This document shows, in pieces, positions 1 to 64,000 of a stretch of 64,000 nucleotides of DNA. The notes under the pieces are model-generated. The model ran no database searches, was not told the origin of the DNA, and saw only the letters and a program-made list of their open reading frames with translations. The stretch is from a virus. The translations under genes were made by a program, and so were the position numbers. Numbering within the stretch: position 1 is the first letter of the stretch; each line of letters begins with the position of its first letter. The DNA is taken from IMG/VR virus record IMGVR_UViG_3300024265_000031, one strand, 5' to 3'.

Positions 1-360
1 ATTTTTATGCAAATATAAAGCCTTTAAAAGAGCTACAGTAAATGCACCGCTACTTCCCAATCCACTTCCATTGGATGGCACATCGGCATGAGAAACAATT
101 TCAAGTTGGGGTGTTTGAAAATCGAGTAATTTTATACATTCCTTTATAATTGGATGTGAAATATCTTGAGGAGATTTTACATTTTCTGTTTTAGAATATT
201 TTAAAATAATTTTTTCTGTAAAAGTTCTATGAATGCTTATATAAATATATTTATTGATTGCTGCAGAGATGCAAAATCCGCCATGATTGTGAGAAAAACT
301 TCCCAAATCAGTTCCACCTCCGCCAAGCGTAATTCTCAATGGGCTACGAACAATAATCAT
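1..360 (-). CDS. GHMP-family sugar kinase (HddA-like heptose-7-phosphate kinase), 3' end runs off window
   Basis: Manual translation from ATG at 360: MIIVRSPLRITLGGGGTDL...ADVPSNGSGLGSSGAF, with the GHMP motifs PLRIxxGGGTD and PxxSGLGSS; not in ORF track because truncated. Confidence 0.9.
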   Translation of the reverse strand, partial: MIIVRSPLRITLGGGGTDLGSFSHNHGGFCISAAINKYIYISIHRTFTEKIILKYSKTENVKSPQDISHPIIKECIKLLDFQTPQLEIVSHADVPSNGSGLGSSGAFTVALLKALYLHKN

Positions 361-838
361 TGGGCAATTCCAATAGATGCTTCCAAGACTTCTCTTTCCT
401 TATATTGTATATAGTATCAATACAAACGCCATACTTACTAGCAATATTTTTAACTGTGTCAGACCTACACTCCTCTCTTATGTTCATTACCTTATTTTCA
501 TCAAGTTTTGCATAATGACTTTCTGAGCCACAAAGACTTCTTTGCCTTCCTTTATTGTCCCTATCTCTTACATTATCAATATGAGTTCCTAAATCTAAAT
601 GTCTTGGATTGCAACAGGGCGGATTGTCGCATTTATGCATAACAATAAGCCCATCTATTTCTTTTTTATAAGTTATCAAAAATGAAAATCTGTGTGCTCT
701 TACAATCTTTTTGCCCACGCCAAGTCTGCCATAATTCTTTCTGTCTTTGAAGGCTTTCCACTCCCAACACTCATCCTCAGATTTTTTATCCACATACCCC
801 CAAAATCTTTCAATATCTTTTTGATCATATTTTATCAT
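344..838 (-). CDS. HNH homing endonuclease (HNH_3 type) with C-terminal HTH
   Basis: CWEW...AHR...VMHKCDNPPCCNPRHLDLGTHIDNVRD motif. Confidence 0.92.
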   Translation of the reverse strand: MIKYDQKDIERFWGYVDKKSEDECWEWKAFKDRKNYGRLGVGKKIVRAHRFSFLITYKKEIDGLIVMHKCDNPPCCNPRHLDLGTHIDNVRDRDNKGRQRSLCGSESHYAKLDENKVMNIREECRSDTVKNIASKYGVCIDTIYNIRKEKSWKHLLELPNDYCS

Positions 839-1824
839 CTATTCACCTTATAAACTTTCTCTACAACATCCAAAACCATTCCAGCATGATATAATCCTGG
901 CTCTGGGCTTCTGTTTTCAGTAATATCTCTATAAAATTCTTTATATTCAATTCCCCAAGAGTTATCTGGTTTTGGATATTCATAATGTGTAATATCTGGA
1001 ATGCCTAAATCTGGAGACATCTTGTAATATGAAAGTCTCTCAATACCGTAAGATCCGCCTAAGCCCTCAATTTGAAGTTTTCCAGTTCTGCCATATATTT
1101 CAAATGAAAACATATTGCGCCATTCAGTACAGCTTGCATGGAGAAATGCCATTTGATCATTTTTAGTTCTGAGCCACATAAAGCCATTATCTTCTACAGG
1201 CATATCCCAAAAATAGGTGTTTGTAAATCCACCAACTTCATTAAAATTTTCCAAAAACATTAGAGAAAGGTCAATTAAATGGCTTCCCTGGTCGAGAGTT
1301 TCGCCGCCTCCTGATAGTGCTAGATTAGATCTCCATTCTTTGTTATATCCTCTTCTTCCGCCATGACCATATCTACCTCGTATAAACATAATTTGTCCAA
1401 TGCCATTATAATATTGAATAATTTTTCGTGCCTTCATAATGGCTGGATGATAACGATGATTATAACCTATCCTTACTTTAACATTGTTTTCTGTGGCTGC
1501 AGCCATAAGTTCAACAATCTCTATGGTACTTATTCCTCCTGGTTTCTCTATAAAAACATGTTTGCCAGCACTGATTGCCTTCAAAGCATTGGGAGCCAAA
1601 TAAGCATTTGGAGTACAAATAAATACAGCATCAACTGTTGATAACATGCCGTCTGTTGTTGTGGTTGCAATTGCACTCGCCCCATCTAATCCATTAACCA
1701 TCTTCTGTGCTTTGTTAATATCAGAATCTACACAAAGTTTTAATGATCCATATGGTAAATATTTAGCACGCTTATTTCCCATAAGGCCACACCCAACAAT
1801 CCCAAAGCGCAAACTATCTACCAT
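835..1824 (-). CDS. Gfo/Idh/MocA family oxidoreductase
   Basis: GIVGCGLMG Rossmann motif, HVFIEKP, GYNHRYHP, GGGETLDQGSHLID. Confidence 0.92.
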   Translation of the reverse strand: MVDSLRFGIVGCGLMGNKRAKYLPYGSLKLCVDSDINKAQKMVNGLDGASAIATTTTDGMLSTVDAVFICTPNAYLAPNALKAISAGKHVFIEKPGGISTIEIVELMAAATENNVKVRIGYNHRYHPAIMKARKIIQYYNGIGQIMFIRGRYGHGGRRGYNKEWRSNLALSGGGETLDQGSHLIDLSLMFLENFNEVGGFTNTYFWDMPVEDNGFMWLRTKNDQMAFLHASCTEWRNMFSFEIYGRTGKLQIEGLGGSYGIERLSYYKMSPDLGIPDITHYEYPKPDNSWGIEYKEFYRDITENRSPEPGLYHAGMVLDVVEKVYKVNR

Positions 1825-2659
1825 AATTTTTATCCAATGAATTTGGAATACCCCTGCAATCTCTTGCAGTCAATCTTCGCAAAGTATATACATTGCTTTC
1901 TATAATTTTTTGTTTTATTCGCAATATGTCTTCCCAATTGTCCCACATTGCGCTCATTGTTTTTCCAGTTATGCCATTGCTTTCTTCTGAAAGTAAAAAC
2001 ATAGCGAGATTAATCGCATCGCTACTAACAGAGGGGTTACGTTCTTTTACTCTTTGGGCTTTTTGATATTCTTCTTTTCCCACCAAATCAATTCCCGCAA
2101 CAAGAGTTTCTTCAGTCATATTTGAATACATTATGCCAGGAGAGACACAATTAACATCTATACCTATCTCTTTCAATTCTTCTGCAAGATTTTCAGACAG
2201 CCTAACAAGACCAGTTTTAGAAACTGCATAGGGAGAAAACATTGGTCTGGGAGAGACAGCACCTCCGCCAGACAAATTGATTATTTTACTTCCTATTTTC
2301 ATTTTAGGTATCAATATTCTCATTAACTGAAATGGTGCAGTTAAATTCGTTTGAATCGCCTTATGCCATTCCTTAGATGAAAGCATCCAAGTGTTATTAA
2401 TTTGTCCTTGAATTGCTGCATTATTAATTAGGGCATGAACAATTGGGAACGCAGTAGTTAATCTTAAACAAACACTTGAAGTTTTTTCTTCTTTAGATAA
2501 ATCACATTTGAACCACCTAATTCTTTTACTTATCAAATCTGGTTTAGTTCTAGAAATTAAGACAAGATTCGCTCCTTCATCATGGCATCTTTGTGCTATT
2601 GCCAAGCCCAATCCTCTACTGGCTCCTGTAATTACAATGTTCTTATCTTGTAGTTTCAT
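1814..2659 (-). CDS. Short-chain dehydrogenase/reductase
   Basis: TGASRGLG, NNAA, YAVSK catalytic motif. Confidence 0.92.
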   Translation of the reverse strand: MKLQDKNIVITGASRGLGLAIAQRCHDEGANLVLISRTKPDLISKRIRWFKCDLSKEEKTSSVCLRLTTAFPIVHALINNAAIQGQINNTWMLSSKEWHKAIQTNLTAPFQLMRILIPKMKIGSKIINLSGGGAVSPRPMFSPYAVSKTGLVRLSENLAEELKEIGIDVNCVSPGIMYSNMTEETLVAGIDLVGKEEYQKAQRVKERNPSVSSDAINLAMFLLSEESNGITGKTMSAMWDNWEDILRIKQKIIESNVYTLRRLTARDCRGIPNSLDKNYGR

Positions 2660-3600
2660 AAATTATTCACACAATCCTTTTCTATTAAAAAATCCAAAGT
2701 CTCTTGTATTGATTCTTTAATAGTATACTTTGGTTTCCATCCTAACGACATTATCTTTGCGATATCTAACCAAATAAATGAATTATCTCCCTTCCAACTT
2801 TCTCCAGTAAAAGAAAATTTAGGAAGTAAATTTAAATGTTCAGCTACAACTCTTGCACAATCTGTTACACTTAAATATTCATCTGTTCCCAAATTAAAAA
2901 TATTTACTTGCTCTTTTGATTTATCAATTGCTACCAACATTCCCTCAATACAGTCTTGCACATTCAAATAACTTTTACAAATGGTTCCATCTCCAATTAT
3001 TTCAAGATTATAAACATCTTCTCTCAATTTATTGTAAAAATCTACAACAAATCCCTTATGGTAATTTTTCCCAAGCAATGACACAAACCTAAATATCCAA
3101 CTTTGAAATCCATATCCTTCACAATATGCTTGTATTAAACTTTCTCCAGCTAATTTAGAAGCTCCATATAATGATGTTTGAATTGGAAATGGCGCATCTT
3201 CTGGAATAGGAACATCTTTTGTTTCTCCATATACAGACCCAGTAGAAGCAAACATAATATTTTTTATTTTATTTTTTCGCATTGCTTCTAAGATTGTAAA
3301 TGTTCCCATTGTATTTTGATTTAAGTCTTTTTCAGGAGTTTTTAATCCATACCTAACATCTGCATTTGCAGCCAAATGAAAAATAAAACCACAATCTTTC
3401 ATTGCCCATGTTAAATTTTCAAAATCTAGTATGTCACCATTTATCATACAAAAATTAGAAAATTTATATGCGTCATATAGATACTTGCTTTTCCCAGTAC
3501 TAAAATTATCATATCCTACAACTTCATATCCATCAGTTAGCAGCCTATCAACTAGGTTGCTTCCAACAAATCCTGCAGCGCCAGTAACAAACGCTTTCAT
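2656..3600 (-). CDS. NAD-dependent nucleotide-sugar epimerase/dehydratase (GalE-like extended SDR)
   Basis: TGAAGFVGS, DNFSTG, HLAAN, STGSVYGE, YGASK. Confidence 0.93.
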   Translation of the reverse strand: MKAFVTGAAGFVGSNLVDRLLTDGYEVVGYDNFSTGKSKYLYDAYKFSNFCMINGDILDFENLTWAMKDCGFIFHLAANADVRYGLKTPEKDLNQNTMGTFTILEAMRKNKIKNIMFASTGSVYGETKDVPIPEDAPFPIQTSLYGASKLAGESLIQAYCEGYGFQSWIFRFVSLLGKNYHKGFVVDFYNKLREDVYNLEIIGDGTICKSYLNVQDCIEGMLVAIDKSKEQVNIFNLGTDEYLSVTDCARVVAEHLNLLPKFSFTGESWKGDNSFIWLDIAKIMSLGWKPKYTIKESIQETLDFLIEKDCVNNL

Positions 3601-4685
3601 TCATTATATCCTTTATCAATAATTTCTTTGCATGTATTTAAAATCTTAGATACATTCTTATCTATAGTTTGATTCATTGCAAATTTATATGGTTCTTCTT
3701 TAGCAAACTTGCGATGATCATCAAGATTTTGTATCATTTCTTCTATTGTTGTGTACCAAATATTTTGTTGATTTTTTATTACTTTCCCATACTGTTTAAT
3801 ATCATCATACGATTTATTATCTGATCCAATCCAAGGAATTTTCAACAACATATATTCAAGTGGCTTAATCCAAGAACGTCTTTGATCATATTGTCCGCAG
3901 AGTGGAGCTAACCCAATGTCAAAATTAGCTAAAACTTTAGGCCATTCAGAAAATTTAACAAATTTATTATAAGTTTTCTTATCGTCTGGCAAATTAATTT
4001 TATCATATACTCTCTTATCGCCAGCAATCATAATCTTTACTTGAGGATAATTTTTACATATTTTTTGTAATGCTTTTATTATTCCACTCTCTTCAAAACT
4101 TTGCACATGAGAAAGACTTCCGCCCCATCCTATGATTATATTATCACCATTGTCTTCTTTTATAACATTTTTATAATGAGTAATATCGACATAGTTAGGA
4201 ACATAATATGCATCTGAGTACCTATCCCAATCTTTCATCAAAACTTTAGACGGTAACATAATTCCCGCCACCATTCTCAGCCCCCACTTAAATTGTGTTA
4301 GGGGCAATGGCTTTATCTCAACATCTACCTCTCCCTCTGGAGTTTTATTTTTTGCAGATCCTAAAACCCAAAATGGATAGGCAATGTTAGTGTCACGCAT
4401 CATATCATATGCATCATCAAAGTTTGCAACTATCATTTTATTACGAACTTTCCAGTACATAATCATTGTCAAATTATCACCAAAGAAATTTCTTTCAATG
4501 ATAATTATGTCTGCCTTGTTACATAGGTTTTGTACTTCTGGTGAATTTGCAGCAAATTGACCAGAATTAATTAAATAAGCCTCATTTTTCTTTGTTTTAT
4601 TAATGGCATCAACTGGCATCACACATCTCCAATTGGTGGTATTATATTCCTTGTAGGAATCCGCATAAACATATACAATTATCAA
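3597..4685 (-). CDS. Glycosyltransferase (GT-B fold, phage type)
   Basis: FDDAY, IGWGGSLSH, DIGLAPL, KPLEY motifs. Confidence 0.8.
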   Translation of the reverse strand: MIIVYVYADSYKEYNTTNWRCVMPVDAINKTKKNEAYLINSGQFAANSPEVQNLCNKADIIIIERNFFGDNLTMIMYWKVRNKMIVANFDDAYDMMRDTNIAYPFWVLGSAKNKTPEGEVDVEIKPLPLTQFKWGLRMVAGIMLPSKVLMKDWDRYSDAYYVPNYVDITHYKNVIKEDNGDNIIIGWGGSLSHVQSFEESGIIKALQKICKNYPQVKIMIAGDKRVYDKINLPDDKKTYNKFVKFSEWPKVLANFDIGLAPLCGQYDQRRSWIKPLEYMLLKIPWIGSDNKSYDDIKQYGKVIKNQQNIWYTTIEEMIQNLDDHRKFAKEEPYKFAMNQTIDKNVSKILNTCKEIIDKGYNE

Positions 4686-4725
4686 TTTTATCTCCTCATT
4701 CCACGCATATTGTTAAAAGCAAAAA

Positions 4726-4799
4726 CGCTGATGACGAGATTTGAACTCGCAAGCCTTCTGTTCGACAGACAGATGTGCTACCATTTACACCACACCAGC
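4726..4799 (-). tRNA. tRNA-Asp(GTC), no encoded CCA
   Basis: Cloverleaf: GCTGGTG/CATCAGC acceptor, TCTGT-CTGTCGA-ACAGA anticodon arm, GTTCAAATC T loop. Confidence 0.93.
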
Positions 4800-4823
4800 A
4801 CAATAAAATTTTCACTAATTCAA

Positions 4824-4852
4824 ATTATACCACACAATTGTTATTTTGTCAA
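4824..4852 (-). promoter_or_regulatory. sigma70-type promoter for tRNA-Asp and the sugar operon
   Basis: TTGACA-17-TATAAT with TG extension. Confidence 0.85.
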
Positions 4853-5039
4853 TGGTTATTTTATAATATTTCCAAATAAAATCAAAGTTTTATTTCAAAT
4901 TGTAACAAGAAACATAATACAATTCCACCTATAATAAGAAATAAAAAATTAGCTAATCCCAACACATATACAGGTAAATATAAAACTATTCCAATTAAAG
5001 CAATATTTATTATCCATTTGCCAATAATTCGTAACATAT

Positions 5040-5558
5040 TTATTTATTTTCCAATGTGTTTGTTATATCAAATAAAATTTCTTGGATTTTTCTATTGCTA
5101 TCAATGATGTGTGTAACTTCACTTTCAATTCCTTGAAAAACTCCTTGGTCTGAAAATATTCGTTTTACTATTTCCATGATTTCATCGCCTCGTTTTGCCA
5201 TACGAATTAGCCTTTCCCTTTCTGTACATTTCAAATAAAAAGATGTAATATTTAGGTTTTTCATTTTCTTTAATTGTCGTAATCCACTTGGTTCTACAAC
5301 TACAACAGCATCATTTGTGCAATCGTCTTTAGCAATGCCATAATGCCAACCACGATATGTAACGTGTTCTGCAAAAAATCCATCTTGCTTATTATACTCA
5401 AAAGCCTCTTCAGTTAAAAAATGATAGTCTTTCCCATCGTTTTCGCTGGATCTTCCTGGCCGTGTAGTGTAAGATATTATTTTATCGTATCCCAATTTTA
5501 CTAATTCGTTTTCAATAGTGCTTTTCCCTGATGCAGATTCTCCCATGAGTACAATCAT
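5040..5558 (-). CDS. gmk: Guanylate kinase
   Basis: GESASGKS P-loop, SYTTRPGRSSENDGKDYHF signature, YGI. Confidence 0.9.
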   Translation of the reverse strand: MIVLMGESASGKSTIENELVKLGYDKIISYTTRPGRSSENDGKDYHFLTEEAFEYNKQDGFFAEHVTYRGWHYGIAKDDCTNDAVVVVEPSGLRQLKKMKNLNITSFYLKCTERERLIRMAKRGDEIMEIVKRIFSDQGVFQGIESEVTHIIDSNRKIQEILFDITNTLENK

Positions 5559-6109
5559 AATTCCGCTGCTTCAATCACAAATTTGACACAATTCACTACC
5601 TTTTCCCAATTTTCTGCTATAAGAAAACCTGAAGAATTTTTTTGTTCAAGTTCATTCCAAGGTCTTGCATATAGAATTGATAATCCAGAAAAATTATTTA
5701 TATTATGTATAGCATCATCAATCATTATGTTTGCTTTGATAAGACTCTTATCGTGGCATTCAAAATAATCCATTTTATTACACTCATATCCATGGTCATT
5801 TAGCCATCTAAGTTTTCTTCCAGCAGATCCATTGGTAGAAGCTGTTGTAAAAATAACCCTATGTCCCATTCGTCTTAATCTAATTATGCCAACTTGAGAT
5901 CCTAGCACTGGATGTATGTAATCATACATGTTTGGATTTTCAATGTAATCAAGAATCTTATTCCCACATTTTGGACTAACAAACTTCTCTATGTCCCATT
6001 CAATTATATCTTGCGGACGAAGATAATCTCTGTAGTCGCGGTTATATTCAAGCAACCACCTAGAAATTAAATCAGCACACACATCATCTACATCTACCAT
6101 AACAATCAT
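5555..6109 (-). CDS. 5'(3')-deoxyribonucleotidase (HAD, NT5C family)
   Basis: DVDDVCAD, DKSLI, MIDD, PWN motifs. Confidence 0.88.
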   Translation of the reverse strand: MIVMVDVDDVCADLISRWLLEYNRDYRDYLRPQDIIEWDIEKFVSPKCGNKILDYIENPNMYDYIHPVLGSQVGIIRLRRMGHRVIFTTASTNGSAGRKLRWLNDHGYECNKMDYFECHDKSLIKANIMIDDAIHNINNFSGLSILYARPWNELEQKNSSGFLIAENWEKVVNCVKFVIEAAEL

Positions 6110-6140
6110 ATATTTTTCCTGAATAAAATAATCATTTTAT

Positions 6141-6533
6141 TTAAGTATACCACACTTCACCTTCAACTTTGTGATATTTTTTTTCATAAACAAGAACGCC
6201 CCCTTCTATTGATCCATCCTGAATAGAAAGCATAACATTTTTGTTTTTTAAAAAATCATATTCAATCTTGAGATATTTTTCAATGTTATCTTTCTGATCA
6301 TTCATGTAAAAGACAACGGTTTCAAACTTACCAAATGCATAAACATCTCTATTTAAACTAGATAAGATTGCTTCTGCATCTTCAAGTTTTGTTGTATAAA
6401 TGTTTTCATGATGTGCAAAAGTGTTTGCTGTAAAATCATGTGGCATAACAACAACTGTCTTATATATTCCTCCAAATACAGCTTGTTCTCCTATCCTTTT
6501 AGATTTAAAACCCTTTCCTTGAAAAATCAACAT
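6141..6533 (-). CDS. Hypothetical protein
   Basis: ORF with AGGAG RBS, flanked by palindromic sites. Confidence 0.7.
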   Translation of the reverse strand: MLIFQGKGFKSKRIGEQAVFGGIYKTVVVMPHDFTANTFAHHENIYTTKLEDAEAILSSLNRDVYAFGKFETVVFYMNDQKDNIEKYLKIEYDFLKNKNVMLSIQDGSIEGGVLVYEKKYHKVEGEVWYT

Positions 6534-6573
6534 TCTGTTCTCCTGATATTCAATAAAATGATCGTTTTATCTT

Positions 6574-6864
6574 TTAAAGTTTGAATTGAATTGACGAGAA
6601 CAAGTACTTATTTATAAAGGGAAACAACACTCTACCACACCACACAATACTCAACCAACCCAAAGGAAGTATAGAAACAGGAATAAAACTTGCTACAAGC
6701 CATCCGTTTTCCTTAGTGTCTTGTTTTATCATATCGGAAAAACACCATGCCAATGATGCCCAAGTTAAGAACATAGGCAATCCCATAATTAATATGATAA
6801 TTCCAATAATATAAAAAATAATTTTCCACAATATCGTATTTATTTTTCTCAATAAAATAGCCAT
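6574..6864 (-). CDS. Hypothetical membrane protein
   Basis: Two hydrophobic segments; start moved to MAILLRK to avoid overlap. Confidence 0.6.
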   Translation of the reverse strand: MAILLRKINTILWKIIFYIIGIIILIMGLPMFLTWASLAWCFSDMIKQDTKENGWLVASFIPVSILPLGWLSIVWCGRVLFPFINKYLFSSIQFKL

Positions 6865-6865
6865 T

Positions 6866-7057
6866 TTATTTATCGTCATCGTTCCAATGATTTCCAATCC
6901 ACCAAAATATAACAATAACTATTGCCGCAGAACTAAACACTAAAGTTATTATTGGTAAATCTAGCCAATCTCCATCGAACTGTGTTACACACCAAATACA
7001 ACTTGCATATGTTCCGCCGCACAAAAATGCCAATGCGTACTTTATTCCTTGTATCAT
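6866..7057 (-). CDS. Small membrane protein
   Basis: AGGAG RBS, two hydrophobic helices. Confidence 0.7.
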   Translation of the reverse strand: MIQGIKYALAFLCGGTYASCIWCVTQFDGDWLDLPIITLVFSSAAIVIVIFWWIGNHWNDDDK

Positions 7058-7066
7058 TTTATCTCC

Positions 7067-7270
7067 TCAGTTTTTATTTTCTTCTTTATTATTTGTTGCT
7101 GAATAAAAATCTTTTCCAATAAATTTAATTGTTGGAACAGCAAACAATTTTTTAGCAATTTGATTACAAATGGGACATGCTATATTTAGTTTGCTAGGAT
7201 CTTCCCAGTGTTTAAAAAGTTTTTCAAATGTTAATTCGCAAGAAGCGCATTCAAATTCATACAGAGGCAT
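7067..7270 (-). CDS. FmdB-family zinc-ribbon protein
   Basis: MPLYEFECASC...CPIC...FIGKDFY. Confidence 0.85.
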   Translation of the reverse strand: MPLYEFECASCELTFEKLFKHWEDPSKLNIACPICNQIAKKLFAVPTIKFIGKDFYSATNNKEENKN

Positions 7271-7772
7271 TTTTCTTTTTCAATTTCTTCAATGGCTTTT
7301 TAGACGTTGAATGATAAGCTCTCTTAATCACACGCATATAATGCATTCTTCCCCTATGATTATTGCCAAAAACTCTTTTCAGAGTAGCCATAGCTAGACC
7401 AAATTCTTCAGAGAATTTATCTTCTTTTGTGCATCTCACTGTAGTTTTAGTGCCATCAGGCCATAAAACAGTTGTGAATGGATCAGCAAACCAAATTTTT
7501 TCTGGTGTAAGTTGTTCAATCTTATTGAATTTCACTTGTCTTTTCCTTTTTTGTTTATTTCTATCATATATAATTTCTTCTTCTTTTGTGACTTTTACAA
7601 TATTATATTGGTTTTGAGGATATACCATATCTTCATTGTATCTGCTAGGATTTACAGCTATCCATCCACCTTTTCGTCTTCCCTTCAATTCTCCAGCCTC
7701 CAAAACTATAGTATATACTCTTCCATTGGCTAATTCTACAACCATTCCTGGTTCTAAATCTTTAAGTTTCAT
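7257..7772 (-). CDS. Hypothetical two-domain phage protein
   Basis: Likely start MKLKDLEPGMVVEL; C-terminal TTVLWPDGTKTTVRC...EFGLAMA domain common in phages. Confidence 0.7.
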   Translation of the reverse strand: MKLKDLEPGMVVELANGRVYTIVLEAGELKGRRKGGWIAVNPSRYNEDMVYPQNQYNIVKVTKEEEIIYDRNKQKRKRQVKFNKIEQLTPEKIWFADPFTTVLWPDGTKTTVRCTKEDKFSEEFGLAMATLKRVFGNNHRGRMHYMRVIKRAYHSTSKKPLKKLKKKNASV

Positions 7773-7776
7773 ATAT

Positions 7777-8232
7777 TTATTTATCCTTTTCTTGTATAAC
7801 AATTGAATCAATTTGATTTATATATGCTTCCATTACTAATCTATAACATGTCATATTCGGAAAATATTTTTTAGGATTTAAAAATTTCCAATCCTGTTCA
7901 TCTTGAAAAATTTTTCCTATTGCTGCCGCTATACCAGCAGATCTTGAAATTCCAGCAGTGCAATGAATTATCAAATAGTTGGCATTTTTCTCAGGGATAT
8001 CGTGAATAACGAATCCTACGATTTGTTCTGCGTCTCTTTTTGACATTGGAGTAGCATATTTAGTCTCGTTCCATTCAACGTCATCAAATGACATTCTTAA
8101 AATACTAATCAAAGATCCCAGTTTAATTTTTGCCCAAGGCGCATTATTATCAACAATAGATATCATAATAGAATTTTCTGGAAATTTCTCAGTTTCTTCT
8201 GCTTCTCTCTGTGACATTACTATAATTTTCAT
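7777..8232 (-). CDS. Protein-tyrosine/dual-specificity phosphatase-like protein
   Basis: HCTAGISRS (CX5R) loop, FDD acid loop, PN motif. Confidence 0.88.
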   Translation of the reverse strand: MKIIVMSQREAEETEKFPENSIMISIVDNNAPWAKIKLGSLISILRMSFDDVEWNETKYATPMSKRDAEQIVGFVIHDIPEKNANYLIIHCTAGISRSAGIAAAIGKIFQDEQDWKFLNPKKYFPNMTCYRLVMEAYINQIDSIVIQEKDK

Positions 8233-8256
8233 AATTCTCCAGATAAAATCTTGTTT

Positions 8257-9243
8257 TTATTGGGTATCGTTTTGATCCCAACTACCTTGATACAATTTCA
8301 TATGTTCAACTTCTGTTCTATCCATGATAACACGAAAATACAATTCTGTCAAGCCCTTTCGGTCTGCTGAGAAAGGCAATTCTGAATGCTCGTACCATTT
8401 ATTAAAATTTAAATCAATCTTTTCTGCTTCTTCAACCACTTGTTCGTATGAAAAGGATCCATTTTTTATTCCCAAAAGGAATTCTCTGTTATTTAATGGG
8501 AACCTAATCTCTCCAGTAAGTAAAAGCTGTCTTCCTTCTTCAATCAATCTAAATAAATGATAGGCATGTTTAGTATCATAACCATGTTTATCTTCTAAGA
8601 TTTTTCGTTCTGGGTTACGATTCTTAAACCATTGCATATAATTGTCCCATTTCTTTTTTTCAATCCTATATTCAACTTCTCTATAGATTTCATCCACTAC
8701 TGCTTCATGTAAGTATGCCTTACCAATTTTTGCAATTGCATCAAGACCTTCGCCAGAAATAAGAGGAACATCAGGTAATCCACGTTCAAATCTAGTTGGT
8801 TTTTTTGTTGGTGGATTGATAAACCATTGCCTACGTCTCTTGATCGCATTCAACTGGCTAATAGCATATCCAGAGAAAGTATACCTTGCTTTTTTGCTAA
8901 GAAACAAATGTTTATTCTCAAGTATAAGTTTCCATCTGTTATTCATATGCAAAATGTTTTCATTGGGAATGAAAAGCATTTCAATAATGTTTGGATTGGC
9001 ATCAGCACACAGTTTGAAGAATTTAGCTAATGCATAAATTGTTTTATCTTCATTTTCAAACCCGCTATCTTTTTGATCGAAGTTCATAAAGGGGTCTAAA
9101 AGAATTTCTTCTGGCGGAAGACACACTCCCCTATAATCATAGTCAGAAATCTCTGTATGTGTGCCGTATAATCTGCTGCCTGTCACACACTCAAAAATTT
9201 TAAAATCTAGATGGTCAGGATCAAACTTTATTTTTTGTTTCAT
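8257..9243 (-). CDS. Pol-beta superfamily nucleotidyltransferase (T4 NrdC.11/RlaP-like)
   Basis: GSRLYGT...SDYDYRGV, NPNIIEML, GYDTKHAYHLFRL. Confidence 0.88.
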   Translation of the reverse strand: MKQKIKFDPDHLDFKIFECVTGSRLYGTHTEISDYDYRGVCLPPEEILLDPFMNFDQKDSGFENEDKTIYALAKFFKLCADANPNIIEMLFIPNENILHMNNRWKLILENKHLFLSKKARYTFSGYAISQLNAIKRRRQWFINPPTKKPTRFERGLPDVPLISGEGLDAIAKIGKAYLHEAVVDEIYREVEYRIEKKKWDNYMQWFKNRNPERKILEDKHGYDTKHAYHLFRLIEEGRQLLLTGEIRFPLNNREFLLGIKNGSFSYEQVVEEAEKIDLNFNKWYEHSELPFSADRKGLTELYFRVIMDRTEVEHMKLYQGSWDQNDTQ

Positions 9244-9267
9244 AAAATTTTCACGGAAGTCCTTATT

Positions 9268-9489
9268 CTAAAAACAATTATTGTTTTTAAAATCTTCTGC
9301 TATTTCTTTATCTAGCAAGTCAAAATCAAATTCCCTATGTTTTGTAATTTTTCTTCTATCGCATCTTATGCATCTCTTATAGGCGGCCCAATGTCTTACT
9401 GGCATTCCAAAGTCACTATGGCCAAGATATTCTGTTTTATCCATTTTCCAAATGTGATCGCAAAAAATTTGTGTTATAAATTTTAACAT
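9268..9489 (-). CDS. Small Cys/His zinc-binding protein
   Basis: FCDHIW...CIRC. Confidence 0.65.
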   Translation of the reverse strand: MLKFITQIFCDHIWKMDKTEYLGHSDFGMPVRHWAAYKRCIRCDRRKITKHREFDFDLLDKEIAEDFKNNNCF

Positions 9490-9491
9490 AT

Positions 9492-9710
9492 TTATTTTGG
9501 AGCTCCTCTTCTTAGTTTACTATAAGGAGAATCCTTGCAATCACATGTTATGGTCTTTTCTATTGCTCCCTTTTTCAATAAAAAATGCATGTATCCATCG
9601 CAAACCCATATTTTGTCTTGAAGAATCTCGCGCTTTGAATACTCAACAATATTGTCACATTTATCCATTATTTTATTCCTTTCCAATAAAACATTCATTT
9701 TATCTGTCAT
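9492..9710 (-). CDS. Hypothetical protein
   Basis: Co-oriented, overlapping neighbour. Confidence 0.6.
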   Translation of the reverse strand: MTDKMNVLLERNKIMDKCDNIVEYSKREILQDKIWVCDGYMHFLLKKGAIEKTITCDCKDSPYSKLRRGAPK

Positions 9711-10107
9711 TGTAGATTGCTGTTTCTGCCATAATTTTTCTTAATATGTCCATATCTCCAGTTTTGTTATGTTGTCGTAAATCCTCTCTAATCTTTTTTA
9801 TACATTCTATTGCATGTTCATTTTCTTTTCTAAGAGATTCGACTTTAATTGTCTCGCTTCTTTTATTAACTTGTTCGCCATACATTTCCCACCACTTTTC
9901 ATCTAAATCGCCAGCGAATAGATGATTTGCTTCAGATTTTTCTATTTTTACCATAACAAATTTTCTTGTTACTTCATTTTCAAGTAACTTTTTGTGAGAT
10001 TTGGCAATCCAATGAGCTAAATCAATAGCTTCCAATGTTACGAGTCCATTTTCAGAGGTTGACCATATAACCCAACAAGGAATTTTTGGTTTATTTTCGT
10101 CTATCAT
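9700..10107 (-). CDS. Hypothetical protein
   Basis: GGAG RBS directly after palindromic site. Confidence 0.7.
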   Translation of the reverse strand: MIDENKPKIPCWVIWSTSENGLVTLEAIDLAHWIAKSHKKLLENEVTRKFVMVKIEKSEANHLFAGDLDEKWWEMYGEQVNKRSETIKVESLRKENEHAIECIKKIREDLRQHNKTGDMDILRKIMAETAIYNDR

Positions 10108-10131
10108 GTCTTCTCCAATAAAATATTGCTT

Positions 10132-10380
10132 TTATCTGAATAAGACAATTTTATTTTTTTTATCAACAAAGATATATACTGTTTCTTGGTGTTTTTCCAA
10201 TGTTCTGCCTAACAGTTGCCTTGATAACCAACAAGACTCCTTTTTCCATTTCATGTTTTCTTTTTTAATTTTAAGATTATCTATAATTAAGTCTTCATAT
10301 TGCTGATAATAATAAACATTATAGCCCCAAAATTCTCGTTCTATCTCTGCTTTTATTGCATCCACTATTTCTTTTTTCAT
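10132..10380 (-). CDS. Hypothetical protein (copy 1 of duplicated cassette)
   Basis: GGAG RBS; stop in palindrome arm; near-identical copy at 10859-11017. Confidence 0.75.
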   Translation of the reverse strand: MKKEIVDAIKAEIEREFWGYNVYYYQQYEDLIIDNLKIKKENMKWKKESCWLSRQLLGRTLEKHQETVYIFVDKKNKIVLFR

Positions 10381-10403
10381 ATTTTCTCCAATAAAAATTC
10401 ATT

Positions 10404-10595
10404 TTATTTAATTTTTTGAATCATTAATCTGGTTGCAAGATACACTATCGGACAAGGCCATGTAAATACTAGAATAATCCATGTCCAAACTTTTAACAAT
10501 GAAGACTTGCTTTCATCATCTCTTAAAGTACAATCCCAGTATGCTGATGCAAGAGCTAAACCACATAAATAATAAAGTATATATATTATAACCAC
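10404..10595 (-). CDS. Small membrane protein
   Basis: Two hydrophobic segments. Confidence 0.6.
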   Translation of the reverse strand: MVIIYILYYLCGLALASAYWDCTLRDDESKSSLLKVWTWIILVFTWPCPIVYLATRLMIQKIK

Positions 10596-10849
10596 TAAGA
10601 CGCTCCCTTTCCCTTAGTATCATTAAAAATATTGGCAACATCCCATTCCCACTGTTCTTCTGGATCTCCTATTTCTTGTTCCAAGATTGTTTGTGTCCTA
10701 TGCCACATATCTATTTGTAATTCTGGTGCTGCAAAAGATGCACTTGTTTGAGCTTTTCTAAGATTCATTATGAAAACGCCATGTTCTCTTATCTTAGGAA
10801 TACATTCTATAATTTCTTCTATTATATCATAAATATTTCTATCTGTCAT
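10595..10849 (-). CDS. Hypothetical protein
   Basis: AAGGA RBS, co-oriented. Confidence 0.7.
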   Translation of the reverse strand: MTDRNIYDIIEEIIECIPKIREHGVFIMNLRKAQTSASFAAPELQIDMWHRTQTILEQEIGDPEEQWEWDVANIFNDTKGKGAS

Positions 10850-10858
10850 TTTTTCCTT

Positions 10859-11017
10859 TTATCTGAACAAAACAATTTTATTCTTTTTCATGTTTTCTTT
10901 TTTAATTTTAAGATTATCTATAACCAAATCTTCATATTGTTGATAATAATAAACATTATAACCCCAAAATTCTCGTTCTATCTCTGCTTTTATTGCATCT
11001 ATTATTTCTTTTTTCAT
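10859..11017 (-). CDS. Hypothetical protein (copy 2, 52 aa, lacks 90 nt present in copy 1)
   Basis: MKKEIIDAIKAEIEREFWGYNVYYYQQYEDLVIDNLKIKKENMKKNKIVLFR. Confidence 0.7.
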   Translation of the reverse strand: MKKEIIDAIKAEIEREFWGYNVYYYQQYEDLVIDNLKIKKENMKKNKIVLFR

Positions 11018-11045
11018 ATTTTCTCCAATAAAACGTTGGTTTTAT

Positions 11046-11318
11046 CTAAATTACTACAACTGAATTTTCAATCACAAATTCAATCTCAACAAAATCTTTT
11101 CCTATTGTTACTGAAAACCCACCAGTGCTACATGCCCCAACATCTTTTTCACACAAATCAAACAACGTTTTGCAATTTTCTTTCATGTCTGATATGTTTG
11201 GCACTCCTTCAATGCCTGTCCAAGCCCAATTTAGATATTCCATAACATCTTTAACTGTTTTAAAATTAAAATTTTTCATTGCTTCATCAAATGCATTTTG
11301 TTTTTGTTCATTATTCAT
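11046..11318 (-). CDS. Hypothetical phage protein
   Basis: GGAG RBS; FNFKTVKDVM..LNWAW..STGGF pattern; flanked by sites. Confidence 0.75.
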   Translation of the reverse strand: MNNEQKQNAFDEAMKNFNFKTVKDVMEYLNWAWTGIEGVPNISDMKENCKTLFDLCEKDVGACSTGGFSVTIGKDFVEIEFVIENSVVVI

Positions 11319-11353
11319 TATTTCTCTCCAATAAAACGCCTGTTTTATTTAAA

Positions 11354-11596
11354 TTATTCTTGTTTCAAACTATTAATTTCTTCCTTTAAATCATCAATGG
11401 TATCAAGATATTGGGATTCACCTGATTCAAGAACTTCATAACCATAAGTCAAATCGGATAATTCCTCTTTTAGGTCTTCCACATTCTTTGTTAGTTTTTC
11501 AATAGCTTTTTCTTTATCATTTAAAAGTTGTGTTATCTCAAAATCAACAGCAAATCGTTTTCCGTTTATTTCAACCAAATATACTGTATCAACCAT
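11354..11596 (-). CDS. Hypothetical coiled-coil protein
   Basis: GGAG RBS; flanked by sites. Confidence 0.7.
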   Translation of the reverse strand: MVDTVYLVEINGKRFAVDFEITQLLNDKEKAIEKLTKNVEDLKEELSDLTYGYEVLESGESQYLDTIDDLKEEINSLKQE

Positions 11597-11813
11597 ATTT
11601 TTACTCCAGATAAAACAAGTGTTTTATTCAAATCCCATTTTCTTATAACAATCATCACATACTATTGAACAGTCATCTGTAGTAGAATCTTCGCCAAAAT
11701 TATTCTTCATTTCAGCCACAGCTTCTTCCTCTGACCAACCTTTTTCAAATTCTCCAGAACATACTGCACACTTATACTCATTATCTTTCATAATTATCTC
11801 CAAGATAAAACTG

Positions 11814-12098
11814 TCATTTTATCTTTATTCTATATCCAAGTGCTTGTTCAATTTCTTCATGTGTCATTTCGTTTACTTGAAAATATTTTTCATAATCTTC
11901 CTGTGTTGCTCCACTTCTATTGATATCAATATCATCACCCCAATTTACAGGCGCAACTTGCACATCAAACTCATTGAGCATTGCTTCGCACTTAAGATCC
12001 ATGGCGTACAATAAATCATTTGCCGTTTTATAGCAATTATTCATATCAACAGCATACAATGTCATTTTATATATTTTGATTGGGTGTGTTTCTGTCAT
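11814..12098 (-). CDS. Hypothetical protein with C-terminal MTxEEIEQxLGY motif
   Basis: AGGAG RBS; flanked by sites. Confidence 0.72.
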   Translation of the reverse strand: MTETHPIKIYKMTLYAVDMNNCYKTANDLLYAMDLKCEAMLNEFDVQVAPVNWGDDIDINRSGATQEDYEKYFQVNEMTHEEIEQALGYRIKIK

Positions 12099-12124
12099 CT
12101 TTACTCCTAGATAAAACGGTTATT

Positions 12125-12484
12125 TTATTTAGTCACAATTCCTATTTTATATCCTAATTGATCTTCAATTTCTTGTTGAGTCATTTTTATAATTTGATGA
12201 TCTTTATCCAAAATATTTTTCCAAAGATCACTTAATGGATTCCATGTAAATCCAGTTGTTCTTGTTGGCGCATATATTTTTGTTATGTTCATTCTTTCAA
12301 CATCAACAAATTCTATGTCATTTTTGGTAAAATAATAAATTGGATTCCATCCTTCATCATTACAATCATTAGTTTGACTAAATATAGTATCTTCCCCCAT
12401 ATAGGAATTTAAAACAACCATATATATTTTTCCCCCAAACGCTTCTATCAGCATTCCGCTTTTTAAATCACTTCTTTTTATCAT
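12125..12484 (-). CDS. Hypothetical protein with C-terminal MTxxEIEDQLGY motif
   Basis: AGGAG RBS; flanked by sites. Confidence 0.72.
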   Translation of the reverse strand: MIKRSDLKSGMLIEAFGGKIYMVVLNSYMGEDTIFSQTNDCNDEGWNPIYYFTKNDIEFVDVERMNITKIYAPTRTTGFTWNPLSDLWKNILDKDHQIIKMTQQEIEDQLGYKIGIVTK

Positions 12485-12600
12485 TTTTATCTCCTAGATA
12501 AAACAGGTATTTCATTTGCCAAAAATAAATGTAAGACCCAACATGATTAAAAATACAACAATGATAAGAGTCCCTGGATCGATTTCAAATTTTCCAAATT

Positions 12601-12822
12601 TCATATTTTTTCTCCTCGCTCTTCCATAATCCAATATTTTGCTTTATTTATAAATTGTCTGGCTGTTTCTGTATCTCCATGTTCCAACACTTATTGAGCA
12701 TCACTAAGGATTGACATAGCCCACAATAAATTATCATAGAACGAGCTTTGTTCTAATTGCATTTGTTTAATTGTTATACCAAACATTTCTATTTCTTGAT
12801 CTTTTTTGGATCCTGCTAACAT
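12601..12822 (-). pseudogene. Small phage gene with in-frame TAA at 12691-12693
   Basis: RBS and ATG at 12822; reads MLAGSKK...AMSILSDAQ*VLEHGDTETARQFINKAKY..., frame continues to TGA at 12601. Confidence 0.6.
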
Positions 12823-12870
12823 TTGTTTTCTCCTATTTTCTTGTATATTTAAATGAAATGAACCTTTTAT

Positions 12871-13068
12871 TTAAAGTATATATACTTGTTGTTTAATTTC
12901 TGTTATGCTTTCTACCCAACCTTCTTCTTTTAATTCTGGAACAACATTTTGAATGTTTAAACAAACGGCTGTAACATCTTGAGCAACTATAGAAACCGTC
13001 TTGTTATTGGCATATTCTTTTTTAAGTCTTATAACTACGTCATATACTTTCATTTTGCATCTCCTCAT
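12871..13068 (-). CDS. Hypothetical protein
   Basis: AGGAG RBS before internal ATG (MKVYDV); promoter TTGATA-17-TATAGT just upstream. Confidence 0.65.
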   Translation of the reverse strand: MRRCKMKVYDVVIRLKKEYANNKTVSIVAQDVTAVCLNIQNVVPELKEEGWVESITEIKQQVYIL

Positions 13069-13219
13069 ATTTTACTATATCATACTTGTTCGCTTTTATC
13101 AAATCACCACCCACTAGCCAATATTATAAGAGCACCTACCAAACAGAATAAACATCCATATTAAAGTACTATCTTCCATTTTATATCTCCTTGTATCTTA
13201 CTAAATTTTGATTTACTCA

Positions 13220-13265
13220 GTTCTCCTTCGGGATTCGAACCCAACACACCAATTCATGAGGAGAA
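13220..13265 (-). ncRNA. tRNA-like mini-RNA lacking an anticodon arm
   Basis: TTCTCCT/AGGAGAA 7-bp acceptor, TTGGG-TTCGAAT-CCCGA T arm, 14-nt D-like linker CATGAATTGGTGTG. Confidence 0.6.
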
Positions 13266-13293
13266 GTATTTCTATTATTGTAACATATTTGAC

Positions 13294-13689
13294 TTATTCT
13301 GTCAAGCCTAAATCTACTTCGACATCTGGAACAATTGTGCTTGGTCTAAAAATAACACGATAACGGTAAATACTTTCCGTTGATGATTCAATCTGTTCCG
13401 CAAAATACGTCACGTTATCTGATAATCCAAGAAAGTGTTTCTTGTATGCTTCAGGGCCAACCTTGCAAGTTACGGTCAATTCACCATCACTGTCATAATT
13501 TCCAAGAGAACACAGTCCTTCAATTTGCAAAATATATTCGCTTGTTATCCCATTGTAAAATACGATACGGCGCGTTACTTCAAAGTTATCAGCCGCAAGC
13601 GACAGATTCCTTGATGCTACGTCTGCTGGTTGAGCGCATCCACTGAAAATCAGAACAATCAACAATACAATCCAAAGTAATCTTTTCAT
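13294..13689 (-). CDS. Lipoprotein of a conserved phage family
   Basis: Signal peptide with lipobox FSGC; ADNFEVTRRIVFYNGIT motif. Confidence 0.8.
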   Translation of the reverse strand: MKRLLWIVLLIVLIFSGCAQPADVASRNLSLAADNFEVTRRIVFYNGITSEYILQIEGLCSLGNYDSDGELTVTCKVGPEAYKKHFLGLSDNVTYFAEQIESSTESIYRYRVIFRPSTIVPDVEVDLGLTE

Positions 13690-13937
13690 TTTTTATCCTT
13701 TTTATTTTTATAGTTTAGTCAATCTAAGTTATATCACATTTCTTATAAGCATCTCCAAATAAAATGTTGTTTTTATTTAAAAGCTGTAATGATCTGTAAA
13801 CCAAGAAATTCCTTTACCGCATATACAAATACCAGTAACCCACCCCCCAACGTGAATTAATCCACTGGCAGGAAAGAACCCTCCGATCAGACAAAATAAA
13901 AGCCCAATAAAAATAAGTATATCTGTTGCTGTTATTT

Positions 13938-14309
13938 TCATATCGTTTCCTTATACAATGCATTTTGAATTTCAAAAAATCCAAACGGCAAACCATTTAA
14001 TTTACCCTGCTTATCATAACTTGCTTTGGTTACATTGCCATTAATTATATGTACATCAATGTCCCAATAATCTAACCTGTTATCATTAATCATATGTCCA
14101 ATAAATGTAGGTGTTGTTTGTCTCAACGTATAAATATTTAAACAATTATAATCTCCCCCTTTTGCTAATGAAATATGTTCTAATATATACTCACATTCTT
14201 CTACTGGATTTCTTGATCTCTCTGGATAAAAAAGCTGCAATCCTTTCTTTTTTTGTTTAAATAATCCCACATCTTTTTCATTCTTCATAATTATTAAATT
14301 AATTTTCAT
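13938..14309 (-). CDS. Hypothetical protein
   Basis: AGGAG RBS before MKINL. Confidence 0.65.
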   Translation of the reverse strand: MKINLIIMKNEKDVGLFKQKKKGLQLFYPERSRNPVEECEYILEHISLAKGGDYNCLNIYTLRQTTPTFIGHMINDNRLDYWDIDVHIINGNVTKASYDKQGKLNGLPFGFFEIQNALYKETI

Positions 14310-14491
14310 TGTATATCTCCTGTTAGACAACCATTTTTACAATATGGATCACTATCTAAAAATTCTGTGTCATCACAATGATTTTCTTTACCACAAAAAA
14401 CACATGGCAACATTAATGGATCCTCTTCAAACATTTTTTTTACTTCTTTACTGTTACTTTCGATTAAACGTATGGTATTACTCATTACCAT
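14306..14491 (-). CDS. Small Cys-rich protein
   Basis: CVFC..C..C..C, overlapping operon structure. Confidence 0.6.
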   Translation of the reverse strand: MVMSNTIRLIESNSKEVKKMFEEDPLMLPCVFCGKENHCDDTEFLDSDPYCKNGCLTGDIQ

Positions 14492-14733
14492 TGATTCTCA
14501 GATTCTACTGGAACTTTGAATGCAAGAGCAAAACTTTGCAAGCATTTCTCACACAAATCAAAGTGCCATATTTGACCATCAAATCTAGATCCATAGCCAA
14601 ACCCAATTTTTATTTCTTGCATCAAACTTACAAAATGTTCGCTTGTTACTTGCTCTATTTCCCCACAACTATTGCAAACAATTTCAGACACTTCATAAAC
14701 AGTCTTTTTAGTTTCTCTTAGGAAATCTCTCAT
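14485..14733 (-). CDS. Small zinc-finger phage protein
   Basis: CNSC...FGYGSRFDG...DLCEKC. Confidence 0.75.
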   Translation of the reverse strand: MRDFLRETKKTVYEVSEIVCNSCGEIEQVTSEHFVSLMQEIKIGFGYGSRFDGQIWHFDLCEKCLQSFALAFKVPVESENQW

Positions 14734-15410
14734 GATTCCTCCAATCTTTTTTGTGCAATTTGGAACATGACTGGATCATTTTCGAGCCCCACACAATTCC
14801 TGTTATTGTCTTTTGCCCACCTTGCAGTAGTTCCTGAGCCAAGAAATGGATCAAGTATCCAATCATCTTCATCAGTAAATGGCAATAGCAATCTATCCAT
14901 AAGTTTCAATGATTTTTGCCATTGAACATTTTTGCCACTTTTGTCCTTGACTCTTTCTTTTGACATTGTATGAAAATTGCCCAAATCATAGAATACGTCA
15001 CAAGGAATTTTCAATCCAGTTCCCTTTTTATCTAATGCTGTACCTGCAGTTTTTTTGGGCACTCTAATACGATCATGATAAAACTTGTAATCTTTTCCTT
15101 TAGCCCAAATAAGAATGTCATCATGTTTTCTTGGAAAATATCGTTTAGAAACCCCTCCCCATTCCATGACATATATGGCATGATTAACAAAGTATGCTTT
15201 CAAATCATACTTGAATATCATCATATATTCACCTACAGTATGATGGTCTGTTTGCACAATAAATATACCATTTTCTTTGAGCAATTTCCAGCATATCTCT
15301 ACCCAATCAAAATTCATACTTTCATAGATACAATCTCCATAGACTAAATCAAACTGTTTATTAATCTGATTTAGCCATGTAAGATTGTCTGTGTTATGAA
15401 GTTCTATCAT
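14730..15410 (-). CDS. DNA amino-methyltransferase (N6A/N4C, beta-class order) with atypical catalytic motif
   Basis: C-terminal ILDPFLGSGTT SAM-binding motif, QK motif; motif IV reads DCIY instead of DPPY. Confidence 0.85.
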   Translation of the reverse strand: MIELHNTDNLTWLNQINKQFDLVYGDCIYESMNFDWVEICWKLLKENGIFIVQTDHHTVGEYMMIFKYDLKAYFVNHAIYVMEWGGVSKRYFPRKHDDILIWAKGKDYKFYHDRIRVPKKTAGTALDKKGTGLKIPCDVFYDLGNFHTMSKERVKDKSGKNVQWQKSLKLMDRLLLPFTDEDDWILDPFLGSGTTARWAKDNNRNCVGLENDPVMFQIAQKRLEES

Positions 15411-16438
15411 GCTGCCAACGCATACTCTTCTATGACTTTTACGCCACGATTCATTGCATTGGCGCGCTGACCAAAAAGGATTGAATTTTCAGGTTTCTTC
15501 CTTGTAGCTCTAGCCCAGTTTTCCATTTCGCTGACTGAATTCCAGAGATCATAACACGTATTTCCAGCAATTCCAGTTCCTTCACCATCAAACAATCTCA
15601 TTGTCAAATCAACATCTCGCTCAGACTTTACAATTGATTGTTCAACTAAATCTTCCCTGGCTGGCCTCAATTCATCTGGGTAGTATTCTGGAACTTGTGG
15701 CAATGAAGGATAGACATCAAACAATAAGTTATATGCTTCAGAACGACCTATTGAAGTTCGTTCAAACAGATTGAACAAATTCTCTGTAGCAAAAGCTTGT
15801 TGTTCTGCATTCTGTTGAACATAGTTCATCCAGATACCCAACTCTTTTGCCATCTCTTTAGAGTTATGTCTTCCTGTCCAAATCTTTCCCCTTCCCTTTT
15901 CTTTAGATTGTTCAGCTTGTGAAATAGCAGCCATCCATGTATTCTGACATACCACACGAATTGTAACTACATTTAGTTGCGCTCCCAATTTAGAATCAAA
16001 TCCAAGCGCTACAAATCCATAAGTATCAATTTGGTCGTTTTTACGTACATCAAAACTATTCAACTTCCAAGTGAGAAACATTTTTTCACCCTTTCCTAAA
16101 AATCCAAGAGTTTCTACAGGACGATTAACCTTTTCATCAAACAGATCAATGGCTGTTTCTGGCTGAAGAATCTGATATCTGTCACTGGCGAATCCCATGA
16201 CGCGTTCCTGCGGATCTTCTAGAATCGGAGAACGAACAATACAAATCTGCTCAGTCTCCCTCAGTTCACCATTGAGAAACACACTTACTGGTCTAGTGTC
16301 AAACACTACAAATCCGTTAATCTTCTCCATAGAATCCCTGCCATTTAGAGGCTCTTGGGATACATGACCTAATTCATGCCATGCTGGAGTTCTCAACCCA
16401 TAAAATCTTTCGCCTAGCACATTTCCTGACATCATCAT
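15407..16438 (-). CDS. DUF932 / phage-plasmid LGT family protein
   Basis: RTPAWHELG, YQILQP, ETLGFL, TIRVVCQNT motifs. Confidence 0.85.
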   Translation of the reverse strand: MMMSGNVLGERFYGLRTPAWHELGHVSQEPLNGRDSMEKINGFVVFDTRPVSVFLNGELRETEQICIVRSPILEDPQERVMGFASDRYQILQPETAIDLFDEKVNRPVETLGFLGKGEKMFLTWKLNSFDVRKNDQIDTYGFVALGFDSKLGAQLNVVTIRVVCQNTWMAAISQAEQSKEKGRGKIWTGRHNSKEMAKELGIWMNYVQQNAEQQAFATENLFNLFERTSIGRSEAYNLLFDVYPSLPQVPEYYPDELRPAREDLVEQSIVKSERDVDLTMRLFDGEGTGIAGNTCYDLWNSVSEMENWARATRKKPENSILFGQRANAMNRGVKVIEEYALAA

Positions 16439-16481
16439 TTTATATATCTCCTTTATTTTCTAGTCTAATTTATCTTACTTA

Positions 16482-16510
16482 ATTATATCATATTTGATTC
16501 ATTATGTCAA
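16482..16510 (-). promoter_or_regulatory. sigma70-type promoter
   Basis: TTGACA-17-TATAAT, TG extension. Confidence 0.85.
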
Positions 16511-16549
16511 GTCAAAATTGTTATTGTAGCTACGGATAAAATCCATGTT

Positions 16550-16741
16550 TTATTTGGGAAACCATGAGCCTGATTTTTCGTCTTGTTGCCAAAATCTTTT
16601 TGCAACTTCTAAGTCCCTTTTCAAGCATCTTATTTCATGAGAAATATTAACTTCATCATTAAAATTGGTGCAACAATGCAATGCACCTATAGCTTTATCA
16701 AGCCTGTTTTGTATGTCTATGGGATTGAATTTTCTATTCAT
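16550..16741 (-). CDS. Hypothetical protein
   Basis: AAGGAG RBS; stop in palindrome arm. Confidence 0.7.
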   Translation of the reverse strand: MNRKFNPIDIQNRLDKAIGALHCCTNFNDEVNISHEIRCLKRDLEVAKRFWQQDEKSGSWFPK

Positions 16742-16759
16742 TTTTCTCCTTGTTTCACT

Positions 16760-16880
16760 TAATTATCTAGTATACTAGATAATTATATAATTGTTAAGAA
16801 TCTTTTTTAATTTTGTTATTAATATTTATCTAGAATACTATATTATTATGGTTGTATCTAGTATTCTATATTATTAAATA
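16760..16880. promoter_or_regulatory. Operator/iteron-like cluster TATCTAGWATWCTA including a perfect 26-bp palindrome
   Basis: TAATTATCTAGTATACTAGATAATTA at 16760-16785 plus two direct copies near 16827 and 16855; adjoins minus-strand promoter 16875-16903. Confidence 0.55.
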
Positions 16881-16914
16881 TCATACTTTTCAAATTTTGT
16901 CAAGGGTACAAATG

Positions 16915-17271
16915 TTATGACTTTGCTAAATCTTTTCCACATTTACATGTACAGTTTTTAAATGTATCTAAATCAACATCTTGGGCTTTGCGTCCACATT
17001 CACATGCAATTACGGATATCGTTTTTTCTTCTTCCATGTCTCGAATGAAATATTTATACATATCATTTTTCTTGTTCCATAACTTGATCAATTTGCGAAA
17101 TGCTGTTATGTTCTTGCACCACACAGAGCCCTTTGTTATTTCTTTGTTGCGCCATAGATTTTCACATTCATAGAAAAATTGTTTATAGGGTCGCAATTCA
17201 ACTGGCACTTGCCATTCTTCGTAGAAGTGTTTAAGTTGATCAAGTTCGTCTTTTGGTTTAGTTACGTTCAT
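16915..17271 (-). CDS. Hypothetical protein with C-terminal zinc ribbon
   Basis: GGAGG RBS; CECG...CKCG. Confidence 0.72.
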   Translation of the reverse strand: MNVTKPKDELDQLKHFYEEWQVPVELRPYKQFFYECENLWRNKEITKGSVWCKNITAFRKLIKLWNKKNDMYKYFIRDMEEEKTISVIACECGRKAQDVDLDTFKNCTCKCGKDLAKS

Positions 17272-17497
17272 AGCCTACCTCCAAATAAAATGTCTCTTTT
17301 ATTGTGGCATTATCAAAAATACACCAGTAACAACAACCAATATTATTGTGGCTATTGCCACATATATTTTATTGTAGTTGCTAATCCCATGGTCTGCCAC
17401 ATCATAATAAAAGAAGCAATGAATGGTGAAGCTATAAGCAAGCATCCTATTATAAGTCTTATCATAATTTTCTCCTTCAAATAAACATTTTTTTTAT

Positions 17498-17833
17498 TTA
17501 ATCCATATTATCAGAAATAAGTTTGGCTCCATACGCTACTATTGCTAATACCACAAATGCTATAGCCCATCCTATCAGTATTTGCCAGCCCTTAGTAATA
17601 ATTGATATAATCATTATAATTGTAATTGGAGAGGTCGCCATTAGGATACCCATAAATAGCTTAAATTTTCTTTTATTCATGCTTACAAAGCTACCAAGAA
17701 TCAATCCAAGAATCAAACAAGAAGTCCACCCTGCCCAAAACGGTAAACCCCCAATGATAACTAAGAATATGTATAAAATTGTCCCGCAAAACATAATGAA
17801 AATTGCTTTTCCAATATTTCTTATTACTCTCAT
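17498..17833 (-). CDS. Four-helix membrane protein
   Basis: AAGGAG RBS; four hydrophobic segments. Confidence 0.72.
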   Translation of the reverse strand: MRVIRNIGKAIFIMFCGTILYIFLVIIGGLPFWAGWTSCLILGLILGSFVSMNKRKFKLFMGILMATSPITIIMIISIITKGWQILIGWAIAFVVLAIVAYGAKLISDNMD

Positions 17834-18066
17834 ATTTTTCTCCTTCAGAAATCTTTTATTATGTTGATTTCAATATCACGATTATAAATATAAGGATCAT
17901 ACAAACAAAAGAAGAACCTAAAACAATTCTTGTTCCTTCAATATCTTTTTCTGAGTCTAGGCGCAGACCGTTGAAAAAATTGATTATTGTAATTGCAATA
18001 TTAAAAATCATCCAGCCTTTATCAAATGTATTCATACTTTCTCCTTTGATAAAACCAACCTTTTAT

Positions 18067-18285
18067 CTAGCTTACAACACGTCTTTGAATTTCCTTTCTT
18101 TGTAGAGAAACAACATACCCACTAAGATCAAGTCTTATATCATAGGGTTTATCAAATGATGGGTTGATTTCTTCTATTGTTCCTTTAATTTCATCACCAT
18201 AGAATTTCTGCTCTGGGGTGTTGAAAAATTTAATCATTACGGTATCTCCTACATCTAGTTTTCTAGTCATATTTCTCCTTGACAA
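18067..18285 (-). CDS. Small SH3-like hypothetical protein
   Basis: AAGGAG RBS before MTRK; VGDTV motif. Confidence 0.6.
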   Translation of the reverse strand: MSRRNMTRKLDVGDTVMIKFFNTPEQKFYGDEIKGTIEEINPSFDKPYDIRLDLSGYVVSLQRKEIQRRVVS

Positions 18286-18307
18286 ATTTCAAATTTTGTG
18301 GTAGAAT
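18279..18307 (+). promoter_or_regulatory. sigma70-type promoter pointing antisense to the surrounding genes
   Basis: TTGACA-17-TAGAAT with TG extension on the plus strand. Confidence 0.6.
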
Positions 18308-18315
18308 TTTTTATT

Positions 18316-18549
18316 TTACCAATTGGCACAGACAAATTTTGCAAAGTCGCCATGCCAAATTTGTGAGTTACCAGTGCTTTCTCGTCTACGGGGAAAATTC
18401 TTAAAATGTTGATATATGTATTCAAGTTCATTGCCTGTTGCTTTTACCCAAACTACCGTATTAACATAGTTGATTGGGTGTATATCGTTACCAAGATATT
18501 GCCTATATTCAATTAGTTCAAATTGCTGAGATGTTTTTATATATAGCAT
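18316..18549 (-). CDS. Hypothetical protein
   Basis: Co-oriented ORF with RBS. Confidence 0.65.
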   Translation of the reverse strand: MLYIKTSQQFELIEYRQYLGNDIHPINYVNTVVWVKATGNELEYIYQHFKNFPRRRESTGNSQIWHGDFAKFVCANW

Positions 18550-18714
18550 TTATTCTTCCTTTCTGGCAAATATAGTTTTTTTACATTTTGTGCATCTTAT
18601 TGTAATACTCATTAAAATTATTTCATTGCCATTAATCATACACGATCCGATTCTCCAATTATGTTTGCATAGCAATTGTTTTATCCAACTTAACATATTT
18701 TCTCCTAAATAAAA

Positions 18715-18936
18715 TCACTGTTTTATTTGACTGCTGTGCCCCTTCCAGTCAACTTGAAATTGAACATTTGCTAATTCTAGGATAGCAGTAATGATTGTTG
18801 CGGGCACACTTGCGTTGCATAATTTGTGTGGAGCCCAATCCATTGTTGGATCGACTTCATTCAATATATCACATGTCCACTTTATTTTTTCTTCCCATAT
18901 TTTACTCCAATGAATTGTGCCTTTATTTTTATCCAT
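18715..18936 (-). CDS. Hypothetical protein
   Basis: AAGGA RBS. Confidence 0.65.
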   Translation of the reverse strand: MDKNKGTIHWSKIWEEKIKWTCDILNEVDPTMDWAPHKLCNASVPATIITAILELANVQFQVDWKGHSSQIKQ

Positions 18937-18997
18937 TTATTGTTTCCTTTTCTTGGTGTACCAACTTTGTTGGTTAGCACACCAATAAATTTGGTTG

Positions 18998-20194
18998 TTA
19001 TCCTAAATTCATGGGCATGATAACCATTGATCGTGAGTTTTCTTCTGTTGATATTAGAATAGGGTGATTGTGTGTGTTAGCTTCAATGCATACTGTTTCT
19101 CCAACCTGAACAACTTCTTTTAGGAACTTGTATTGAAATGCAATACACCAATGTTTTACCGCATCAAGAGTTTCATCTGATTCCTTCACTCTTTTTTCAC
19201 TTGTCAATTTTACCAATACGTTTTCTAAATTGCTATTTGTAACATAGAAGCCAGTATCCACTTCGCCCATTTCTTCTGATGTTGCATTCATGTTGCATAT
19301 ATTTAAAGTATCTCCATAAAAACCCAACTTGACCACACCCGTTCCTTCTGCAGCAATAACACCAGCTTCTTCGCATGCTTCAGCAATTTCCTTGGATGAT
19401 GCATTGAATGAAAATGTGCTTTCTTTAGGGTAAATAGCCATATAGTCAGGGTAATTGCCATCAATTTCTGCCAATACTAATTCTCCACCCTGCCATGTGA
19501 ATTTGAGTTGTCCTGGCTTATGATACATTGCAATTACCCCAACAGCATGCTTGAGATTGATTGCGCTTGGGCTAATAATGGTTTTGAATTCAGGTATCAG
19601 TATGCTATGTGGGTTGGAATCAACTTTAGCAATCCTAAATCCATCCGTTGCAGCTAACGTAACAGAATCCGATTCCATATTGGTAGTCAGAAGAACGCCC
19701 ATTAATACAGGTCGCGCTTCATCAGTACTAGCAACAGACTGAACATACTTGTAATCATTAAGAAATACTTCATTGTCAAAACTGGCTATGAGATCGTCAA
19801 ATTCTCCCATAGGTGGAAATTCGTCTGAATGAAGACCCTTTAGTGTATAGGTTGCTTTTCCTGCCTGTAGAGTAAGGTTGTACTCTGTTCTAGTGTATGT
19901 ATCTTCTCCTTCTCCATGTTTAGTTGTTTTTTCTTTATACCCAAATTTAACATCTTTTGCCTTGACTTTGCCAATCAATTTTTTCAGATTCACATAATCA
20001 ACACACACAGAAAATTCTTGATCTGTGGGATTATCAATCCACAACTTGAAATATGCTTCAAGATTGCTGGTTGTCAACGTAGTTGATTCTGGCGACACTT
20101 CAATCAGAACATGTGCCAGAACTGGCAATGTTGCTCTTTTGGAAACCGTACCGTTCAATTTTGTTAAAGCTTTCTTTAGTTCTGCAGTTTTCAT
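18998..20194 (-). CDS. dnaN: DNA polymerase III beta sliding clamp
   Basis: TLPVLAHVLI, DEFP, ASTDEARPVLMGV, ATDGFRI, IDGNYPDY, VIMPM. Confidence 0.92.
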   Translation of the reverse strand: MKTAELKKALTKLNGTVSKRATLPVLAHVLIEVSPESTTLTTSNLEAYFKLWIDNPTDQEFSVCVDYVNLKKLIGKVKAKDVKFGYKEKTTKHGEGEDTYTRTEYNLTLQAGKATYTLKGLHSDEFPPMGEFDDLIASFDNEVFLNDYKYVQSVASTDEARPVLMGVLLTTNMESDSVTLAATDGFRIAKVDSNPHSILIPEFKTIISPSAINLKHAVGVIAMYHKPGQLKFTWQGGELVLAEIDGNYPDYMAIYPKESTFSFNASSKEIAEACEEAGVIAAEGTGVVKLGFYGDTLNICNMNATSEEMGEVDTGFYVTNSNLENVLVKLTSEKRVKESDETLDAVKHWCIAFQYKFLKEVVQVGETVCIEANTHNHPILISTEENSRSMVIMPMNLG

Positions 20195-20245
20195 TTGTTA
20201 TCTCCTAGTATAGTTTAAATAAAAGTGTTATTTTATCTTACCTTA

Positions 20246-20274
20246 ATTATAGCACATTTGACTGTGATTGTCAA
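20246..20274 (-). promoter_or_regulatory. sigma70-type promoter for dnaN
   Basis: TTGACA-17-TATAAT, TG extension. Confidence 0.85.
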
Positions 20275-20468
20275 GTCAATTTTGATTTCCATTTATAGGG
20301 AAATACTTTGGTTAGATAGTTCTTGTTATCTTTGAGATACCATTGATTCATAATAAAAATGGCTTCAAATGTTCCATCACTATGTTTCCAGCCACACAAG
20401 TATTTGCCTATTTTTTCAGGATAGACATCGCTTGCCCATTTCCATCCTTCCTCAATTGTTTCTGCCAT
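20271..20468 (-). CDS. Hypothetical protein
   Basis: W..ASDVYPEKIGKYLC pattern. Confidence 0.6.
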   Translation of the reverse strand: MAETIEEGWKWASDVYPEKIGKYLCGWKHSDGTFEAIFIMNQWYLKDNKNYLTKVFPYKWKSKLT

Positions 20469-20505
20469 ATTTTTATTCTCTTGTTATCCAGATAAAAGCA
20501 TGATT

Positions 20506-20868
20506 TTATTTGAGACAATCAATTTTATTGTAACATATTTTGATAAGTCTCGTTGCTTCACCCCATGTCAGTTTTCCAATAACTCTTATGGATGTGCTAT
20601 TTTCCAAATGTACAATAATTTTATATCCTACATTATAATTGAGTCCCCTATAATCATTGTCAACTATTATGCTTAGAATATCTTTCTTTTTCAAAATTGA
20701 ATTTCCTATTCTGATATAGACGGAGTCTTTGCAGTCTACAATATCTTCATCCCACTCTCGATTATGGATTATCTCTCCCTTGTCTTTCAAACATTGTTTC
20801 AAATCACTTATTTCTATTTTTAGTTGATGATTCTGCAATTGCATTCTTTCTTCTTCTTTACGATTCAT
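20506..20868 (-). CDS. Hypothetical protein
   Basis: Stop in palindrome arm. Confidence 0.7.
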   Translation of the reverse strand: MNRKEEERMQLQNHQLKIEISDLKQCLKDKGEIIHNREWDEDIVDCKDSVYIRIGNSILKKKDILSIIVDNDYRGLNYNVGYKIIVHLENSTSIRVIGKLTWGEATRLIKICYNKIDCLK

Positions 20869-20871
20869 TTA

Positions 20872-21108
20872 TTATTTCCTTGTATTCAACTCTTGTTCTA
20901 TCTGTGCTCCATATAATATATAGAAACGCGTCCATCCATTACAAATGGGTTTAGCTTGACTGTTATATACCCAACGATTAGGAGGGCTTTTCTTATAATA
21001 GCCATGCTTTTTACCGTACTCTTTAGCCAGCACAACTGCTTTGTGTTGTGATATTCCTATAGCCTTCAAGTATTCATATACAAATATTGCATCTATTTGT
21101 TTTGGCAT
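20872..21108 (-). CDS. Hypothetical protein
   Basis: Co-oriented, tightly packed. Confidence 0.65.
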   Translation of the reverse strand: MPKQIDAIFVYEYLKAIGISQHKAVVLAKEYGKKHGYYKKSPPNRWVYNSQAKPICNGWTRFYILYGAQIEQELNTRK

Positions 21109-21113
21109 TTTGT

Positions 21114-21389
21114 TTATTCTTCAATCTCTATATCTTTATTATGCAAACCATGACTTTTTAAAATTTCATGAACAACACGAAAAGATAGTGATTGTATCAT
21201 CCCAATTCTTACCTTTATTTTTCCCTCTCCAGCATAATATTTCTCATAAAAACCTATTTGAAAACCTGGATCAAACCCAGTTACTTTTATTGCGGACATT
21301 AAAGATTCTAATTTTTTAATATAGTCTTCATAGAAATCAATTCGTTCCATTTTTTCCATGTTTGGCATTTTTAATCTTATTGTTTCCAT
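21114..21389 (-). CDS. Hypothetical protein
   Basis: GGAG RBS after palindrome, start METIRL. Confidence 0.65.
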   Translation of the reverse strand: METIRLKMPNMEKMERIDFYEDYIKKLESLMSAIKVTGFDPGFQIGFYEKYYAGEGKIKVRIGMIQSLSFRVVHEILKSHGLHNKDIEIEE

Positions 21390-21418
21390 AATGTCTCCAG
21401 ATAAAACTGTTATTTTAT

Positions 21419-21730
21419 TCAAACTACAAAATTTAAAAATTTAGAATGAGCCTTTTTTGGTATTGCAATCCAATCATTGAAATATTTCGTGTATTCTTCA
21501 ATGGTATCATGCATTCCATTGTCCATGCCAGGATCATTTATAAAATAAACAATGCAAGTTGTTGGGCTAGTTTTGAGTGCTATTTCATCTTCTGTTATTT
21601 CAAATTTTCCTGAAATTACACCGTCTCCATCAGTGATAATATATCCATCATCAATAAGATTATTGAATGTTTCTGCAATTCTAACGGCATTATTCCATCT
21701 TGCTTCATATATGTTCATTTTAGTTTCCAT
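21419..21730 (-). CDS. Hypothetical protein
   Basis: Co-oriented, ends at palindrome. Confidence 0.68.
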   Translation of the reverse strand: METKMNIYEARWNNAVRIAETFNNLIDDGYIITDGDGVISGKFEITEDEIALKTSPTTCIVYFINDPGMDNGMHDTIEEYTKYFNDWIAIPKKAHSKFLNFVV

Positions 21731-22014
21731 ATTTCAATATATTTCTTGACATCTTCAGCTATTTTCCATGTCTCAATGTTTTCAAAGATATTTGGCCAGT
21801 CTTTCTTTTCCCAATCAAAAGGTTTGGGCATCATATAATTTTTATATTCAAAATATTGACTATCTATCATTCCATTTATTTTATGTTTTATATAGACAAT
21901 TAAATATTTATCAAAATCATTTTTGAAAATTATTGCAATTAGATTGTCTTTCATTTCATGATATAGCGATCTATTTATAGTTATTCCGCTTATATATTTT
22001 TCTAATGTATTCAT
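21715..22014 (-). CDS. Hypothetical protein
   Basis: Co-oriented, starts next to palindrome. Confidence 0.6.
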   Translation of the reverse strand: MNTLEKYISGITINRSLYHEMKDNLIAIIFKNDFDKYLIVYIKHKINGMIDSQYFEYKNYMMPKPFDWEKKDWPNIFENIETWKIAEDVKKYIEIWKLK

Positions 22015-22029
22015 AATGAAATACCCATT

Positions 22030-22245
22030 TTATTTAAGATTTCTAGTGGGGATGTCTACAACTAAAATGCTATGATCATACCATCCTTCTTTTCTTGGAT
22101 AAGTTGTTTCTGCCTTTTGATGTGTTTTAGAAAATGCAATATGTTCATTTTCAAACTCACCATATGTTACTACATGAACTACATCTACATCATACTCTCC
22201 CCACTCTTTACTTCTTTTTACAATATATGATATTGCGAATAACAT
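22030..22245 (-). CDS. Hypothetical protein
   Basis: AAGGAG RBS; stop in palindrome arm. Confidence 0.68.
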   Translation of the reverse strand: MLFAISYIVKRSKEWGEYDVDVVHVVTYGEFENEHIAFSKTHQKAETTYPRKEGWYDHSILVVDIPTRNLK

Positions 22246-22257
22246 AATTTTCTCCTT

Positions 22258-22440
22258 TTATCCAACATGATCTAGCATATAGCCAGTCCATTCATAATTC
22301 AATATGCATCGTTGGCCAAATACAAGCAGAGGAATATTGACAATTCCACAAAAAACATTCAATAAACACTCTACGAAATACATCCATAGCGGAATGGTTT
22401 TCGCCACTCCTGAAAACACCTTTAGGTCTGTTATTTTCAT
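22258..22440 (-). CDS. Small membrane-associated protein (paralog of ORF ending at 23553)
   Basis: P.WM...FCGI.N..LL.F shared pattern. Confidence 0.62.
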   Translation of the reverse strand: MKITDLKVFSGVAKTIPLWMYFVECLLNVFCGIVNIPLLVFGQRCILNYEWTGYMLDHVG

Positions 22441-22441
22441 A

Positions 22442-22717
22442 TTATTTGTTTTCCTTTTCTAAAGTCTTTTCTGCTTCATCAATATCAAACTCGTCAATAT
22501 ATTTTACCACATCCCAAAAATTATATCTTGGGTCAGGGGTAAGACTATAGGATCCAATTCTTTCAGTCCAAATATGTCCAAGTTTAGAGAAAAATCTTAT
22601 AAATATTTTATGATCGCACCATATTGTTATGGTGCTATCGAGATCAATTACGCTTTTGTCCTCATAATTATAAATCTTGTATTCTAATTTACTTATCATT
22701 TTTGGTGGTTTATTCAT
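22442..22717 (-). CDS. Hypothetical protein
   Basis: AAGGAGG RBS. Confidence 0.7.
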   Translation of the reverse strand: MNKPPKMISKLEYKIYNYEDKSVIDLDSTITIWCDHKIFIRFFSKLGHIWTERIGSYSLTPDPRYNFWDVVKYIDEFDIDEAEKTLEKENK

Positions 22718-22748
22718 TGTGCCTCCTTCAATGAAATGTACGTTTTAT

Positions 22749-23012
22749 CTATCCCATAATGCTTTTAATATCATCAGGACTCAAGCCAGCCATTAACAAT
22801 GTTGCCAAATTTTCATTACGCTCTCGTTCTTGATTGCCAGCCATTATTAGTAATCCCGCGACTACATCATCTTTTTTGGCATGGTTAGACTGTTTCATTT
22901 CCCTTGCCATAGCACCCATTAATATGACCATAGCATTAGGATTGTTTGGGTCATCCCACCTACATCCAGCTTCACGTTCTGCTCTTTCAATTAAATTAGT
23001 TGCATTATTCAT
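22749..23012 (-). CDS. Hypothetical protein
   Basis: AAGGAG RBS. Confidence 0.72.
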   Translation of the reverse strand: MNNATNLIERAEREAGCRWDDPNNPNAMVILMGAMAREMKQSNHAKKDDVVAGLLIMAGNQERERNENLATLLMAGLSPDDIKSIMG

Positions 23013-23023
23013 TGTATTTCTCC

Positions 23024-23224
23024 TTATTCAATTGGATCTAAATCTCTTTGTACCATTTCCCATTGTGAATTAGCAACTAAAGCATTGGGTAGATCAAGCT
23101 GGTGTTCAAATCCAGGCGTGCATTTAATCAACATCCATTCTCTATCTTCTTCGCTCATTTCGTTCCATTTCTTTTTGCTGATCTCAACTATTACTGTTGC
23201 TTTTGCTAAAATAATTGTGTCCAT
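23024..23224 (-). CDS. Hypothetical protein
   Basis: AAGGAG RBS after promoter. Confidence 0.68.
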   Translation of the reverse strand: MDTIILAKATVIVEISKKKWNEMSEEDREWMLIKCTPGFEHQLDLPNALVANSQWEMVQRDLDPIE

Positions 23225-23248
23225 TGATTCTCCTTGTATCTTATTATA

Positions 23249-23277
23249 AGTATATCAGATTACATATGTTATGTCAA
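23249..23277 (-). promoter_or_regulatory. sigma70-type promoter
   Basis: TTGACA-17-TATACT; -35 abuts palindrome at 23279. Confidence 0.8.
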
Positions 23278-23292
23278 GATAAAATGACGATT

Positions 23293-23556
23293 TTATTGAA
23301 TCTCATCAACCCTTTTTATTGTCTTGCAATTTTTTGCAATCATAAAACTTTTAATATAAACGCTGCCATTATCTGGTTGAGAAGAATTAGACCTAAGTGA
23401 ATTGTTATCAATACCTAGAGGAATTGCATTGCCAGAATATATTGCATTTATACCATCTTGAAGATATTTTCCACTTATTGCTTCGCATTCACAATGTCTG
23501 GTTTTCATTCTTAGACCAAAAATATCTTTGCACCTTCTACAATATAATAATTTCAT
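23293..23556 (-). CDS. Small zinc-binding phage protein
   Basis: MKLLYCRRCKDIF...CEC...SGKY. Confidence 0.72.
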   Translation of the reverse strand: MKLLYCRRCKDIFGLRMKTRHCECEAISGKYLQDGINAIYSGNAIPLGIDNNSLRSNSSQPDNGSVYIKSFMIAKNCKTIKRVDEIQ

Positions 23557-23792
23557 TTTACAACTCTAATTCCCTTTGAGAGTGTTCTTATCATTTTTCC
23601 AAACCACCATAGTTGCATAAATCCCAATTTTCTGTTGAATGGCAATAAGAACAAATTTGTAATGCCACAAAAAATGTCAATTAAATTACCAATGGCTTGC
23701 ATCCATTTTGGAACTTCATTCAATCTTGTTATTTTAAGAGGGTAGGGGATCATATTATTCTCCAAATAAAATAGTTGTTTTATCTGTGCCAA
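23553..23792 (-). CDS. Small hypothetical protein (true start probably MIPYP near 23753)
   Basis: GGAG RBS after palindrome; paralog of 22258-22440. Confidence 0.6.
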   Translation of the reverse strand: MAQIKQLFYLENNMIPYPLKITRLNEVPKWMQAIGNLIDIFCGITNLFLLPFNRKLGFMQLWWFGKMIRTLSKGIRVVK

Positions 23793-24102
23793 TCAGATCA
23801 GTTACACTTATTGTATCTGTTGGTATTTTGTTTTCAACATATTTCAGCATTTCTTCTGTTATTTCAAATTCCAACACTGGTACTTCATAAATTTCAATTA
23901 TACTACCAGGATATTGTTTATTTAATATCTTCAATACCATTCTGATATCTCGCACTGAACCTTTTCTTAAATGTTCTTTTGCTGTTGATGGTGTTAAAAA
24001 CATATGGTGTTCAAAAATAAGCGGATTACTAAATCCTTCTAAGCCTTTACGTCTAATAATTGTTACTGTCCTAGTTGCATTATGTTTTTCTCTATAGTTC
24101 AT
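23755..24102 (-). CDS. Hypothetical protein
   Basis: Co-oriented; reads through palindrome to stop. Confidence 0.65.
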   Translation of the reverse strand: MNYREKHNATRTVTIIRRKGLEGFSNPLIFEHHMFLTPSTAKEHLRKGSVRDIRMVLKILNKQYPGSIIEIYEVPVLEFEITEEMLKYVENKIPTDTISVTDLIGTDKTTILFGE

Positions 24103-24160
24103 AGTATTATGTATATATTCTTATATACTTCTCCTTTACGTATATCGAAATATGGGAAAA

Positions 24161-24382
24161 TTATACACATGGAATTTCTGGCAATATGGCAGATATCCAT
24201 AAACCACTATTTTTGCTTTTGTTATGTGGATAGAAAAAATGTCCTTCTCTTACAAATGATATCTCATTATTCCCTTGCCACCCACGTACTAAACACAGAG
24301 ATGGCTTTTCTCCAGCGTATTCTTGTCCATACCACCAATAAATTCCTGGTTTAGTAGGTATTTTTTTTGACCATGTATTCAT
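24161..24382 (-). CDS. Hypothetical protein
   Basis: AGGAG RBS; WS..PT.PG.YWW pattern. Confidence 0.7.
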   Translation of the reverse strand: MNTWSKKIPTKPGIYWWYGQEYAGEKPSLCLVRGWQGNNEISFVREGHFFYPHNKSKNSGLWISAILPEIPCV

Positions 24383-24406
24383 ATTTCTCCTAGATAAAAC
24401 AATTTT

Positions 24407-24598
24407 TTACCTAATATTTTCTAATTCTAACAGCCTGTTATTTATCCAACGTCTTCTTTTTGGCGAACAAGCATACCTTTCTGACTCTAAAGATTTTTTT
24501 TCTCCCTTTAATGATTCATGTAACAAAAAATTGAATGCCAACGGATAATTTTTTAGAAATTTTTGCCAAGCATTATAAGACACGTATTTTATTTGCAT
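24407..24598 (-). CDS. Hypothetical protein
   Basis: AAGGA RBS; flanked by sites. Confidence 0.6.
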   Translation of the reverse strand: MQIKYVSYNAWQKFLKNYPLAFNFLLHESLKGEKKSLESERYACSPKRRRWINNRLLELENIR

Positions 24599-24628
24599 TT
24601 ATATATCCTTCCAGATAAAATCAATCTT

Positions 24629-24814
24629 TTATTTAACATACATTAAATCTATAGCTACAGATAAATCAAAAGTTTCTTCAAACCAACGCCAAATATCTTC
24701 TCTGGGTGTTCCTGGCTCAAACTCCAAAACCCACTCTTCGATTTTTTCATCATCGTTAATTGGAATATCGCCCAATAATTGCCAAAGTTCTTTTGCTTCC
24801 TCTAATTTATTCAT
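24629..24814 (-). CDS. Small conserved phage protein
   Basis: LW..LGDIP...IEE..L.F..GT.REDIW.WFEE pattern; flanked by sites. Confidence 0.75.
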   Translation of the reverse strand: MNKLEEAKELWQLLGDIPINDDEKIEEWVLEFEPGTPREDIWRWFEETFDLSVAIDLMYVK

Positions 24815-24842
24815 GTTGTTCTCCTAAGATAAAATGGATCTT

Positions 24843-25112
24843 TTATTTGGGATACATTTCCATTGCGTGAATTTGAATACATGAAGTGCCTTTTTTTACA
24901 TGTTCCATAACACCATCAATTTGACCCCTTTCATACAAATATTCTTCTGCAACTGCATGATTAATTTGTTTGATTTGACATCCAGTTCTTGAACAATCAA
25001 TTATAAATACTGGCAAACCTTCTCCATGTTTTTTAATAAGGTGATTGACAACGCTTTTTAATTCACCTAAAGTCATTGTTATGTCTTCAACTTTCATGTT
25101 GTTCTCCTTCAA
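24843..25112 (-). CDS. Hypothetical protein
   Basis: AAGGAG RBS before MKVED; flanked by sites. Confidence 0.68.
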   Translation of the reverse strand: MKENNMKVEDITMTLGELKSVVNHLIKKHGEGLPVFIIDCSRTGCQIKQINHAVAEEYLYERGQIDGVMEHVKKGTSCIQIHAMEMYPK

Positions 25113-25126
25113 ATGAAATAAACCTT

Positions 25127-25417
25127 TTATTCAGTATATCCAAAATCTTGAACATATCCAAAAAACATATCACGCGGATCTCCTGCTCGTTCAATTTTTG
25201 AAATAAGAAATCTTGCTGTTTTTCCACTTTCCATTTTTGCTCTTAACTCATCACCAATGCTAGGGATGGGTGTCATATGTCCTGTTATGCGTCTTGAGTT
25301 CCAATCAGAAAAATATATTGAGTTTCCCCAACCGCTATGGTTACTCATATTTATAATTGTTCCAGTTAGTGGTGGTCGTCTAACTTTCTTTTTGAAAATT
25401 TTATTAAGTAATTTCAT
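25127..25417 (-). CDS. Hypothetical protein
   Basis: AAGGAG RBS before MKLLNK; flanked by sites with near-identical cores TAAACC/TAGACC. Confidence 0.72.
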   Translation of the reverse strand: MKLLNKIFKKKVRRPPLTGTIINMSNHSGWGNSIYFSDWNSRRITGHMTPIPSIGDELRAKMESGKTARFLISKIERAGDPRDMFFGYVQDFGYTE

Positions 25418-25627
25418 TTTTATCTCCTTCAGATAAAATAGACCTTTTATTTCCAGCGATATTCTACTGACTGGCAACTAATCCATAGCGGAATAATTCC
25501 CAATAGAAAATATCCGTGCCATTTGCGTTCTACAAAATTGCCAAACGACTTTATTTTTGTCTTTCTTTCTGTTATCCATATATTTTTTATAATCATAGTA
25601 TTTTTCTCAATAAAACAGACATTTCAT

Positions 25628-25846
25628 TTAAAAATTCTTTAAATTTTTATATGTTTCTTTTACATATCCATAACTACTCATAACATTTTCCATAGCCACA
25701 TAATGCAAAGTGCTTATGGGAATGTCTTGGTCAGTATCTAATGCTCCACAATATAAAAGTTTCTTAACTTCATTGGCAAATTTTTCTGTTATTTGTGCTA
25801 AAAATCTTTCCATGTGTATTGAGTCTAGGTATTCTTTTCTGTTCAT
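25628..25846 (-). CDS. Hypothetical protein
   Basis: AAGGA RBS. Confidence 0.65.
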   Translation of the reverse strand: MNRKEYLDSIHMERFLAQITEKFANEVKKLLYCGALDTDQDIPISTLHYVAMENVMSSYGYVKETYKNLKNF

Positions 25847-25866
25847 ATGTATTTTCCTTGTTTGAT

Positions 25867-25899
25867 TTTATGTGGAGGGATTTGCACCCTCCACACAAA
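25867..25899 (-). ncRNA. 13-bp hairpin capped by T-loop-like TGCAAAT (tRNA minihelix-like) or terminator
   Basis: TTTGTGTGGAGGG-TGCAAAT-CCCTCCACATAAA right after the 25906 stop; no U-tract follows. Confidence 0.45.
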
Positions 25900-25905
25900 C
25901 TAAAA

Positions 25906-26295
25906 TTATCCTAGCCTGTCAAGCATTTCTTCCAATTCCTCCATTGTCTTACCTTCCAACGCAGCATCTTGCTTTGATGCCATGATTGCCATAATTTTTT
26001 GCTTTTGTTCTCGTCTTTCTTTTGCTAGAAGGCGTGTTGCTGTTTCCTCCTGTTTTACTGTTACAACATGCTTGACAACCTCAATTCTGAGTGCCAATTC
26101 CCTATCTTCTTTTGTCTGCTTATCAAGCAAGCTTTCCTCATTGGCGCGTCTCAGTTGGGAATTAAGAGACTTGAAAATTCCATCCAAATTTTCAACGGAC
26201 AAATCCCACAAATCTTCCGTTGAGATTGATCCCAAGTAAGGAAATCGTGCTTTTGATCGTGTTGCTACTTCAAATATATTCTGTTTTTTTGCCAT
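25906..26295 (-). CDS. Conserved phage coiled-coil protein (partner of 680-aa protein)
   Basis: IFEVATRSKARF...STEDLWDL pattern; AAGGAG RBS. Confidence 0.85.
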   Translation of the reverse strand: MAKKQNIFEVATRSKARFPYLGSISTEDLWDLSVENLDGIFKSLNSQLRRANEESLLDKQTKEDRELALRIEVVKHVVTVKQEETATRLLAKERREQKQKIMAIMASKQDAALEGKTMEELEEMLDRLG

Positions 26296-26310
26296 TTTTT
26301 GTATTCTCCT

Positions 26311-28353
26311 TTAGAATCGTACTTTGATTACTCTTTCTGATTGACCCTTTACTTTGACTACTAGTTCATTTCTTCTGGTTGACGAAAATCCAACACCAGA
26401 TAACTGATCGTTAACATCTTTTACTGCCATTCTTCCGCCTAATGCTTCAAATACTCTCTTATGTCTTAATAAATCCTCCTTTAAGAATTCATTGTAGAAC
26501 CCGTTTGGATTTTCTGTATTGACACAATCTTTTAACATGAACAGGTAGTGCCTGTTGCCAATTCCACTCTGCTCATCCCAATAGTTAGGTGAGAACATTA
26601 CTACAGATACAGGAATAAACTGATTTGTTTTCAATCCCCATGCTTCTCTGGAAGATACATTTGAAGGTAGTTTTTCCTTGATTGTAAAACCTTCCTCATT
26701 TAATGTAACTTCTGCTACTTGAACCCTTTCATTTTGTCTTAGTTCTTCACCATAGTCAAATGAGAATATTTGTCCGTCATATTCTATTTCTGCTCTAAAA
26801 CCCTCTCTTCCGCCGCGATTAGCAAACTGAAGAACAAAAAATTTATAAACACCTGATTCCATTTGATCTTTGTTGATCCAAGTGATGTTTTCAACCGCAA
26901 CAGTATTTGGTTTTGGACGTTGTATGTCAACATCAAGTCTTCCGCTTGTTGATAAATTTCTTAGATTTCTAAAGAAAATTTCATTTCCTCCAGGTTCAAT
27001 ACAGTGTGCATCTAAATCATTTTTATCATGATCTCCTGCGTCATTCCATTGAATTGAAAACCTGAGAATACCTTCAACATTGCCACCAGCAGATTTTACT
27101 CTTTTTTTCATAGAACTGTCTGTTATGTTGCCAGAATAAGCCCAACTGAATGCATTATTCCATTTAAACATTGTTGGAGAATCGCCATTTTCTGGAGCGA
27201 TCAAAGATACAAGATTTGGCGAATGCTTATTCTCAAAGAAAACTTCAATTTCTTGTGCCGTAGGAAGTACACCAGAAACAAAATCCTCTATAGAAACTTC
27301 CTCAATTTTTGAAAACTTTTTTGGGTTGATGGAGACATCTACAATCATTTCTTCAAAAACATCTTCGCCACTGATTCTTCTAGATGCATCTCTATTTGAA
27401 AACAGTATATTGTTAACGGTAATGTTATCAAGCTTTGCATAACGCCTGTTTAAAGACTTTAAATATCCAAGTTCTTCAACTGTCTTTTTGGCTTCTTCTA
27501 ACATCTTCTTGGTGAAAATAGCCTTTGGCCGTTTGTAGTTTGATGGTGCTACAATAACTTCATACTTCTTTACCGCAACATCTAAATCCATATCTTCACT
27601 AACATTGATAAGCAGAGTACCAATACTATGATTTCTAATCCTTCCAATTGCCATGCCAGCTTTAACAGACTGTTCCCAAGCATAGTTTTCTTCTTGTTCT
27701 TGGGTTTGCAACTTGTCATAGGATTTTTTCAATTTTAAGAATTGTGTTAATACGCCTTTCCACTCTTCTCCCTTGTATAAAGAGTTTTGAGCAATCAGTT
27801 CCAGGATGGTTTCAATGCTATCTCTTGTAATCTCGTCCAACGACCTCTTGAACACATTCTTTGTGGCTTCGTATGATCCTCTAATATCCCCCAATGTTCG
27901 TCCTGTATTATTGACAAATTTGTCTGGTAAATCCAAAAAGAAATGATGCCATTCAATAATCTTTCCATCATCATCCTCAAAGTTCTTGTCTGTTCCCATC
28001 TTTTTTACTTTGCTGAGATGGATGCCAGCAATAATTTTAGATTTTATATATGTGTTCAATGCATCAATAACAGGCTGATATCTTGAGTTGTTGGTATCAA
28101 AATCCCAAATTGTCTTTACTTGGTTGTTATGAATGGCAACTACACCACCCATAGTCTTAATGAAGTGTCTACAACAAGAGCAATCATGATCTCTCCTCTC
28201 TCTGTAGACTTCATTTGTACCTGGAGCAAAGCTATCTAGATAAAGATTCCACATCTCATCTTTATCTAACTCAACTTCAAATAGATGGGTTGAATTTTTT
28301 GTTGTTTGTTCGAAATTCTTTTGAAATAAATTTTTGAATTCTTTAAATTCCAT
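26311..28353 (-). CDS. Large conserved phage protein, C-terminal YfaP/DUF2135-like domain
   Basis: HDCSCCRHF, APSNYKRP, DLDAHC...RLDVD...AVENITW motifs. Confidence 0.85.
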   Translation of the reverse strand: MEFKEFKNLFQKNFEQTTKNSTHLFEVELDKDEMWNLYLDSFAPGTNEVYRERRDHDCSCCRHFIKTMGGVVAIHNNQVKTIWDFDTNNSRYQPVIDALNTYIKSKIIAGIHLSKVKKMGTDKNFEDDDGKIIEWHHFFLDLPDKFVNNTGRTLGDIRGSYEATKNVFKRSLDEITRDSIETILELIAQNSLYKGEEWKGVLTQFLKLKKSYDKLQTQEQEENYAWEQSVKAGMAIGRIRNHSIGTLLINVSEDMDLDVAVKKYEVIVAPSNYKRPKAIFTKKMLEEAKKTVEELGYLKSLNRRYAKLDNITVNNILFSNRDASRRISGEDVFEEMIVDVSINPKKFSKIEEVSIEDFVSGVLPTAQEIEVFFENKHSPNLVSLIAPENGDSPTMFKWNNAFSWAYSGNITDSSMKKRVKSAGGNVEGILRFSIQWNDAGDHDKNDLDAHCIEPGGNEIFFRNLRNLSTSGRLDVDIQRPKPNTVAVENITWINKDQMESGVYKFFVLQFANRGGREGFRAEIEYDGQIFSFDYGEELRQNERVQVAEVTLNEEGFTIKEKLPSNVSSREAWGLKTNQFIPVSVVMFSPNYWDEQSGIGNRHYLFMLKDCVNTENPNGFYNEFLKEDLLRHKRVFEALGGRMAVKDVNDQLSGVGFSSTRRNELVVKVKGQSERVIKVRF

Positions 28354-28373
28354 TTGTTTCTCCTTGTTTTATA

Positions 28374-28402
28374 ATTGTATCAGATTTGATTTGTTATGTC
28401 AA
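28374..28402 (-). promoter_or_regulatory. sigma70-type promoter
   Basis: TTGACA-17-TACAAT, TG extension. Confidence 0.8.
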
Positions 28403-28405
28403 GTT

Positions 28406-28828
28406 TTATTTATAATCATCATATATTTTTTGTAAGTGTGGATGTAGCTTCTTTTTGTATCCCAACCAATACCATTGCAAATTGCGATAAAGCTTTATAA
28501 TCCACCACCTATTGATTTTCTCATCAAAGTGTGTATAAAACCAATCCCATGAAAAAATTGCTTCAGAACTGTCTTCCCAATTGAATACTTTTCTTGTAGC
28601 TTCCCAATCTATAGTATAAAACCCTCCATCCTCATCCCAATAGGCTACGTTTTCAGGTAAACAATTTTTACATACATAAGTATCACGCAATGGTCTTTCA
28701 TATTCATCGTTGGGATCTAAGCAATGTTCTGCCGTATTTGTAAATCTTCTTTTTTCGCCTAGCGTAAGTACCTGCTTACATTTTGGACAACGATTTTTAA
28801 GTTTTGTGTGTAAGTTGTTAATTCTCAT
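28406..28828 (-). CDS. Hypothetical zinc-binding protein
   Basis: CPKC...CKNC; AAGGA RBS. Confidence 0.72.
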   Translation of the reverse strand: MRINNLHTKLKNRCPKCKQVLTLGEKRRFTNTAEHCLDPNDEYERPLRDTYVCKNCLPENVAYWDEDGGFYTIDWEATRKVFNWEDSSEAIFSWDWFYTHFDEKINRWWIIKLYRNLQWYWLGYKKKLHPHLQKIYDDYK

Positions 28829-28858
28829 TGCATATTCCTTTCAGATAAAATTAGTCTT

Positions 28859-29176
28859 TTATTTGTCAAATTTATCATTTAATTTTTCCATTACCATCTG
28901 CAAAATCTCTTCTTTTTTCAATACCATCCTAGTATTCATTCTTACATTTTGTCCTAAAATATGTCGAGCAGTACTAATAATGTCAGGTATTTTCTTTTTG
29001 TTCTCACATTCTTTTAGTTTCTGCAAGATTAAATATATGCCATCCATCAAATGTTCATGTCGTTCTACCATATTATTCTTTTTATGTTCAGAAATTATTA
29101 GCTTACCTGTTGTTATTTTAAGTTTCTTTTTTAGCACTTCATTTTCTTTTTGTAGGGTTTTTGTTTTCAACCACAT
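28859..29176 (-). CDS. Hypothetical coiled-coil protein
   Basis: AAGGA RBS; flanked by sites. Confidence 0.7.
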   Translation of the reverse strand: MWLKTKTLQKENEVLKKKLKITTGKLIISEHKKNNMVERHEHLMDGIYLILQKLKECENKKKIPDIISTARHILGQNVRMNTRMVLKKEEILQMVMEKLNDKFDK

Positions 29177-29212
29177 AATATTTTCCTTTCAAGATAAAAT
29201 TGTCGTTTTATT

Positions 29213-29416
29213 TTAGTCTTTCGTTTGTGCTGGAATTTCTTCTGCCTTGATTACATGAAAATCTTGGCAGTCTTCCTTTCCATCTAGTTCTCCCGCTAAA
29301 ACTTTATCAATTGCGCTAGATATATCAATTGCTTCAACTTCATAATAGAATTCCACCACTTGTTCTGCTATTATTTTGAATTTCATTTTATTCTCCTTGT
29401 ATATTTTGTTATTCAA
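29213..29416 (-). CDS. Small hypothetical protein (true start probably MKFKII)
   Basis: AAGGAG RBS; VEA....A pattern. Confidence 0.6.
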   Translation of the reverse strand: MNNKIYKENKMKFKIIAEQVVEFYYEVEAIDISSAIDKVLAGELDGKEDCQDFHVIKAEEIPAQTKD

Positions 29417-29488
29417 GCCCGTAGTAGGATTTGAACCTACATTCTCCTATTTCGAAGATAGTTGCTGATCCAGTTTAGCTATACGGGC
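29416..29488 (-). tRNA. tRNA-Arg(TCG), no encoded CCA
   Basis: GCCCGTA/TACGGGC acceptor, loop CT-TCG-AA, GTAGG-TTCAAAT-CCTAC, A20 present. Confidence 0.9.
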
Positions 29489-29490
29489 AA

Positions 29491-29565
29491 AGTCCGTGAC
29501 AGGATTCGAACCTGCATAACTTTCTCCTTAGAAGGGAGATGTTCATCCTCTTGAACTACACGGAC
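29491..29565 (-). tRNA. tRNA-Arg(TCT), no encoded CCA
   Basis: GTCCGTG/CACGGAC acceptor, TCTCC-CTTCTAA-GGAGA, GCAGG-TTCGAAT-CCTGT. Confidence 0.93.
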
Positions 29566-29571
29566 GTTAGA

Positions 29572-29646
29572 TGCGCCTGGGAGGATTTGAACCTCGCGAC
29601 TCTTGGCTTAAAAGGCCACTACTCTACCAGACTGAGTTACAGGCGC
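29572..29646 (-). tRNA. tRNA-Lys(TTT), no encoded CCA
   Basis: GCGCCTG/CAGGCGC acceptor, loop CT-TTT-AA, GAGG-TTCAAAT-CCTC. Confidence 0.92.
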
Positions 29647-29662
29647 AAATGAAATGGTCATT

Positions 29663-29926
29663 TTATTGGTAACATTCTCGTTTATCAAGACTTGTGCTTT
29701 CAAGAGAAATTCTTCTGGGATCTTCTTTGTTGATATCATCCCAAATTAAAAGCTGTAGTTCACCATCAAACACTTCAAGAGTGACAAGAATGTTTTGGTT
29801 TGTAAAAGTACCATACCCATCAGCAGAAATATCTATGCCGTCACCATTGCTTCCAATTACCATTTTTATTCTTACTTCTTTGGGTGTTATCTCATCTTTC
29901 AAAATTTCTTCAGTCCATTTTGCCAT
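29663..29926 (-). CDS. Conserved phage hypothetical protein
   Basis: AGGAG RBS; LE..DGELQLLIW.DIN.EDP..ISLE pattern. Confidence 0.75.
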   Translation of the reverse strand: MAKWTEEILKDEITPKEVRIKMVIGSNGDGIDISADGYGTFTNQNILVTLEVFDGELQLLIWDDINKEDPRRISLESTSLDKRECYQ

Positions 29927-29927
29927 G

Positions 29928-30191
29928 TTATTCTCCTAATGCATCCAAGCATTGTTCAAGCGCTTTTGGATCACTTTGTTCTAAGTACTCTCTAATATGT
30001 GGTGTGAGTATGATTACTTTCAATGCCTTTACCATGTTGTTGCGCCTTATTGGATGTTCAATTGCCGTTACTTCTTCCATCGTATAAGGATTTTTATTAC
30101 CAGAAATCCAATTGCGTTCTATATAATTTTTTGCACATTGCTGGTTTACCAATGTTGCTACTGGTTGGCCTAATTTTTTTACTATAACCAT
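29928..30191 (-). CDS. Hypothetical protein
   Basis: AAGGA RBS; DPKALEQ motif. Confidence 0.7.
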   Translation of the reverse strand: MVIVKKLGQPVATLVNQQCAKNYIERNWISGNKNPYTMEEVTAIEHPIRRNNMVKALKVIILTPHIREYLEQSDPKALEQCLDALGE

Positions 30192-30397
30192 TTTATTTTC
30201 CTTTTTAGTTATGTTATCCTTTCAAAATCTTCTGTTATTATTATGTTTGATTCTTGTGACCTGGGATCAAACCACATTGGTTGCATATCGCGCTCTTCAA
30301 TTTCTTCAGCAATAGAATCTCTAGTTCCCTCCCAATCTATTCTATATAAGTCTATCAAGTTATTTTCTATACTCCAATTCATTTTATCTCCATTGTT

Positions 30398-30426
30398 ATT
30401 GTAGCATACCTCAAGGCGAATGTCAA
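30398..30426 (-). promoter_or_regulatory. sigma70-type promoter
   Basis: TTGACA-17-TACAAT, TG extension. Confidence 0.8.
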
Positions 30427-30450
30427 GTAAAAATGGTGTTGTGATAAAAT

Positions 30451-30687
30451 CTAGCTTTCATCTATGGATTTTGCATTTTGAAAATCTTGAAACATACAGT
30501 GATTGAATTTTTGATTCAACATTTTTTCAATGTTCTCATCTGTTATGATTGTTTCAAGTTTATATAATACTAATCTTGTTTGAGGCAAACATTTTTTTAT
30601 TTCTTTAAATGTTTGTTTTGCTTTATCTTCATCAAAATAATAATGTGTGTTTAGAGTTCCCGTTATCCAATATATTGTTTTTTTCAT
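30451..30687 (-). CDS. Hypothetical protein
   Basis: AAGGA RBS. Confidence 0.65.
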   Translation of the reverse strand: MKKTIYWITGTLNTHYYFDEDKAKQTFKEIKKCLPQTRLVLYKLETIITDENIEKMLNQKFNHCMFQDFQNAKSIDES

Positions 30688-30689
30688 TA

Positions 30690-31085
30690 TTATCCTTCGC
30701 TATGCCCACCCATACTAATAGCCATAAGATTAGAAATTGTTCCATCCCTATCTAATCCATCTGTATAATCCACATATCCACATCTTTTATCTGTGGGTGT
30801 CATCAATGCCCATTCGCATTCACTGAACAATTCTTTATACATTGCTTCAACTTCTGATTCTGTGGGATCAACTTTACCTGGATAGTCAGAGTCAAAATAC
30901 TCACCACAATTCTGACAAAACATATCGCAACCGTCTTCATTTTCTCCTTTTTCATCCTCATATAAATCGAAAAGGTGTTGTGCATCAGCATCAATATCAT
31001 CATGATACCAATGTGCTTCACAATTAGGACAAAGCGTATATGGTTCTTTGTTATTTTGATATTCTGATTGCATTTTTATTCTCAT
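30690..31085 (-). CDS. Acidic zinc-ribbon protein
   Basis: GGAGG RBS before MRIKM; CPNC...CQNC. Confidence 0.72.
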   Translation of the reverse strand: MRIKMQSEYQNNKEPYTLCPNCEAHWYHDDIDADAQHLFDLYEDEKGENEDGCDMFCQNCGEYFDSDYPGKVDPTESEVEAMYKELFSECEWALMTPTDKRCGYVDYTDGLDRDGTISNLMAISMGGHSEG

Positions 31086-31086
31086 G

Positions 31087-31302
31087 TTATCCTCCAAACC
31101 TAGTTGGGTGTGTCTGAATGGGTTTGCCCAATTTCCAATTGAGCAAATCAATTTGGTCACCATTAGAAATATATTCTTGTTCTACTCGTGTTAATGTATC
31201 AAAAGGGTCTTCATCGTTTGTGCCACAAAATGAATCACCCATTATCTCTTCAATTTCTTGTTGTCTAGCCAAAAGTTGTTCAAGCTTTTCTTTATCTGAC
31301 AT
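31087..31302 (-). CDS. Hypothetical protein
   Basis: RBS GGAG lies inside palindrome core, ATG overlaps arm. Confidence 0.68.
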   Translation of the reverse strand: MSDKEKLEQLLARQQEIEEIMGDSFCGTNDEDPFDTLTRVEQEYISNGDQIDLLNWKLGKPIQTHPTRFGG

Positions 31303-31314
31303 AAAATGCTCCTT

Positions 31315-31500
31315 TTATCTGGAATATTGAGTATTGGAAGTTGCAACAACTAAATGAATATAGTCACACGTATCGCATGTTTGGTTTCCATTTGTTGGGT
31401 TGTAATTTTCCAATTGTAATTCTAAACATTTTGGACACGCCCACGCATATTCATCCTCGCCGTTATATTTTCCTACTTGAATTAATTCTGCTGTTTTCAT
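31315..31500 (-). CDS. Small zinc-ribbon protein
   Basis: CPKC...CDTC; AGGAG RBS. Confidence 0.68.
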   Translation of the reverse strand: MKTAELIQVGKYNGEDEYAWACPKCLELQLENYNPTNGNQTCDTCDYIHLVVATSNTQYSR

Positions 31501-31523
31501 TTTATTCTCCTAGTCTACATTCA

Positions 31524-32903
31524 TTATAACACATCTGTTATGTACTTGTCAAGCCAAACTTGACCTTCTTCTAAATTATTGAACACACCATCTAACTGAG
31601 CCTCAAACGCATCTCTTAAAATATCTCCAAACTTTGGAGATGGATTCATTCCTCTTTCAATTAAATGCCTACCTAATAAAATCTCTTTTGGTGCTTGAGA
31701 TTCTACTTGTAAATCTTTTGCTATTTCACGAATTTGAATTGCTTCTTTAGGCAATCCTCCCTTTAATGGTGGTCTTCCATCATGATCTGCTTCCATAATC
31801 ATAAGCAATTCTGTTATGGTACATGGGTGCAATCTTCTGGCTAATCTTCTAACTGCGCGCTTAGATGGATTCCTGTTATGTACATGTGCCATGTGTTCAC
31901 GTACAAGAGGAATGATTCTCTCAATTAGATATGTTTCTTTCATACCAATTGAGTCAAGAAATTGGCGCGCTGGTTCTTCTCCCATTATATCATGCGCATG
32001 GGAGATTATTTTGCCATCCTTCACCTCTGTTGTAGCTGGTTTCCCCACATCATGCAATAATGCAGCGTACAGAACATTTAATTTGTCTGTTATCACTCTG
32101 GCAGCATCTATTGTATGCAATGTATGATCCCATGCATTCCCTTCTGGATGATGTGCTGGTTCTTGTGGTGTGCTTCTGAGCGCATCCAAGACAGGAAATT
32201 TAGATATCCAACCTGTTTGGACAAGAACATCAAGTCCAAGCGAAATATACTTTCCCTTCTGCAACATCTTATTAAATTCAATAAGAATTCTTTCTTTGGC
32301 CAACGAATCAAATTCTGTTATCATAAATTTACTAAGATTAATTGTCTCTGTAGCCACAACAAAACTAAATCTCGCGGCAAATTGCATTATACGCAAGACC
32401 CTTAATGGATCCTCCATAAATGCTTTGCTTGTATGTCTTATTATCTTGTTATGTATGTCTTCAATTCCACCATAGAAGTCAATAACTTCTTGCAAGAATG
32501 GATCATAAAACATGCTATTACAAGTGATATCGCGTCTAGACGCGGCTTCTTTCAGTGTTATTGTAGGATCAATTTCTACAATAAAACCTTTATGTCCTTG
32601 CCCTTCCTTATTCTCTGTTCTTGGAAGAGAGAAATCTAATTCATCTCCTCCCTCTTTTCTCATATCAACTTTAAATATTCCAAATGCCATACCTACTGCA
32701 TCAACATTTGAGGTATGTTTGCGAAGAACAAACTCTAATTTCTTTGCTGTTATATTGAAACACTCAACGTCTACATCTTTAGAATTGATTCCCATTATTA
32801 AATCCCTAACCCATCCTCCAATGATATAAGGTTTTCCGCCTGCTTTTTTTATGTCTTTAAGGATTGTAAGAGTTTTGGGATTAATTTTTGACGGTATTCT
32901 CAT
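31524..32903 (-). CDS. cca: Class II CCA-adding tRNA nucleotidyltransferase with HD domain
   Basis: GGWVRD, DVD, RTE+flexible loop, RRDIT, EDPLRVLR, LLHDVGK; start reassigned to ATG 32903 because upstream track codons span the promoter. Confidence 0.92.
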   Translation of the reverse strand: MRIPSKINPKTLTILKDIKKAGGKPYIIGGWVRDLIMGINSKDVDVECFNITAKKLEFVLRKHTSNVDAVGMAFGIFKVDMRKEGGDELDFSLPRTENKEGQGHKGFIVEIDPTITLKEAASRRDITCNSMFYDPFLQEVIDFYGGIEDIHNKIIRHTSKAFMEDPLRVLRIMQFAARFSFVVATETINLSKFMITEFDSLAKERILIEFNKMLQKGKYISLGLDVLVQTGWISKFPVLDALRSTPQEPAHHPEGNAWDHTLHTIDAARVITDKLNVLYAALLHDVGKPATTEVKDGKIISHAHDIMGEEPARQFLDSIGMKETYLIERIIPLVREHMAHVHNRNPSKRAVRRLARRLHPCTITELLMIMEADHDGRPPLKGGLPKEAIQIREIAKDLQVESQAPKEILLGRHLIERGMNPSPKFGDILRDAFEAQLDGVFNNLEEGQVWLDKYITDVL

Positions 32904-32909
32904 TGTGTA

Positions 32910-32938
32910 ATTATATCCTTTTTCAATGTGTTTGTCAA
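32910..32938 (-). promoter_or_regulatory. sigma70-type promoter, probably leaderless
   Basis: TTGACA-17-TATAAT, ATG begins 7 nt after the -10. Confidence 0.8.
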
Positions 32939-32993
32939 GCTCCCATAAGCAGTAGCGAACTGCAATCATCCTCTGTTATGGGATTTAGGATTG

Positions 32994-33065
32994 CTATCCT
33001 AAAAAGGCAACAACCAATACAACTATTACTAAAAGAGCTATTCCAAAAGCAACTCCTGCAGCCAT
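32994..33065 (-). CDS. 23-aa single-pass membrane peptide
   Basis: AAGGAG RBS; MAAGVAFGIALLVIVVLVVAFLG. Confidence 0.6.
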   Translation of the reverse strand: MAAGVAFGIALLVIVVLVVAFLG

Positions 33066-33092
33066 AATTATCTCCTTTCTTTTAAAAAATAT

Positions 33093-33164
33093 CTAAAGGC
33101 CCAATATCAACGCCACAATACAAATCACTAGTAATATTCCCAATCCCATTACGACTGTTCCCAT
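33093..33164 (-). CDS. 23-aa single-pass membrane peptide
   Basis: AAGGAG RBS; MGTVVMGLGILLVICIVALILGL. Confidence 0.6.
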   Translation of the reverse strand: MGTVVMGLGILLVICIVALILGL

Positions 33165-33200
33165 TTTGTTCTCCTTTTATTCTTGGATGAAATTATGATT

Positions 33201-33581
33201 TTATCTGGCAAAACCAGATTCAATTTCAACTTTATAGTATTCTTCTGCAGTATTCATGATTTCCTTGTAGCCTGGATCACTATCCCAATTTATACCACAA
33301 TATGGGCATATCAAATCTGTTTTTCCAACGTGTCCTTTTATTTTGTTTATCAGTCTTTCAAATAATTTTCCTGTTGGCACAAATTTTAGTTTTCCGTAAC
33401 ATAAAGGACAATTTTCACATCCCTCCATATCTAAGTCAATAATGAAATGACATTCTGGTGGATTGATTACATCTTGCACTAAACCACCTTTAACAAAAAT
33501 GTATGTAGGTTCTTTTTCGTTATATGATGGTTCTTCATGGTTTAAAAGTTCGTCTTGAATTTTTTCTTCATGTTCGTTCAT
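33201..33581 (-). CDS. Hypothetical zinc-binding protein
   Basis: VKGGLVQDV, CPLC...CPYC; flanked by sites. Confidence 0.72.
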   Translation of the reverse strand: MNEHEEKIQDELLNHEEPSYNEKEPTYIFVKGGLVQDVINPPECHFIIDLDMEGCENCPLCYGKLKFVPTGKLFERLINKIKGHVGKTDLICPYCGINWDSDPGYKEIMNTAEEYYKVEIESGFAR

Positions 33582-33624
33582 GTTATTTCTCCTTTTTGTA
33601 TCTAATGAAATATGCTTTTATCTG

Positions 33625-33924
33625 TTACATACTCTTATACAATCGTGGGTTGTCGCGCTTGTCTTTAGGTAGAAATGAACAAGCAAAACATGTTCCGTCT
33701 AGGCAAACACATTCCTCTGTATCTCCTATATATATAAGAATTTGTTCAATTCTATCAAGATTGTCAATCTCTTCCTGAATTTTGTTCTCCCATTCCATTA
33801 GATGTCCTTCAATATATTCAAATGGTTTATGAACATACTTATTGCCAGTTAAATTTTCCCAATCTTGTAGAGAAAGATTTGATTTTAAGGATTCAAGTGC
33901 ATATTCAACTAATTTCTTGTTCAT
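33625..33924 (-). CDS. Hypothetical protein
   Basis: AAGGAG RBS. Confidence 0.7.
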   Translation of the reverse strand: MNKKLVEYALESLKSNLSLQDWENLTGNKYVHKPFEYIEGHLMEWENKIQEEIDNLDRIEQILIYIGDTEECVCLDGTCFACSFLPKDKRDNPRLYKSM

Positions 33925-33925
33925 G

Positions 33926-34207
33926 TTATTTCTCCTTTATTTTAGCTTCACCAATAGCTGCTAATGCGGCACTAACCATGCTGTATGCAGATTCTTGTGC
34001 ATTGCCACACATTGTATTAAACAATTCGTTGAATGCTTTTACATGGTTGTCTGATCCAAACTCAATAAGATTGATAATCAAACTGATTTTCTCAGACAAT
34101 TCCTTATTGCCAACCACATATAACGCACTTCTAATTTCACAAAGCATAGACAACCCATCATCTATGTCTGCTTTTGCGTTACTAAAATTATCTATGTATT
34201 CTGTCAT
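33926..34207 (-). CDS. Hypothetical protein
   Basis: AAGGAG RBS. Confidence 0.7.
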   Translation of the reverse strand: MTEYIDNFSNAKADIDDGLSMLCEIRSALYVVGNKELSEKISLIINLIEFGSDNHVKAFNELFNTMCGNAQESAYSMVSAALAAIGEAKIKEK

Positions 34208-34226
34208 TGTTTTCTCCTTTTTTTAT

Positions 34227-34442
34227 TTAATTATTTTTGGAAATTAATGTGTCTACCTTGTCTTTTAAAAGTATTATTGCAGATGATAAAGTGTCTATAG
34301 CATCTATCAAGATAGTGGATTCATAGGGTGATAATTCACAATGTTCTCCAGAGATTACAGAAACCCATAAATCTTTTTTTATTTTTTTCATAATTAATTG
34401 CATTTCTTTTGTTTTATCCATTTTGCTCCTAGATGAAATCAC
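34227..34442 (-). CDS. Hypothetical protein (true start probably MDKTK)
   Basis: AGGAG RBS after palindrome. Confidence 0.6.
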   Translation of the reverse strand: MISSRSKMDKTKEMQLIMKKIKKDLWVSVISGEHCELSPYESTILIDAIDTLSSAIILLKDKVDTLISKNN

Positions 34443-34446
34443 GATT

Positions 34447-34707
34447 TTATGTATGGTTAGTCATACGTATAGTCTTTTTTAGATATTTTGCATCATTTAG
34501 TGCATAGCTTCTATGAATGCGCGGAATATTTGTGGGTATATTATAAGATACTGTGTCTGTTATTCTAACATAGCCCATATAATGTTGTCCTAAGTCTATT
34601 GTTGTTCTTTTTCTAGTATATGCTTTTATTTCTGACATTGTTATTCCTCTAAAATGGATTATCTGGATGCTTGTTAGTGTTATATGAATCAATTCGCTTT
34701 TGAGCAA
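34447..34707 (-). CDS. Hypothetical protein (true start probably MSEIK)
   Basis: GAGG RBS; stop in palindrome arm. Confidence 0.58.
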   Translation of the reverse strand: MLKSELIHITLTSIQIIHFRGITMSEIKAYTRKRTTIDLGQHYMGYVRITDTVSYNIPTNIPRIHRSYALNDAKYLKKTIRMTNHT

Positions 34708-34882
34708 ATTCTTGTGTTGAATGAAAACTTGCAGACCTCCATCCAGTCCAAACAGATTCTTTGTTATCTCTGGTGCATAGTTGAGTTACAAAGTTTGCAA
34801 TCAAAGCTGAATGTTCTACAATCCTAAATTTCATTGTATCACTTACTCTTTGTGTTTTTATAAGTTTGCCCATAAATCCCAT
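34649..34882 (-). CDS. Hypothetical protein
   Basis: AGGAG RBS. Confidence 0.62.
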   Translation of the reverse strand: MGFMGKLIKTQRVSDTMKFRIVEHSALIANFVTQLCTRDNKESVWTGWRSASFHSTQEFAQKRIDSYNTNKHPDNPF

Positions 34883-35133
34883 GATTTTCTCCTGTTATCC
34901 TGTAAAAACAATCTAAACATAATCAATCTGAATAAAGATATTTCAAAAAATCTTTGTCGTCTTTTTTCGCCAGTTTTAGTATCTGAAAATGATCTTGTGT
35001 TATAGAACGTTGGTTTGGAATATGATTTGTATATAACCAAATTAATCTTGGGTAGGTAATGGTACACTCTTTGTTTGCCTGGATATTTGATTGCTCCAAA
35101 CGCCCAATCTGATTTGCCTATGTGAACATTCAT
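34858..35133 (-). CDS. Hypothetical protein
   Basis: Translationally coupled TAATG. Confidence 0.62.
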   Translation of the reverse strand: MNVHIGKSDWAFGAIKYPGKQRVYHYLPKINLVIYKSYSKPTFYNTRSFSDTKTGEKRRQRFFEISLFRLIMFRLFLQDNRRKSWDLWANL

Positions 35134-35396
35134 TATACAATACTATGCTCGCAGGTGTGTTTGAATGTATACTTGCTTTGTTTTCCTTTAGTCGTATACA
35201 TATACCCCATGCAGTTTAGCCAAGACATATCAAATCCATCAGGAATCAAATCCTTGATAATTGGCCCACGCAATCTTACGATGTAGTGTACCATGTCTGA
35301 TCTTTCTTCGCTGGTCAAATTCTTTATCTTGCGAATGTCGAGTCGTTTTCGTGTTGTTATTCTGTTCAATAGTTTTCGAAAGTCTCTTTTTTTCAT
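35133..35396 (-). CDS. Hypothetical basic protein
   Basis: AGGAG RBS. Confidence 0.68.
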   Translation of the reverse strand: MKKRDFRKLLNRITTRKRLDIRKIKNLTSEERSDMVHYIVRLRGPIIKDLIPDGFDMSWLNCMGYMYTTKGKQSKYTFKHTCEHSIV

Positions 35397-35412
35397 TTTA
35401 AACTCCTAGTCT

Positions 35413-35488
35413 ACAACATAACTGTTTTCACCCTTTCAGGATCATTCAGGCCAGACACACATCTGACTAACGCCCCCTGTTATGTTGT
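35413..35488 (-). ncRNA. Hammerhead-ribozyme-like RNA (type III topology, variant core)
   Basis: ACAACATAAC/GTTATGTTGT closing helix; GTTA, then stem GTCAGA/TCTGGC, CTGAATGA, TCCTGAAAGGGT hairpin, GAAAAC. Confidence 0.5.
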
Positions 35489-35813
35489 TATTTGCGATTG
35501 ATGCGCCTGGATTCCTTGCGCTGCTTGCGTTTCTTTTTTGTATCTGCTGCAATCTTGCGCGTATAGCCACGACCACGCAAACCACGCCCACGATTTTCGC
35601 GTTCTTCTGTATTTTTTGCTCTGATTGCTTTTATTCTTGAAACCTTATCTTTGATCGATTCTAACATTTTGTTATCTCCTTATTTGTCCATACATATCTC
35701 TAAGACGGACTCTACCTGATTGTGCTACATATAGTTTATCGCCATATTTCATCTTTGCCAGTCATGTATCAAGTTTATCTTTATCTCCTTTTAATGCTTC
35801 TAGTATTGTTTTG

Positions 35814-36047
35814 CTATGTGACATATTTTTCAAATTCCTTTTGCAAGAGATATTCTGTTTCAGCATATAAAACTTGCAAAACGCATTGTTCATCATATCC
35901 ATATGTTACCGTGTCTTCAATGAGGTATATTTCTCCATAGAATCCCATGTTGTCTTGTCGTTGGTCGTCTGGTATAATACGTAGATGAAAATCTCCAATA
36001 TTCATTGTGTTATCCTTAAATGAAATGTTCCTTTTATCTAGCCCCAA
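35814..36047 (-). CDS. Hypothetical protein (true start probably MNIGD)
   Basis: AAGGA RBS after palindrome. Confidence 0.58.
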   Translation of the reverse strand: MGLDKRNISFKDNTMNIGDFHLRIIPDDQRQDNMGFYGEIYLIEDTVTYGYDEQCVLQVLYAETEYLLQKEFEKYVT

Positions 36048-36469
36048 ATAGCCTTGTCATATTCTGGAAGGTCTTGTACAATCATTGTTGCAAGGTCACC
36101 AGCATATTTATCTAATACCTGATATAGCATATCTTCTGGAACATTTCCTTCTGCGCATTGATAAAGCAAGCACTTTATTGACGACATTGCTTGAATTCTT
36201 TGTGGAGGAACAATGCTTGTATATTGATATTCTGATCCACCAGTAAATTCTTTAATTGTTTTCTGGTTATATCTGGCAATGATGGCTTTTTCATTCATTT
36301 TTCTTATTGCATTGCCTAAATTTTTACATTCTTCTTTGGTTGAAACTAAAAGCATTGCATTATTATATTTGGGGTCTGGCATTTTGGATGTCCATCCCCT
36401 TTCAGTTGCATATTGAAGTGTTGATACAATTCTGTTGATTGTTATGTCGTCCACGATATAAGCACTCAT
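36038..36469 (-). CDS. Conserved phage hypothetical protein
   Basis: MSAYIV...N.KA..ARY...CLLYQCAE..W pattern; flanked by sites. Confidence 0.8.
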   Translation of the reverse strand: MSAYIVDDITINRIVSTLQYATERGWTSKMPDPKYNNAMLLVSTKEECKNLGNAIRKMNEKAIIARYNQKTIKEFTGGSEYQYTSIVPPQRIQAMSSIKCLLYQCAEGNVPEDMLYQVLDKYAGDLATMIVQDLPEYDKAIWG

Positions 36470-36512
36470 TTTTATCTCCTTGTATTTGTTATAGATGAAA
36501 TATATCTTTTAT

Positions 36513-36767
36513 CTACAGATTCTTAGTGACATAGCCAAGATGATAAATACTCTTACCATCTTTATAATCATTGTAGCTTACAATATCTTTATCATTCAAT
36601 ATCGCAACTAATATTTTTTGGTTTGGATCTTTCCTATCAAATTGGAATCTTTCTGTTTCATATGCACCAGTTTTCTTGTTAATGGTTTTCACTGCTACAT
36701 ATGCCACATTACTTTGATGATCTGCTTCAACTTCAATTATGACTGACATGTTAACTCCTTGCACCAC
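36513..36767 (-). CDS. Hypothetical protein
   Basis: AAGGAG RBS before MSVII. Confidence 0.62.
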   Translation of the reverse strand: MVQGVNMSVIIEVEADHQSNVAYVAVKTINKKTGAYETERFQFDRKDPNQKILVAILNDKDIVSYNDYKDGKSIYHLGYVTKNL

Positions 36768-36966
36768 TTAAAAAATTAATGATCTTGCCAGTAGTTTTTT
36801 CAACTATAGCAAAGTCATTTAAATTAACGGGCTTTAAATCATACCTGTTATGGAATGATTCTGCCCCGCGTTTACCAATTGATTGCATGTGTTCTGTTCC
36901 ATGCTTTTTATATGTGGCTAAATCTCCCATTTTGCCACATTCAACTTTTGTAAGTTTTTGTTTCAT
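36751..36966 (-). CDS. Small protein with KGG/stress-repeat-like motif
   Basis: GKMG..T.KKHGTEHMQSIGKRG. Confidence 0.6.
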   Translation of the reverse strand: MKQKLTKVECGKMGDLATYKKHGTEHMQSIGKRGAESFHNRYDLKPVNLNDFAIVEKTTGKIINFLSGARS

Positions 36967-37250
36967 TCTTTATTATCCTCACATAGAAATTCTGGTATGT
37001 CTGATATTTGCATAGGTCGTGGTATTTTATGAATTTTGTATTTTCCATAATTTTTTAGAAGATAATTTTTAACACGGTTTAACCCATTATCTAAATAGGG
37101 AAAACTATCAAGGATACAACTTTTCCCACATTTATAATGAGAGTGACGATACCATCGATTCTTAAATCTAATAATGTATGGTGGTTGTACTACACTTCCC
37201 TGATATCCACTCGCATACCAAACTTTTCCAGTATATTTTTTGTATTTCAT
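36963..37250 (-). CDS. Hypothetical basic protein
   Basis: AGGA RBS downstream of tRNA-Cys. Confidence 0.62.
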   Translation of the reverse strand: MKYKKYTGKVWYASGYQGSVVQPPYIIRFKNRWYRHSHYKCGKSCILDSFPYLDNGLNRVKNYLLKNYGKYKIHKIPRPMQISDIPEFLCEDNKE

Positions 37251-37277
37251 TCTATTATCCTAGTATTTTGTTATCAA

Positions 37278-37348
37278 AGATGATGGTGGGAATTGAACCC
37301 ACATAAACTGTTTTGCAGACAGTTACCTTACCAATTGGATACACCATC
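37278..37348 (-). tRNA. tRNA-Cys(GCA), no encoded CCA
   Basis: GATGGTG/CATCATC acceptor, ACTGT-CTGCAAA-ACAGT, GTGGG-TTCAATT-CCCAC, U73. Confidence 0.92.
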
Positions 37349-37360
37349 TAATGTACCTTA

Positions 37361-37389
37361 ATTATAACATATTGAGACTGTTATGTCAA
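37361..37389 (-). promoter_or_regulatory. sigma70-type promoter for tRNA-Cys
   Basis: TTGACA-17-TATAAT, TG extension. Confidence 0.85.
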
Positions 37390-37407
37390 GCTAAAAACAA
37401 CTTTCTG

Positions 37408-37644
37408 TTATTGTCCTAAAATCTCAACACACTCAGGACAATAATGATCTTCGTTCAAATTTTCATCTGTAGCTGCGCAATGAAGACACCAACCATCTTC
37501 AAAATCATACAATAAATGCCAAGCGTCAATAAGTTTTTTTAATTCTTCTCGCTTTTCCCAATTCATCATTCCAGGGTCTTCAAATATCCAATCATTTACA
37601 AAATTACAAATTTTATGTTCATGTTCATGAATTTTTTTGCTCAT
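37408..37644 (-). CDS. Hypothetical zinc-binding protein
   Basis: AGGAG RBS; CLHC...CPEC. Confidence 0.68.
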   Translation of the reverse strand: MSKKIHEHEHKICNFVNDWIFEDPGMMNWEKREELKKLIDAWHLLYDFEDGWCLHCAATDENLNEDHYCPECVEILGQ

Positions 37645-37678
37645 TTTTTCTCCTGTTATATGATTATAGATGAAACAC

Positions 37679-37939
37679 TCATTTTATCTGTGGAACTGGA
37701 TTTAAGCATTTGCCAGACAACCATACAACAGATTCATCATGTAAAATAACTTCATAAACGCAACCCATATCATCATTCCAATAAGAAAAATCACCAGTTA
37801 GTCTGCATTCAGTTCTTACATATTCTGCGCTTGTATCGCCTTCAAAATATGCTTGTGTTGTTATTATTGCCTTCGTCCATGCCATTGTATGACTAAATTC
37901 AATTGCGTTTTTAGATGGGCATACCTTATTCATTGTCAT
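37679..37939 (-). CDS. Hypothetical protein
   Basis: AAGGAG RBS; flanked by sites. Confidence 0.68.
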   Translation of the reverse strand: MTMNKVCPSKNAIEFSHTMAWTKAIITTQAYFEGDTSAEYVRTECRLTGDFSYWNDDMGCVYEVILHDESVVWLSGKCLNPVPQIK

Positions 37940-37972
37940 AATAAAACTCCTTAAATGAAATCTGTCTTTCAT

Positions 37973-38284
37973 CTATCTTGATAATCCCATACATCCTATT
38001 GGATTACCATTATCATCGCGCACTAATTCACCTGGAGCATATAAATCAGGTCTGCTACAAGCATTTAATACTAATCGCGACACAATAAAAATCGTACCTT
38101 CTTCTGGTTCTGGAAGATTTTCCAATTCGCCAAAAGTTGTAGTTACTACAGGAATACCAAATATATCAGGCAATTCTGTTTTTGTTGTTGCTACACGTGC
38201 AATCTGTTTACAATGTGGTACAATTGCCAATATTCCTTTTTTGTCCATGATTGTTATATCGTGAGGGGTTAAATTTTTGATCAT
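37973..38284 (-). CDS. Conserved phage/archaeal-virus hypothetical protein
   Basis: NLTPHDI...LPEPEEGTIFIVS...RPDL..P..LVRD..G..IGC. Confidence 0.82.
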   Translation of the reverse strand: MIKNLTPHDITIMDKKGILAIVPHCKQIARVATTKTELPDIFGIPVVTTTFGELENLPEPEEGTIFIVSRLVLNACSRPDLYAPGELVRDDNGNPIGCMGLSR

Positions 38285-38544
38285 TATTTTTCTCCTTGTG
38301 TTATATCGAATCCTACTGATTTTCCAAAGTTAATTATCTTTTCAGATAAATGACCAACAACTTCAAATTGTCCTAGCTGACATTCATCAAACATAGCCCA
38401 ATTTTCTGACATAAATGTGTTAAAGTCTTTGTACGTATCAGAGTCAATTATTACAGTCTTTCTTGTTGAGTCCCATCTTGCCCATGCTCTGTTATCCCAA
38501 ATACCCCACCAAATATCTGTTTGTTCTCTCATTTCAATCTCCAA
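38284..38544 (-). CDS. Hypothetical protein
   Basis: GGAG RBS before MREQT. Confidence 0.65.
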   Translation of the reverse strand: MEIEMREQTDIWWGIWDNRAWARWDSTRKTVIIDSDTYKDFNTFMSENWAMFDECQLGQFEVVGHLSEKIINFGKSVGFDITQGEK

Positions 38545-38561
38545 TAAAATATGTGTTTTAT

Positions 38562-38873
38562 TTATACTAAATCTGTAATTTGTTCTCTGAATGCAGACAA
38601 CAAATCGTTAAAACTTGAATTATCACTGTAATCTATCATTACAGTGTTTTCCAATCGTTCTACTAAAATTGATTTTTGTTCTTTAGTCATTGCCCTGATT
38701 CGAAAATCCATAGCACATCCAGACAATCGATTCTGTTCAATCAGTTCTTGTAATCTGTTATCTGCAAGAAATTCTTCATGATCTGCTTTAATAATATCGT
38801 ATTTATCTATCAGATTACCATCAATCAGTTTTTTCTGTTCTTGTGTAGGTACTCTCATACTATCTTGTATCAT
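38562..38873 (-). CDS. Hypothetical protein
   Basis: GAGG RBS. Confidence 0.7.
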   Translation of the reverse strand: MIQDSMRVPTQEQKKLIDGNLIDKYDIIKADHEEFLADNRLQELIEQNRLSGCAMDFRIRAMTKEQKSILVERLENTVMIDYSDNSSFNDLLSAFREQITDLV

Positions 38874-38874
38874 G

Positions 38875-39081
38875 TTATCCTCTCAAATCATCTAAAAAAT
38901 ATTGCATTGCGGAATATTGGTCGTCTGTTAGCAGATTTGAAATGTATTCTGGCACATCATTTTTAACGTCTGCAACTGCTATGATTCTGGTATCTTTAAT
39001 AAAGGAAACATTGGTGGGAATTGTTTCCAATATTAAAACTTTGTTATCTTTGAATTGTATACTAATCATTTTGCCTCTCAA
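38875..39081 (-). CDS. Hypothetical protein
   Basis: GAGG RBS before MISIQ. Confidence 0.62.
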   Translation of the reverse strand: MRGKMISIQFKDNKVLILETIPTNVSFIKDTRIIAVADVKNDVPEYISNLLTDDQYSAMQYFLDDLRG

Positions 39082-39270
39082 TGAATTGTGGGTTTTATGT
39101 GTACATTGTCAATTCTGCGCGCAATGTTATAGCTGCATTTTTGGCTCTCATACATTCAGATTCTTTTCGCTGATTCTTTTGTGCCATTCGCATTAATTGC
39201 TTGCGTCTTTTTTGTTGTAGTTTATGAAATTCTCTTTTATGATTTTTTCTCATTGTTATGATCCTTCCAC

Positions 39271-39480
39271 TTAAACTTTCTTAATTCTTCTATTTCTTTG
39301 TGCATAAGTATTGAGTGTTAATGATAATTCATACTTATCTGTACATACATGCATTGCGGTACAAGCGAAGGCATTATCCCTGCTATAATTCCACTGTGTT
39401 CTCAAATACTTATAATGCTTGTGTGATTTTACTTTGTCTATTGCTTCATCTGCCTTTTCTCTGTTGAATATTGCCGTCAT
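39271..39480 (-). CDS. Hypothetical protein
   Basis: AAGGAGTCTAAAATG leader; promoter TTAACG-17-TATAAT at 39508-39536. Confidence 0.68.
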   Translation of the reverse strand: MTAIFNREKADEAIDKVKSHKHYKYLRTQWNYSRDNAFACTAMHVCTDKYELSLTLNTYAQRNRRIKKV

Positions 39481-39543
39481 TTTAGACTCCTTTTTTAGTA
39501 TAATATAATTATAGCACATTTGTCCTACAACGTTAAGCTAAAA

Positions 39544-39720
39544 CTAAATTCTTGTTATGGATGCTACAGTGTACCATGCTCCATTAAATAAGAATCTATC
39601 GCCTGTTATCAAATTTGAAATTTTCTTCCAATGAGACATCCAACAATTGCCAACGCGGACTCTTATACTTCCAGGAATTTCTTTAGGGTCAAACTGTGCA
39701 CTTACATAAATTTGATACAT
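39544..39720 (-). CDS. Hypothetical protein
   Basis: Same AAGGAGTCTAAAATG leader. Confidence 0.62.
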   Translation of the reverse strand: MYQIYVSAQFDPKEIPGSIRVRVGNCWMSHWKKISNLITGDRFLFNGAWYTVASITRI

Positions 39721-39972
39721 TTTAGACTCCTTGTATGTAATAAAAGATTGCTTTATTTCTTGTTGGATCCAAATATGCGCTGCCATACACACATATTTTT
39801 ATATTCTAATCTATACCATCTAACAGATGGTAGTATTTTGAAGGTAAATTTTCCTAGGCGATATAGAGTAATTTCTTTGCCTGCTTCGTCTGGTTGTTTC
39901 GTTTTAATTATTTTACGTTTCAACATAATTTGCTCCTCGTTTTGAGATAAAATATTGGTTTTATTGTGGATC

Positions 39973-41292
39973 TTAGGATATTTTCATGGCATTCATGATT
40001 ATTGCTGCGCTTACATCAGTACATGCCTTAACGTGTTGGTTTGTTAAATCTTCTGTGTCATGTTCTGCATGTGCTAATTCATGTAGAAATGTACTGATTG
40101 CGTCTTGTTTGTGATTGAGTCTTCTTACATTAATTCTGATTTTCTTTGTTATCCTGTCACAATCACCATTAGCAGATGGTAGTCGCGCAATAGAAATTTT
40201 ATTAGTATCAAAACCAAACTTTCTCGCGACTCTTCTTACTGCCTTAACTGATTCTTTCTGATATGGTTCAAGTGAATTATAACTTACATTGAAAGCCTTT
40301 TCCCCCATTTTTTCTTCAACGTATGATTCATCTGTTCCCACAATTTGTTCTAAAATCTGGCAAACATATGTGCCAAATTTTGATCTTTCTATTGGTTTGG
40401 CCTTTCTATGTTTTGCTTCGCGAGTGGCATTTTCTGTTGTTGATATTACAGCGTTTTTACCATAGACTGTTTCAAATGCTTCTTTAATTACATTATCAGT
40501 ATCTTGAGGAATTCTAGGAATATATAAATCTTTTTCCTTGCATCCAGATGCTACCGCTTCAAAGAAGAGAGTCCAAGCACTTTCACCATCAATATTTTGC
40601 CAAATATTACCTATACATTCCAGCATTTCCCAAATTGAAATAATGTCGCGGTCTCTGTTAATTTTGTTGGTGAAAATGTTATAACCATATTTAAAATCTT
40701 TTAAATCTTGTACATAAATTCCATTAACGTACAGTTTAGGTTTAATTGGTTGTGGAGGATCATCATCTGTTACATCATAAATAATCCAGCCATTGCGAGT
40801 TTTACATGCAATGTCAGATGATTCAGGATCAATTAGTTTATCCTGAAATGTTTCATATTCCCAATTATGAATTATAATTTTTGTTCCAACAAAAGGATCA
40901 TCATTTTCTGAATAGTATAACACAAAAGTTTCTGTGTCTGCAATTATCTCTATACCATTGGTAATATAGAGTCCATTAGTGAAAATTTCTGCTTCGAGTC
41001 CCATCCTAGTTATAACAAGCATTGCCAATTTTAAACCTTCTCCAAATTGGCCAATGGGGTTGTCTGTGGTTTTTTCAGAAATTCCTAATAACAATTGTTT
41101 AACTGTCAAACCACTTCCAGAGTCTTCAATCACTAAATTATCTCCCTTCATTTTTACTGAATATTCAAATCCAGTATCAATAGCATTGGAAGTTAATTCC
41201 CTTACAATTTCCCATGCTCCCCATGTAGGAACATAATCAAGACTCATTCCATATGAAACTTTTTCTGCTGGTTTTTCTAGTGTATTTTCCAT
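39973..41292 (-). CDS. GHKL (HATPase_c-like) ATPase fused to C-terminal HExxH metallopeptidase-like domain
   Basis: RELTSNAID, DSGSG, GQFGEGLKLA, GT motifs; TFLHELAH. Confidence 0.82.
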   Translation of the reverse strand: MENTLEKPAEKVSYGMSLDYVPTWGAWEIVRELTSNAIDTGFEYSVKMKGDNLVIEDSGSGLTVKQLLLGISEKTTDNPIGQFGEGLKLAMLVITRMGLEAEIFTNGLYITNGIEIIADTETFVLYYSENDDPFVGTKIIIHNWEYETFQDKLIDPESSDIACKTRNGWIIYDVTDDDPPQPIKPKLYVNGIYVQDLKDFKYGYNIFTNKINRDRDIISIWEMLECIGNIWQNIDGESAWTLFFEAVASGCKEKDLYIPRIPQDTDNVIKEAFETVYGKNAVISTTENATREAKHRKAKPIERSKFGTYVCQILEQIVGTDESYVEEKMGEKAFNVSYNSLEPYQKESVKAVRRVARKFGFDTNKISIARLPSANGDCDRITKKIRINVRRLNHKQDAISTFLHELAHAEHDTEDLTNQHVKACTDVSAAIIMNAMKIS

Positions 41293-41362
41293 TTTACTCT
41301 CCTTTTTTCTAGTATAAAAAACTCAATGAAATTACTATTTTATTGTATAGTTCTGTTATATA

Positions 41363-41391
41363 ATTATACCATATTTAATGGTTGTTGTCTA
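41363..41391 (-). promoter_or_regulatory. sigma70-type promoter
   Basis: TAGACA-17-TATAAT, TG extension. Confidence 0.75.
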
Positions 41392-43092
41392 ATGTAAACC
41401 ATTATCTTTATTTACCCAAAACATATTATCTTTGCTGCGCGTCATTGCCACATAGATAATATTTTGTTCTTGCTGTATATCTTCTTTGCTTATAGCTTTT
41501 GTTGATGGCATTAATTCTGGACGCAAGATAAAGATATTTTCTGCTTCTTTACCTTTTGCTTTATGAATAGATGAAAATCGTATGCCATAACTATCATCTG
41601 AAAACATCTCATCTATTTGAGATATTAATTCATTTACTGTTTCAACTTCTTCTGCTATTGCAGAAATTGCCAATATATTGTCTTCTAGATTCTCTAATTT
41701 TCTGTCAGTATCATTGTCATTTTTTGCAATGATAATATCTCTTCTTTTCATATGATGGTCATCTAGCACTTGCCAAAACTTTTTAATTTCCTGGATACTA
41801 GTATTTCCTATAGCCTGTTGAATTGTATTGATTAAACCTACTCCAATTTGTTTTCCCAAAACATAAGCTTTGATTCCCTTCTTTAATAATGAGAAACAAG
41901 GTTTCATTAATGGAGCATTCATTCTACAAATTGCTAAATCACCATCTTTAATGTGGGATAGCAGATTCGTTTCATTTATATATCGTTCTGATCCTTCTTT
42001 TGCTCCTGAAAAAGTTTGAAATTTTATGTGGTTAAATTCCCTGTTTACTGCCGCGACTACTGCCTTACTACATCTAAAACATACAGTTAATGGCATAATA
42101 TCTGCCTGAAGTTTTTCAATCAACAATGGTATCGCGTTAGTATCTGCACCGCGAAAACCATATATACTTTGATATTCATCTCCTACCGCGATAATTCTAC
42201 CATTTTCTGTTAGACTATTCATTGCAAAATGAATTTGTGCTAGAGTAAAATCTTGTACTTCGTCTAGCATAAGTACATCAAATTTTCTGCATGATACCCC
42301 ATGCATTCCTGTTGCACAGAATAGGATAACATCTGAAAAATCTACATCTCTTTGAATTAGATTCCCATCTTTATCTAACATTTCAATTGATGTGTAGAAA
42401 ATCTCATTGATTCCCCCATAAATCGTTTCTAAATACGGACTGTCAAAATCCACATTGTATTTAGAGCATACCATGTCAATGTTTTCTTCTGTTGGATATA
42501 GAAGTTTTCCCTTCAATAAATTTATGACATGCTTCATTTTAAATATGTTCTTTTTTACTTCTTTTGCTTTTCCCTTATCATCAAAATCTTTTATTCTTTC
42601 CCTAATAAGATTTTGTATCTTGTATTTTTGAATTTGAATTTCCTTGCCTAGTGTTGCTCTTACATTTTTTAATGCTAGAGAATGAGTAGTGGAATTATAA
42701 ACCCATGCAGGAGTAATTTCTGCATTATCTTCTGCATTTTGAGTGTTGAAAACAATTAATCCTGCTTGAATATCTGTAGGCAAAAAATCAATTACTCCCA
42801 TTAATGTTGTTGTTTTCCCAGTTCCAGCGCGTGCCTTTACCACTAGATGATTATTAGTGGTTTGGATTCTGGTATAGATATTTGTTTGTTCAATTGTTGG
42901 AGGGAATTTTTTTCTTTCCACCTTAATTGTTGATTTTACTGTTTTCTTTTTTGAATAATAACTTACAGTACTACCAGAACATTTAGTTTTTGATTTAATA
43001 TGATGCCAATTAGAACATGCCCAAAACTTTCCCCCATTTTTTGATTTTAAAATCATTGGAGCATTGCATTTTTTGCAATTGGGTATTGTCAT
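41389..43092 (-). CDS. UvrD/Rep-like SF1 helicase with N-terminal topoisomerase-type C4 zinc finger
   Basis: ARAGTGKT, LDEVQD, GDEYQSIYGFRGA, FRC, SIHKAKGKE, YVAMTR; start at MTIPNCKKC (GAGG RBS). Confidence 0.92.
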   Translation of the reverse strand: MTIPNCKKCNAPMILKSKNGGKFWACSNWHHIKSKTKCSGSTVSYYSKKKTVKSTIKVERKKFPPTIEQTNIYTRIQTTNNHLVVKARAGTGKTTTLMGVIDFLPTDIQAGLIVFNTQNAEDNAEITPAWVYNSTTHSLALKNVRATLGKEIQIQKYKIQNLIRERIKDFDDKGKAKEVKKNIFKMKHVINLLKGKLLYPTEENIDMVCSKYNVDFDSPYLETIYGGINEIFYTSIEMLDKDGNLIQRDVDFSDVILFCATGMHGVSCRKFDVLMLDEVQDFTLAQIHFAMNSLTENGRIIAVGDEYQSIYGFRGADTNAIPLLIEKLQADIMPLTVCFRCSKAVVAAVNREFNHIKFQTFSGAKEGSERYINETNLLSHIKDGDLAICRMNAPLMKPCFSLLKKGIKAYVLGKQIGVGLINTIQQAIGNTSIQEIKKFWQVLDDHHMKRRDIIIAKNDNDTDRKLENLEDNILAISAIAEEVETVNELISQIDEMFSDDSYGIRFSSIHKAKGKEAENIFILRPELMPSTKAISKEDIQQEQNIIYVAMTRSKDNMFWVNKDNGLH

Positions 43093-43267
43093 TTTTTTAA
43101 CCTCATTTTTTTGTATAATTTGTCGATTCTGGTATTTTTGCCTGTTATTGGCGGCTACAGGAAAATTTTCTGTTATAGTGGAAAAACAGTTTTCTTGGGG
43201 AAAATGCAATCCCAAAATTTTCCTGTGGTCGCGCGGTAATAACGCGACAAACTTTAAATATACTTTA

Positions 43268-43296
43268 AGTATAGCATTAATAGTGGTAATTGTCAA
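43268..43296 (-). promoter_or_regulatory. sigma70-type promoter with about 170-nt structured leader
   Basis: TTGACA-17-TATACT, TG extension. Confidence 0.8.
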
Positions 43297-43361
43297 GTAA
43301 TAATGATTATTATGAATTAAATATTAAATATTAAGATCTGTAATTTTTGTCCAGTTTAAAA

Positions 43362-43493
43362 CAGCTCTCACACCTGGCAGAGCTGTAAGCCAGGTCGCAG
43401 CTCTCACACCTGGCAGAGCTGTAAGCCAGGTCGCAGCTCTCACACCTGGCAGAGCTGTAAGCCAGGTCGCAGCTCTCACACCTGGCAGAGCTG
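43362..43493. repeat. GC-rich perfect tandem repeat, 36-bp unit x 3.67
   Basis: CAGCTCTCACACCTGGCAGAGCTGTAAGCCAGGTCG at 43362, 43398, 43434 and partial 43470. Confidence 0.97.
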
Positions 43494-43595
43494 ATTAACC
43501 CATCGGATTAAAACGTCTTTAAACCCCATTTTAAGCGATTCTAAGGAGTATTATTGTCAATAACTGGAAACATATACCAGCACAGTCTTAAACGC

Positions 43596-43624
43596 AAAAA
43601 TCGCCAATTTTGCAATTGGCGATT
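43596..43624 (-). terminator. Rho-independent terminator after DUF262 gene
   Basis: AATCGCCAATT-GCAA-AATTGGCGATT followed by T run on minus strand. Confidence 0.75.
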
Positions 43625-43658
43625 CTTGTCTATGGATTCAGATAAAATCTGAATTTTA

Positions 43659-44888
43659 TCAGTCTAATTCATTGGTCTTAATCATGCCGGTAACATTGCC
43701 GCGCGGAGTAAAATCATTTACGGATTCTTCTTTGGCGGATTCTACTTTTGCCATTTTTTCTGTCATGGTATCCGCGTCAATAATTTCAGGTTCGCCATTG
43801 CGCGATTTATTGGTTTGTTTCTTTGGTTTGGTTTTTTCTACAATGGGCTTGGGTTTGTCACCATTGCCTGATAGAATCTTGCCAATTATTTCATGACGCT
43901 TGACAATTTGACCGTTTGACGCTGTAGCAGAAGAACAAGAATCGCCGTAGAAAATGCGCATATCGGACCGCGCATTGCGCAATTGCCCAAAAAATTCAAT
44001 GAGATAAAGAGTCATATTCTCACATGATTCTTTTTTCTCATTGCCTACCAGATTCGCAAGGATTGCTTCTACATGAGTCTTTTTTGAGAAACGCTTTACA
44101 CTTGCGATATCACTTTTTTCAGTGAATTCTACTGATACAATCCAGTACAATCTATCCAGTTTTTTCTTCAAATTGGCGATATCTTGCTTCGTCAATGTAT
44201 GCGCAATAAACCAGTCTATTGCCTTGCGCGAGGTATAGTCAAGGTTTGCGGATTCTTCGTTCATTGACATAATAGATTGTATAACAATTGACTCAACAAC
44301 CAAAGATTTAAACGGGTTGTTTTTCAAGTTTGCTTTGTCGTTCATAAAATCCCAAACCTTATGATTCACGCAAGAATCAAGGTCTAATAATTTGTCAACT
44401 ATTTCACCGCGTTTCGCTTCTAACAGAGTCAATGGAATTCCACCGCGGTTTATATCGATGAAATATTCTACTACTTCGCTATCATCGAGAGACAATACAA
44501 CCATCATGATAACAGTGTTTAAAAATTGTTCGCGTTCGCGTTCTTGCCAATCCATAACACCATTTCCATTAACATTGTCGTCATAGTCTGTAGGGGTAAG
44601 CAACCCATCATACAAGCTTGACAACGTGCGCGTCCGTTGCTTCCCATCTACCATATTATACATGCCATTATCACGTGTGGCCAAAAATAAACCAATTGGT
44701 CTACCAGTCAAAATTGAACGAACAAAATTATCAACTATGTTTGGTTTATTCCAGTGATTTTTATCAGTTCGCTGATACGCCATAGCGGTATTAATCCTTC
44801 CCTTATTGCGTAGGGCTAGATATTCCCTGACAGTTAATTCTACCATTTCATAATTTTTAACCATTGCGTTTTTTTGTGTTTCAGTCAT
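43659..44888 (-). CDS. DUF262 (ParB-like / GmrS-type) domain protein
   Basis: YQR..W, SIL.G.PIG, VDGKQR, F..IN.GG.PL motifs. Confidence 0.85.
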   Translation of the reverse strand: MTETQKNAMVKNYEMVELTVREYLALRNKGRINTAMAYQRTDKNHWNKPNIVDNFVRSILTGRPIGLFLATRDNGMYNMVDGKQRTRTLSSLYDGLLTPTDYDDNVNGNGVMDWQEREREQFLNTVIMMVVLSLDDSEVVEYFIDINRGGIPLTLLEAKRGEIVDKLLDLDSCVNHKVWDFMNDKANLKNNPFKSLVVESIVIQSIMSMNEESANLDYTSRKAIDWFIAHTLTKQDIANLKKKLDRLYWIVSVEFTEKSDIASVKRFSKKTHVEAILANLVGNEKKESCENMTLYLIEFFGQLRNARSDMRIFYGDSCSSATASNGQIVKRHEIIGKILSGNGDKPKPIVEKTKPKKQTNKSRNGEPEIIDADTMTEKMAKVESAKEESVNDFTPRGNVTGMIKTNELD

Positions 44889-45238
44889 TTTACCTATTCC
44901 TTATATGAATTGAATTATTGAATAAATTATGTACATCATTGTACAAATTGCGATTATTTCAGTATTATATTTTTTCATGTATTTTTTCCTTTTTTTGTAA
45001 AGTACTTTGAATAAAAATTAGTGATTAATTTCACTTTGATAATTTGCTATTCATACCTCTATAGAATAGCAAATTACGCAAGTAAAATCAAGGAATAATT
45101 TGATTTTTAATTTTGAGAAGTTTATACCTCAAAAACAATACTTGCCACAAAAACCAATTTAAAAAACCTGTAAAGATATCCCTTTTGTTTTTGCAAAAAT
45201 CAAGTAAGCTTACAATTGTTTTCATTATGATAAAATCC

Positions 45239-45439
45239 TTATTTTATTGGTGACAAATTAGAGTAATATCTATCAACACAAAATAGACAAAATGCTATAG
45301 CTTTTGTCAATGTGGGATATTTATTTACTACTTCTCTGTCATTGTATGTTAGGTGTATACCCCACTTTTCAACAGGGTTATATTCAAGATGAAATTTTAC
45401 CCCATCGATATAAATTATTCTATCATGTATTGCGTACAT
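45239..45439 (-). CDS. Hypothetical protein
   Basis: GAGG RBS; ends in palindrome. Confidence 0.6.
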   Translation of the reverse strand: MYAIHDRIIYIDGVKFHLEYNPVEKWGIHLTYNDREVVNKYPTLTKAIAFCLFCVDRYYSNLSPIK

Positions 45440-45644
45440 TTTATTTTGCCTCTTTTTTCTAAAATACTTTTGTTTCAGATATTATCTTAATACAAGAATA
45501 GCATACCACAAAAACCACATTGCAAATATGGCATTCCTTGTCATCGTAACAACCATTATTATTATATGTATTTTTCTTATTGTCAACATTTTAGACTCCT
45601 TTTGTCTGATTAAGATTTAATAGTTTGGGTTAAACCCTACAAAA

Positions 45645-45674
45645 ATTATACAATTGGAAGTACTGTTTTGTCAA
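45645..45674 (-). promoter_or_regulatory. sigma70-type promoter starting the long leftward array
   Basis: TTGACA-18-TATAAT. Confidence 0.7.
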
Positions 45675-45679
45675 GCACT

Positions 45680-47085
45680 CTATCATTGCATTTATACGAT
45701 ATGATATACTATGTCATATAGATATATATCTATATGTATTGTAGGATGATACTATACTATAGTGTATTAGTACTATAATACAGTATAGCTTATGCATATA
45801 TAGATAAGTATCTATATGTATTGTAGCATGATACCAGTATATACTAATATTAACTTAACTATAGTGTATAGAGAAGCCTTCTCTACCACAACAAGATCAT
45901 ACAATTAGAACATACATTCTATTTTACTAGGGATTCTCTCTTATAAGTGATTATTACTTCATTTAAAGGATTTATTTTATCTCAAGCATTTTTTATCCGG
46001 TAAAATGTATCCAACACAACAACAGTTTAAAACGTGTTTAAAGGTATCATACAGCGATTCTAAGTGATTATTTTACAATAAATGACTATAGGATATCAAT
46101 TTACTTTTTAATTGTACTCTGATTGCATTTTATGGTATCCTTGTAACGTATATGATGGTAATATACATTATGTGAGTACAATGTATATACATATGGTATG
46201 TTTGTGGTATATAATTTATAATGATATGGTGTATAGTTTATAGGGATATGATATAATGATGTATGATGTGATGTATATATATTTTTTTTTAAAATTAAAT
46301 TTATATTTTATATGTATACACTCAATAATCTTAAGGTTTATATTCAATTTTCTTTAATCCTATCACCAAACTATTCATTTATCCTTATTACTTGTTATTA
46401 TTATAATATAATGAGAAGTAATACTAGATAGAAGGGTGGTATAAATATTGGCAGTATCCCAAGAATTGACAGGGCCATCGGGCTATTTTACTCACACACT
46501 ACATTTCACATCATTTTTTTTCATTTTACAAATCACATTCCACTATTTATTCACTATGCAATTCTTCAGTCATAAATATAAAAATGGCATATAGAAAAAT
46601 AAAAAATAATAATAACTTATTCAATGACAATAAAAAAAGGCACTCATATAAATATTGAGTTTCTAGTATTTTTTGAAGGTATAATGTATACTGGGTAACG
46701 GGGAAGTTAAATAAAAAATTAAAAAAAAATACTAGATAATCATAATGATTATCTAGTATACTATAATGTCGAATAATAATTTAGTATTCTATATTATTAA
46801 ACAAGACTATTATATAGGTGAAGCAATTAAAAATGAAAGAGGGAAGTTGTTTTTGTGGCTACAGAAAAATAGGGAATTCTATATACCCTTCTTTTAACAC
46901 ATCTCAGAATATTTCTATAAAATTGAAAAATATTACTGTTGATAACTATATATTTTTTTGTGGATTCTAATAATTTTATAATTCTAGGGAACTTTTATTC
47001 TAGAAATTCACTAAGTCATGAAGCCGCGGGTTTACTACACTAGAATTATTGAGTTTTAGGGTATTTAAAACTAGTCAAATTCACA
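45680..47085. other. Long AT-rich non-coding region (candidate origin or packaging/terminus region)
   Basis: No ORFs of 60 aa or more; 26-bp near-perfect direct repeat 45727/45809; 31-bp palindrome 46729-46759; local skew switches. Confidence 0.55.
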
Positions 47086-47088
47086 TAT

Positions 47089-48372
47089 TTAATATTCTAA
47101 GTATTTTCGCAACAAATTTCTCATTCTTTCACTAGGTATATAAATTTGTATTTCTTTATCATTTCTTATGGCGCTCCTAAATATCCACTGTAGCATTTCT
47201 GATAGAGCAAACTTATCTTGATCTATTTGAATATTTCTTTTTTTGAAAAATAAATTATAATAAGGATTGATATACCTATTCACCATGTAAGCCAGAACGG
47301 TTCTATCCCCATAATTGTTAGTGGCTCTGGAGTTTACTGAAATATGATTTTTAGGCGAAACATTTTTACTCTTTAGTAAATTGATATGTGGTTTAAAGCA
47401 AGTCCACAATCTTTCAGAGGATTTGCTATGAGTAATATTGGTAAAAAAATTTCTCATATTATTTTGTAGAATTGGAATAAATGATGGATTTTTATCATAC
47501 CAGTTAGAAGAGAGAGTAGTTTCATGTAATCTATTTTTGGTATCATAGTAAGCTTCACCAATTTTGTTTATTTTATGATTTTGTTGAAAAACTATTTTTC
47601 TAAGTATTTTTTGCTTCCACTCGCTTTCGTCATGCAATCCCTTTTCAATTGAAAACTTGTTATTTATATGATCGTGTACAATATGATAAATAGAATAATC
47701 CAACTCGAAATAATCATAATAATAGCTTTGCATTTGTGAAGAAAATTGGTGAGTCATAATAAATACTTCAGAGAATGTTCCTTCCATGAAAACACTTATT
47801 GGGAATGACCATAGCAATAATGAATCGCTCACTAAGTATAATAGTCCTCTGTTTGCCATTTCTTTCATTGGCTCATAAAAACTAAGAGTTTTATTAGATA
47901 GCCATCGTATTGTGTAATCATCATCGACCCCTATTGTATTATCGTCTTTTAATATACTTACATCATTTCTTGTAATATGGTCTTGTTGTTCTCTGGCTAA
48001 GTCTTTTTTCCCAGATACATTCCATTTATCTATGGTTTGAAATACTTCATCTAGAAATAATATATATTCGTGTAATCGCAATGCTTGTATCAATTCATCA
48101 GATATATTGGAGAATAGTGCGTGGGTAGAAACAATATTTTCTCCATCCATAACTAATTGAACCAGGTGTCTTAGTTTGCTTCCTTTGCCTTTTCTGGCAT
48201 CTGGTTGCACAAAATTTTTATTAGGACAAGATTTTATAATTCTGTTTACTTCATCCAGATATGGAGTAATATAAATTATTTTAGTGTCCGAATCCGATTC
48301 ATTGATTGTTTGGATTCCAAAACTTGTTTTCCCGCACCCTGGATATCCATCTATTACTTTTACTCTGCTCAT
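47089..48372 (-). CDS. SF2 helicase-like P-loop protein (possible origin-binding protein)
   Basis: IDGYPGCGKTS Walker A, YITPYLDEV, STHALF, FLDEV, QWIFRSAIR, PSERMR. Confidence 0.8.
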   Translation of the reverse strand: MSRVKVIDGYPGCGKTSFGIQTINESDSDTKIIYITPYLDEVNRIIKSCPNKNFVQPDARKGKGSKLRHLVQLVMDGENIVSTHALFSNISDELIQALRLHEYILFLDEVFQTIDKWNVSGKKDLAREQQDHITRNDVSILKDDNTIGVDDDYTIRWLSNKTLSFYEPMKEMANRGLLYLVSDSLLLWSFPISVFMEGTFSEVFIMTHQFSSQMQSYYYDYFELDYSIYHIVHDHINNKFSIEKGLHDESEWKQKILRKIVFQQNHKINKIGEAYYDTKNRLHETTLSSNWYDKNPSFIPILQNNMRNFFTNITHSKSSERLWTCFKPHINLLKSKNVSPKNHISVNSRATNNYGDRTVLAYMVNRYINPYYNLFFKKRNIQIDQDKFALSEMLQWIFRSAIRNDKEIQIYIPSERMRNLLRKYLEY

Positions 48373-48563
48373 AAAGTTTTCTCGATACTATGGAACATTT
48401 TACCAGTATCTTTTAATTTATCTTTGGGAATGGCATAATGGAGAGCCAGAAACCTTCTCAATTCAGTCATCCATAATTCCCAGTCACAATTAGCCATTTC
48501 TTTCCATATTTCTACATCCTCTACTTGGGATCTAGCAAGAATTTCTTTTATTTCAATATTCAT
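48369..48563 (-). CDS. Hypothetical protein
   Basis: AGGAG RBS downstream of promoter; ATGA overlap with next gene. Confidence 0.7.
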   Translation of the reverse strand: MNIEIKEILARSQVEDVEIWKEMANCDWELWMTELRRFLALHYAIPKDKLKDTGKMFHSIEKTL

Positions 48564-48593
48564 TGTGCTCCTAAATGTTAGTTTCTAGTAATA

Positions 48594-48662
48594 ATTATAA
48601 CATATATTGGTATATTTGTCAATAGACAACCACTTGACAAAACGGTAATTTTATGGTATACT
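48594..48662. promoter_or_regulatory. Back-to-back divergent sigma70 promoters at the strand switch
   Basis: Minus TTGACA-17-TATAAT (48594-48622); plus TTGACA-17-TATACT (48634-48662). Confidence 0.85.
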
Positions 48663-48687
48663 TTTAGTAATATGAAAGGAATAAAGT

Positions 48688-48918
48688 ATGGATAGTGACA
48701 ATAGTAGTAATAATAACAATCTCCCCCAATTAGAATTATCTGAATGTGATTTATGTATTCATTGTGAAATATGCACTTGGATAGAAAAGTTCTCAGACAA
48801 CTCTGGCAGTTTGTGTATAAATTTTATTGATTTAGATTATTCAATCAGATATAATGGAAAAGAAGAATCTGATTGGGAAGAAATGTCATTTAGGAAATAT
48901 GTAAGTCAAGCATATTAA
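48688..48918 (+). CDS. Small Cys-rich protein
   Basis: AAGGA RBS; CxxCxxCxxC...C. Confidence 0.7.
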   Translation: MDSDNSSNNNNLPQLELSECDLCIHCEICTWIEKFSDNSGSLCINFIDLDYSIRYNGKEESDWEEMSFRKYVSQAY

Positions 48919-48939
48919 AAATTTATTCTGGAGGTACTT

Positions 48940-51666
48940 ATTACTACGCCTAAAAAGCTACAACAGTACTACATATTTAAATTTAAATCGAGCAGGCTTA
49001 AAAACAATGATTACAACATAAAGTTAGACATAGGCCAAAGTCGTAAAAATGGTGAATTGATCAGTATGGGGGATTCACAAATGCTGAGAAGTTTGCGGAA
49101 CATAAAAGACCAACAAAATAATCAAGAAGAAATAACCACTCTGTTTACAGAAAAAAATAAAATTAAAAATAGAGTTTCTAGTAAAGAAAATTCCAAAAAA
49201 CTAAAAAGATTGCAAGGTAACATAGACAGAATTCTTTTTGTTCCAGAAATCATTAGTGTGGTTATAGATGATAACCGTCACTATGATAATATAATTAAAA
49301 ATGGACTTTTTATAAACAACAAAAAATTTGTAAGATTATTGTGTGGGGCTGGAAATGCCAGAAGAGACACGGTTATATTTGTAGCAGAAAATTATGAGTT
49401 TGAATTGAAAGAATTATTGAATAATAATAGAAATTCAACTCAATTAGTTCCAGCAAAGTTTAATGCATATTTTGCTTTGTGTGCTTCAGCTACATTACAA
49501 GTAAGCGAACCATATTTTTGTGTGATCCCAGATTGTGTAATTCCTAAAACGGTTGAAGTTGACTATATCAATGGTGACAACACAGTAATTCAAAAACAAA
49601 TGGAAATTTCATTTAATTTGTTTGATGGGATGGGATTGATTTCTCCAAGGGGGGCTGAAATGTGGGCGGGTGATTTAGGGTTAGATTATATACCTGCTAC
49701 TTTCATAATCCGCAATTCCTTTTTAAAGGGAATGGTCTGCGTAATGGATTTTAATAAATTCTCTGATGAAATTGGAAAGCATTTGATAAAAGATATATGG
49801 GGAAATACTGTAAATACAAGAGACATGGATTTGATTTTAACAGAATCACAATTTAAATTATGGAATGCATATGATTCGTGCGATACATATATACAAGCAT
49901 GTAGACAAAACAATATGACTTGGGGAATTTCCAGATATGCTCCTAAAGAAGAAAGTACATTTGTTTTTAGTAACTATCAGTTTTTGCAAGCCCTTGATTT
50001 AAATGAATCACAAATTGAAAAATTATGTCAAAAAACAATTGATTATTTTGAGGGAGTAATCAATGAAGATATTGCATATACTTTATTATATTTGTTAGGC
50101 AAAAATTCAAGCAAATCTTATGATTCTAATATTATTGATAAAGTGTACGACAATGTAACCAAGGCCATATTGTTGCACAATGACTTGTTAACTGATCCAT
50201 ACATTAAAAATTACATCATTAGATCTTTAAACAAGAAAATTAAAAAATCCTATATTGGTAATCTAATAATGGATGGAAATTATCAAATAATGATACATGA
50301 TCCTTATGCGTTTATGGAACATGCATTTAGTCTATCTGTTAAAGGCTTGTTAGAAAAGAACACTCATTATAGTACTTATTGGAATGAAAGAGATGTTGAT
50401 ATAGTAGTCGCTTGTCGCCCTCCTTTAACTTGGAGATCTGAAGTAAATAAGTTAAACTTGATTTCTGGAGCAAAACAAAAACACTGGTACAAACATATAA
50501 CAGGTGGTATCATTTATAATATCCATGGCCATGACACTATGCTTCATGCAGACAGTGACGTTGATGGTGACATAATAATGACTACAAACAACACTCAAAT
50601 AATTGACGGTTCGTATGGGGGCTTGCCCATTACGTATGAATTAAACAAAATTTCCAAAGAAACAATCATGGAAGAAGAACTATATAAAGTAGATAAAAAG
50701 GCTTTTCACACTAAAATAGGCTTCATTACCAATTGTAGCACCACATTGTATTCTATGTTGCCAGAATATAAAGAAGGTTCATTAGAATACAATACCCTTA
50801 TCAATCGTTTAAAAATTTGTCGTAAAGAACAAGGAAATCAAATAGACAAGTCTAAAGGATTGCAAGTCAAACCCTTTCCCAAACATTGGACAACGTGGCA
50901 AAAAGTACAAGTAGATAAGGAATATTCTAGTAGAGATCTCAAAAAAATAGACCTTGACAATTCTATTATAATAGATAAGCGTCCTTATTTTATGCGTTAT
51001 TTATATAGTGGCTACAACAAGAAATATAAAAAACATTTGCATAATTATGATAATTATTCGATTGCATTCTTTGGCAAAGAGCTTGACCAGTTATTAAAAA
51101 ACCCTGGAACCAAAGAAGAGCATGATACAATTAGCAAGTATTATAGGTTTAGTCCATTGCTGGATTCAAAATGTCTTATGAATAAAGTTTGTCACTATAT
51201 GGAATCGCAAGTTAATTTACTTAAAGAAAAACATCGTCCACATATTACAGAAAAGAACATCATGTTATTGAAAGACCATTCTATTGAAACAGATCCAACA
51301 AAATTGAAAAAATTATATGATTTATATAAAAAATATAAAAATGAAAAACGTAATTTTGCCATGATCTATAATGAAGATGGTACGGCTAAGTATAAAACTA
51401 TTGAACAATTTAATAAGTCTGTTCGTCAAGAAGCCTATAATACAATTAGTTCTAATATAAGCGAATTAGCAAATCTTGCAGTAGCAATTTGCTATGAAGC
51501 TCATGTTGCAGACAATAAATCTTTTGCTTGGAGTGTTTTTTCTGAGGGGATTATTCAAAACATTATGAAAAACAAACAGAAGAATATTGTGGCTCCCTTT
51601 TTGGACAGAAATGGAGATATTGAATATTTGGGCAATATGTATGCATTGAAAAATATTGAGATATAA
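48940..51666 (+). CDS. YonO-like single-subunit two-barrel DNA-dependent RNA polymerase
   Basis: DSDVDGD (DxDGD) catalytic motif, FDGMGLISP, KGM, R.P, GFITN, IDKSK; frame extends upstream of track start to ATT at 48940 behind GGAGG. Confidence 0.88.
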   Translation: MTTPKKLQQYYIFKFKSSRLKNNDYNIKLDIGQSRKNGELISMGDSQMLRSLRNIKDQQNNQEEITTLFTEKNKIKNRVSSKENSKKLKRLQGNIDRILFVPEIISVVIDDNRHYDNIIKNGLFINNKKFVRLLCGAGNARRDTVIFVAENYEFELKELLNNNRNSTQLVPAKFNAYFALCASATLQVSEPYFCVIPDCVIPKTVEVDYINGDNTVIQKQMEISFNLFDGMGLISPRGAEMWAGDLGLDYIPATFIIRNSFLKGMVCVMDFNKFSDEIGKHLIKDIWGNTVNTRDMDLILTESQFKLWNAYDSCDTYIQACRQNNMTWGISRYAPKEESTFVFSNYQFLQALDLNESQIEKLCQKTIDYFEGVINEDIAYTLLYLLGKNSSKSYDSNIIDKVYDNVTKAILLHNDLLTDPYIKNYIIRSLNKKIKKSYIGNLIMDGNYQIMIHDPYAFMEHAFSLSVKGLLEKNTHYSTYWNERDVDIVVACRPPLTWRSEVNKLNLISGAKQKHWYKHITGGIIYNIHGHDTMLHADSDVDGDIIMTTNNTQIIDGSYGGLPITYELNKISKETIMEEELYKVDKKAFHTKIGFITNCSTTLYSMLPEYKEGSLEYNTLINRLKICRKEQGNQIDKSKGLQVKPFPKHWTTWQKVQVDKEYSSRDLKKIDLDNSIIIDKRPYFMRYLYSGYNKKYKKHLHNYDNYSIAFFGKELDQLLKNPGTKEEHDTISKYYRFSPLLDSKCLMNKVCHYMESQVNLLKEKHRPHITEKNIMLLKDHSIETDPTKLKKLYDLYKKYKNEKRNFAMIYNEDGTAKYKTIEQFNKSVRQEAYNTISSNISELANLAVAICYEAHVADNKSFAWSVFSEGIIQNIMKNKQKNIVAPFLDRNGDIEYLGNMYALKNIEI

Positions 51667-52402
51667 TTTGAAAATATTGTATGAAAAAAGGCACGCTGAA
51701 AAAATATTGAAATCTGGATTTTCTTCTTTTATGTCCAGGGGCGATTTATTTATCCTTGCAAAATATTTTAAACATATAGGAAAAAATAAAAGACAAATAG
51801 AAAAAGATCTAATATTATTTTGTGAAGAACACAATCCTGAATTTAATCATGTTATTTTTGATAAAATAATAAAAAATATTGTGCGAAATTCATTGAAATA
51901 TGCATTAAACTCAGAAAATCCTGTTAAAATTACTAAAAACGAACTAAAATCAATAAGATCTGTAAAAAATTACAATAAAGAGAAAATTTTACTAGTTATG
52001 CTTGTTTCTGCTAAATATTTAGCTAAGAAAGGAGCGGAATCTTTTTATGCCAAGATGGAATTTACTGAAATTATTAAAAGGGCTAAGGTAAGTGTTCCCA
52101 AAGAAGAAAGAAAGAAAATTTTACATGCATTGAATAATACTGAACTAATCCAGGCCACATTTTTTTCAAATTCTTTTAGAGTAACATTTGTAGACATGGA
52201 CAATAGAAACAATGGTGATGGGGAAGCATTTATTGTTGACGATGTAGACAATGTTCCTTTGTTTTTGCCATTTTTTTGTGATAGCTGTGGAAAACAATTG
52301 AAAAAGAAACCTAAAAGAAGAGTTGTATGTAATAAATGTTATCCAGCGTCTAAAAATGAACAAACTGCTGCTAGAGTAAAAAAACATAGAGAAAAACGTT
52401 AA
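51656..52402 (+). CDS. Basic protein with C-terminal zinc ribbon, overlapping RNAP gene
   Basis: CDSCG...CNKC; TTG start overlaps RNAP 3' end. Confidence 0.78.
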   Translation: MRYNLKILYEKRHAEKILKSGFSSFMSRGDLFILAKYFKHIGKNKRQIEKDLILFCEEHNPEFNHVIFDKIIKNIVRNSLKYALNSENPVKITKNELKSIRSVKNYNKEKILLVMLVSAKYLAKKGAESFYAKMEFTEIIKRAKVSVPKEERKKILHALNNTELIQATFFSNSFRVTFVDMDNRNNGDGEAFIVDDVDNVPLFLPFFCDSCGKQLKKKPKRRVVCNKCYPASKNEQTAARVKKHREKR

Positions 52403-52421
52403 TGTAACGCTATAAATTTAT

Positions 52422-53165
52422 TTGTTAATAAGGTATATAAATAAAGGAATAAAATGTTATATGGATATTAGTGACATGTGTAAAACCCCAGAGGACAAAG
52501 AAGAGACTGAATGGTTTGATAAAATATTTAAAATGAATCCTCCAGATGAAGTTATTGCATATTTTGGAATATATAGAAGAAGATATTATCTTTTTCCAAA
52601 CAGGCATGTAAATTTCTTGTTTAAATTTTTTTATCCTTTAGTGTTTGGTTCTCGTGAGACTGATGAAAAAGCAGCGGAATACTCAGTTGTTAGTGAGCTC
52701 AAAGTTCGCAATGGAATGGTTTGGTTATTTCATGAAATATGTCAAAATTTTATAAGAGTTAATTCAGTGGCTTTTATACGCAGGAATCGTCAGTGTCCAA
52801 TTTGCGATATTTTAGAAGGAAGATCTAAGGGCGAAGATAAAATTATAAAATTTTTGAGAAATCATTCAATATTTTTTGACAAAGAATATTCTTTTAAAGA
52901 TTTGAAATCTAAAAATAATTATAAACTTAGATTTGATTTCGCTATTTTTAATGATTTTGAAATGGACAAATTAGATTTTTTATGTGAATATGATGGGGAG
53001 TTTCATTATCTACCTTTAATTAGCGAAGAACGATTAAAAAAACAACAAGAAACAGATTTTTTAAAAAATAATTATTGTAAGAAAAATAATATAAGACTTC
53101 TTAGAATACCATATTGGGAATTGGACAATATTGAAAATATTTTAGAAAAAGAATTTAAATTATAA
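52422..53165 (+). CDS. Vsr-like/PD-(D/E)xK (DUF2726/DUF559-type) putative homing endonuclease
   Basis: CPIC..SKGE..I, RFDF, EYDGEFHY, D..K..YC, LLRIPYW. Confidence 0.82.
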   Translation: MLIRYINKGIKCYMDISDMCKTPEDKEETEWFDKIFKMNPPDEVIAYFGIYRRRYYLFPNRHVNFLFKFFYPLVFGSRETDEKAAEYSVVSELKVRNGMVWLFHEICQNFIRVNSVAFIRRNRQCPICDILEGRSKGEDKIIKFLRNHSIFFDKEYSFKDLKSKNNYKLRFDFAIFNDFEMDKLDFLCEYDGEFHYLPLISEERLKKQQETDFLKNNYCKKNNIRLLRIPYWELDNIENILEKEFKL

Positions 53166-53191
53166 AAATAAAAAAGAGAGCAAAATAAAAA

Positions 53192-53521
53192 ATGAATGAA
53201 AGATTTAATCGTGAATGGCTAATAAAAGAATTATCAGAACGTTATCAATTTACTAAGGGTGATGTTAAAATATTGATGGATGGGTTTAAAGAGATCTGTG
53301 AAGAAGTTGTGGAGAATCAAGACATACTTCATATTCCTGCGCTTTTTACATTGCAGGTTACTCCAATGAAGCCAAAAAAATATTGGAATATGCGCGAGAA
53401 GAAAATATTGGAATACAGTGGATCTTTTAGGGTGAAATTTACACCATCTCAATTATTGAGCAAACGTGCTAAAGTAGCGCATGAAGAATCATTAGAGGAG
53501 GAATTGGAATATGGCGAGTGA
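53192..53521 (+). CDS. HU/IHF-like DNA-binding protein
   Basis: LIKELSE...F.L...WN.......VKFTPSQLL; position matches SPbeta yonN. Confidence 0.8.
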   Translation: MNERFNREWLIKELSERYQFTKGDVKILMDGFKEICEEVVENQDILHIPALFTLQVTPMKPKKYWNMREKKILEYSGSFRVKFTPSQLLSKRAKVAHEESLEEELEYGE

Positions 53522-53825
53522 TATACAGGGCAGGTACTATAGCGAAACATTAACTTCCGCTTCGGCTAATTATGATTTAATGGATATTTTTAGGGAAAGG
53601 TTGGCAATACCTGCCACGGCTCCATTTGTAGCAAAAAAGGTAACGTTGATCAGTTCTGGATCTGCTTCAATTAGTGTAAACGTTAATAATGTTGGTAATG
53701 CCACATTATTTGAAAATGCTGATGGCAATCGAGTTTTAAATTTAGACGGAAAAGATGTTCTGGTTTCTTCTTTAAAAGTTGTTGAAGCTAGTGCAAGTAG
53801 CATTTTCCTAGCCATTGTATACTAG
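53511..53825 (+). CDS. Hypothetical (probable virion) protein
   Basis: GGAGG RBS; Ser/Ala/Val-rich beta composition. Confidence 0.7.
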   Translation: MASDIQGRYYSETLTSASANYDLMDIFRERLAIPATAPFVAKKVTLISSGSASISVNVNNVGNATLFENADGNRVLNLDGKDVLVSSLKVVEASASSIFLAIVY

Positions 53826-53834
53826 GGGTAAAAA

Positions 53835-54098
53835 ATGGGTATAAGCAGAGTTGCTACATTTAAAAGTGGAAATACTAGTTGTATTGTTGAATCTGATGAG
53901 GGGATTTTTACTTTGAAGGCTACTGATTTACTTGGCCAATTTAATACGGCTGGAAAAATTTTAACAGAATGCAATAAATATATAACTAAAGATTCCATAT
54001 TTTTCCATAAAAACAGGGATGGAACCATTGCAATAGCAACTGGGGCGGAACCTGATATATGGCCTGAAGATGAATCTGAACCAAAAGAACCTAAATAA
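53835..54098 (+). CDS. Hypothetical protein
   Basis: GGGG RBS; stop inside palindrome arm. Confidence 0.7.
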   Translation: MGISRVATFKSGNTSCIVESDEGIFTLKATDLLGQFNTAGKILTECNKYITKDSIFFHKNRDGTIAIATGAEPDIWPEDESEPKEPK

Positions 54099-54147
54099 AA
54101 TGGGCGTTTTATTGGGGTTGATGATTGTAATAAATAAGAGGTGAAAT

Positions 54148-55560
54148 ATGGGCGTTTTGTTTAATATTAATCATCAGACTGGTGATTTGAGCCAGTATGA
54201 TTCTACTGTTACGGATGGGGGCGATCTTTCTGTAACTGCTGCGGCTAATATGAGTGGAACTAATTCGTATGGGTTGCAGTGTTTAATTGATGTTGGAAAT
54301 GACGCTATGTATGGGCAAATGAATCAAACTGATCCTGGAGGGGGGAAGTTGAGACTTAGGTTTTATGTGAATCCTAATGGGTTAACTATGGGAGAGGGGG
54401 AAGCATTTAGTATTTTGACGCTGAATACAACTGAGGCAGGTGTATCTTACTTGGCTTATGTAAATTTTCTCTATACTGTTGCTACAGGATACAGGGTAAG
54501 AATTGCTGCTCGTGAAGATGATAATACATATTTTGAAACAGTAGCAATTAATATTACAGATGATGTTCATTATATCGAAGCATATATTCAACAAGCTGCG
54601 ACTAATGTATCCTCTGATGGATCAATTGCGTGGTGGATTGACGGAATAGCTCAAACAGAAGTAACTGGAAAAGATAATTTTGATGCTTTTGCAAATATAA
54701 GCAATTTACAGTTTGGAACGCCTGCATTTCTAGACGCAGGAACATCAGGAACCTTCTACCTAGACGAATTCCTAGCCAACGATGACGGCTCCGAAATCGG
54801 CGCAGTAACAACTCCTTCAGGAACCCTATTCAACATAGACCACCAAACAGGCGATCTCTCCCAATACGACTCCACAGCAACAGACGGCGGAGATTTATCA
54901 GTTACAAATCCTGCTGGATTGGCTGGAACTAATTTTGGGTTGAATTGTTTTGTGGATACTACTGATGCTATGTATGGGCAAGTTGATCAGGCGGATACGG
55001 GGACGGGGGTTTTGAGGTTTAGGTTTTATGTCAACCCTAATACCTTGACAATGGCTGATAATGATGAGTTTACACTATTGCAATTTTTTGGAACAACTTC
55101 AGATTTTATAGTATTAGTTCAGTTGGGATACACCTTAGCAAATGGTTACAATTTGAGAACAACAAGTAGGAATGATGCCAATCAAAATGTTATAAATTTT
55201 ACTGAAAATATAACAAATTCTGTGCACTTTATTGAATTAGACATGCAGCAGGCAGCTACCGATGTTAGTTCTAACGGATCTGTTGAACTGTTTATTGATG
55301 GGGTGTCTAAAGCATCAGGGACATCAATAGATAACTATGATATTTTTGCTGACATGCAAACATTTCGTTTGGGGGCAGCATTTGGTCTAGACGCAGGAAC
55401 CTCTGGCACATTCTACCTAGATGAATTCCTAGCCAATGACGACGGCTCCGAAATAGGTCGTAGAGTTTCCCCATTCGCTGAAGGAAAAGGCGGAAAGTTA
55501 GTTTCTGCAGGAATGACAGATTATGGTTTGGTTAACCCTCAAGGACTAGCGAGTTTCTGA
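54148..55560 (+). CDS. Acidic protein with two tandem ~220-aa beta-sandwich (LamG/concanavalin-like) repeats
   Basis: LFNI.HQTGDLSQYDST..DGGDLSV...HYIE...IDG...FYLDEFLANDDGSEIG occurs twice. Confidence 0.8.
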   Translation: MGVLFNINHQTGDLSQYDSTVTDGGDLSVTAAANMSGTNSYGLQCLIDVGNDAMYGQMNQTDPGGGKLRLRFYVNPNGLTMGEGEAFSILTLNTTEAGVSYLAYVNFLYTVATGYRVRIAAREDDNTYFETVAINITDDVHYIEAYIQQAATNVSSDGSIAWWIDGIAQTEVTGKDNFDAFANISNLQFGTPAFLDAGTSGTFYLDEFLANDDGSEIGAVTTPSGTLFNIDHQTGDLSQYDSTATDGGDLSVTNPAGLAGTNFGLNCFVDTTDAMYGQVDQADTGTGVLRFRFYVNPNTLTMADNDEFTLLQFFGTTSDFIVLVQLGYTLANGYNLRTTSRNDANQNVINFTENITNSVHFIELDMQQAATDVSSNGSVELFIDGVSKASGTSIDNYDIFADMQTFRLGAAFGLDAGTSGTFYLDEFLANDDGSEIGRRVSPFAEGKGGKLVSAGMTDYGLVNPQGLASF

Positions 55561-55623
55561 AATTTTTCCAAATAAAAGGGAGGTTTTATTTAAAACTTTC
55601 TCAATAACTAAAAGGGAGGCTTT

Positions 55624-56463
55624 ATGGCTATTAGTAATGTAAGTCGTGATACCATAAATAAAATGAATGTTGCCTCTCAAAGAGTATCAATGGGCACAAT
55701 CATACAAGGATTGCAGAATTTCTCTAATACTACGGGATCACACATTGATTCTAGTGGCAGCGAAGTTCACAGCCTTGGAACAATGAGTTCTCAAAGTGCA
55801 AGTAGCATAGACATTTCTGGCGGAGTTGGCAGATTTTCAGACGTTCAAATAAGTGGATCTGTAAATGTAATAAACGCATCTGGATCAGTTGCTAAATTTG
55901 GAAATGGTGCAGAAAGTTATACCCACTTTGAATCAGATGGGACAATGATAATGTCTGGCAGTGCTTTAGTTTGGGAAGATCTAATAATGCCTCTTACTAC
56001 AACAAAAATAGGGGCAAATGAAAAACCAGATTTTGACGAAACAAATGTTGGATATTTGTTTCCACAAAACGACACTGCAGAAATATTATACTTGATTATA
56101 CAAATGCCTCATAGTTGGGCAGAAGGAACGACAATCTGCCCTCATCTTCATTGGAGACAAGAGGAAGATGCTGCTGCCGTTTTCAAATTAGATTATAAAT
56201 GGATCAATATGGATGCGGATACTTCTGGATCTTTTCAAACCCATGTTTTGGATAAATATGAATATACATTTACAAGTGGTAGCATACATCAAGTTTCAGA
56301 ATGTTTAGATTTTATTGATGGAACTGGAAAAACAATATCGTCTGTTTTAACAATGAAATTGTATAGAGATGATGATGTTTATGATGGGGATGCTTTGGCT
56401 TATCAATTTGATATACATTACCAAAGGGATTCTCTTGGCAGTAGAGAGGAGTACGTGAAATAA
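55624..56463 (+). CDS. Probable virion structural/fibre protein
   Basis: GGAGG RBS; repeated SGS motifs; WEDL...QMPHSW.EG...HLHW...DIHYQ.D..GS domain. Confidence 0.7.
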   Translation: MAISNVSRDTINKMNVASQRVSMGTIIQGLQNFSNTTGSHIDSSGSEVHSLGTMSSQSASSIDISGGVGRFSDVQISGSVNVINASGSVAKFGNGAESYTHFESDGTMIMSGSALVWEDLIMPLTTTKIGANEKPDFDETNVGYLFPQNDTAEILYLIIQMPHSWAEGTTICPHLHWRQEEDAAAVFKLDYKWINMDADTSGSFQTHVLDKYEYTFTSGSIHQVSECLDFIDGTGKTISSVLTMKLYRDDDVYDGDALAYQFDIHYQRDSLGSREEYVK

Positions 56464-56616
56464 TGTGGTGGATTGAAGAAATTGAGATGAAAAAATGGTT
56501 TCCCAGAAAATATGCAAAATTTTACTGCGATCATCATAGATCCAATAAAACAGAACCGCATAAAACTAGAGGTGGACAAGGTATTGTAGCAAAAGTATTT
56601 AATAAAAGGAAAACAA

Positions 56617-57447
56617 ATGCGAACAGAACCCGTTATTTATGATGTATGTAGATACCAAATTTGGGATCCTGGTAGAAAAGAACACATGGATGTGGATAAA
56701 TTTGTTAGTGTAGCACCCGTACAAGAATTCAACGTGTGTAGGGCTACAATTGCGGATTATTATACAGATCCTCATACATCATGGTTCTTTGATCAGATGT
56801 TAGAAAAGAAAATGCCCACAACATTCTATTTTGTAACAAATCAAAAAATTGATACTAATTCAGCTAGGGCAGCTAAAAAACATCTTGATTATTTAGATAA
56901 AGCAATTTATTCAAGAGTGAATCAAATTGGTTGTCCGCTAGTTTTAGATGTAGAAATTAAAGGTCAGAATCATAAATTCAATAATGACATGATTTATCGT
57001 ATTTTGAAAGACGGTGAACAGAAATATGGTCATAAATTTTTGATTTATACTGGATCTTATGCCTGGGATGAAATTATGGGCAAAAAGGAATGGCATAGAG
57101 AATATGAGCTCTGGATGGCTTGGTATGCTAAAGTTGGAGAATCTCAAAAATTACCAGATGAATTACGCATGCCTTCTACATTTGAACGAAAAAATCTTAT
57201 TATGCACCAAACTACAGACAAAGCAGATGGTAAAGCGAAGGGATGTACTTCATATGGTCTGGATTTATCTAGATGGGTGCATGAATCTAAAACCGCATCT
57301 GAATGGATGAATGATTTTAATGATAACCCAACAACACCACCAGATCCCCCTGTAGATCCACCAATAGAAGAAAATTGCGATCAAATTGAAAATGAACGCG
57401 ATGAACTGCAAGAAATACTTCAGCAGATAAAGGGCTTGGTTTGCTAA
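56617..57447 (+). CDS. GH25 muramidase (lysin) with Pro-rich linker
   Basis: YDV.RYQ, LDVE, IYTG, LWMAWY, HQ motifs. Confidence 0.8.
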   Translation: MRTEPVIYDVCRYQIWDPGRKEHMDVDKFVSVAPVQEFNVCRATIADYYTDPHTSWFFDQMLEKKMPTTFYFVTNQKIDTNSARAAKKHLDYLDKAIYSRVNQIGCPLVLDVEIKGQNHKFNNDMIYRILKDGEQKYGHKFLIYTGSYAWDEIMGKKEWHREYELWMAWYAKVGESQKLPDELRMPSTFERKNLIMHQTTDKADGKAKGCTSYGLDLSRWVHESKTASEWMNDFNDNPTTPPDPPVDPPIEENCDQIENERDELQEILQQIKGLVC

Positions 57448-57486
57448 GGGGATAGGGATATTCTGTTTATTGTGGGGAAATTGATT

Positions 57487-57518
57487 GTCTGGGGTGGGTT
57501 GCTCTTCCCACCCTAGAC
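57487..57518 (+). terminator. GC-rich hairpin after lysin
   Basis: GTCTGGGGTGGG/CCCACCCTAGAC stem; weak U tail. Confidence 0.5.
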
Positions 57519-57726
57519 TAGTTCTAAAAATTGAAAAAATTATTTATTTTATTCAAAATAAGATAATTGTGATTGTCTTATATTGAATGCAATAAATATA
57601 ATTGCAGAAAATTATACCCCTTGAATAGCATGTCGATGATGAGTGGGGGGATGCTATTCAATAATAATATTTTAGTCAGCTTTAAAAATGAGTATTCCTA
57701 GCTGAAAATACATAAGGAGAATAAAA

Positions 57727-58536
57727 ATGTTTAAAAATAATTTTGTTGTTGCAATTCAGATGGATAGAAAATCTATAAGAGAAAGTGGAGATCAAGTTTT
57801 TCTTCCTTTTGATTCAGAGTACGGAATTTATCTGAAAAATTTAAATAGCGTAGATGCTGTTGTAGATGTTTCAATTGATGGATGCGATGTGTTGAATGGG
57901 AATTCCATTGTGGTAAGGGCAAATTGTGCCACTGAATTATTGGGATATATGAATGGCAATGTAGTCAAAAATAAATTCAAATTTATTGAGATGTCTCAAA
58001 AGATTGCTGATCATCGCGGGATTAAACCAGAAGATGGAATTATAAGAATTGAATTTAAGTTTAAAAAACGATATCCTATGTTTCAACCACAACCTGCTTG
58101 GGTGATAAAACCTTATTGGCCTGTATATAGAGAATATGTATGGTATGGTGATTATACTACATATCCTGCGGGAACTACATATAGTGTAGATACCATTAAT
58201 ACTGGTGGAGACATATCTTGTACAAGCAGTATTAATGAAACTGGAACGACTTTTAGTGTGCCAGTTGCGACAAATTTATCCCAAGAACAAGACTTTGGCA
58301 ATTCTGGAATTACAGTTCCAGGCAGCGAAACCCAACAAAACTTTACTCCAACATATGTGGGAGCATTAGAAGATCAGTCTCATGTAATTACATTGAGATT
58401 GTTTGGAGAAAAAGAAAATACGTCTGTATTGCAACCTACTTTTACAAGAACAAAAGTTATATGCGTGACTTGCGGAACAAGCTGCAATACAAAATTAAAA
58501 TTCTGTGGGGAATGCGGAACTTGTTTGAAGTACTAA
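57727..58536 (+). CDS. Conserved phage protein with C-terminal double zinc ribbon
   Basis: LPFDSEY.I.LKN, IDG.DVL, GITVPGS..Q.F, CVTCG...FCGECG. Confidence 0.82.
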   Translation: MFKNNFVVAIQMDRKSIRESGDQVFLPFDSEYGIYLKNLNSVDAVVDVSIDGCDVLNGNSIVVRANCATELLGYMNGNVVKNKFKFIEMSQKIADHRGIKPEDGIIRIEFKFKKRYPMFQPQPAWVIKPYWPVYREYVWYGDYTTYPAGTTYSVDTINTGGDISCTSSINETGTTFSVPVATNLSQEQDFGNSGITVPGSETQQNFTPTYVGALEDQSHVITLRLFGEKENTSVLQPTFTRTKVICVTCGTSCNTKLKFCGECGTCLKY

Positions 58537-58542
58537 TTTACA

Positions 58543-59847
58543 TTGAGGAGATGCATTTTGAAAAACGAAATTTTTATAGCATGTTTGAAAGAATATAACA
58601 CAAATATAAAAAGTCCATATTGGGACAAACTTGCAAAGAAATTTGATTTGTATGGGGGAAATGGTGAGAAATTAAGATCTGCATTTAAGAATGAAAGAAG
58701 AAAGAGGGGTATTCCTCCTAAAGGAAAGAATTCTGAAACTAATGTATTGGGCAATGAAGACATAGAATATATGGAAACATTTTCTATCAAAAATGATGGA
58801 AAAATGTATTCAGATAAAGTTATTGCAATTCATGAAGAAGATAAAAAAAATCCTGAAAAACTTTTAGAACTTCACGGATTTAATCCTGAAACATGGAGTG
58901 TTTTTCATTGTACGAATAATTTGTGGCATGCTCAACGTAAAAACGATCAAGGCCATCTTTTAATGTATCAGTCTAAATTGACTGCTAGACCTAAGAAATT
59001 AGAAGGTATTACTTTTGATGATATTGAAAAGTTTTTTAAGAAATTCAAACCACTTAATGTTTCCGCTCAGTCTAAACCATCACATTATGATAAAGATGGA
59101 TTGATGCTTGAGGTTGATATAGCAGATATTCATATTGGTGGAAAACCATTTGGCAGAGATTTGGGAGAAGATATAAAAGAAAGGTTTATACGGCTTATTG
59201 ATGATGTTTACAATAGGGCTAAAACACAACCCAAATTTGCAAAAGTTCTTTTAGTTGGACTGGGTGATATATTCCATTTTGATAATATCAAAAATACAAC
59301 TGTATATGGTACTGTCATGGAAACAAACGGCATGGATTATTCAGAAATTTTTGACCTTGGTGTTGAAATGCTTGTTTATGCCATTGATTCTTTATCTAGA
59401 CTTGCACCATTAGAATTTATATTTCTACATGGCAATCATGATAAAACGTTTTCTTTCTTTTTAGCAAAGGTATTAGAAACTCATTATAAAGATGATAAAA
59501 ATATTCTTGTTGATAGCAAAACATTGCCGAGAAAATTTAGGTTGTTTGGAAATTCTCTTGTTGGTTTTGCTCATGGAGATATGGCTAAAGCAAGAATGCC
59601 TTCTTGGTTGCATCTTGAAGCAAGAAAGGAATGGAGTCTTTCAAAAAGCGTAGAAGTTCATGCGGGACATTGGCATTCTCAGACAACTATAGAAAAAAAT
59701 GGTATGGTTATTCGGTATGTGCCAAGCATTGCCAATATAGATCAATGGCATTATGAAAAGGGATTTATAGGATCTAAAAAAGCTACAGTTTCATTTGTTT
59801 GGACAAAAAATAATGGACTAAAGGAAATGTGGTTTCATAATGCGTAG
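58543..59847 (+). CDS. Calcineurin-like metallophosphoesterase (SPbeta YonJ-like)
   Basis: DIH, GD, GNHD, HGD, GHWH motifs. Confidence 0.88.
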   Translation: MRRCILKNEIFIACLKEYNTNIKSPYWDKLAKKFDLYGGNGEKLRSAFKNERRKRGIPPKGKNSETNVLGNEDIEYMETFSIKNDGKMYSDKVIAIHEEDKKNPEKLLELHGFNPETWSVFHCTNNLWHAQRKNDQGHLLMYQSKLTARPKKLEGITFDDIEKFFKKFKPLNVSAQSKPSHYDKDGLMLEVDIADIHIGGKPFGRDLGEDIKERFIRLIDDVYNRAKTQPKFAKVLLVGLGDIFHFDNIKNTTVYGTVMETNGMDYSEIFDLGVEMLVYAIDSLSRLAPLEFIFLHGNHDKTFSFFLAKVLETHYKDDKNILVDSKTLPRKFRLFGNSLVGFAHGDMAKARMPSWLHLEARKEWSLSKSVEVHAGHWHSQTTIEKNGMVIRYVPSIANIDQWHYEKGFIGSKKATVSFVWTKNNGLKEMWFHNA

Positions 59848-59859
59848 GAGTTAATCATT

Positions 59860-60843
59860 ATGGCTCAAAGAATAAAAAGCAGACAAAAAAAAACAGTGGG
59901 ACAAATTACCAAAACGGGTGTTACTGTAACAGAATGTTATTGTAGAAAATGTATGCAAATGAAGCACCCAAAGTTTTTTTATTCTGCGGTTGATCCTTCT
60001 TTAGATGCTAATGGTAAATTTTCTGTTTGTACTGAATGTATTAATGATATGTTTAATAGGTTTTTTCAAATTGAATTGACAATGGAAAGAACGATTCTGA
60101 AGCTGTGTAGATTATTGAATTTACAATACGATGAGAATGCCATTGTTGCTTTGAAAAAACAGTTGGAAACAGAAGAACAAAAGGGGAAAGCACCTTCTGG
60201 GATTTTTGGAAAATATAAAGCAAGATTAAGTGCTGTCAATAGAACAAAGTTTGGCAAAGATGGTTCTGCTGACGATGAATTGGTGTTTGTTGAACCAGCC
60301 AAAGCTGTTCCAGCACAATCATTGGAAGATGTTGGTGTTGAAATAGATATAGCAGACCATTGGAAATCATTTTGGGGTATTGACTTTAATGTAGAAGATT
60401 ATCTATATCTGGATCAAGAACTTGCTAATTGGAAACGCACTAATAAATGCGATACACATCAAGAAATAACTCTTATGCGAGAAATATGTTTTATTCAAAA
60501 CGATCTTCGAAAAGCAAGGATGGCTGATAAAAATACTGCTGGATTACAAAAGAACCTCATGGATGTAATGAAAAGCAGTGCTCTTACTCCAGCATCACAA
60601 AATGCGGCTTCTAGTGGTAAAAGTGCTGATGCATTTGGTGTGTGGATAAAACAAATAGAAGGATCTACTCCTGCGGAATGGTGGGAGGATAATGAGTTAT
60701 TTAAAGATGTAGATGATATTGGGAAATATATTAAAAACTACATTACACGTCCTATAAAAAATTTTATTGATGGAAGTCGCGATTTTACAATTGAAGAAAT
60801 AAACGAGATGAAAGGTAAGGGAATTCTCGAAGAGGTGAAATAG
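59860..60843 (+). CDS. Zinc-finger protein upstream of terminase (YonG-like, candidate small terminase)
   Basis: CRKC...CTEC; WG..F...DY..L; FGVWIK.IE...PAE; synteny. Confidence 0.72.
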   Translation: MAQRIKSRQKKTVGQITKTGVTVTECYCRKCMQMKHPKFFYSAVDPSLDANGKFSVCTECINDMFNRFFQIELTMERTILKLCRLLNLQYDENAIVALKKQLETEEQKGKAPSGIFGKYKARLSAVNRTKFGKDGSADDELVFVEPAKAVPAQSLEDVGVEIDIADHWKSFWGIDFNVEDYLYLDQELANWKRTNKCDTHQEITLMREICFIQNDLRKARMADKNTAGLQKNLMDVMKSSALTPASQNAASSGKSADAFGVWIKQIEGSTPAEWWEDNELFKDVDDIGKYIKNYITRPIKNFIDGSRDFTIEEINEMKGKGILEEVK

Positions 60844-62089
60844 TGTCTTATAAAAACTTCAAAAATGAATATAGGCAGGGCGCACGTAGCTCAAATGTTT
60901 TTAGACAGCCTAAAATAATGAAGACGGAAAAGGAAATAACTCAAGAAAGAAAAAATAGACAAATTGATTGGATTACTTTTTATAGAAGAAACGTTCATAG
61001 GTTTATAGAACATTATTTTGGGATAACACTACATCCATATCAAATTATATGGATTTATGCAATGTCTGTAAGTGATTCGTATGTTTCTATATGTAGTCGT
61101 GCTGTTGGTAAAACATGGTTGCTTGCTATATATGCTATGGCAAGAGCAGTTTTATATCCTGGCTCAAAAGTAGTAGTAGTAAGTTCTACTAAAGAACAGG
61201 GTGGTATTATTATTGATGAAAAAATCAAAGACTTGCGAGATGAATATCCAAATGTTGCAAGAGAAATAAAAAGTTTGACTTCTAATATGAATGTAAGAGA
61301 GGTTGAATTGCACAATGGAAGTCGTGTGGTTGTGGTTGCAGCAAGAGATTCGAGCAGAGGTAAACGCAGCACGTTCACAATTTACGAAGAATTCAGACTC
61401 ATTGAGAAAGAAGTTATAGACGCTATAATTAGGCCGTTTTCATTTATTAGACAAACGCCATATTTGAAAAATCCAAAATATCAGCATCTTGTTGAAAGAT
61501 CAAAAGAAGCATTTATTTCTTCTGCGTGGCGCAAGGGTGAATGGTGGCACGAAGAAACATTGAAAAATATAAAAAATATGATTCTTGGTAAAAATTTTGG
61601 GTTTATTGCAATTGATTATTTAGCTGCTATAAAACACAGAATAAAAACTAAAGAAATGATTGAAGATGATAGGGCGGCAATGGATGACGTTACTGCCCTT
61701 ATGGAAATTGATAATATTCCTTGGGGTGAAAGTGCCCTTGCGTATTTTAAATTGCAAATGCTTACAAGGGATAGAAAAATAAAGAAAGCTTTTTATCCTC
61801 AAAGAAATGAAACATATAACGAAAGAAAAAATCCTTATCAGTTAGATATTGCTGGAGATGAAGTTAGAATTGTTACTTGCGATATTGCTCAAATAGCTGG
61901 AAAGGCAAATGACCTTTCCATTACTGGATGCATTAGGTTGTTGCCAACCAAGAAGGGATTTCGCAGGGAGTTGGTTTATATGGAATCATATTCTGGAGTC
62001 AATTCTATTTTACAAGTATTGAAAATTAAACAAATTTATTATGATTTTAGGGCTGATTATTTAGTGTTGGATATGATGAATAGCGGGAT
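60843..62089 (+). CDS. terL: Terminase large subunit, exon 1 (YonF-like)
   Basis: LHPYQ, SRAVGKT Walker A, RGKR, YEEF Walker B, ISSA, nuclease DIA...NDLS. Confidence 0.92.
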
Positions 62090-63202
62090 AAATTAAGTTG
62101 TCCTCCTCATTGGTGACTTTGAGGTAATAAATTGCGGAATTAAGCGTGAAAGCTGAGAAGCCAACGCGAATCGAAGTCCATTTTTAAAAAAATAGACAGA
62201 GGCAGAGCGTAGAAGTTGAACCTATTTATAGAATATAATACTTCCAAGAGGCCGCAATATCTTTTTTGGAGAAAAGAGAAATGATTGTAGATCAACATGT
62301 TGAAACACGATGGAATAGCAGAACTAAAAAATATTACGAAGAGTTGGGATATGAGTACACTAAGATGGGTGATTCTATTTTTGTATTGGTGTCCGATTTG
62401 AAATTTAGCAGTTGTGAAAAAGTAAAAATAGAATGTGATTATTGTGGTAATCAATATGGTGTTCGTTGGGCAAGTAGAACAGCCAATCTTGCAAGAACGC
62501 CTATAAAGAAAGATGCTTGTGATGAGTGCAAGCATATAAAGGCAAGTGAAACTCTTTTTTTTAGATATGGGGATCATAGAATAATGTATATTCAAGAATT
62601 TAAAGATAAATTGACCAATACATTTTTAGAAAAATATGGAGTTGAAAATCCTTTTGAATCTGACGAAATAAAAAAGAAAATTATAGAAACTAATTTAAAA
62701 AAATATGGAAAGCCACATTATAATCAAACTAAAGAAAGTCAAGAAAAAAGAAAATCTACTATGTTTGAAAAGTATGGTGTAGAACACATTATGCATCTTT
62801 CGGAATATCAGGAGAAAATGACAGGATCAAATCATCCTAGTTGGAAAGGCGGTGTAAGACATCCAAGGTGGGATAGACTACAGCCACCATATAAAGAATG
62901 GCGAGATTCAGTTTATGGTAGGGACAGGTATACTTGTCAGAAATGTTTACAGCACAGCAATAAATTAGAAGCACATCATATATTAAATTGGAATGATTTT
63001 GAAAATGAGAGATATAATGTATCTAATGGTATTACATTTTGTCAGAATTGTCATATAGAATTTCATAGAGAATATGGGAAAAAGAAAAATAATTCAGAAC
63101 AACTTTCTGAATTTCTCCAAAAAAGATAAAGATTTACGCCGAACTAACAGGAAATGAACTGTTAGAACATAGGGATAAAAAGCCTTATGGATAACAAAAT
63201 TG
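62090..63202 (+). mobile_element. Group I intron (IA-like, 1113 nt) in terL
   Basis: P1 GGGAU/GUCCU with U.G splice site, P10 AACU/AGUU, P3 AUUGCGG/CCGCAAU, P7 GAGCGUA/UACGCC with bulged A, terminal G at 63202; splicing restores the frame. Confidence 0.9.
62266..63129 (+). CDS. Intron-encoded HNH homing endonuclease (likely start ATG 62281)
   Basis: KYG-type repeats; CQKC..LEAHHI...SNGITFCQNCH..FH. Confidence 0.9.
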   Translation: MEKREMIVDQHVETRWNSRTKKYYEELGYEYTKMGDSIFVLVSDLKFSSCEKVKIECDYCGNQYGVRWASRTANLARTPIKKDACDECKHIKASETLFFRYGDHRIMYIQEFKDKLTNTFLEKYGVENPFESDEIKKKIIETNLKKYGKPHYNQTKESQEKRKSTMFEKYGVEHIMHLSEYQEKMTGSNHPSWKGGVRHPRWDRLQPPYKEWRDSVYGRDRYTCQKCLQHSNKLEAHHILNWNDFENERYNVSNGITFCQNCHIEFHREYGKKKNNSEQLSEFLQKR

Positions 63203-63767
63203 AACTATGTATGATATGTTAGGTGCAATCACCAAAGACGAAGAAAGAGGAAAGGAATATCCTCCCATGACTATCATGGAACATAAATCTCTTGATGCTG
63301 CAAAGCGCGAAGAATTATTTGAAAGAACAACTGGATTGAATGCATTACCTATGATATATCCAATTAGTGCAGGTGCTAGAGATAATGCAAATATTGCGGT
63401 AGCAATGAAAGACGTTCTACAAAAAAGAATGTTTCATTTGTTAATTGAAGAGTCTTCAGCGGGTGATTATCTGGTTAGATCACCATATAGAAAAGAATAC
63501 ATGGATCCCGAAGATCTTGCTGCCAACTCGTTCTTTATCGCTCCATATGTTCAAACAAGTTTATTTATCAATGAATGCATCAATCTTGAACAAGGATTGG
63601 CTAGTGGTCTTTTAAAATTGACTGAGCCTGGGGGTCAGAGAAAAGATAGGTATACTGCTATATCTTATGGTAATTATTTTGCTTCTATATTAGAACAAGA
63701 TTTATTGATGGAAAATGAAAATCAAGATATATTTAAACAAATGATGGCTGTAACGCAAGCTGTATGA
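63203..63767 (+). CDS. terL: Terminase large subunit, exon 2
   Basis: Joined reading LDMMNSG-I-T-MYDML; C-terminal RKDRYTA nuclease motif; spliced protein 603 aa. Confidence 0.9.
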
Positions 63768-63795
63768 TGTATCCTTGGGAAAGGAGGTATAAAAT

Positions 63796-64000
63796 TTGAC
63801 AGACAAAGAAAATGACATTCTTCTAACTGAAGAAGAAGTTTATCAAGTTGTAGAATTTGCAAAATTTTATGGATTGAATTATCCTGGCATGATGTCTTCT
63901 TCTCTTTTAAATCAGAGAATGCAAGACGTATCTATGAATCCTGTAGCGGCAACTGAAGCCACATTAGATGCTGCTTTGAAATCACCAAAGGATTCTGAAG
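63796..64000 (+). CDS. Probable portal protein, 5' part
   Basis: AAGGAGG RBS, TTG start, open to window end; directly follows terL. Confidence 0.6.
   Translation, partial: MTDKENDILLTEEEVYQVVEFAKFYGLNYPGMMSSSLLNQRMQDVSMNPVAATEATLDAALKSPKDSE

What the first reader, a model, noticed from the sequence alone, without database searches (positions are those of the whole stretch)
4876..55589. Putative phage gene-cassette system: about 50 palindromic ATRAAA-N6-TTTYAT sites delimit single accessory genes
Seen: an 18-bp palindrome (often extended to AGATAAAA...TTTTATCT) recurs about 47 times with a fixed 6-bp but sequence-variable core. Nearly all copies lie at gene junctions: one arm often supplies the upstream stop (TAA/TGA), and GGAG plus ATG usually follows within about 15 nt. 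I saw none inside the large core genes. A/G variation in the arms is not compensatory (ATGAAA..TTTTAT gives an A.C mismatch in the mRNA in about 11 copies), which favours a dsDNA protein site over an RNA hairpin. Some genes are bracketed by near-identical cores or flanks (TAAACC/TAGACC around 25127-25417). Established: inverted arms around a 6-8 bp core is the architecture of tyrosine-recombinase sites (dif, loxP), and integron cassettes are promoterless ORFs whose stop lies in the recombination site. Inference: this is an integron-like capture/shuffling array for small phage genes, with the recombinase outside this window or host-supplied. The alternative is a repressor/nucleoid-protein operator carpet. 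I cannot tell whether it has been described.
Basis: partly seen in the sequence, partly recalled or inferred. Interest (0 to 1): 0.95.

Follow-up and report, generated by a model that had tools for sequence, protein, structure and literature searches.

The report
Dif-like palindromes between phage genes
A large SPbeta-like phage carries a 22-bp two-armed DNA site with a unique 6-bp centre at almost every junction between its small accessory genes; in related phages the same sites are where gene blocks get swapped, so this may be a built-in gene-exchange system that has not been described.

Summary
ATRAAA-N6-TTTYAT occurs 49 times in the window against 0.5 expected, and 66 times in the 89-kb record. 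It sits at gene junctions, usually from the upstream stop codon to 1-5 nt before the next ribosome-binding site.

The symmetry extends to 22 bp. The two arms vary independently, and most copies fold poorly as RNA. This fits a double-stranded DNA site for a symmetric protein.

The phage is a distant SPbeta relative, not a SPO1-like phage. Its full 150-kb contig encodes a Xer-like tyrosine recombinase with all catalytic residues, next to a RuvC resolvase, 15 kb right of the window.

In SPbeta and six relatives, all 9 exact palindromes in a 16-kb stretch are homology breakpoints. Across five genomes, the 6-bp centres are more unlike each other than chance allows, and none is self-complementary.

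Best reading (about 0.45): heterospecific dif/lox-like crossover sites that allow in-register module exchange. This is exchange between matching slots rather than integron-style capture. Catalysis by the recombinase is inferred only, and this phage has no close relative to test it directly.

The scan flagged the same motif earlier in other Bacillus-phage genomes. I found no paper describing it.

The parts
4876..45247 (-). Array of 47 exact 18-bp core sites (ATRAAA-N6-TTTYAT, extended consensus A-R-ATRAAA-N6-TTTYAT-Y-T) at junctions of small minus-strand genes. Every 6-bp centre is different.
   Evidence: 49 sites against 0.54 expected. 25 of 32 junctions with a 25-45-nt spacer are occupied. 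No two centres are identical.
54095..54112 (+). Isolated site between two plus-strand genes of the late/structural block.
55572..55589 (+). Isolated site between the 470-aa gene and the next plus-strand gene.
10118..10403 (-). Copy 1 of a duplicated gene unit (gene 10132-10380). It is bounded by the palindrome at 10118 and by a variant with a 5-bp centre at 10386-10402.
   Evidence: Identity with copy 2 runs through the SD and the arm and stops at the centre (ATTCA versus CGTTGG).
10853..11045 (-). Copy 2 of the duplicated unit (gene 10859-11017, with an internal deletion). It is bounded by the palindrome at 11028 and, at the other end, by a lone half-site (CTTTTAT, about 10856-10862).
   Evidence: Families D1 (94%) and D12 (89%). 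Both ends of the homology fall inside palindromes.
20246..20274 (-). Consensus sigma-A-type promoter with an extended -10, directly followed by the site at 20219-20236. It is one of about 6-7 strong promoters in 20 kb, against about 22 sites in the same stretch.
   Evidence: Other 11-12/12 matches end at 16482, 4824, 23249 and 13277.
49057..51666 (+). YonO-type single-chain two-barrel RNA polymerase. It marks the phage as a member of the SPbeta-like lineage.
   Evidence: PF05183, 2e-18. (28% identity to the SPbeta yonO region, E 9e-31)..
53192..53521 (+). HU-like DNA-binding protein, placed like SPbeta YonN. It is a possible alternative binder of A4-N6-T4 sites, but homologues also occur in relatives that lack the motif.
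   Evidence: PF00216; phrog_379; YonN homologues in G003 and G004.

Best explanation
The palindromes are double-stranded DNA sites built like dif/lox sites: two inverted 8-bp arms that each take one protein monomer, around a 6-bp centre.

They act as fixed crossover points at gene junctions. Each site in a genome has its own asymmetric centre. Efficient exchange is therefore expected only between the same site in two related genomes (a co-infecting phage, or a phage and a prophage). Two such crossovers swap the gene block between them, in register. This is the logic of recombinase-mediated cassette exchange with heterospecific lox sites, and it would explain why 60 or more sites in one genome do not cause deletions or inversions.

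The most likely enzyme is the phage's own Xer-like tyrosine recombinase of the YomM family. Its gene lies next to a RuvC-type resolvase in the late operon, about 15 kb right of the window.

Shown:
- The sites are real, junctional and dyad-symmetric, and their arms vary independently.
- The centres are unusually unlike each other.
- In SPbeta-like phages the same motif marks block boundaries.
- The recombinase gene exists and keeps its catalytic residues.

Inferred:
- This protein binds these sites.
- It catalyses the exchange.
- The same happens in this phage's own lineage.
For: 1. The arms fit a dsDNA dimer site. Positions 0/19 count A-T 20, A-C 18, G-T 14 and G-C 9 (Fisher P=0.6). Positions 3/16 also show no covariation. 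Both flanks extend the symmetry, A-R on one side and Y-T on the other.

2. The RNA hairpins are mostly marginal, at -0.5 to -2.7 kcal/mol in 5 of the 6 folded. Copies with TTTCAT do not form the hairpin at all.

3. The centres were pooled over G000, G001, G002, G005 and SPbeta:
- Identical pairs: 0 against 3.4 expected (P=0.036).
- Pairs with at most 1 mismatch: 26 against 53.6 (no shuffle of 3000 as low). In G000 alone: 13 against 25.6 (P=0.002).
- Self-complementary centres: 0 against 5.3 (P=0.005).

4. In SPbeta at 83-99.6 kb, compared with phi3T, Goe13, SPbetaL8, L4, L2 and BUCT082:
- 11 of 27 breakpoint clusters lie at exact or one-mismatch palindromes, against 5.6% for random windows.
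- All 9 exact palindromes are breakpoints.
- Goe13 shares a 100% identical block, 86073-86907, that runs from one palindrome to the next and has unrelated flanks.
- The site with centre AGACTG joins three different left partners to three different right partners.
- phi3T lacks yoqH-yoqI, and the junction lies between an arm and a centre.

5. In phi3Ts and SPbeta, blocks of parental identity end 6-8 nt beyond palindromes.

6. In this window, both ends of a duplicated gene unit fall inside palindromes.

7. The recombinase is L106:17049-18032 on the same 150-kb contig (1 mismatch in 10.8 kb of overlap with the window).
- It passes PF00589 (29.8 bits) and PF02899 (29.3 bits).
- It keeps R, K, HxxRH, H and Y.
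- Its best solved relatives are XerD, XerA and XerH, and it resembles XerC/XerA models in NCBIfam.
- It is syntenic with SPbeta yomM and preceded by RuvC and by a palindrome.

8. Homologues of this recombinase occur in every array-bearing record examined and in none of the motif-free Bastille-like records.
Against: - Nothing shows that the recombinase binds or cuts these sites.
- This phage has no close relative (best 73% protein identity). Breakpoints in its own lineage therefore could not be tested, apart from the one internal duplication.
- The link between recombinase and motif is confounded by phylogeny and is not tight. G009 and G020 have YomM-like genes but only about 6 scattered sites each.
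- SPbeta shows the clearest exchange pattern, yet its YomM, its YopP and the G002 homologue carry HxxK in place of HxxR. MrpR, another SPbeta protein with this fold, is a pure repressor (PMC10516654).
- Sixteen of the 27 SPbeta breakpoint clusters are not at palindromes.
- In the G001 lineage, three indels between L049 and L050 lie at SD/ATG junctions or inside a gene, not at palindromes.
- The conserved arms are 8 bp, shorter than the usual 11-13 bp of Xer or Cre sites.
- The tight placement between stop codon and SD would also suit an expression-related element.
- Selection against long exact repeats or perfect palindromes could partly explain why identical or self-complementary centres are avoided.
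Confidence: 0.45

Rival explanations
1. The palindrome is a conserved junction element with an expression-related job, such as a site for a DNA-binding regulator or an insulator between cistrons. It becomes a recombination hotspot only passively. Short identical sequences shared by related phages let general or phage-annealase recombination cross over there, as proposed for the PeSL cassettes of T4-type phages.
For: - The placement is fixed, from the stop codon to just before the SD, and nearly every non-overlapping junction is occupied.
- The sites lie in transcribed regions, sometimes right after a promoter.
- In SPbeta-like phages the whole 16-bp site, centre included, is shared on both sides of a breakpoint. 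Short homology alone could therefore place the crossover.
- SPbeta encodes an annealing protein (YorG).
- The lab hybrids of phi3Ts and SPbeta crossed over within long identical stretches, as ordinary homologous recombination does.
- PeSLs are a precedent (PMC2839356, PMC4122927).
Against: - Only 16-22 bp are shared, less than homologous recombination normally needs.
- Some boundaries fall between an arm and a non-matching centre.
- The shortage of centre pairs that differ by one base (26 against 53.6) is hard to explain by homology-driven deletion.
- No promoter or terminator is part of the element, unlike PeSLs.
- No regulator is known for it. MrpR binds a different element, the SPBRE.
Confidence: 0.25
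2. The sites form an operator carpet. A dimeric phage protein binds every junction and blocks or silences transcription of the accessory-gene operons, in lysogeny or at a set time in infection, with no recombination. The protein could be a catalytically inactive protein with a recombinase fold, as MrpR is. The mycobacteriophage stoperators are the model.
For: - The site is dyad-symmetric and its half-sites vary independently.
- The array sits almost entirely in the early, host-transcribed small-gene region.
- SPbeta already uses a protein with a tyrosine-recombinase fold as a repressor (PMC10516654).
- YomM and YopP of SPbeta lack the second catalytic arginine.
Against: - It does not explain why the centres avoid one another and avoid symmetry, nor why block boundaries fall at the sites.
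- ChAP-seq of MrpR found only about ten SPBRE peaks, not the 34 palindromes.
- The recombinase of this phage keeps all its catalytic residues.
- One site per gene is far more than a roadblock needs.
Confidence: 0.15
3. The element works as an RNA hairpin in the polycistronic mRNA. It could be a processing site, a 5' stabiliser or a device for translational coupling, placed just before each ribosome-binding site.
For: - It is always in transcribed sense-strand context, 1-5 nt before GGAG.
- Copies with extended arms fold well (-7.8 kcal/mol, z -5.4).
- The centre shows some strand polarity: a purine at its last position in 62 of 66 sites.
Against: - No pair covaries.
- A.C mismatches on the mRNA strand (11) outnumber G.U pairs (6) at positions 3/16, and 18 of 66 sites have A.C at positions 0/19.
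- Most copies fold at -0.5 to -2.7 kcal/mol, no better than shuffles in several cases.
- In SPbeta the 5-bp A-U arms would be even weaker, and the SD lies 15-30 nt away.
Confidence: 0.07

Closest known systems
pdif (Xer) modules of Acinetobacter plasmids, and single-recombinase Xer systems (XerA, XerH, XerS)
   Same: Inverted arms flank a 6-bp central region. Discrete gene modules are bounded by the sites. The recombinase is of the Xer type, with XerD, XerA and XerH as the nearest solved relatives.
   Different: Here the recombinase is phage-encoded and sits in a structural operon. The arms are near-perfectly symmetric, only about 8 bp long and A/T-only. Dozens of sites occur per genome, each with a different centre. 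The sites sit inside operons between stop codon and SD. No role in chromosome or plasmid dimer resolution is evident.
Integron cassette arrays (attC sites and the IntI integrase)
   Same: Mostly promoterless single ORFs are each followed by an imperfect palindrome that begins at or near the stop codon. A tyrosine recombinase is involved.
   Different: attC sites are 57-141 bp, recombine as folded single strands with extrahelical bases, and share a conserved crossover triplet. There is a single attI, one promoter (Pc) and an adjacent intI. None of these is present here. The unique centres argue against free capture and reshuffling.
PeSL (promoter-early stem-loop) cassettes of T4-type phages (PMC2839356, PMC4122927)
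   Same: Short conserved motifs repeat between small accessory genes in hyperplastic regions, and they coincide with insertion, deletion and replacement boundaries between related phages.
   Different: A PeSL is a composite of a strong promoter and a G+C-rich terminator hairpin, and is thought to recombine by homology. The present sites contain neither a promoter nor a terminator. They have a fixed 6-bp variable centre, and they co-occur with a Xer-like recombinase.
Heterospecific lox/FRT sites used for recombinase-mediated cassette exchange (laboratory technique; from general knowledge)
   Same: The arms are identical and the spacers mutually incompatible, so exchange occurs only between like sites and keeps order and orientation.
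   Different: That system is engineered and uses two or three site variants. This would be a natural system with 30-70 variants per genome.
Stoperators of cluster A mycobacteriophages (L5 gp71) and MrpR-SPBRE of SPbeta (PMC10516654)
   Same: Many copies of a short protein site are spread through a temperate phage genome, often in short intergenic gaps. In SPbeta the binder has a tyrosine-recombinase fold.
   Different: Stoperators are asymmetric 13-bp sites with invariant sequence, oriented with transcription. The SPBRE is a different 15-bp sequence found at about ten promoters. Neither has a variable centre, and neither is reported as a block boundary.

Membership tests
Xer/dif-type tyrosine-recombinase core site | Two inverted recombinase-binding arms flank a central region of 6-8 bp. 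| tested here: met
   Consensus A-R-ATRAAA-N6-TTTYAT-Y-T. The spacing is exactly 6 in 66 sites, with only a few 5-bp variants.
Xer/dif-type tyrosine-recombinase core site | A cognate tyrosine recombinase with the catalytic residues R-K-H-R-H/W-Y is encoded by the element or its host. | tested here: met
   L106:17049-18032, on the same contig, is above the Pfam cut-offs for PF00589 and PF02899. The residues R, K, HxxRH, H and Y align. The profile hits XerD, XerA and XerH. That it is cognate to these sites is not shown.
Xer/dif-type tyrosine-recombinase core site | The recombinase binds the arms and exchanges strands at the edges of the central region. | not testable with these tools
   The support is indirect only. 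Block boundaries lie at arm/centre edges in SPbeta-like phages and in one duplication in this window.
Xer/dif-type tyrosine-recombinase core site | Arms of about 11-13 bp carry sequence-specific contacts. | tested here: inconclusive
   Only 8 positions per arm are conserved in this genome, and 5-6 in SPbeta and G002.
Integron | An intI gene lies next to an attI site and a Pc promoter at the head of the array. | tested here: not met
   No PF00589 match occurs anywhere in the 89-kb record that holds the array. The recombinase lies 15 kb away, in the late operon. Several internal promoters are present.
Integron | attC sites of 57-141 bp carry R''/L''-L'/R' boxes and a conserved GTT crossover point. 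| tested here: not met
   The sites are 18-22 bp, have A/T-only arms and share no crossover triplet. The centres are all different.
PeSL cassettes of T4-type phages | The motif is a composite of a sigma-70-like early promoter and a stable terminator stem-loop. | tested here: not met
   About 6-7 strong promoters and 1 terminator-like hairpin occur in 20 kb that hold about 22 sites. Most hairpins are weaker than -3 kcal/mol.
PeSL cassettes of T4-type phages | The motif coincides with indel and replacement boundaries between close relatives. | tested here: met
   This is met in SPbeta-like relatives. It is not testable for this phage, which has no close relative.
Stoperator / operator carpet | An identified repressor occupies the sites and blocks transcription. 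| not testable with these tools
   The known SPbeta repressor MrpR binds the SPBRE, whose sequence differs from the palindrome. No binder of the palindrome is known.
Structured RNA element (hairpin) | Base pairing is maintained by compensatory changes. | tested here: not met
   There is no covariation at positions 0/19 or 3/16, and mismatches are as frequent as independence predicts.

The most novel reading that the evidence does not exclude
SPbeta-like phages carry a natural cassette-exchange system. A phage-encoded Xer-like recombinase acts on 30-70 heterospecific dif-like sites per genome. Each site has a unique 6-bp address, so related phages and prophages can swap accessory genes slot by slot without scrambling their genomes. 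Known anti-defence genes such as Gad1 sit in such slots in SPbeta relatives.
Probability: 0.4. Interest if true: 0.85.

Novelty: new variant of a known kind. Interest (0 to 1): 0.75.

Why it matters
If these sites are addressable crossover points, they would give a concrete mechanism for the modular mosaicism of large temperate Bacillus phages. They would also explain how anti-defence and other accessory genes are exchanged so precisely at gene boundaries.

The system would be a natural counterpart of heterospecific-lox cassette exchange. It offers dozens of ready-made orthogonal sites, and it is directly testable in the SPbeta / B. subtilis 168 model.

Even under the rival readings the element matters. 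It is a pervasive cis-element in a model prophage that I could not find described, and it punctuates nearly every accessory gene.

Tried and rejected
- **Chance or AT content.** Rejected: 49 sites against 0.54 expected.
- **Herelleviridae identity.** I first assumed this from the 680-aa PF26675 protein. I rejected it after finding homologues of YonO, YonV, YonF, YonG, YonD and YomU/W/N.
- **Motif as a YonO promoter, or tied to YonO.** The correlation is imperfect. G005 and G019 have arrays but no YonO; G015 and G036 have YonO-like genes but no motif. In SPbeta, YonO starts at a single promoter (PMC5467207).
- **Motif equals the SPBRE/MrpR operator.** Rejected: the sequence shared upstream of the ChAP-seq targets is different.
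- **Host-factor site.** I considered this because SPbeta also has the motif. It became less likely once all carriers proved to be one phage lineage.
- **Close relatives for a breakpoint test in this lineage.** None were found: megablast against phages gave nothing, IMG/VR gave at most 70% protein identity, and the large protein collection at most 73%. G000 and G001 share only 32 genes.
- **Exact-protein look-ups.** These returned only the same phage.
- **Sequencing runs.** One DNA run was listed, probably the source, and no RNA holder. Laying its contigs gave only short, low-likeness joints at repeats, so I drew no conclusion from them.
- **Phylogenetic profiling for a protein unique to array-bearing genomes.** No clear candidate emerged.
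- **Laboratory hybrids of phi3Ts and SPbeta.** Both Hyb2 crossovers fall in 1.4-kb and 4.9-kb stretches that are identical in the two parents, so they cannot be placed.
- **L050 against L049.** The indels are not at palindromes.
- **Variant arms in G009 and G020.** I looked for arms that co-vary with their recombinases and found none.
- **Literature.** Searches for a description of the palindromes found nothing.

Full report
**1. Observation**

The pattern ATRAAA-N6-TTTYAT has 49 exact matches in the window. Shuffles that preserve dinucleotides give a mean of 0.54 and a maximum of 2. The whole 88,920-bp viral record has 66 matches, and the reversed-pattern control has none.

Genes run on the minus strand up to about position 46,000 and on the plus strand after that. 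On the coding strand the consensus is a stop codon, then A-R-ATAAAA, six variable bases, TTTTAT-Y-T, then GGAG 1-5 nt later and a start codon.

In the window:
- 22 of 49 sites contain the upstream stop inside the arm.
- 12 more have the stop directly abutting the arm.
- 32 are followed by an SD plus a start codon.

Among junctions with a 25-45-nt spacer, 25 of 32 carry an exact site and 3 a one-mismatch site. Overlapping gene pairs carry none. The element is therefore the default spacer between gene units that do not overlap. About 6-7 near-consensus sigma-A promoters and one terminator-like hairpin lie in a 20-kb stretch that holds about 22 sites, so most units have no promoter of their own.

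**2. DNA site or RNA hairpin**

These positions vary, which allows a clean test.
- At positions 0/19 the counts are A-T 20, A-C 18, G-T 14 and G-C 9. This is what independence predicts (Fisher P=0.6).
- At positions 3/16 the counts are A-T 48, A-C 11, G-T 6 and G-C 1.

Pairing is therefore not selected, while each arm separately keeps the same degenerate half-site. As RNA, five of six sampled copies fold at -0.5 to -2.7 kcal/mol, several no better than shuffles. Only copies with extended arms are stable, at -7.8 kcal/mol. This points to a symmetric protein on double-stranded DNA.

**3. What the phage is**

A conserved 680-aa protein first suggested Bastille-like Bacillus phages. The rest of the genome says otherwise. 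The window encodes a YonO-type single-chain RNA polymerase (PF05183), and the record has homologues of SPbeta YonV, YorS, the terminase YonF and YonG.

The complete contig is 150,292 bp (JGI Ga0114923_10000023) and matches the window with one mismatch in 10.8 kb. Further right it carries YonD-, YomW-, YomU- and YomN-type genes. This is a distant member of the SPbeta-like lineage, from a subsurface metagenome.

**4. Distribution of the motif**

Counts of the core TAAAA-N6-TTTTA, with the reversed-pattern control in brackets:

| Genome | Sites | Control |
|---|---|---|
| SPbeta | 34 | 2 |
| phi3Ts | 30 | 2 |
| G001 | 38 | 9 |
| G002 | 57 | 3 |
| G005 | 25 | 4 |
| G019 | 68 | 16 |
| BCP78 (G003) | 0 | 0 |
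| TsarBomba (G004) | 2 | 0 |

- All the other Bastille-like records also lack the motif.
- In SPbeta the sites again begin at the stop codon and lie upstream of the next SD.
- The outer arm positions differ by lineage: ARATRAAA in this phage, AATAAAA in G001, and only TAAAA in SPbeta and G002.
- The motif is not the SPBRE bound by the repressor MrpR. The sequence shared upstream of the ten ChAP-seq targets is a different, A-rich asymmetric element.

**5. Recombination boundaries in relatives**

I compared SPbeta 83-99.6 kb with phi3T, Goe13, SPbetaL8, L4, L2 and BUCT082.
- Of 27 breakpoint clusters, 9 lie at exact palindromes and 2 at one-mismatch palindromes. Random windows give 5.6%. All nine exact palindromes in the interval are breakpoints.
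- Goe13 shares a 100% identical block, 86073-86907, that runs exactly from one palindrome to the next (the yoqD unit) and has unrelated flanks.
- The palindrome with centre AGACTG joins three different left partners to three different right partners.
- phi3T lacks yoqH-yoqI, and the junction lies between the left arm of one site and the centre of the next.
- Between phi3Ts and SPbeta, stretches of identity end 6-8 nt after palindromes.
- Sixteen breakpoint clusters are elsewhere, mostly at other gene boundaries. The sites are hotspots, not the only boundaries.
- In SPbetaL4 the annotated anti-defence gene Gad1 directly follows such a site.

**6. Evidence inside this phage**

No close relative exists. 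The best protein identity is 73%, and G000 and G001 share only 32 genes. The only direct case is a duplicated gene, 10132-10380 and 10859-11017. At one end, identity runs through the SD and the arm and stops at the centre. At the other end it stops after a single retained half-site.

**7. The centres**

No two sites share a centre within any of the five genomes examined. Pooled over the five:
- Identical pairs: 0 against 3.4 expected (P=0.036).
- Pairs differing by at most one base: 26 against 53.6 (no shuffle of 3000 as low). In this genome alone: 13 against 25.6 (P=0.002).
- Self-complementary centres: 0 against 5.3 (P=0.005).

The centres are therefore kept distinct and asymmetric. A tyrosine recombinase needs matching centres and reads orientation from them, so this is what selection would produce if many such sites had to coexist in one genome. 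Avoidance of exact repeats or perfect palindromes could contribute to the pattern, but it does not easily explain the shortage of one-mismatch pairs.

**8. The recombinase**

No integrase domain occurs in the 89-kb record. The full contig does encode a 327-aa protein, about 15 kb right of the window.
- It passes the Pfam cut-offs for the integrase catalytic domain and the N-terminal SAM-like domain.
- It aligns with R, K, HxxRH, H and Y intact.
- It resembles XerC and XerA models, and its nearest solved relatives are XerD, XerA and XerH.
- It follows a RuvC-type resolvase, itself preceded by a palindrome, and it precedes the tape-measure gene. This is the position of yomM in SPbeta.

Homologues occur in all array-bearing records and in none of the motif-free ones. 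This is confounded by phylogeny. G009 and G020 also have the gene with only about six scattered sites each. SPbeta YomM, YopP and the G002 homologue have lysine in place of the second catalytic arginine.

**9. Interpretation**

The best-supported reading is that the palindromes are dif/lox-like sites serving as addressable crossover points, with exchange between the same site in two related genomes. Two such crossovers swap the intervening genes in register. I put this at about 0.45. That the Xer-like enzyme is the catalyst is inference.

The rivals are:
- A junction element with an expression role that recombines only by short homology, as proposed for PeSLs (0.25).
- An operator carpet for a non-catalytic dimeric protein (0.15).
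- An RNA hairpin (0.07).

It does not hold for the defining features (attI, Pc, an adjacent intI, long folded attC sites). Nor does it hold for free capture, which the unique centres argue against.

**10. Prior notes and literature**

Earlier notes of this scan reported the same motif in other Bacillus-phage windows, and two follow-ups proposed swappable gene slots. I re-tested the SPbeta claim myself and it holds.

I found no paper describing these palindromes. The SPbeta reviews, the MrpR paper and the YonO paper do not mention them. The original 1999 SPbeta genome paper is not in the searchable library, so prior mention there cannot be excluded.

Noticed in passing
window 835-4685, and the record upstream of the window (L102:921-17538): The phage carries a large cluster for sugar-nucleotide and glycan chemistry. 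It includes UDP-glucose dehydrogenase, several epimerases/dehydratases, short-chain dehydrogenases, at least five glycosyltransferases, FkbM methyltransferases, a transaldolase and a HAD hydrolase. It could modify DNA or the host surface. G001 has a syntenic set.
   Followed up: partly
window 43362-43493: Three and a half perfect tandem copies of a G+C-rich 36-bp unit built from interleaved inverted heptamers. They lie between the helicase-like gene and the GmrSD-like gene (family D2).
   Followed up: no
window 43659-44888 (-): A 409-aa protein with a GmrSD N-terminal domain (PF03235, 1e-9). This is a restriction-type nuclease domain, encoded here by a phage.
   Followed up: no
window 4725-4800, 29416-29647, 37277-37349, and 31524-32969: Five tRNA genes (Asp, Arg-TCG, Arg-TCT, Lys, Cys) and a tRNA nucleotidyltransferase gene lie inside the accessory array.
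   Followed up: no
window 54300-55457 (inside the gene at 54148-55560): The 470-aa protein contains an internal duplication of about 660 nt (families D4 and D5, 74-89% identity). It has no Pfam or PHROG match.
   Followed up: no
L048 (IMGVR_UViG_3300002461_000585), 3921-16369: A 62% G+C relative has its own junction palindrome, GTGAGC-N3-GCTCAC. There are ten copies in 22 kb, mostly 5-10 nt before an SD and start codon. This is a possible analogue with different arms and a 3-bp centre.
   Followed up: partly
L047 (IMGVR_UViG_3300002054_000014), 921-14146: Ten copies of a 16-bp perfect palindrome, GTTTACCTAGGTAAAC and close variants, in 14.6 kb. Some follow promoters or tRNA-like sequence.
   Followed up: no
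L027 (IMGVR_UViG_3300037067_011287): Five copies of TGAAC-N4-GTTCA, the shape of the Gram-positive LexA (Cheo) box, in intergenic A/T-rich regions of a phage contig.
   Followed up: no
L050:2756-3710, compared with L049:14057-14059: A 955-nt insertion interrupts the reading frame of an epimerase gene in one of two closely related phages. This suggests a mobile intron or a homing-endonuclease element.
   Followed up: no
SPbeta 113664-115059 (L055), and phi3Ts / Hyb2 104632-106027: The methyltransferase gene mtbP is an identical unit in phi3Ts and SPbeta. It is bounded on both sides by palindromes and has divergent flanks.
   Followed up: partly

Follow-up and report, generated by a model that had tools for sequence, protein, structure and literature searches.

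Two diverged copies of a phage gene end within a short intergenic palindrome that coincides with break points between SPbeta relatives

A window of 64,000 nt of viral DNA carries two diverged copies of one small gene, and the homology between the copies ends, at both ends of the gene, inside a short intergenic palindrome (ATAAAA-N6-TTTTAT). The pair is consistent with a role of the palindrome as an exchange joint, of which it is one supporting example that alone cannot prove the role. The explanation preferred here, which is given an even chance of being correct, is that imprecise recombination at such junction motifs joined diverged copies in one genome. The window comprises bases 19228-83227 of an 88,920-bp linear IMG/VR virus contig (IMGVR_UViG_3300024265_000031) that is estimated to be 59% complete, with 41% of the genome missing; its G+C content is ~32%, and the minus strand carries its genes as far as ~46 kb. 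The source is a large uncultured phage that the junction motif ties to SPbeta-like phages. Its closest named relative, by a single 680-aa protein with 64% identity to proteins of the Bacillus phages BCP78 and TsarBomba, is BCP78, in which no copy of ATAAAA-N6-TTTTAT was found.

The open reading frames and local alignment bore out the original prediction of two near-identical copies at these coordinates, both on the minus strand (Table 1). The alignment consists of a block of 146 nt with 138 identical positions (10252-10397 = 10889-11034) and a block of 31 nt with 28 identical positions (10131-10161 = 10858-10888), and the in-frame 90-nt block of copy 1 had correctly been noted as absent from copy 2. 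On the gene-start side, identity runs through CATATTTTCTCCAATAAAA, after which the palindrome cores diverge (ATTCA, 5 nt, versus CGTTGG, 6 nt; TGAAT versus CCAACG on the coding strand), and on the gene-end side it starts at CTTTTAT (10129-10135 = 10856-10862), of which copy 2 retains the half-site only. Read on the coding strand, the shared sequence begins with TTTTATTGGAGAAAATATG, the right arm of the upstream palindrome followed by the ribosome-binding site and start codon, and ends with AGATAAAAG, the left arm of the downstream palindrome with the TAA stop, plus one core base. The boundaries at the cores are therefore visible in the alignment as first described, and alignment with 100-nt flanks confirmed that homology ends there: the 100 nt past each boundary scored about as shuffled sequence does (z of -0.4 and 0.1, versus 29 inside the gene), and the proteins flanking the two copies are unrelated. 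The two copies are the sole gene-sized repeat of >90% identity in the 88.9-kb contig. No palindrome separates the two genes that lie between them, and no homologues of the neighbouring small genes were found in any relative's genome compared. A weak local score between the 84-aa and 135-aa neighbours (BLASTP E of 0.26) was rejected as a sign of kinship, and the two are considered unrelated.

Table 1 Features of the duplicated gene and its surroundings (window coordinates)
Feature	Position	Strand	Remark
Outer joint, canonical palindrome downstream of copy 1 (ATAAAA-TATTGC-TTTTAT)	10118-10135		Exact match
Copy 1	10132-10380	minus	82-aa ORF
90-nt in-frame block, copy 1 only	10162-10251	minus	Residues 45-74, long beta-hairpin of the predicted model
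Inner joint, aberrant palindrome upstream of copy 1 (ATAAAA-ATTCA-TTTTAT)	10391-10407		5-nt spacer
Two unrelated overlapping genes between the copies	10404-10849	minus	No palindrome between them
63-aa gene between the copies	10404-10595	minus	Hydrophobic sequence, possibly membrane
84-aa gene between the copies	10595-10849	minus	ATG at 10849
Inner joint, aberrant half-site (CTTTTAT)	10856-10862		One arm plus one core base; holds the stop of copy 2
Copy 2	10859-11017	minus	52-aa ORF without residues 45-74 of copy 1
Outer joint, canonical palindrome upstream of copy 2 (ATAAAA-CGTTGG-TTTTAT)	11028-11045		Exact match

The four joints around the pair differ in kind. In coding-strand orientation, the left arm at the outer joint upstream of copy 2 comes after the TAG stop of a 90-aa gene, and its right arm is bordered by TGGAG and the ATG. 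At the outer joint downstream of copy 1, the TAA that ends copy 1 lies in the left arm, and the ribosome-binding site of a 135-aa gene directly follows the right arm. Downstream of copy 2, at the first inner joint, the second arm is absent and the next gene starts nine bases past the stop; at the other inner joint, the 5-nt spacer is unique among the 35 sites of the window and one of 2 among the 51 sites of the contig. The joints lie within the motif, because spacers and flanks are unrelated between the copies. Since both new inner joints are defective and both outer sites are canonical, the arrangement suggests an ectopic and imprecise event; exchange between full sites would regenerate full sites, and the half-site and the 5-nt spacer thus disfavour a clean exchange between two full sites. 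The defective inner joints lead to the prediction that exchange between unlike sites is imprecise.

The palindrome stands between most of the genes and is present at 35 exact sites in the window, versus 0.65 expected, and the whole contig holds 48 exact and 25 one-mismatch sites. The spacer is exactly 6 bp at 34/35 window sites and at 48/51 exact-arm contig sites, and the arms, which consist of A and T only, are 6 bp and often extended to 8 bp, resulting in sites of 18-22 bp with a variable 6-bp centre. On the coding strand, the upstream stop is a TAA within the left arm at 29/61 sites and abuts the arm at 15/61, so that it has either of these two fixed positions at 44/61 sites. The next start codon mostly lies 10-17 nt past the right arm with GGAG between, and the motif fills intergenic gaps of 23-28 nt. 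As the left arm holds or touches the stop and the right arm precedes GGAG and a start codon, each arm-to-arm interval forms one self-contained translational unit. Some palindromes have no ribosome-binding site and are followed by a perfect sigma-A promoter instead (TTGACA-17-TGnTATAAT ~25 nt past the palindrome, at window 16482-16510 and 4824-4852 on the minus strand). Promoter-like sites as a class were not enriched (69 found versus 69.1 in shuffles), and no intrinsic-terminator-like sites were found in the 13 kb from 4000 to 17000, where 3.9 were expected. Any RNA hairpin formed by the motif would be weak (mean MFE of -3.5 kcal/mol) and paired within the arms only, with an A-C mismatch in the sense RNA wherever the common TTTCAT variant occurs; for these reasons an RNA hairpin is considered unlikely, and recognition of double-stranded DNA by a protein seems more likely than recognition of an RNA structure. 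An Rfam search of 9000-12600 returned no family. A scan of IMG/VR for the motif with GGAG gave single chance matches only, and the locus L059 proved to be an unrelated tandem repeat.

The original prediction took the pair to be an arm-to-arm unit and the best internal evidence that the palindrome marks mobile units. The first description holds to the extent that both boundaries lie inside palindromes and homology stops there; what had been concluded from it is weak. The arms and the GGAG are the same at ~50 sites, so that arm identity between the copies is uninformative on what was copied, is no proof that the arms were copied together with the gene, and leaves the exact crossover point unreadable. 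The non-coding sequence that is shared by the copies and not universal amounts to ~6 nt. Moreover, as the motif fills the gap and carries the stop, a whole-gene event that spares the neighbours must end inside it, and the boundaries are nearly forced. The arms, at 6-8 bp, are too short for ordinary homologous recombination.

Support for the wider claim comes from other phages. The palindrome is lineage-wide, with counts of 32, 41, 20 and 8 in the metagenomic phages G001, G002, G004 and G005, respectively, 13 in SPbeta (versus 1 in a reversed-pattern control), 17 in Geobacillus E3, 9 in Perkons, 18 in phi36, 15 in Izhevsk and 2 in Lactococcus P1048. The counts in SPO1 (0), phage K (2) and phiCD211 (1) are, like that in BCP78 (0), at chance level. 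In order to relate the motif to gene exchange, the break points between SPbeta and SPbetaL4, defined as the alignment ends of a megablast comparison (n = 76), were compared with random intergenic positions in 2000 simulations. Seventeen of the 76 break points lie within 10 nt of a palindrome (4.0 expected; equalled in 0/2000 simulations), and for 8/76 the distance to a palindrome edge is at most 1 nt (0.6 expected; again 0/2000). Seven of the 13 exact SPbeta sites are break points to the base, and at the yorT/mtbP junction the whole site, including the spacer, goes with the downstream gene, with homology ending 1-2 bases inside the left arm. This genome comparison independently supports the idea that the palindrome marks exchangeable units, which the pair alone does not establish, and the overall interpretation given in the original prediction is partly supported. 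Should the palindromes prove to be true exchange joints, they would give large SPbeta-like phages a built-in means of swapping single accessory genes that leaves the neighbours undisturbed; such swapping would resemble that of the promoter early stem-loops (PeSLs) of T4-type phages or of integron cassettes, but with a far shorter site that also carries a stop codon. SPbeta is genetically tractable, which makes the exchange idea testable.

The two copies have diverged mostly at silent positions. The 52 shared codons contain 7.5 synonymous (Sd) and 2.5 non-synonymous (Nd) changes, in agreement with the original remark that many differences are synonymous (7.5/10 coding differences), and correspond to a dS of ~0.38, a dN of 0.019 and a dN/dS of 0.05, with a synonymous excess of P ~1e-5. 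The ratio of 0.05, a measure that had been proposed together with the original prediction, indicates that the shared codons evolved under purifying selection. The dS of ~0.38 implies that the event is old or that one copy came from a diverged relative, a further reason for which the arm-to-arm argument is weak, and the copies are accordingly read from their divergence as probable old paralogues, or as alleles from two diverged phages.

Copy 1 is a member of an unnamed family of ~100-aa proteins (EFWGY..Y.PEYEDF ... KIVLFR), for which a search of 1.84 billion representatives returned only copy 2 and five distant ~100-aa homologues; P0003 (406 aa), which had clustered with copy 2, was found to be unrelated. 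Alignment showed that the five homologues retain the W...LF...YxFVD segment missing from copy 2, and because they keep it, the 90-nt difference is a deletion in copy 2 rather than an insertion in copy 1. In the AlphaFold model of copy 1 (pLDDT 85, pTM 0.73) an N-terminal helix is packed on a beta-sheet, and the deleted residues are predicted to correspond exactly to the long hairpin (strands 46-56 and 59-73); for copy 2, modelling reached a low confidence only (pLDDT 73, pTM 0.49). The deletion junction in copy 2 shows an AAA microhomology, and slippage between AAA repeats, at some separate time, may have taken the 30 codons (one beta-hairpin) from copy 2. The pair thus provides a case, within an ORFan family, of a copy that has lost a whole beta-hairpin and whose remaining codons are still under purifying selection. 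Pfam gave sub-threshold noise only for the duplicated gene, and Foldseek of the copy 1 model against PDB and BFVD gave nothing at E ≤ 0.001. The family was not found in IMG/VR, in metagenome contigs (by profile and exact 38-mer), or in GenBank phages by tblastn with two of the homologues, and the five motif-bearing relatives carry no copy of the gene. No relatives carrying the gene or its neighbours were found, hence no pre-duplication state is available for comparison.

For the order of events and the enzymology, we infer the following. Diverged paralogues, or alleles from two related phages, would have been brought into one genome by recombination with joints inside the junction signals, with two unrelated genes caught between them. 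For the ectopic and imprecise event itself, one candidate is template switching or short-homology recombination at the repeated, hairpin-prone arms, and another is an off-target act of whatever enzyme uses the sites. It counts against this preferred reading that it describes a single event, and that no further duplication of this kind was found in five genomes (the source contig, G001, G002, SPbeta and SPbetaL4).

A more specific account, considered unlikely, is a dedicated site-specific cassette system, comparable to integron cassettes or pdif modules, in which the inverted arms would be bound by a YomM-type tyrosine recombinase that cleaves where arm and spacer meet and mobilises the units from arm to arm. 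The sites have the geometry of recombinase cores (inverted arms of 6-8 bp around a 6-bp spacer at nearly all sites), both joints of the pair lie at arm/spacer borders, and the SPbeta/SPbetaL4 break points are precise to a single base. YomM homologues occur in the motif-rich phages G001, G002, G005, SPbeta, E3, Perkons, phi36 and Izhevsk, and SPO1, phage K and BCP78 have neither motif enrichment nor a tyrosine recombinase. This co-occurrence is, however, confounded by common descent, and Lactococcus P1048 has a YomM homologue with only 2 sites. Searches of the 88.9-kb contig gave no PF00589 or YomM match and no tyrosine recombinase, though 41% of the genome is missing from it. Full-site exchange always restores a full site, and a half-site and a 5-nt spacer are seen here; in addition, the spacers of the partner sites differ, which classical tyrosine recombinases do not tolerate. 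A variant that accommodates these joints, and that is likewise held to be doubtful, is that the pair is the scar of an ectopic act of an undescribed SPbeta-like cassette system, in which a YomM-type enzyme would act on 6-6-6 palindromes whose centres serve as slot addresses. Matching centres would then allow a clean cassette swap between co-infecting relatives, and non-matching centres would produce defective joints such as the half-site and the 5-nt spacer. In both SPbeta (NC_001884, 39885-39902) and Geobacillus E3 (25333-25350), the YomM-type recombinase gene is followed, 200-400 nt downstream, by an exact palindrome.

It is also improbable, to about the same degree, that the pair is an ordinary old duplication or paralogue family in which only the ORF is conserved and the palindrome is incidental, being merely a regulatory signal (for translation, RNA processing or the 3' end). 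The dS and the strong purifying selection are compatible with this, as are the shared non-coding sequence, which consists of consensus elements only, the nearly forced boundaries in gaps filled by the motif, and the palindromes that precede a perfect sigma-A promoter in place of a ribosome-binding site, which tie the motif to gene ends as expected of a regulatory signal. At ~30% neutral divergence, however, spacers of 5-6 nt and duplicated flanks would still be recognisable; here the spacers bear no relation to each other, and different genes form the flanks. An incidental motif also leaves the structural abnormality of both inner joints unaccounted for, together with the enrichment of SPbeta-relative break points at the motif, which holds even against a null restricted to intergenic positions. 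Far less probable than either of these is an assembly artefact, in which two strain alleles (the 82-aa and 52-aa forms) were chained via the 31-nt repeat, or copy 2 and the two genes form a separate circle. The sequence was found in one DNA run, and no RNA run is listed for it. Logan contigs, which derive from this subsurface-metagenome run that is probably the source sample and are not independent, break at the repeat, with a two-in, two-out node at the shared 31 nt, and 10279-10366 is uncovered in the listed pieces. Breaks at shared 31-mers are expected of a repeat, so that the uncovered stretch proves nothing, and reads pass a repeat of 31 nt with ease. A Logan contig that spans 10367-10915 places the start of the duplicated gene after the 63-aa gene. 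The piece carrying copy 2 has a depth of 22.1, above single-copy depth and near the 20.2 predicted if each genome has both copies; two-strain alleles would give 17.7 at most. The exact sequences of the 82-aa and 52-aa proteins are recorded on 3 contigs apiece, of which the longest is 150,297 bp.

Among known systems, the palindrome is similar to PeSLs (Arbiol et al. 2010, PMC2839356; Comeau et al. 2014, PMC4122927) in being a short conserved intergenic regulatory motif that flanks single accessory ORFans in plastic regions, and in that the joints of indels or replacements between related phages lie in the motif and leave one self-contained expression unit; such joints of gain, loss or replacement were found for SPbeta versus SPbetaL4. 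PeSLs are longer, combine a strong sigma-70 promoter with a G+C-rich terminator hairpin, and recombine by homology of tens of bases (PMC2839356, PMC4122927). The palindrome described here, in contrast, is 18-22 bp with all-A/T arms and a variable 6-bp centre, carries the stop codon of the gene before it, and is found in SPbeta-like Firmicutes phages. It has no strong early promoter of the sigma-70 type, as the start codon follows within 10-17 nt and promoter-like sites are at shuffled frequency, and it has no terminator-grade stem, given its A/T arms, its weak predicted folding and the lack of terminator-like sites in the 13 kb searched.

Tyrosine-recombinase core sites, such as Xer dif (11-6-11) and lox (13-8-13), likewise consist of inverted arms around a centre of fixed length, in their case 6-8 bp, as do 34/35 of the window sites. 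As with dif and pdif, gene modules are delimited by the sites, and motif-rich phages also carry tyrosine recombinase genes. The palindrome differs in that its arms are only 6-8 bp and its centres vary by site, and the joints of the pair are not two regenerated full sites with a shared centre: a half-site and a 5-nt spacer were found, and all spacers differ. In the picture supported in SPbeta relatives, the palindrome would act much as PeSLs or pdif modules do while lacking what defines each of them. Integron attC sites are imperfect palindromes of 57-141 bp with R and L boxes, and are recombined as folded single strands by IntI beside attI and Pc. An integron cassette is comparable in being a promoterless single ORF that ends in a palindromic site, with the unit defined from site to site; the palindrome differs in its length of 18-22 bp and in lacking the features of attC, and no integrase was found in the contig. 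Finally, SPBRE, the operator of the SPbeta master repressor MrpR (Kohm et al. 2023, PMC10516654), is also a repeated intergenic SPbeta element and is bound by a protein with a tyrosine-recombinase fold. It has another sequence (~AAAWAATATGTATA upstream of yorE, yorZ, yosX and yorM) and ~ten copies, at promoters; the 15-bp motif common to these four upstream regions is unrelated to ATAAAA-N6-TTTTAT, and identity of the palindrome with SPBRE was ruled out.

Several other features of the contig were recorded. Adjacent genes of 64 aa and 117 aa (contig 7680-7874 and 7901-8254; L146) are distant paralogues with 31% identity over 49 aa; each has palindromes on both sides, and the two may represent an older duplication of the same kind. 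Adjacent genes of 94 aa and 119 aa share only a C-terminal module, MT..EIE..LGY.I.I (window 11826-11891 and 12143-12208; 71% identity at the DNA level), and the palindrome after it, and positions 12125-12185 match large Clostridioides phages of the phiCD211 group (83.6% over 61 nt). A long run of sugar-modification genes, of an extent unusual for a phage, occupies window 344-4685 and contig 186-19300 (L146) and encodes UDP-glucose dehydrogenase, epimerases/dehydratases, FkbM methyltransferases, SDR and GFO oxidoreductases, and several family-2 glycosyltransferases, including a tandem pair that is 67% identical. A 409-aa protein (window 43659-44888, minus strand) has a GmrSD N-terminal (DUF262-type) domain, which occurs in modification-dependent restriction enzymes, and the gap between the helicase gene and this GmrSD-like gene contains a perfect 60-nt direct repeat (window 43362-43421 and 43434-43493, 12 nt apart). 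A 470-aa protein with no family match (window 54148-55560) has two internal repeats that are ~70% identical (54255-54391/54924-55054 and 54550-54800/55207-55457). Five tRNA genes (Asp, Arg-TCG, Arg-TCT, Lys and Cys) are located at window 4725-4800, 29416-29647 and 37277-37349, and a one-mismatch palindrome (29649-29666) adjoins the Lys tRNA gene.

Follow-up and report, generated by a model that had tools for sequence, protein, structure and literature searches.

The half of a tRNA that RNase P, RNase Z and CCA-adding enzymes recognise is the stack of acceptor and T arm with its T loop intact. Both RNase P and the CCA enzyme also accept synthetic minihelices of acceptor and T arm and the tRNA-like domain (TLD) of tmRNA as substrates. 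In plant mitochondria, such processing has a counterpart in the t-elements, which Hanic-Joyce reportedly treated in 1990. T-elements are tRNA-homologous sequences at mRNA boundaries that encode no CCA (PMC1920247, Forner et al. 2007; PMC11658184). Here, we describe a 46-nt tRNA-derived minihelix from a large uncultured phage and compare it to these and further systems.

Like the t-elements, the minihelix is tRNA-derived, lies at an mRNA boundary and lacks a CCA, and we infer that it would act through the same mechanism. However, t-elements are conserved across angiosperms, have been mapped experimentally and mostly keep a fuller cloverleaf, whereas the minihelix is a phage singleton without an anticodon arm and is known from its sequence alone. 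With the synthetic minihelices and the TLD, including the tag-less 'TLD-only' phage tmRNAs, it shares a 12-bp coaxial stack, a short analogue of the D loop and the lack of an anticodon arm. Those RNAs have the alanine identity elements G3:U70 and A73, whereas the acceptor pair 3-70 of the minihelix is C3-G70, its discriminator is C73 and no helix takes the place of the anticodon arm. RNAs of the mascRNA/MALAT1 type and the tRNA-like RNAs of herpesviruses are non-decoding tRNA-like modules that RNase P and RNase Z excise from a longer transcript and that are then CCA-tailed, as would probably also hold for the minihelix. Unlike the latter, they are eukaryotic, keep a reduced anticodon stem and form conserved Rfam families, whereas the minihelix has no Rfam match. 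Finally, phage tRNA pseudogenes also derive from tRNA genes, reside among functional phage tRNAs, keep their promoter context and do not decode. In contrast to these, the remaining half of the minihelix is flawless and is preceded by a promoter that ranks among the strongest in the genome, and no intact orthologue was found.

The window, i.e. the whole stretch of 64,000 nucleotides that was analysed, belongs to an IMG/VR record that spans 88,920 bases and has an estimated completeness of 59%. The genes around the minihelix are on the minus strand, and the locus is organised as follows:

12852-13777, no strand assigned: gene module bracketed by junction palindromes (12852-12871 and 13758-13777)
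13294-13689, minus strand: lipoprotein gene of 131 aa (Pfam Phage_VG64, E = 4e-50; lipobox FSGC), upstream of the minihelix
13277-13305, minus strand: sigma-70-type promoter with -35 box TTGACA (13305-13300), a 17-nt spacer with an extended -10 TG, and -10 box TACAAT (13282-13277)
13220-13265, minus strand: tRNA-derived minihelix of 46 nt, as judged from structure, RNAfold and descriptor
13265-13259, minus strand: acceptor 5' strand of the minihelix
13258-13245, minus strand: linker of 14 nt
13244-13228, minus strand: T arm
13227-13221, minus strand: acceptor 3' strand
13220, minus strand: discriminator C (C73); the minihelix proper, 13265-13221, has 45 nt
13180-13219, minus strand: trailer/leader of 40 nt, starting UGAGUAAAUCAAAAU, with the Shine-Dalgarno sequence AAGGAG (13192-13187)
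13114-13179, minus strand: 21-codon ORF (MEDSTLIWMFILFGRCSYNIG*) with a good ribosome-binding site (RBS), read from the sequence and putatively coding

Read 5' to 3' on the minus strand (13265 to 13220), the RNA is UUCUCCU / CAUGAAUUGGUGUG / UUGGG / UUCGAAU / CCCGA / AGGAGAA / C. Its first and last heptamers form an acceptor stem with seven out of seven Watson-Crick pairs. The T stem (UUGGG/CCCGA) comprises five pairs, one of them U-G, and includes the equivalent of G53-C61, while the T loop (UUCGAAU) is canonical. The T stem directly adjoins the acceptor 3' strand, which is the arrangement found in every tRNA. RNAfold returned this acceptor/T-arm fold both as the minimum free energy (MFE) and as the centroid structure (-11.9 kcal/mol). 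Thus, the perfect 7-bp acceptor stem and the canonical T arm reported in a preliminary description of the locus are confirmed.

Positions 8-48 of a tRNA, and with them the D and anticodon arms, are replaced by the 14-nt linker. It contains GG and includes the D-loop-like stretch AAUUGGU (compare AAUUGGUA in tRNA-Cys of the same phage). The preliminary description had drawn this linker as a D-like hairpin with a GG-containing loop. The GG linker is indeed present, but the hairpin is weak, as it consists of only three pairs (C-G, A-U and U-G) that occur in the MFE and are absent from the centroid structure. At the core positions, the minihelix has C8 and U14 as compared to the U8 and A14 typical of tRNAs; among 73 unique tRNAs from its own genome and the fetched loci, C8 occurs in none and T14 in six. 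CCA is not encoded, the 3' end reading ...AGGAGAA-C-UGA. The base at position -1 is a C (13266), leaving the RNA without a G-1:C73 pair.

To judge how readily such a structure arises by chance, we employed a strict descriptor consisting of a 7-bp acceptor stem, a 5-bp T stem, a TTCRANN loop, G53-C61 and a linker of ≤30 nt. The minihelix was its single match in the 88.9-kb record, while 300 dinucleotide shuffles gave a mean of 0.03 matches, with any match in 9 of the 300. Widening the linker to ≤60 nt also picked up five genuine tRNAs of the phage. The tRNA-specific geometry of the minihelix is therefore beyond chance. Its fold energy is not significant (z = -0.65 to -0.85, with -1.4 to -3.4 for the real tRNAs of the phage), and the case for the minihelix accordingly rests on geometry and context, not on energy. 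The energy, with z at about -0.7, is also the one point in favour of reading the hairpin as accidental, as a tRNA-derived att-site fragment or as the lipoprotein gene's intrinsic terminator. We give these readings hardly any credence: the descriptor expectation is 0.03 per genome, no U-run follows the stem (the trailer reads CUGAGUAAAUC), a terminator scan was empty at the site, both acceptor strands are kept, which does not fit an att-type 3' tRNA fragment, and a consensus promoter lies at tRNA-gene distance. A 28-aa ORF with a GTG start that runs across the minihelix lacks an RBS and was rejected as coding.

ARAGORN did not call the minihelix as a tRNA in its standard, relaxed, intron or mitochondrial modes, and Rfam returned no match at E-values up to 10. 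Together with the mere 14 nt between the stems, the missing calls confirm that the anticodon arm is absent altogether, as had been noticed before; the failure of both tools is due only to this missing arm. A canonical tRNA (RF00005) shares the acceptor/T half, while the D and anticodon arms, U8 and A14 are lacking. Likewise, an alanine or tmRNA-like identity was dismissed for want of G3:U70 and A73, and a histidine-like identity since G-1 is missing despite the presence of C73. A function as tRNA-Gln was discarded as well, as without an anticodon arm there is no UUG or CUG anticodon.

The minihelix is placed between the stop of the lipoprotein gene (13294) and the next RBS (13192-13187). Its position after a lipoprotein gene, part of the preliminary description, holds, as the upstream ORF is a real Phage_VG64 lipoprotein. 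The promoter overlaps the last codons of that gene, matches the consensus at 11 of 12 positions in addition to the TG, and is among the best that a promoter scan found in the 9-18 kb region. Its -10 box is separated from the first acceptor base by 11 nt, and the start site is predicted near 13270, 4-6 nt ahead of the minihelix. The module bracketed by the two junction palindromes holds the lipoprotein gene, the cassette with the minihelix and a 65-aa ORF served by a separate promoter (13102-13074), so that the minihelix is internal to it. The palindrome itself (RATRAAA-N6-TTTYATY) is found repeatedly at junctions between genes; the window has 52 matches (4875-61797), compared to 2.7 expected. 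In the 21-codon ORF, the +1 frame runs on as the hydrophobic VGALIILASGW*, with an apparent frameshift near UUUGGUAGG. Judging from this, the ORF may represent a small membrane peptide with a frameshift.

To place the minihelix among the tRNA genes of the phage, we compared the flanks of every tRNA in the record, which contains eight tRNA genes, none of them encoding CCA. These form five real tRNA loci. Four of the five show a TTGACA/TTGATA-17-TAnAAT promoter, a 10-24 nt leader, one or more CCA-less tRNAs, a short trailer and an RBS with an ORF. The promoter is found at tRNA-Asn/Gly, tRNA-Asp and tRNA-Cys and, in weaker form, at tRNA-Lys/Arg/Arg; no obvious promoter was found upstream of tRNA-Trp in this comparison. 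An RBS and ORF follow within 10-40 nt after the tRNA at all five loci. The layout of the minihelix is that of a real tRNA cassette. Its promoter belongs to the same family as those before tRNA-Asn/Gly, tRNA-Asp and tRNA-Cys, and the 11-nt spacing from the -10 box is the same as at tRNA-Cys. The trailers after tRNA-Arg (UGAAUAACAAAAU), tRNA-Cys (UGAUAACAAAAU) and the minihelix (UGAGUAAAUCAAAAU) are also alike and have a UGA-UAA-CAAAAU-like motif in common. The loci to which these observations refer are as follows, in window coordinates:

4725-4852: locus in the window
13114-13305: locus in the window, containing the minihelix
29416-29700: locus in the window
37277-37389: locus in the window
-16974 to -16786: locus in the record, outside the window

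Since the tRNA genes sit in mRNA 5' leaders, tRNA processing and the formation or maturation of mRNA 5' ends appear to be coupled in this phage. A genome-wide scan found ~17 strong minus-strand promoters of this type, the majority of which feed an ORF directly. As most strong promoters thus lead straight into ORFs, a tRNA is an insert in some leaders, and the minihelix occupies the slot of a tRNA.

These observations bear on the suggestion of the preliminary description that the element is an mRNA processing signal. Its location between the lipoprotein gene and the next message does fit a separation of the two by RNase P and RNase Z. However, the near-consensus promoter of its own and the tRNA cassette layout identify it as a derivative of a tRNA gene, and not as a purpose-built mRNA 3' signal. 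In a variant of this suggestion, the minihelix would be a selected, t-element-like module, in which cleavage by RNase P and RNase Z matures the 3' end of the lipoprotein mRNA and defines the 5' end of the downstream message, independently of decoding. We hold this reading to be rather doubtful. The minihelix does lie exactly between the stop codon and the next RBS, the full 12-bp stack with its T loop is a minimal substrate for RNase P, RNase Z and the CCA enzyme, and all tRNAs of the phage directly precede an RBS and ORF. The intact stems next to the drifted C8 and U14 would also suit it. Yet most strong promoters feed ORFs without a tRNA-like leader, which indicates that such a module is not generally needed, and the downstream ORF is tiny and possibly broken.

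To trace the origin of the minihelix, we searched with a pattern that demanded an exact match to both of its acceptor strands and a T loop of the form GGTTCRANTCC, with a spacing of 16-46 nt. In IMG/VR, five sequences matched. All five are full-length tRNA-Gln(UUG) genes on low-GC phage contigs and derive from two independent lineages. No match was obtained among 185,579 bacterial and archaeal species genomes, with one genome per species. As the pair of strands UUCUCCU/AGGAGAA was found only in tRNA-Gln(UUG) genes, the acceptor stem is that of a phage tRNA-Gln with U1-A72, which is the first acceptor pair of the minihelix and of the annotated tRNA-Gln genes with the same stem. The minihelix was thus possibly a Gln-type tRNA, an assignment drawn from the acceptor stem and its occurrence in the two independent lineages. 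Compared to these tRNA-Gln genes, the minihelix is short of ~25-27 nt, namely the anticodon arm, flanked by the 3' D-stem strand and the greater part of the variable loop, and as read from the sequence the missing part is compatible with one deletion. C8 and U14 indicate that either the tertiary core has drifted or the event was more complex than a single deletion.

The acceptor stem also bears on the idea that the RNA is a translational control hairpin, in which UCUCCU mimics an anti-Shine-Dalgarno sequence and pairs with the internal AGGAGAA or the downstream Shine-Dalgarno sequence, with the likeness to a tRNA being secondary. In the MFE structure of a 112-nt transcript model, UCUCCU (13259-13264) indeed pairs with the downstream AGGAGA (Shine-Dalgarno, 13187-13192) and not with the acceptor 3' strand. 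However, the frequency of this structure in the ensemble is 0.009, its z is +0.36, and the canonical T arm would be left unexplained. The same acceptor stem is found in genuine tRNA-Gln genes, which shows that the sequence was inherited from a tRNA, and we therefore treat the pairing as incidental and the control hairpin as highly improbable.

Based on these data, we lean towards the view that the minihelix is an internally deleted tRNA gene, possibly of the Gln type, that would still be transcribed and processed in a t-element-like manner. After one internal deletion of ~25-27 nt in a phage tRNA, possibly tRNA-Gln(UUG), the original promoter-tRNA-ORF cassette would have kept its promoter, the acceptor stem and T arm of the tRNA and a portion of the D loop. 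Host RNA polymerase would transcribe the locus from ~13270, giving a short mRNA that opens with a leader of 4-6 nt, followed directly by the 46-nt minihelix. Host RNase P would be expected to cut before U13265, thanks to the intact 12-bp acceptor/T-arm stack and the canonical T loop. In Bacillota, CCA-less tRNA precursors are processed by RNase Z, followed by CCA addition. RNase Z would likewise cut after C13220 (C73), as CCA is not encoded, and the freed hairpin would receive its CCA from the host or the phage enzyme. This hairpin would not decode, and no aminoacylation is expected, since the identity sets confined to the acceptor are missing (no G3:U70; no G-1 opposite C73). Its remaining effect, if any, would be that of a t-element, which would give read-through transcripts of the lipoprotein gene their 3' end and the message for the small ORF its 5' end.

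The drifted C8 and T14 would agree with such a relic, as drift is expected once the tRNA core has been lost, and the possibly frameshifted ORF is compatible with a decaying cassette. That all remaining pairs are intact had been taken to be unlike random decay, which is no argument against a single recent deletion. Against a relic, phage genomes are compact, yet the minihelix has been kept behind one of the strongest promoters. Moreover, no ancestral or orthologous full tRNA was found, so that the deletion is a reconstruction on our part. The contrast between the 12 intact stem pairs and seven intact T-loop bases on the one hand and the drifted linker core on the other hints weakly at selection on the minihelix half. 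If the minihelix is indeed a relic, it provides a tidy example of the decay of a phage tRNA gene. It also illustrates that annotation tools miss tRNA-derived pieces to which RNase P, RNase Z and CCA enzymes may still be drawn.

The processing proposed here has possible partners in the phage itself. The phage CCA enzyme invoked in the preliminary description exists and is a class II CCA-adding enzyme with an HD domain (31524-32969, minus strand). In addition, an RNA-repair nucleotidyltransferase of the RlaP family is encoded at 8257-9243 (minus strand). RlaP, the CCA-adding/HD enzyme and at least eight CCA-less tRNAs suggest a phage-borne tRNA maintenance kit. On the plus strand, 49057-51666 encodes a YonO-like single-subunit RNA polymerase of 869 aa with a match to Pfam RdRP (PF05183). 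Among cultured phages, its nearest relatives occur in Bacillus phage BUCT082 (38%), Clostridium phage c-st, Enterocloster phages and SPbeta, and these relatives of the YonO/RdRP family make a Bacillota host likely. One relative at 41% polymerase identity, in the record of locus L030, has its polymerase gene immediately followed by 20 tRNA genes in an array.

The strong early-type promoter and the investment of the phage in tRNA maintenance (the CCA/HD enzyme, RlaP and eight or more tRNAs) would also suit a decoy. In this scenario, the minihelix, made early from its strong promoter and CCA-tailed by the phage, would serve as a sponge for factors that bind tRNA acceptor ends, such as toxins that modify or trim the 3' CCA or the tRNA repair and quality control of the host. 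A decoy for tRNA-cleaving defences had been suggested before and found no support in our analysis. The best-documented tRNA-targeting defences are anticodon nucleases, which an RNA without an anticodon loop cannot bait. Direct evidence for a decoy is lacking, the minihelix is a singleton without homologues, and it is thermodynamically weak at -11.9 kcal/mol. We therefore regard a decoy as quite improbable. The broader proposal of a selected and highly expressed phage mini-tRNA also strikes us as unlikely. Such an RNA of 46 nt would be freed by RNase P and RNase Z, receive its CCA from the CCA/HD enzyme of the phage and act either as a counterpart of t-elements that punctuates early transcripts or as an acceptor-end sponge for host factors or defence toxins. 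If the minihelix is nevertheless kept by selection, it would be a natural acceptor/T-arm minihelix of a phage, and either the equivalent of organellar t-elements or a new decoy for tRNA ends.

We searched for relatives of the minihelix at several levels. When 50,697 phage records were searched with the region by megablast and blastn, the lipoprotein gene alone gave matches, all of them in unrelated phages. The regions downstream of 26 lipoprotein loci in IMG/VR were all unrelated and showed no conserved synteny. The neighbouring ORFs of 119 and 130 aa have no relatives in IMG/VR, and the 119-aa ORF matched only itself in a set of 5.8 billion proteins. An exact 24-mer of the T arm and acceptor gave 0 matches in IMG/VR. 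The sole other copy of the minihelix that was retrieved, from Logan SRR5210996, is 100% identical over 1.2 kb. Homologues showing covariation, which the preliminary description had named as a check on a conserved RNA, were not found: the covariance model R1 scored the minihelix itself at 79 bits and nothing else in its own record, and it had no match in five distantly related viral records, of which three reach a completeness of 90% or more. That no conserved copy turned up in the five distant records, in IMG/VR or in the 185,579 cellular genomes also weighs against the selected module at the mRNA boundary discussed above. Three observations point to the deleted tRNA gene: the minihelix is a singleton, the ORF after it may be frameshifted, and most promoters manage without such a leader.

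More distant relatives were gathered through a DUF932 protein encoded 2 kb upstream, which yielded 51 loci at 43-52% amino-acid identity. No second minihelix was found in these loci (662 kb). An apparent minihelix in L054 turned out to be the anticodon stem of a normal tRNA-Ile that pairs by accident, and that in L094 is a plain hairpin. The DUF932 relatives carry scattered ordinary full tRNAs in the equivalent early region, and four of them also have the VG64 lipoprotein gene. In L095, this gene is followed by a small membrane ORF and then by a full tRNA-Val. This full tRNA a little downstream of the lipoprotein gene would agree with the deleted tRNA gene, as would the scattered tRNAs of the other relatives, but the tRNA-Val is not an orthologue of the minihelix, as the two have no acceptor sequence in common.

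Unusual tRNA-like RNAs were also observed next to other VG64 homologues. On the unrelated phage contig L004 (3454-3524, plus strand), a tRNA-like RNA of 71 nt lies ~80 nt downstream of such a gene. Its acceptor stem of 7 bp is perfect and a T arm is present, while the D and anticodon arms are replaced by a 7-nt linker and one 11-bp stem with an 11-nt loop. It folds at -33 kcal/mol and received no call from ARAGORN or Rfam. Two further cases lie 3' of a VG64 homologue in L024. The first (3413-3549, plus strand) is a tRNA with an insertion of ~63 nt in the region of the anticodon arm (Rfam tRNA, 36.5 bits), and the second (3724-3797, plus strand) has an 8-nt anticodon loop and was called by ARAGORN as 'tRNA-???' with the four-base anticodon aaca.
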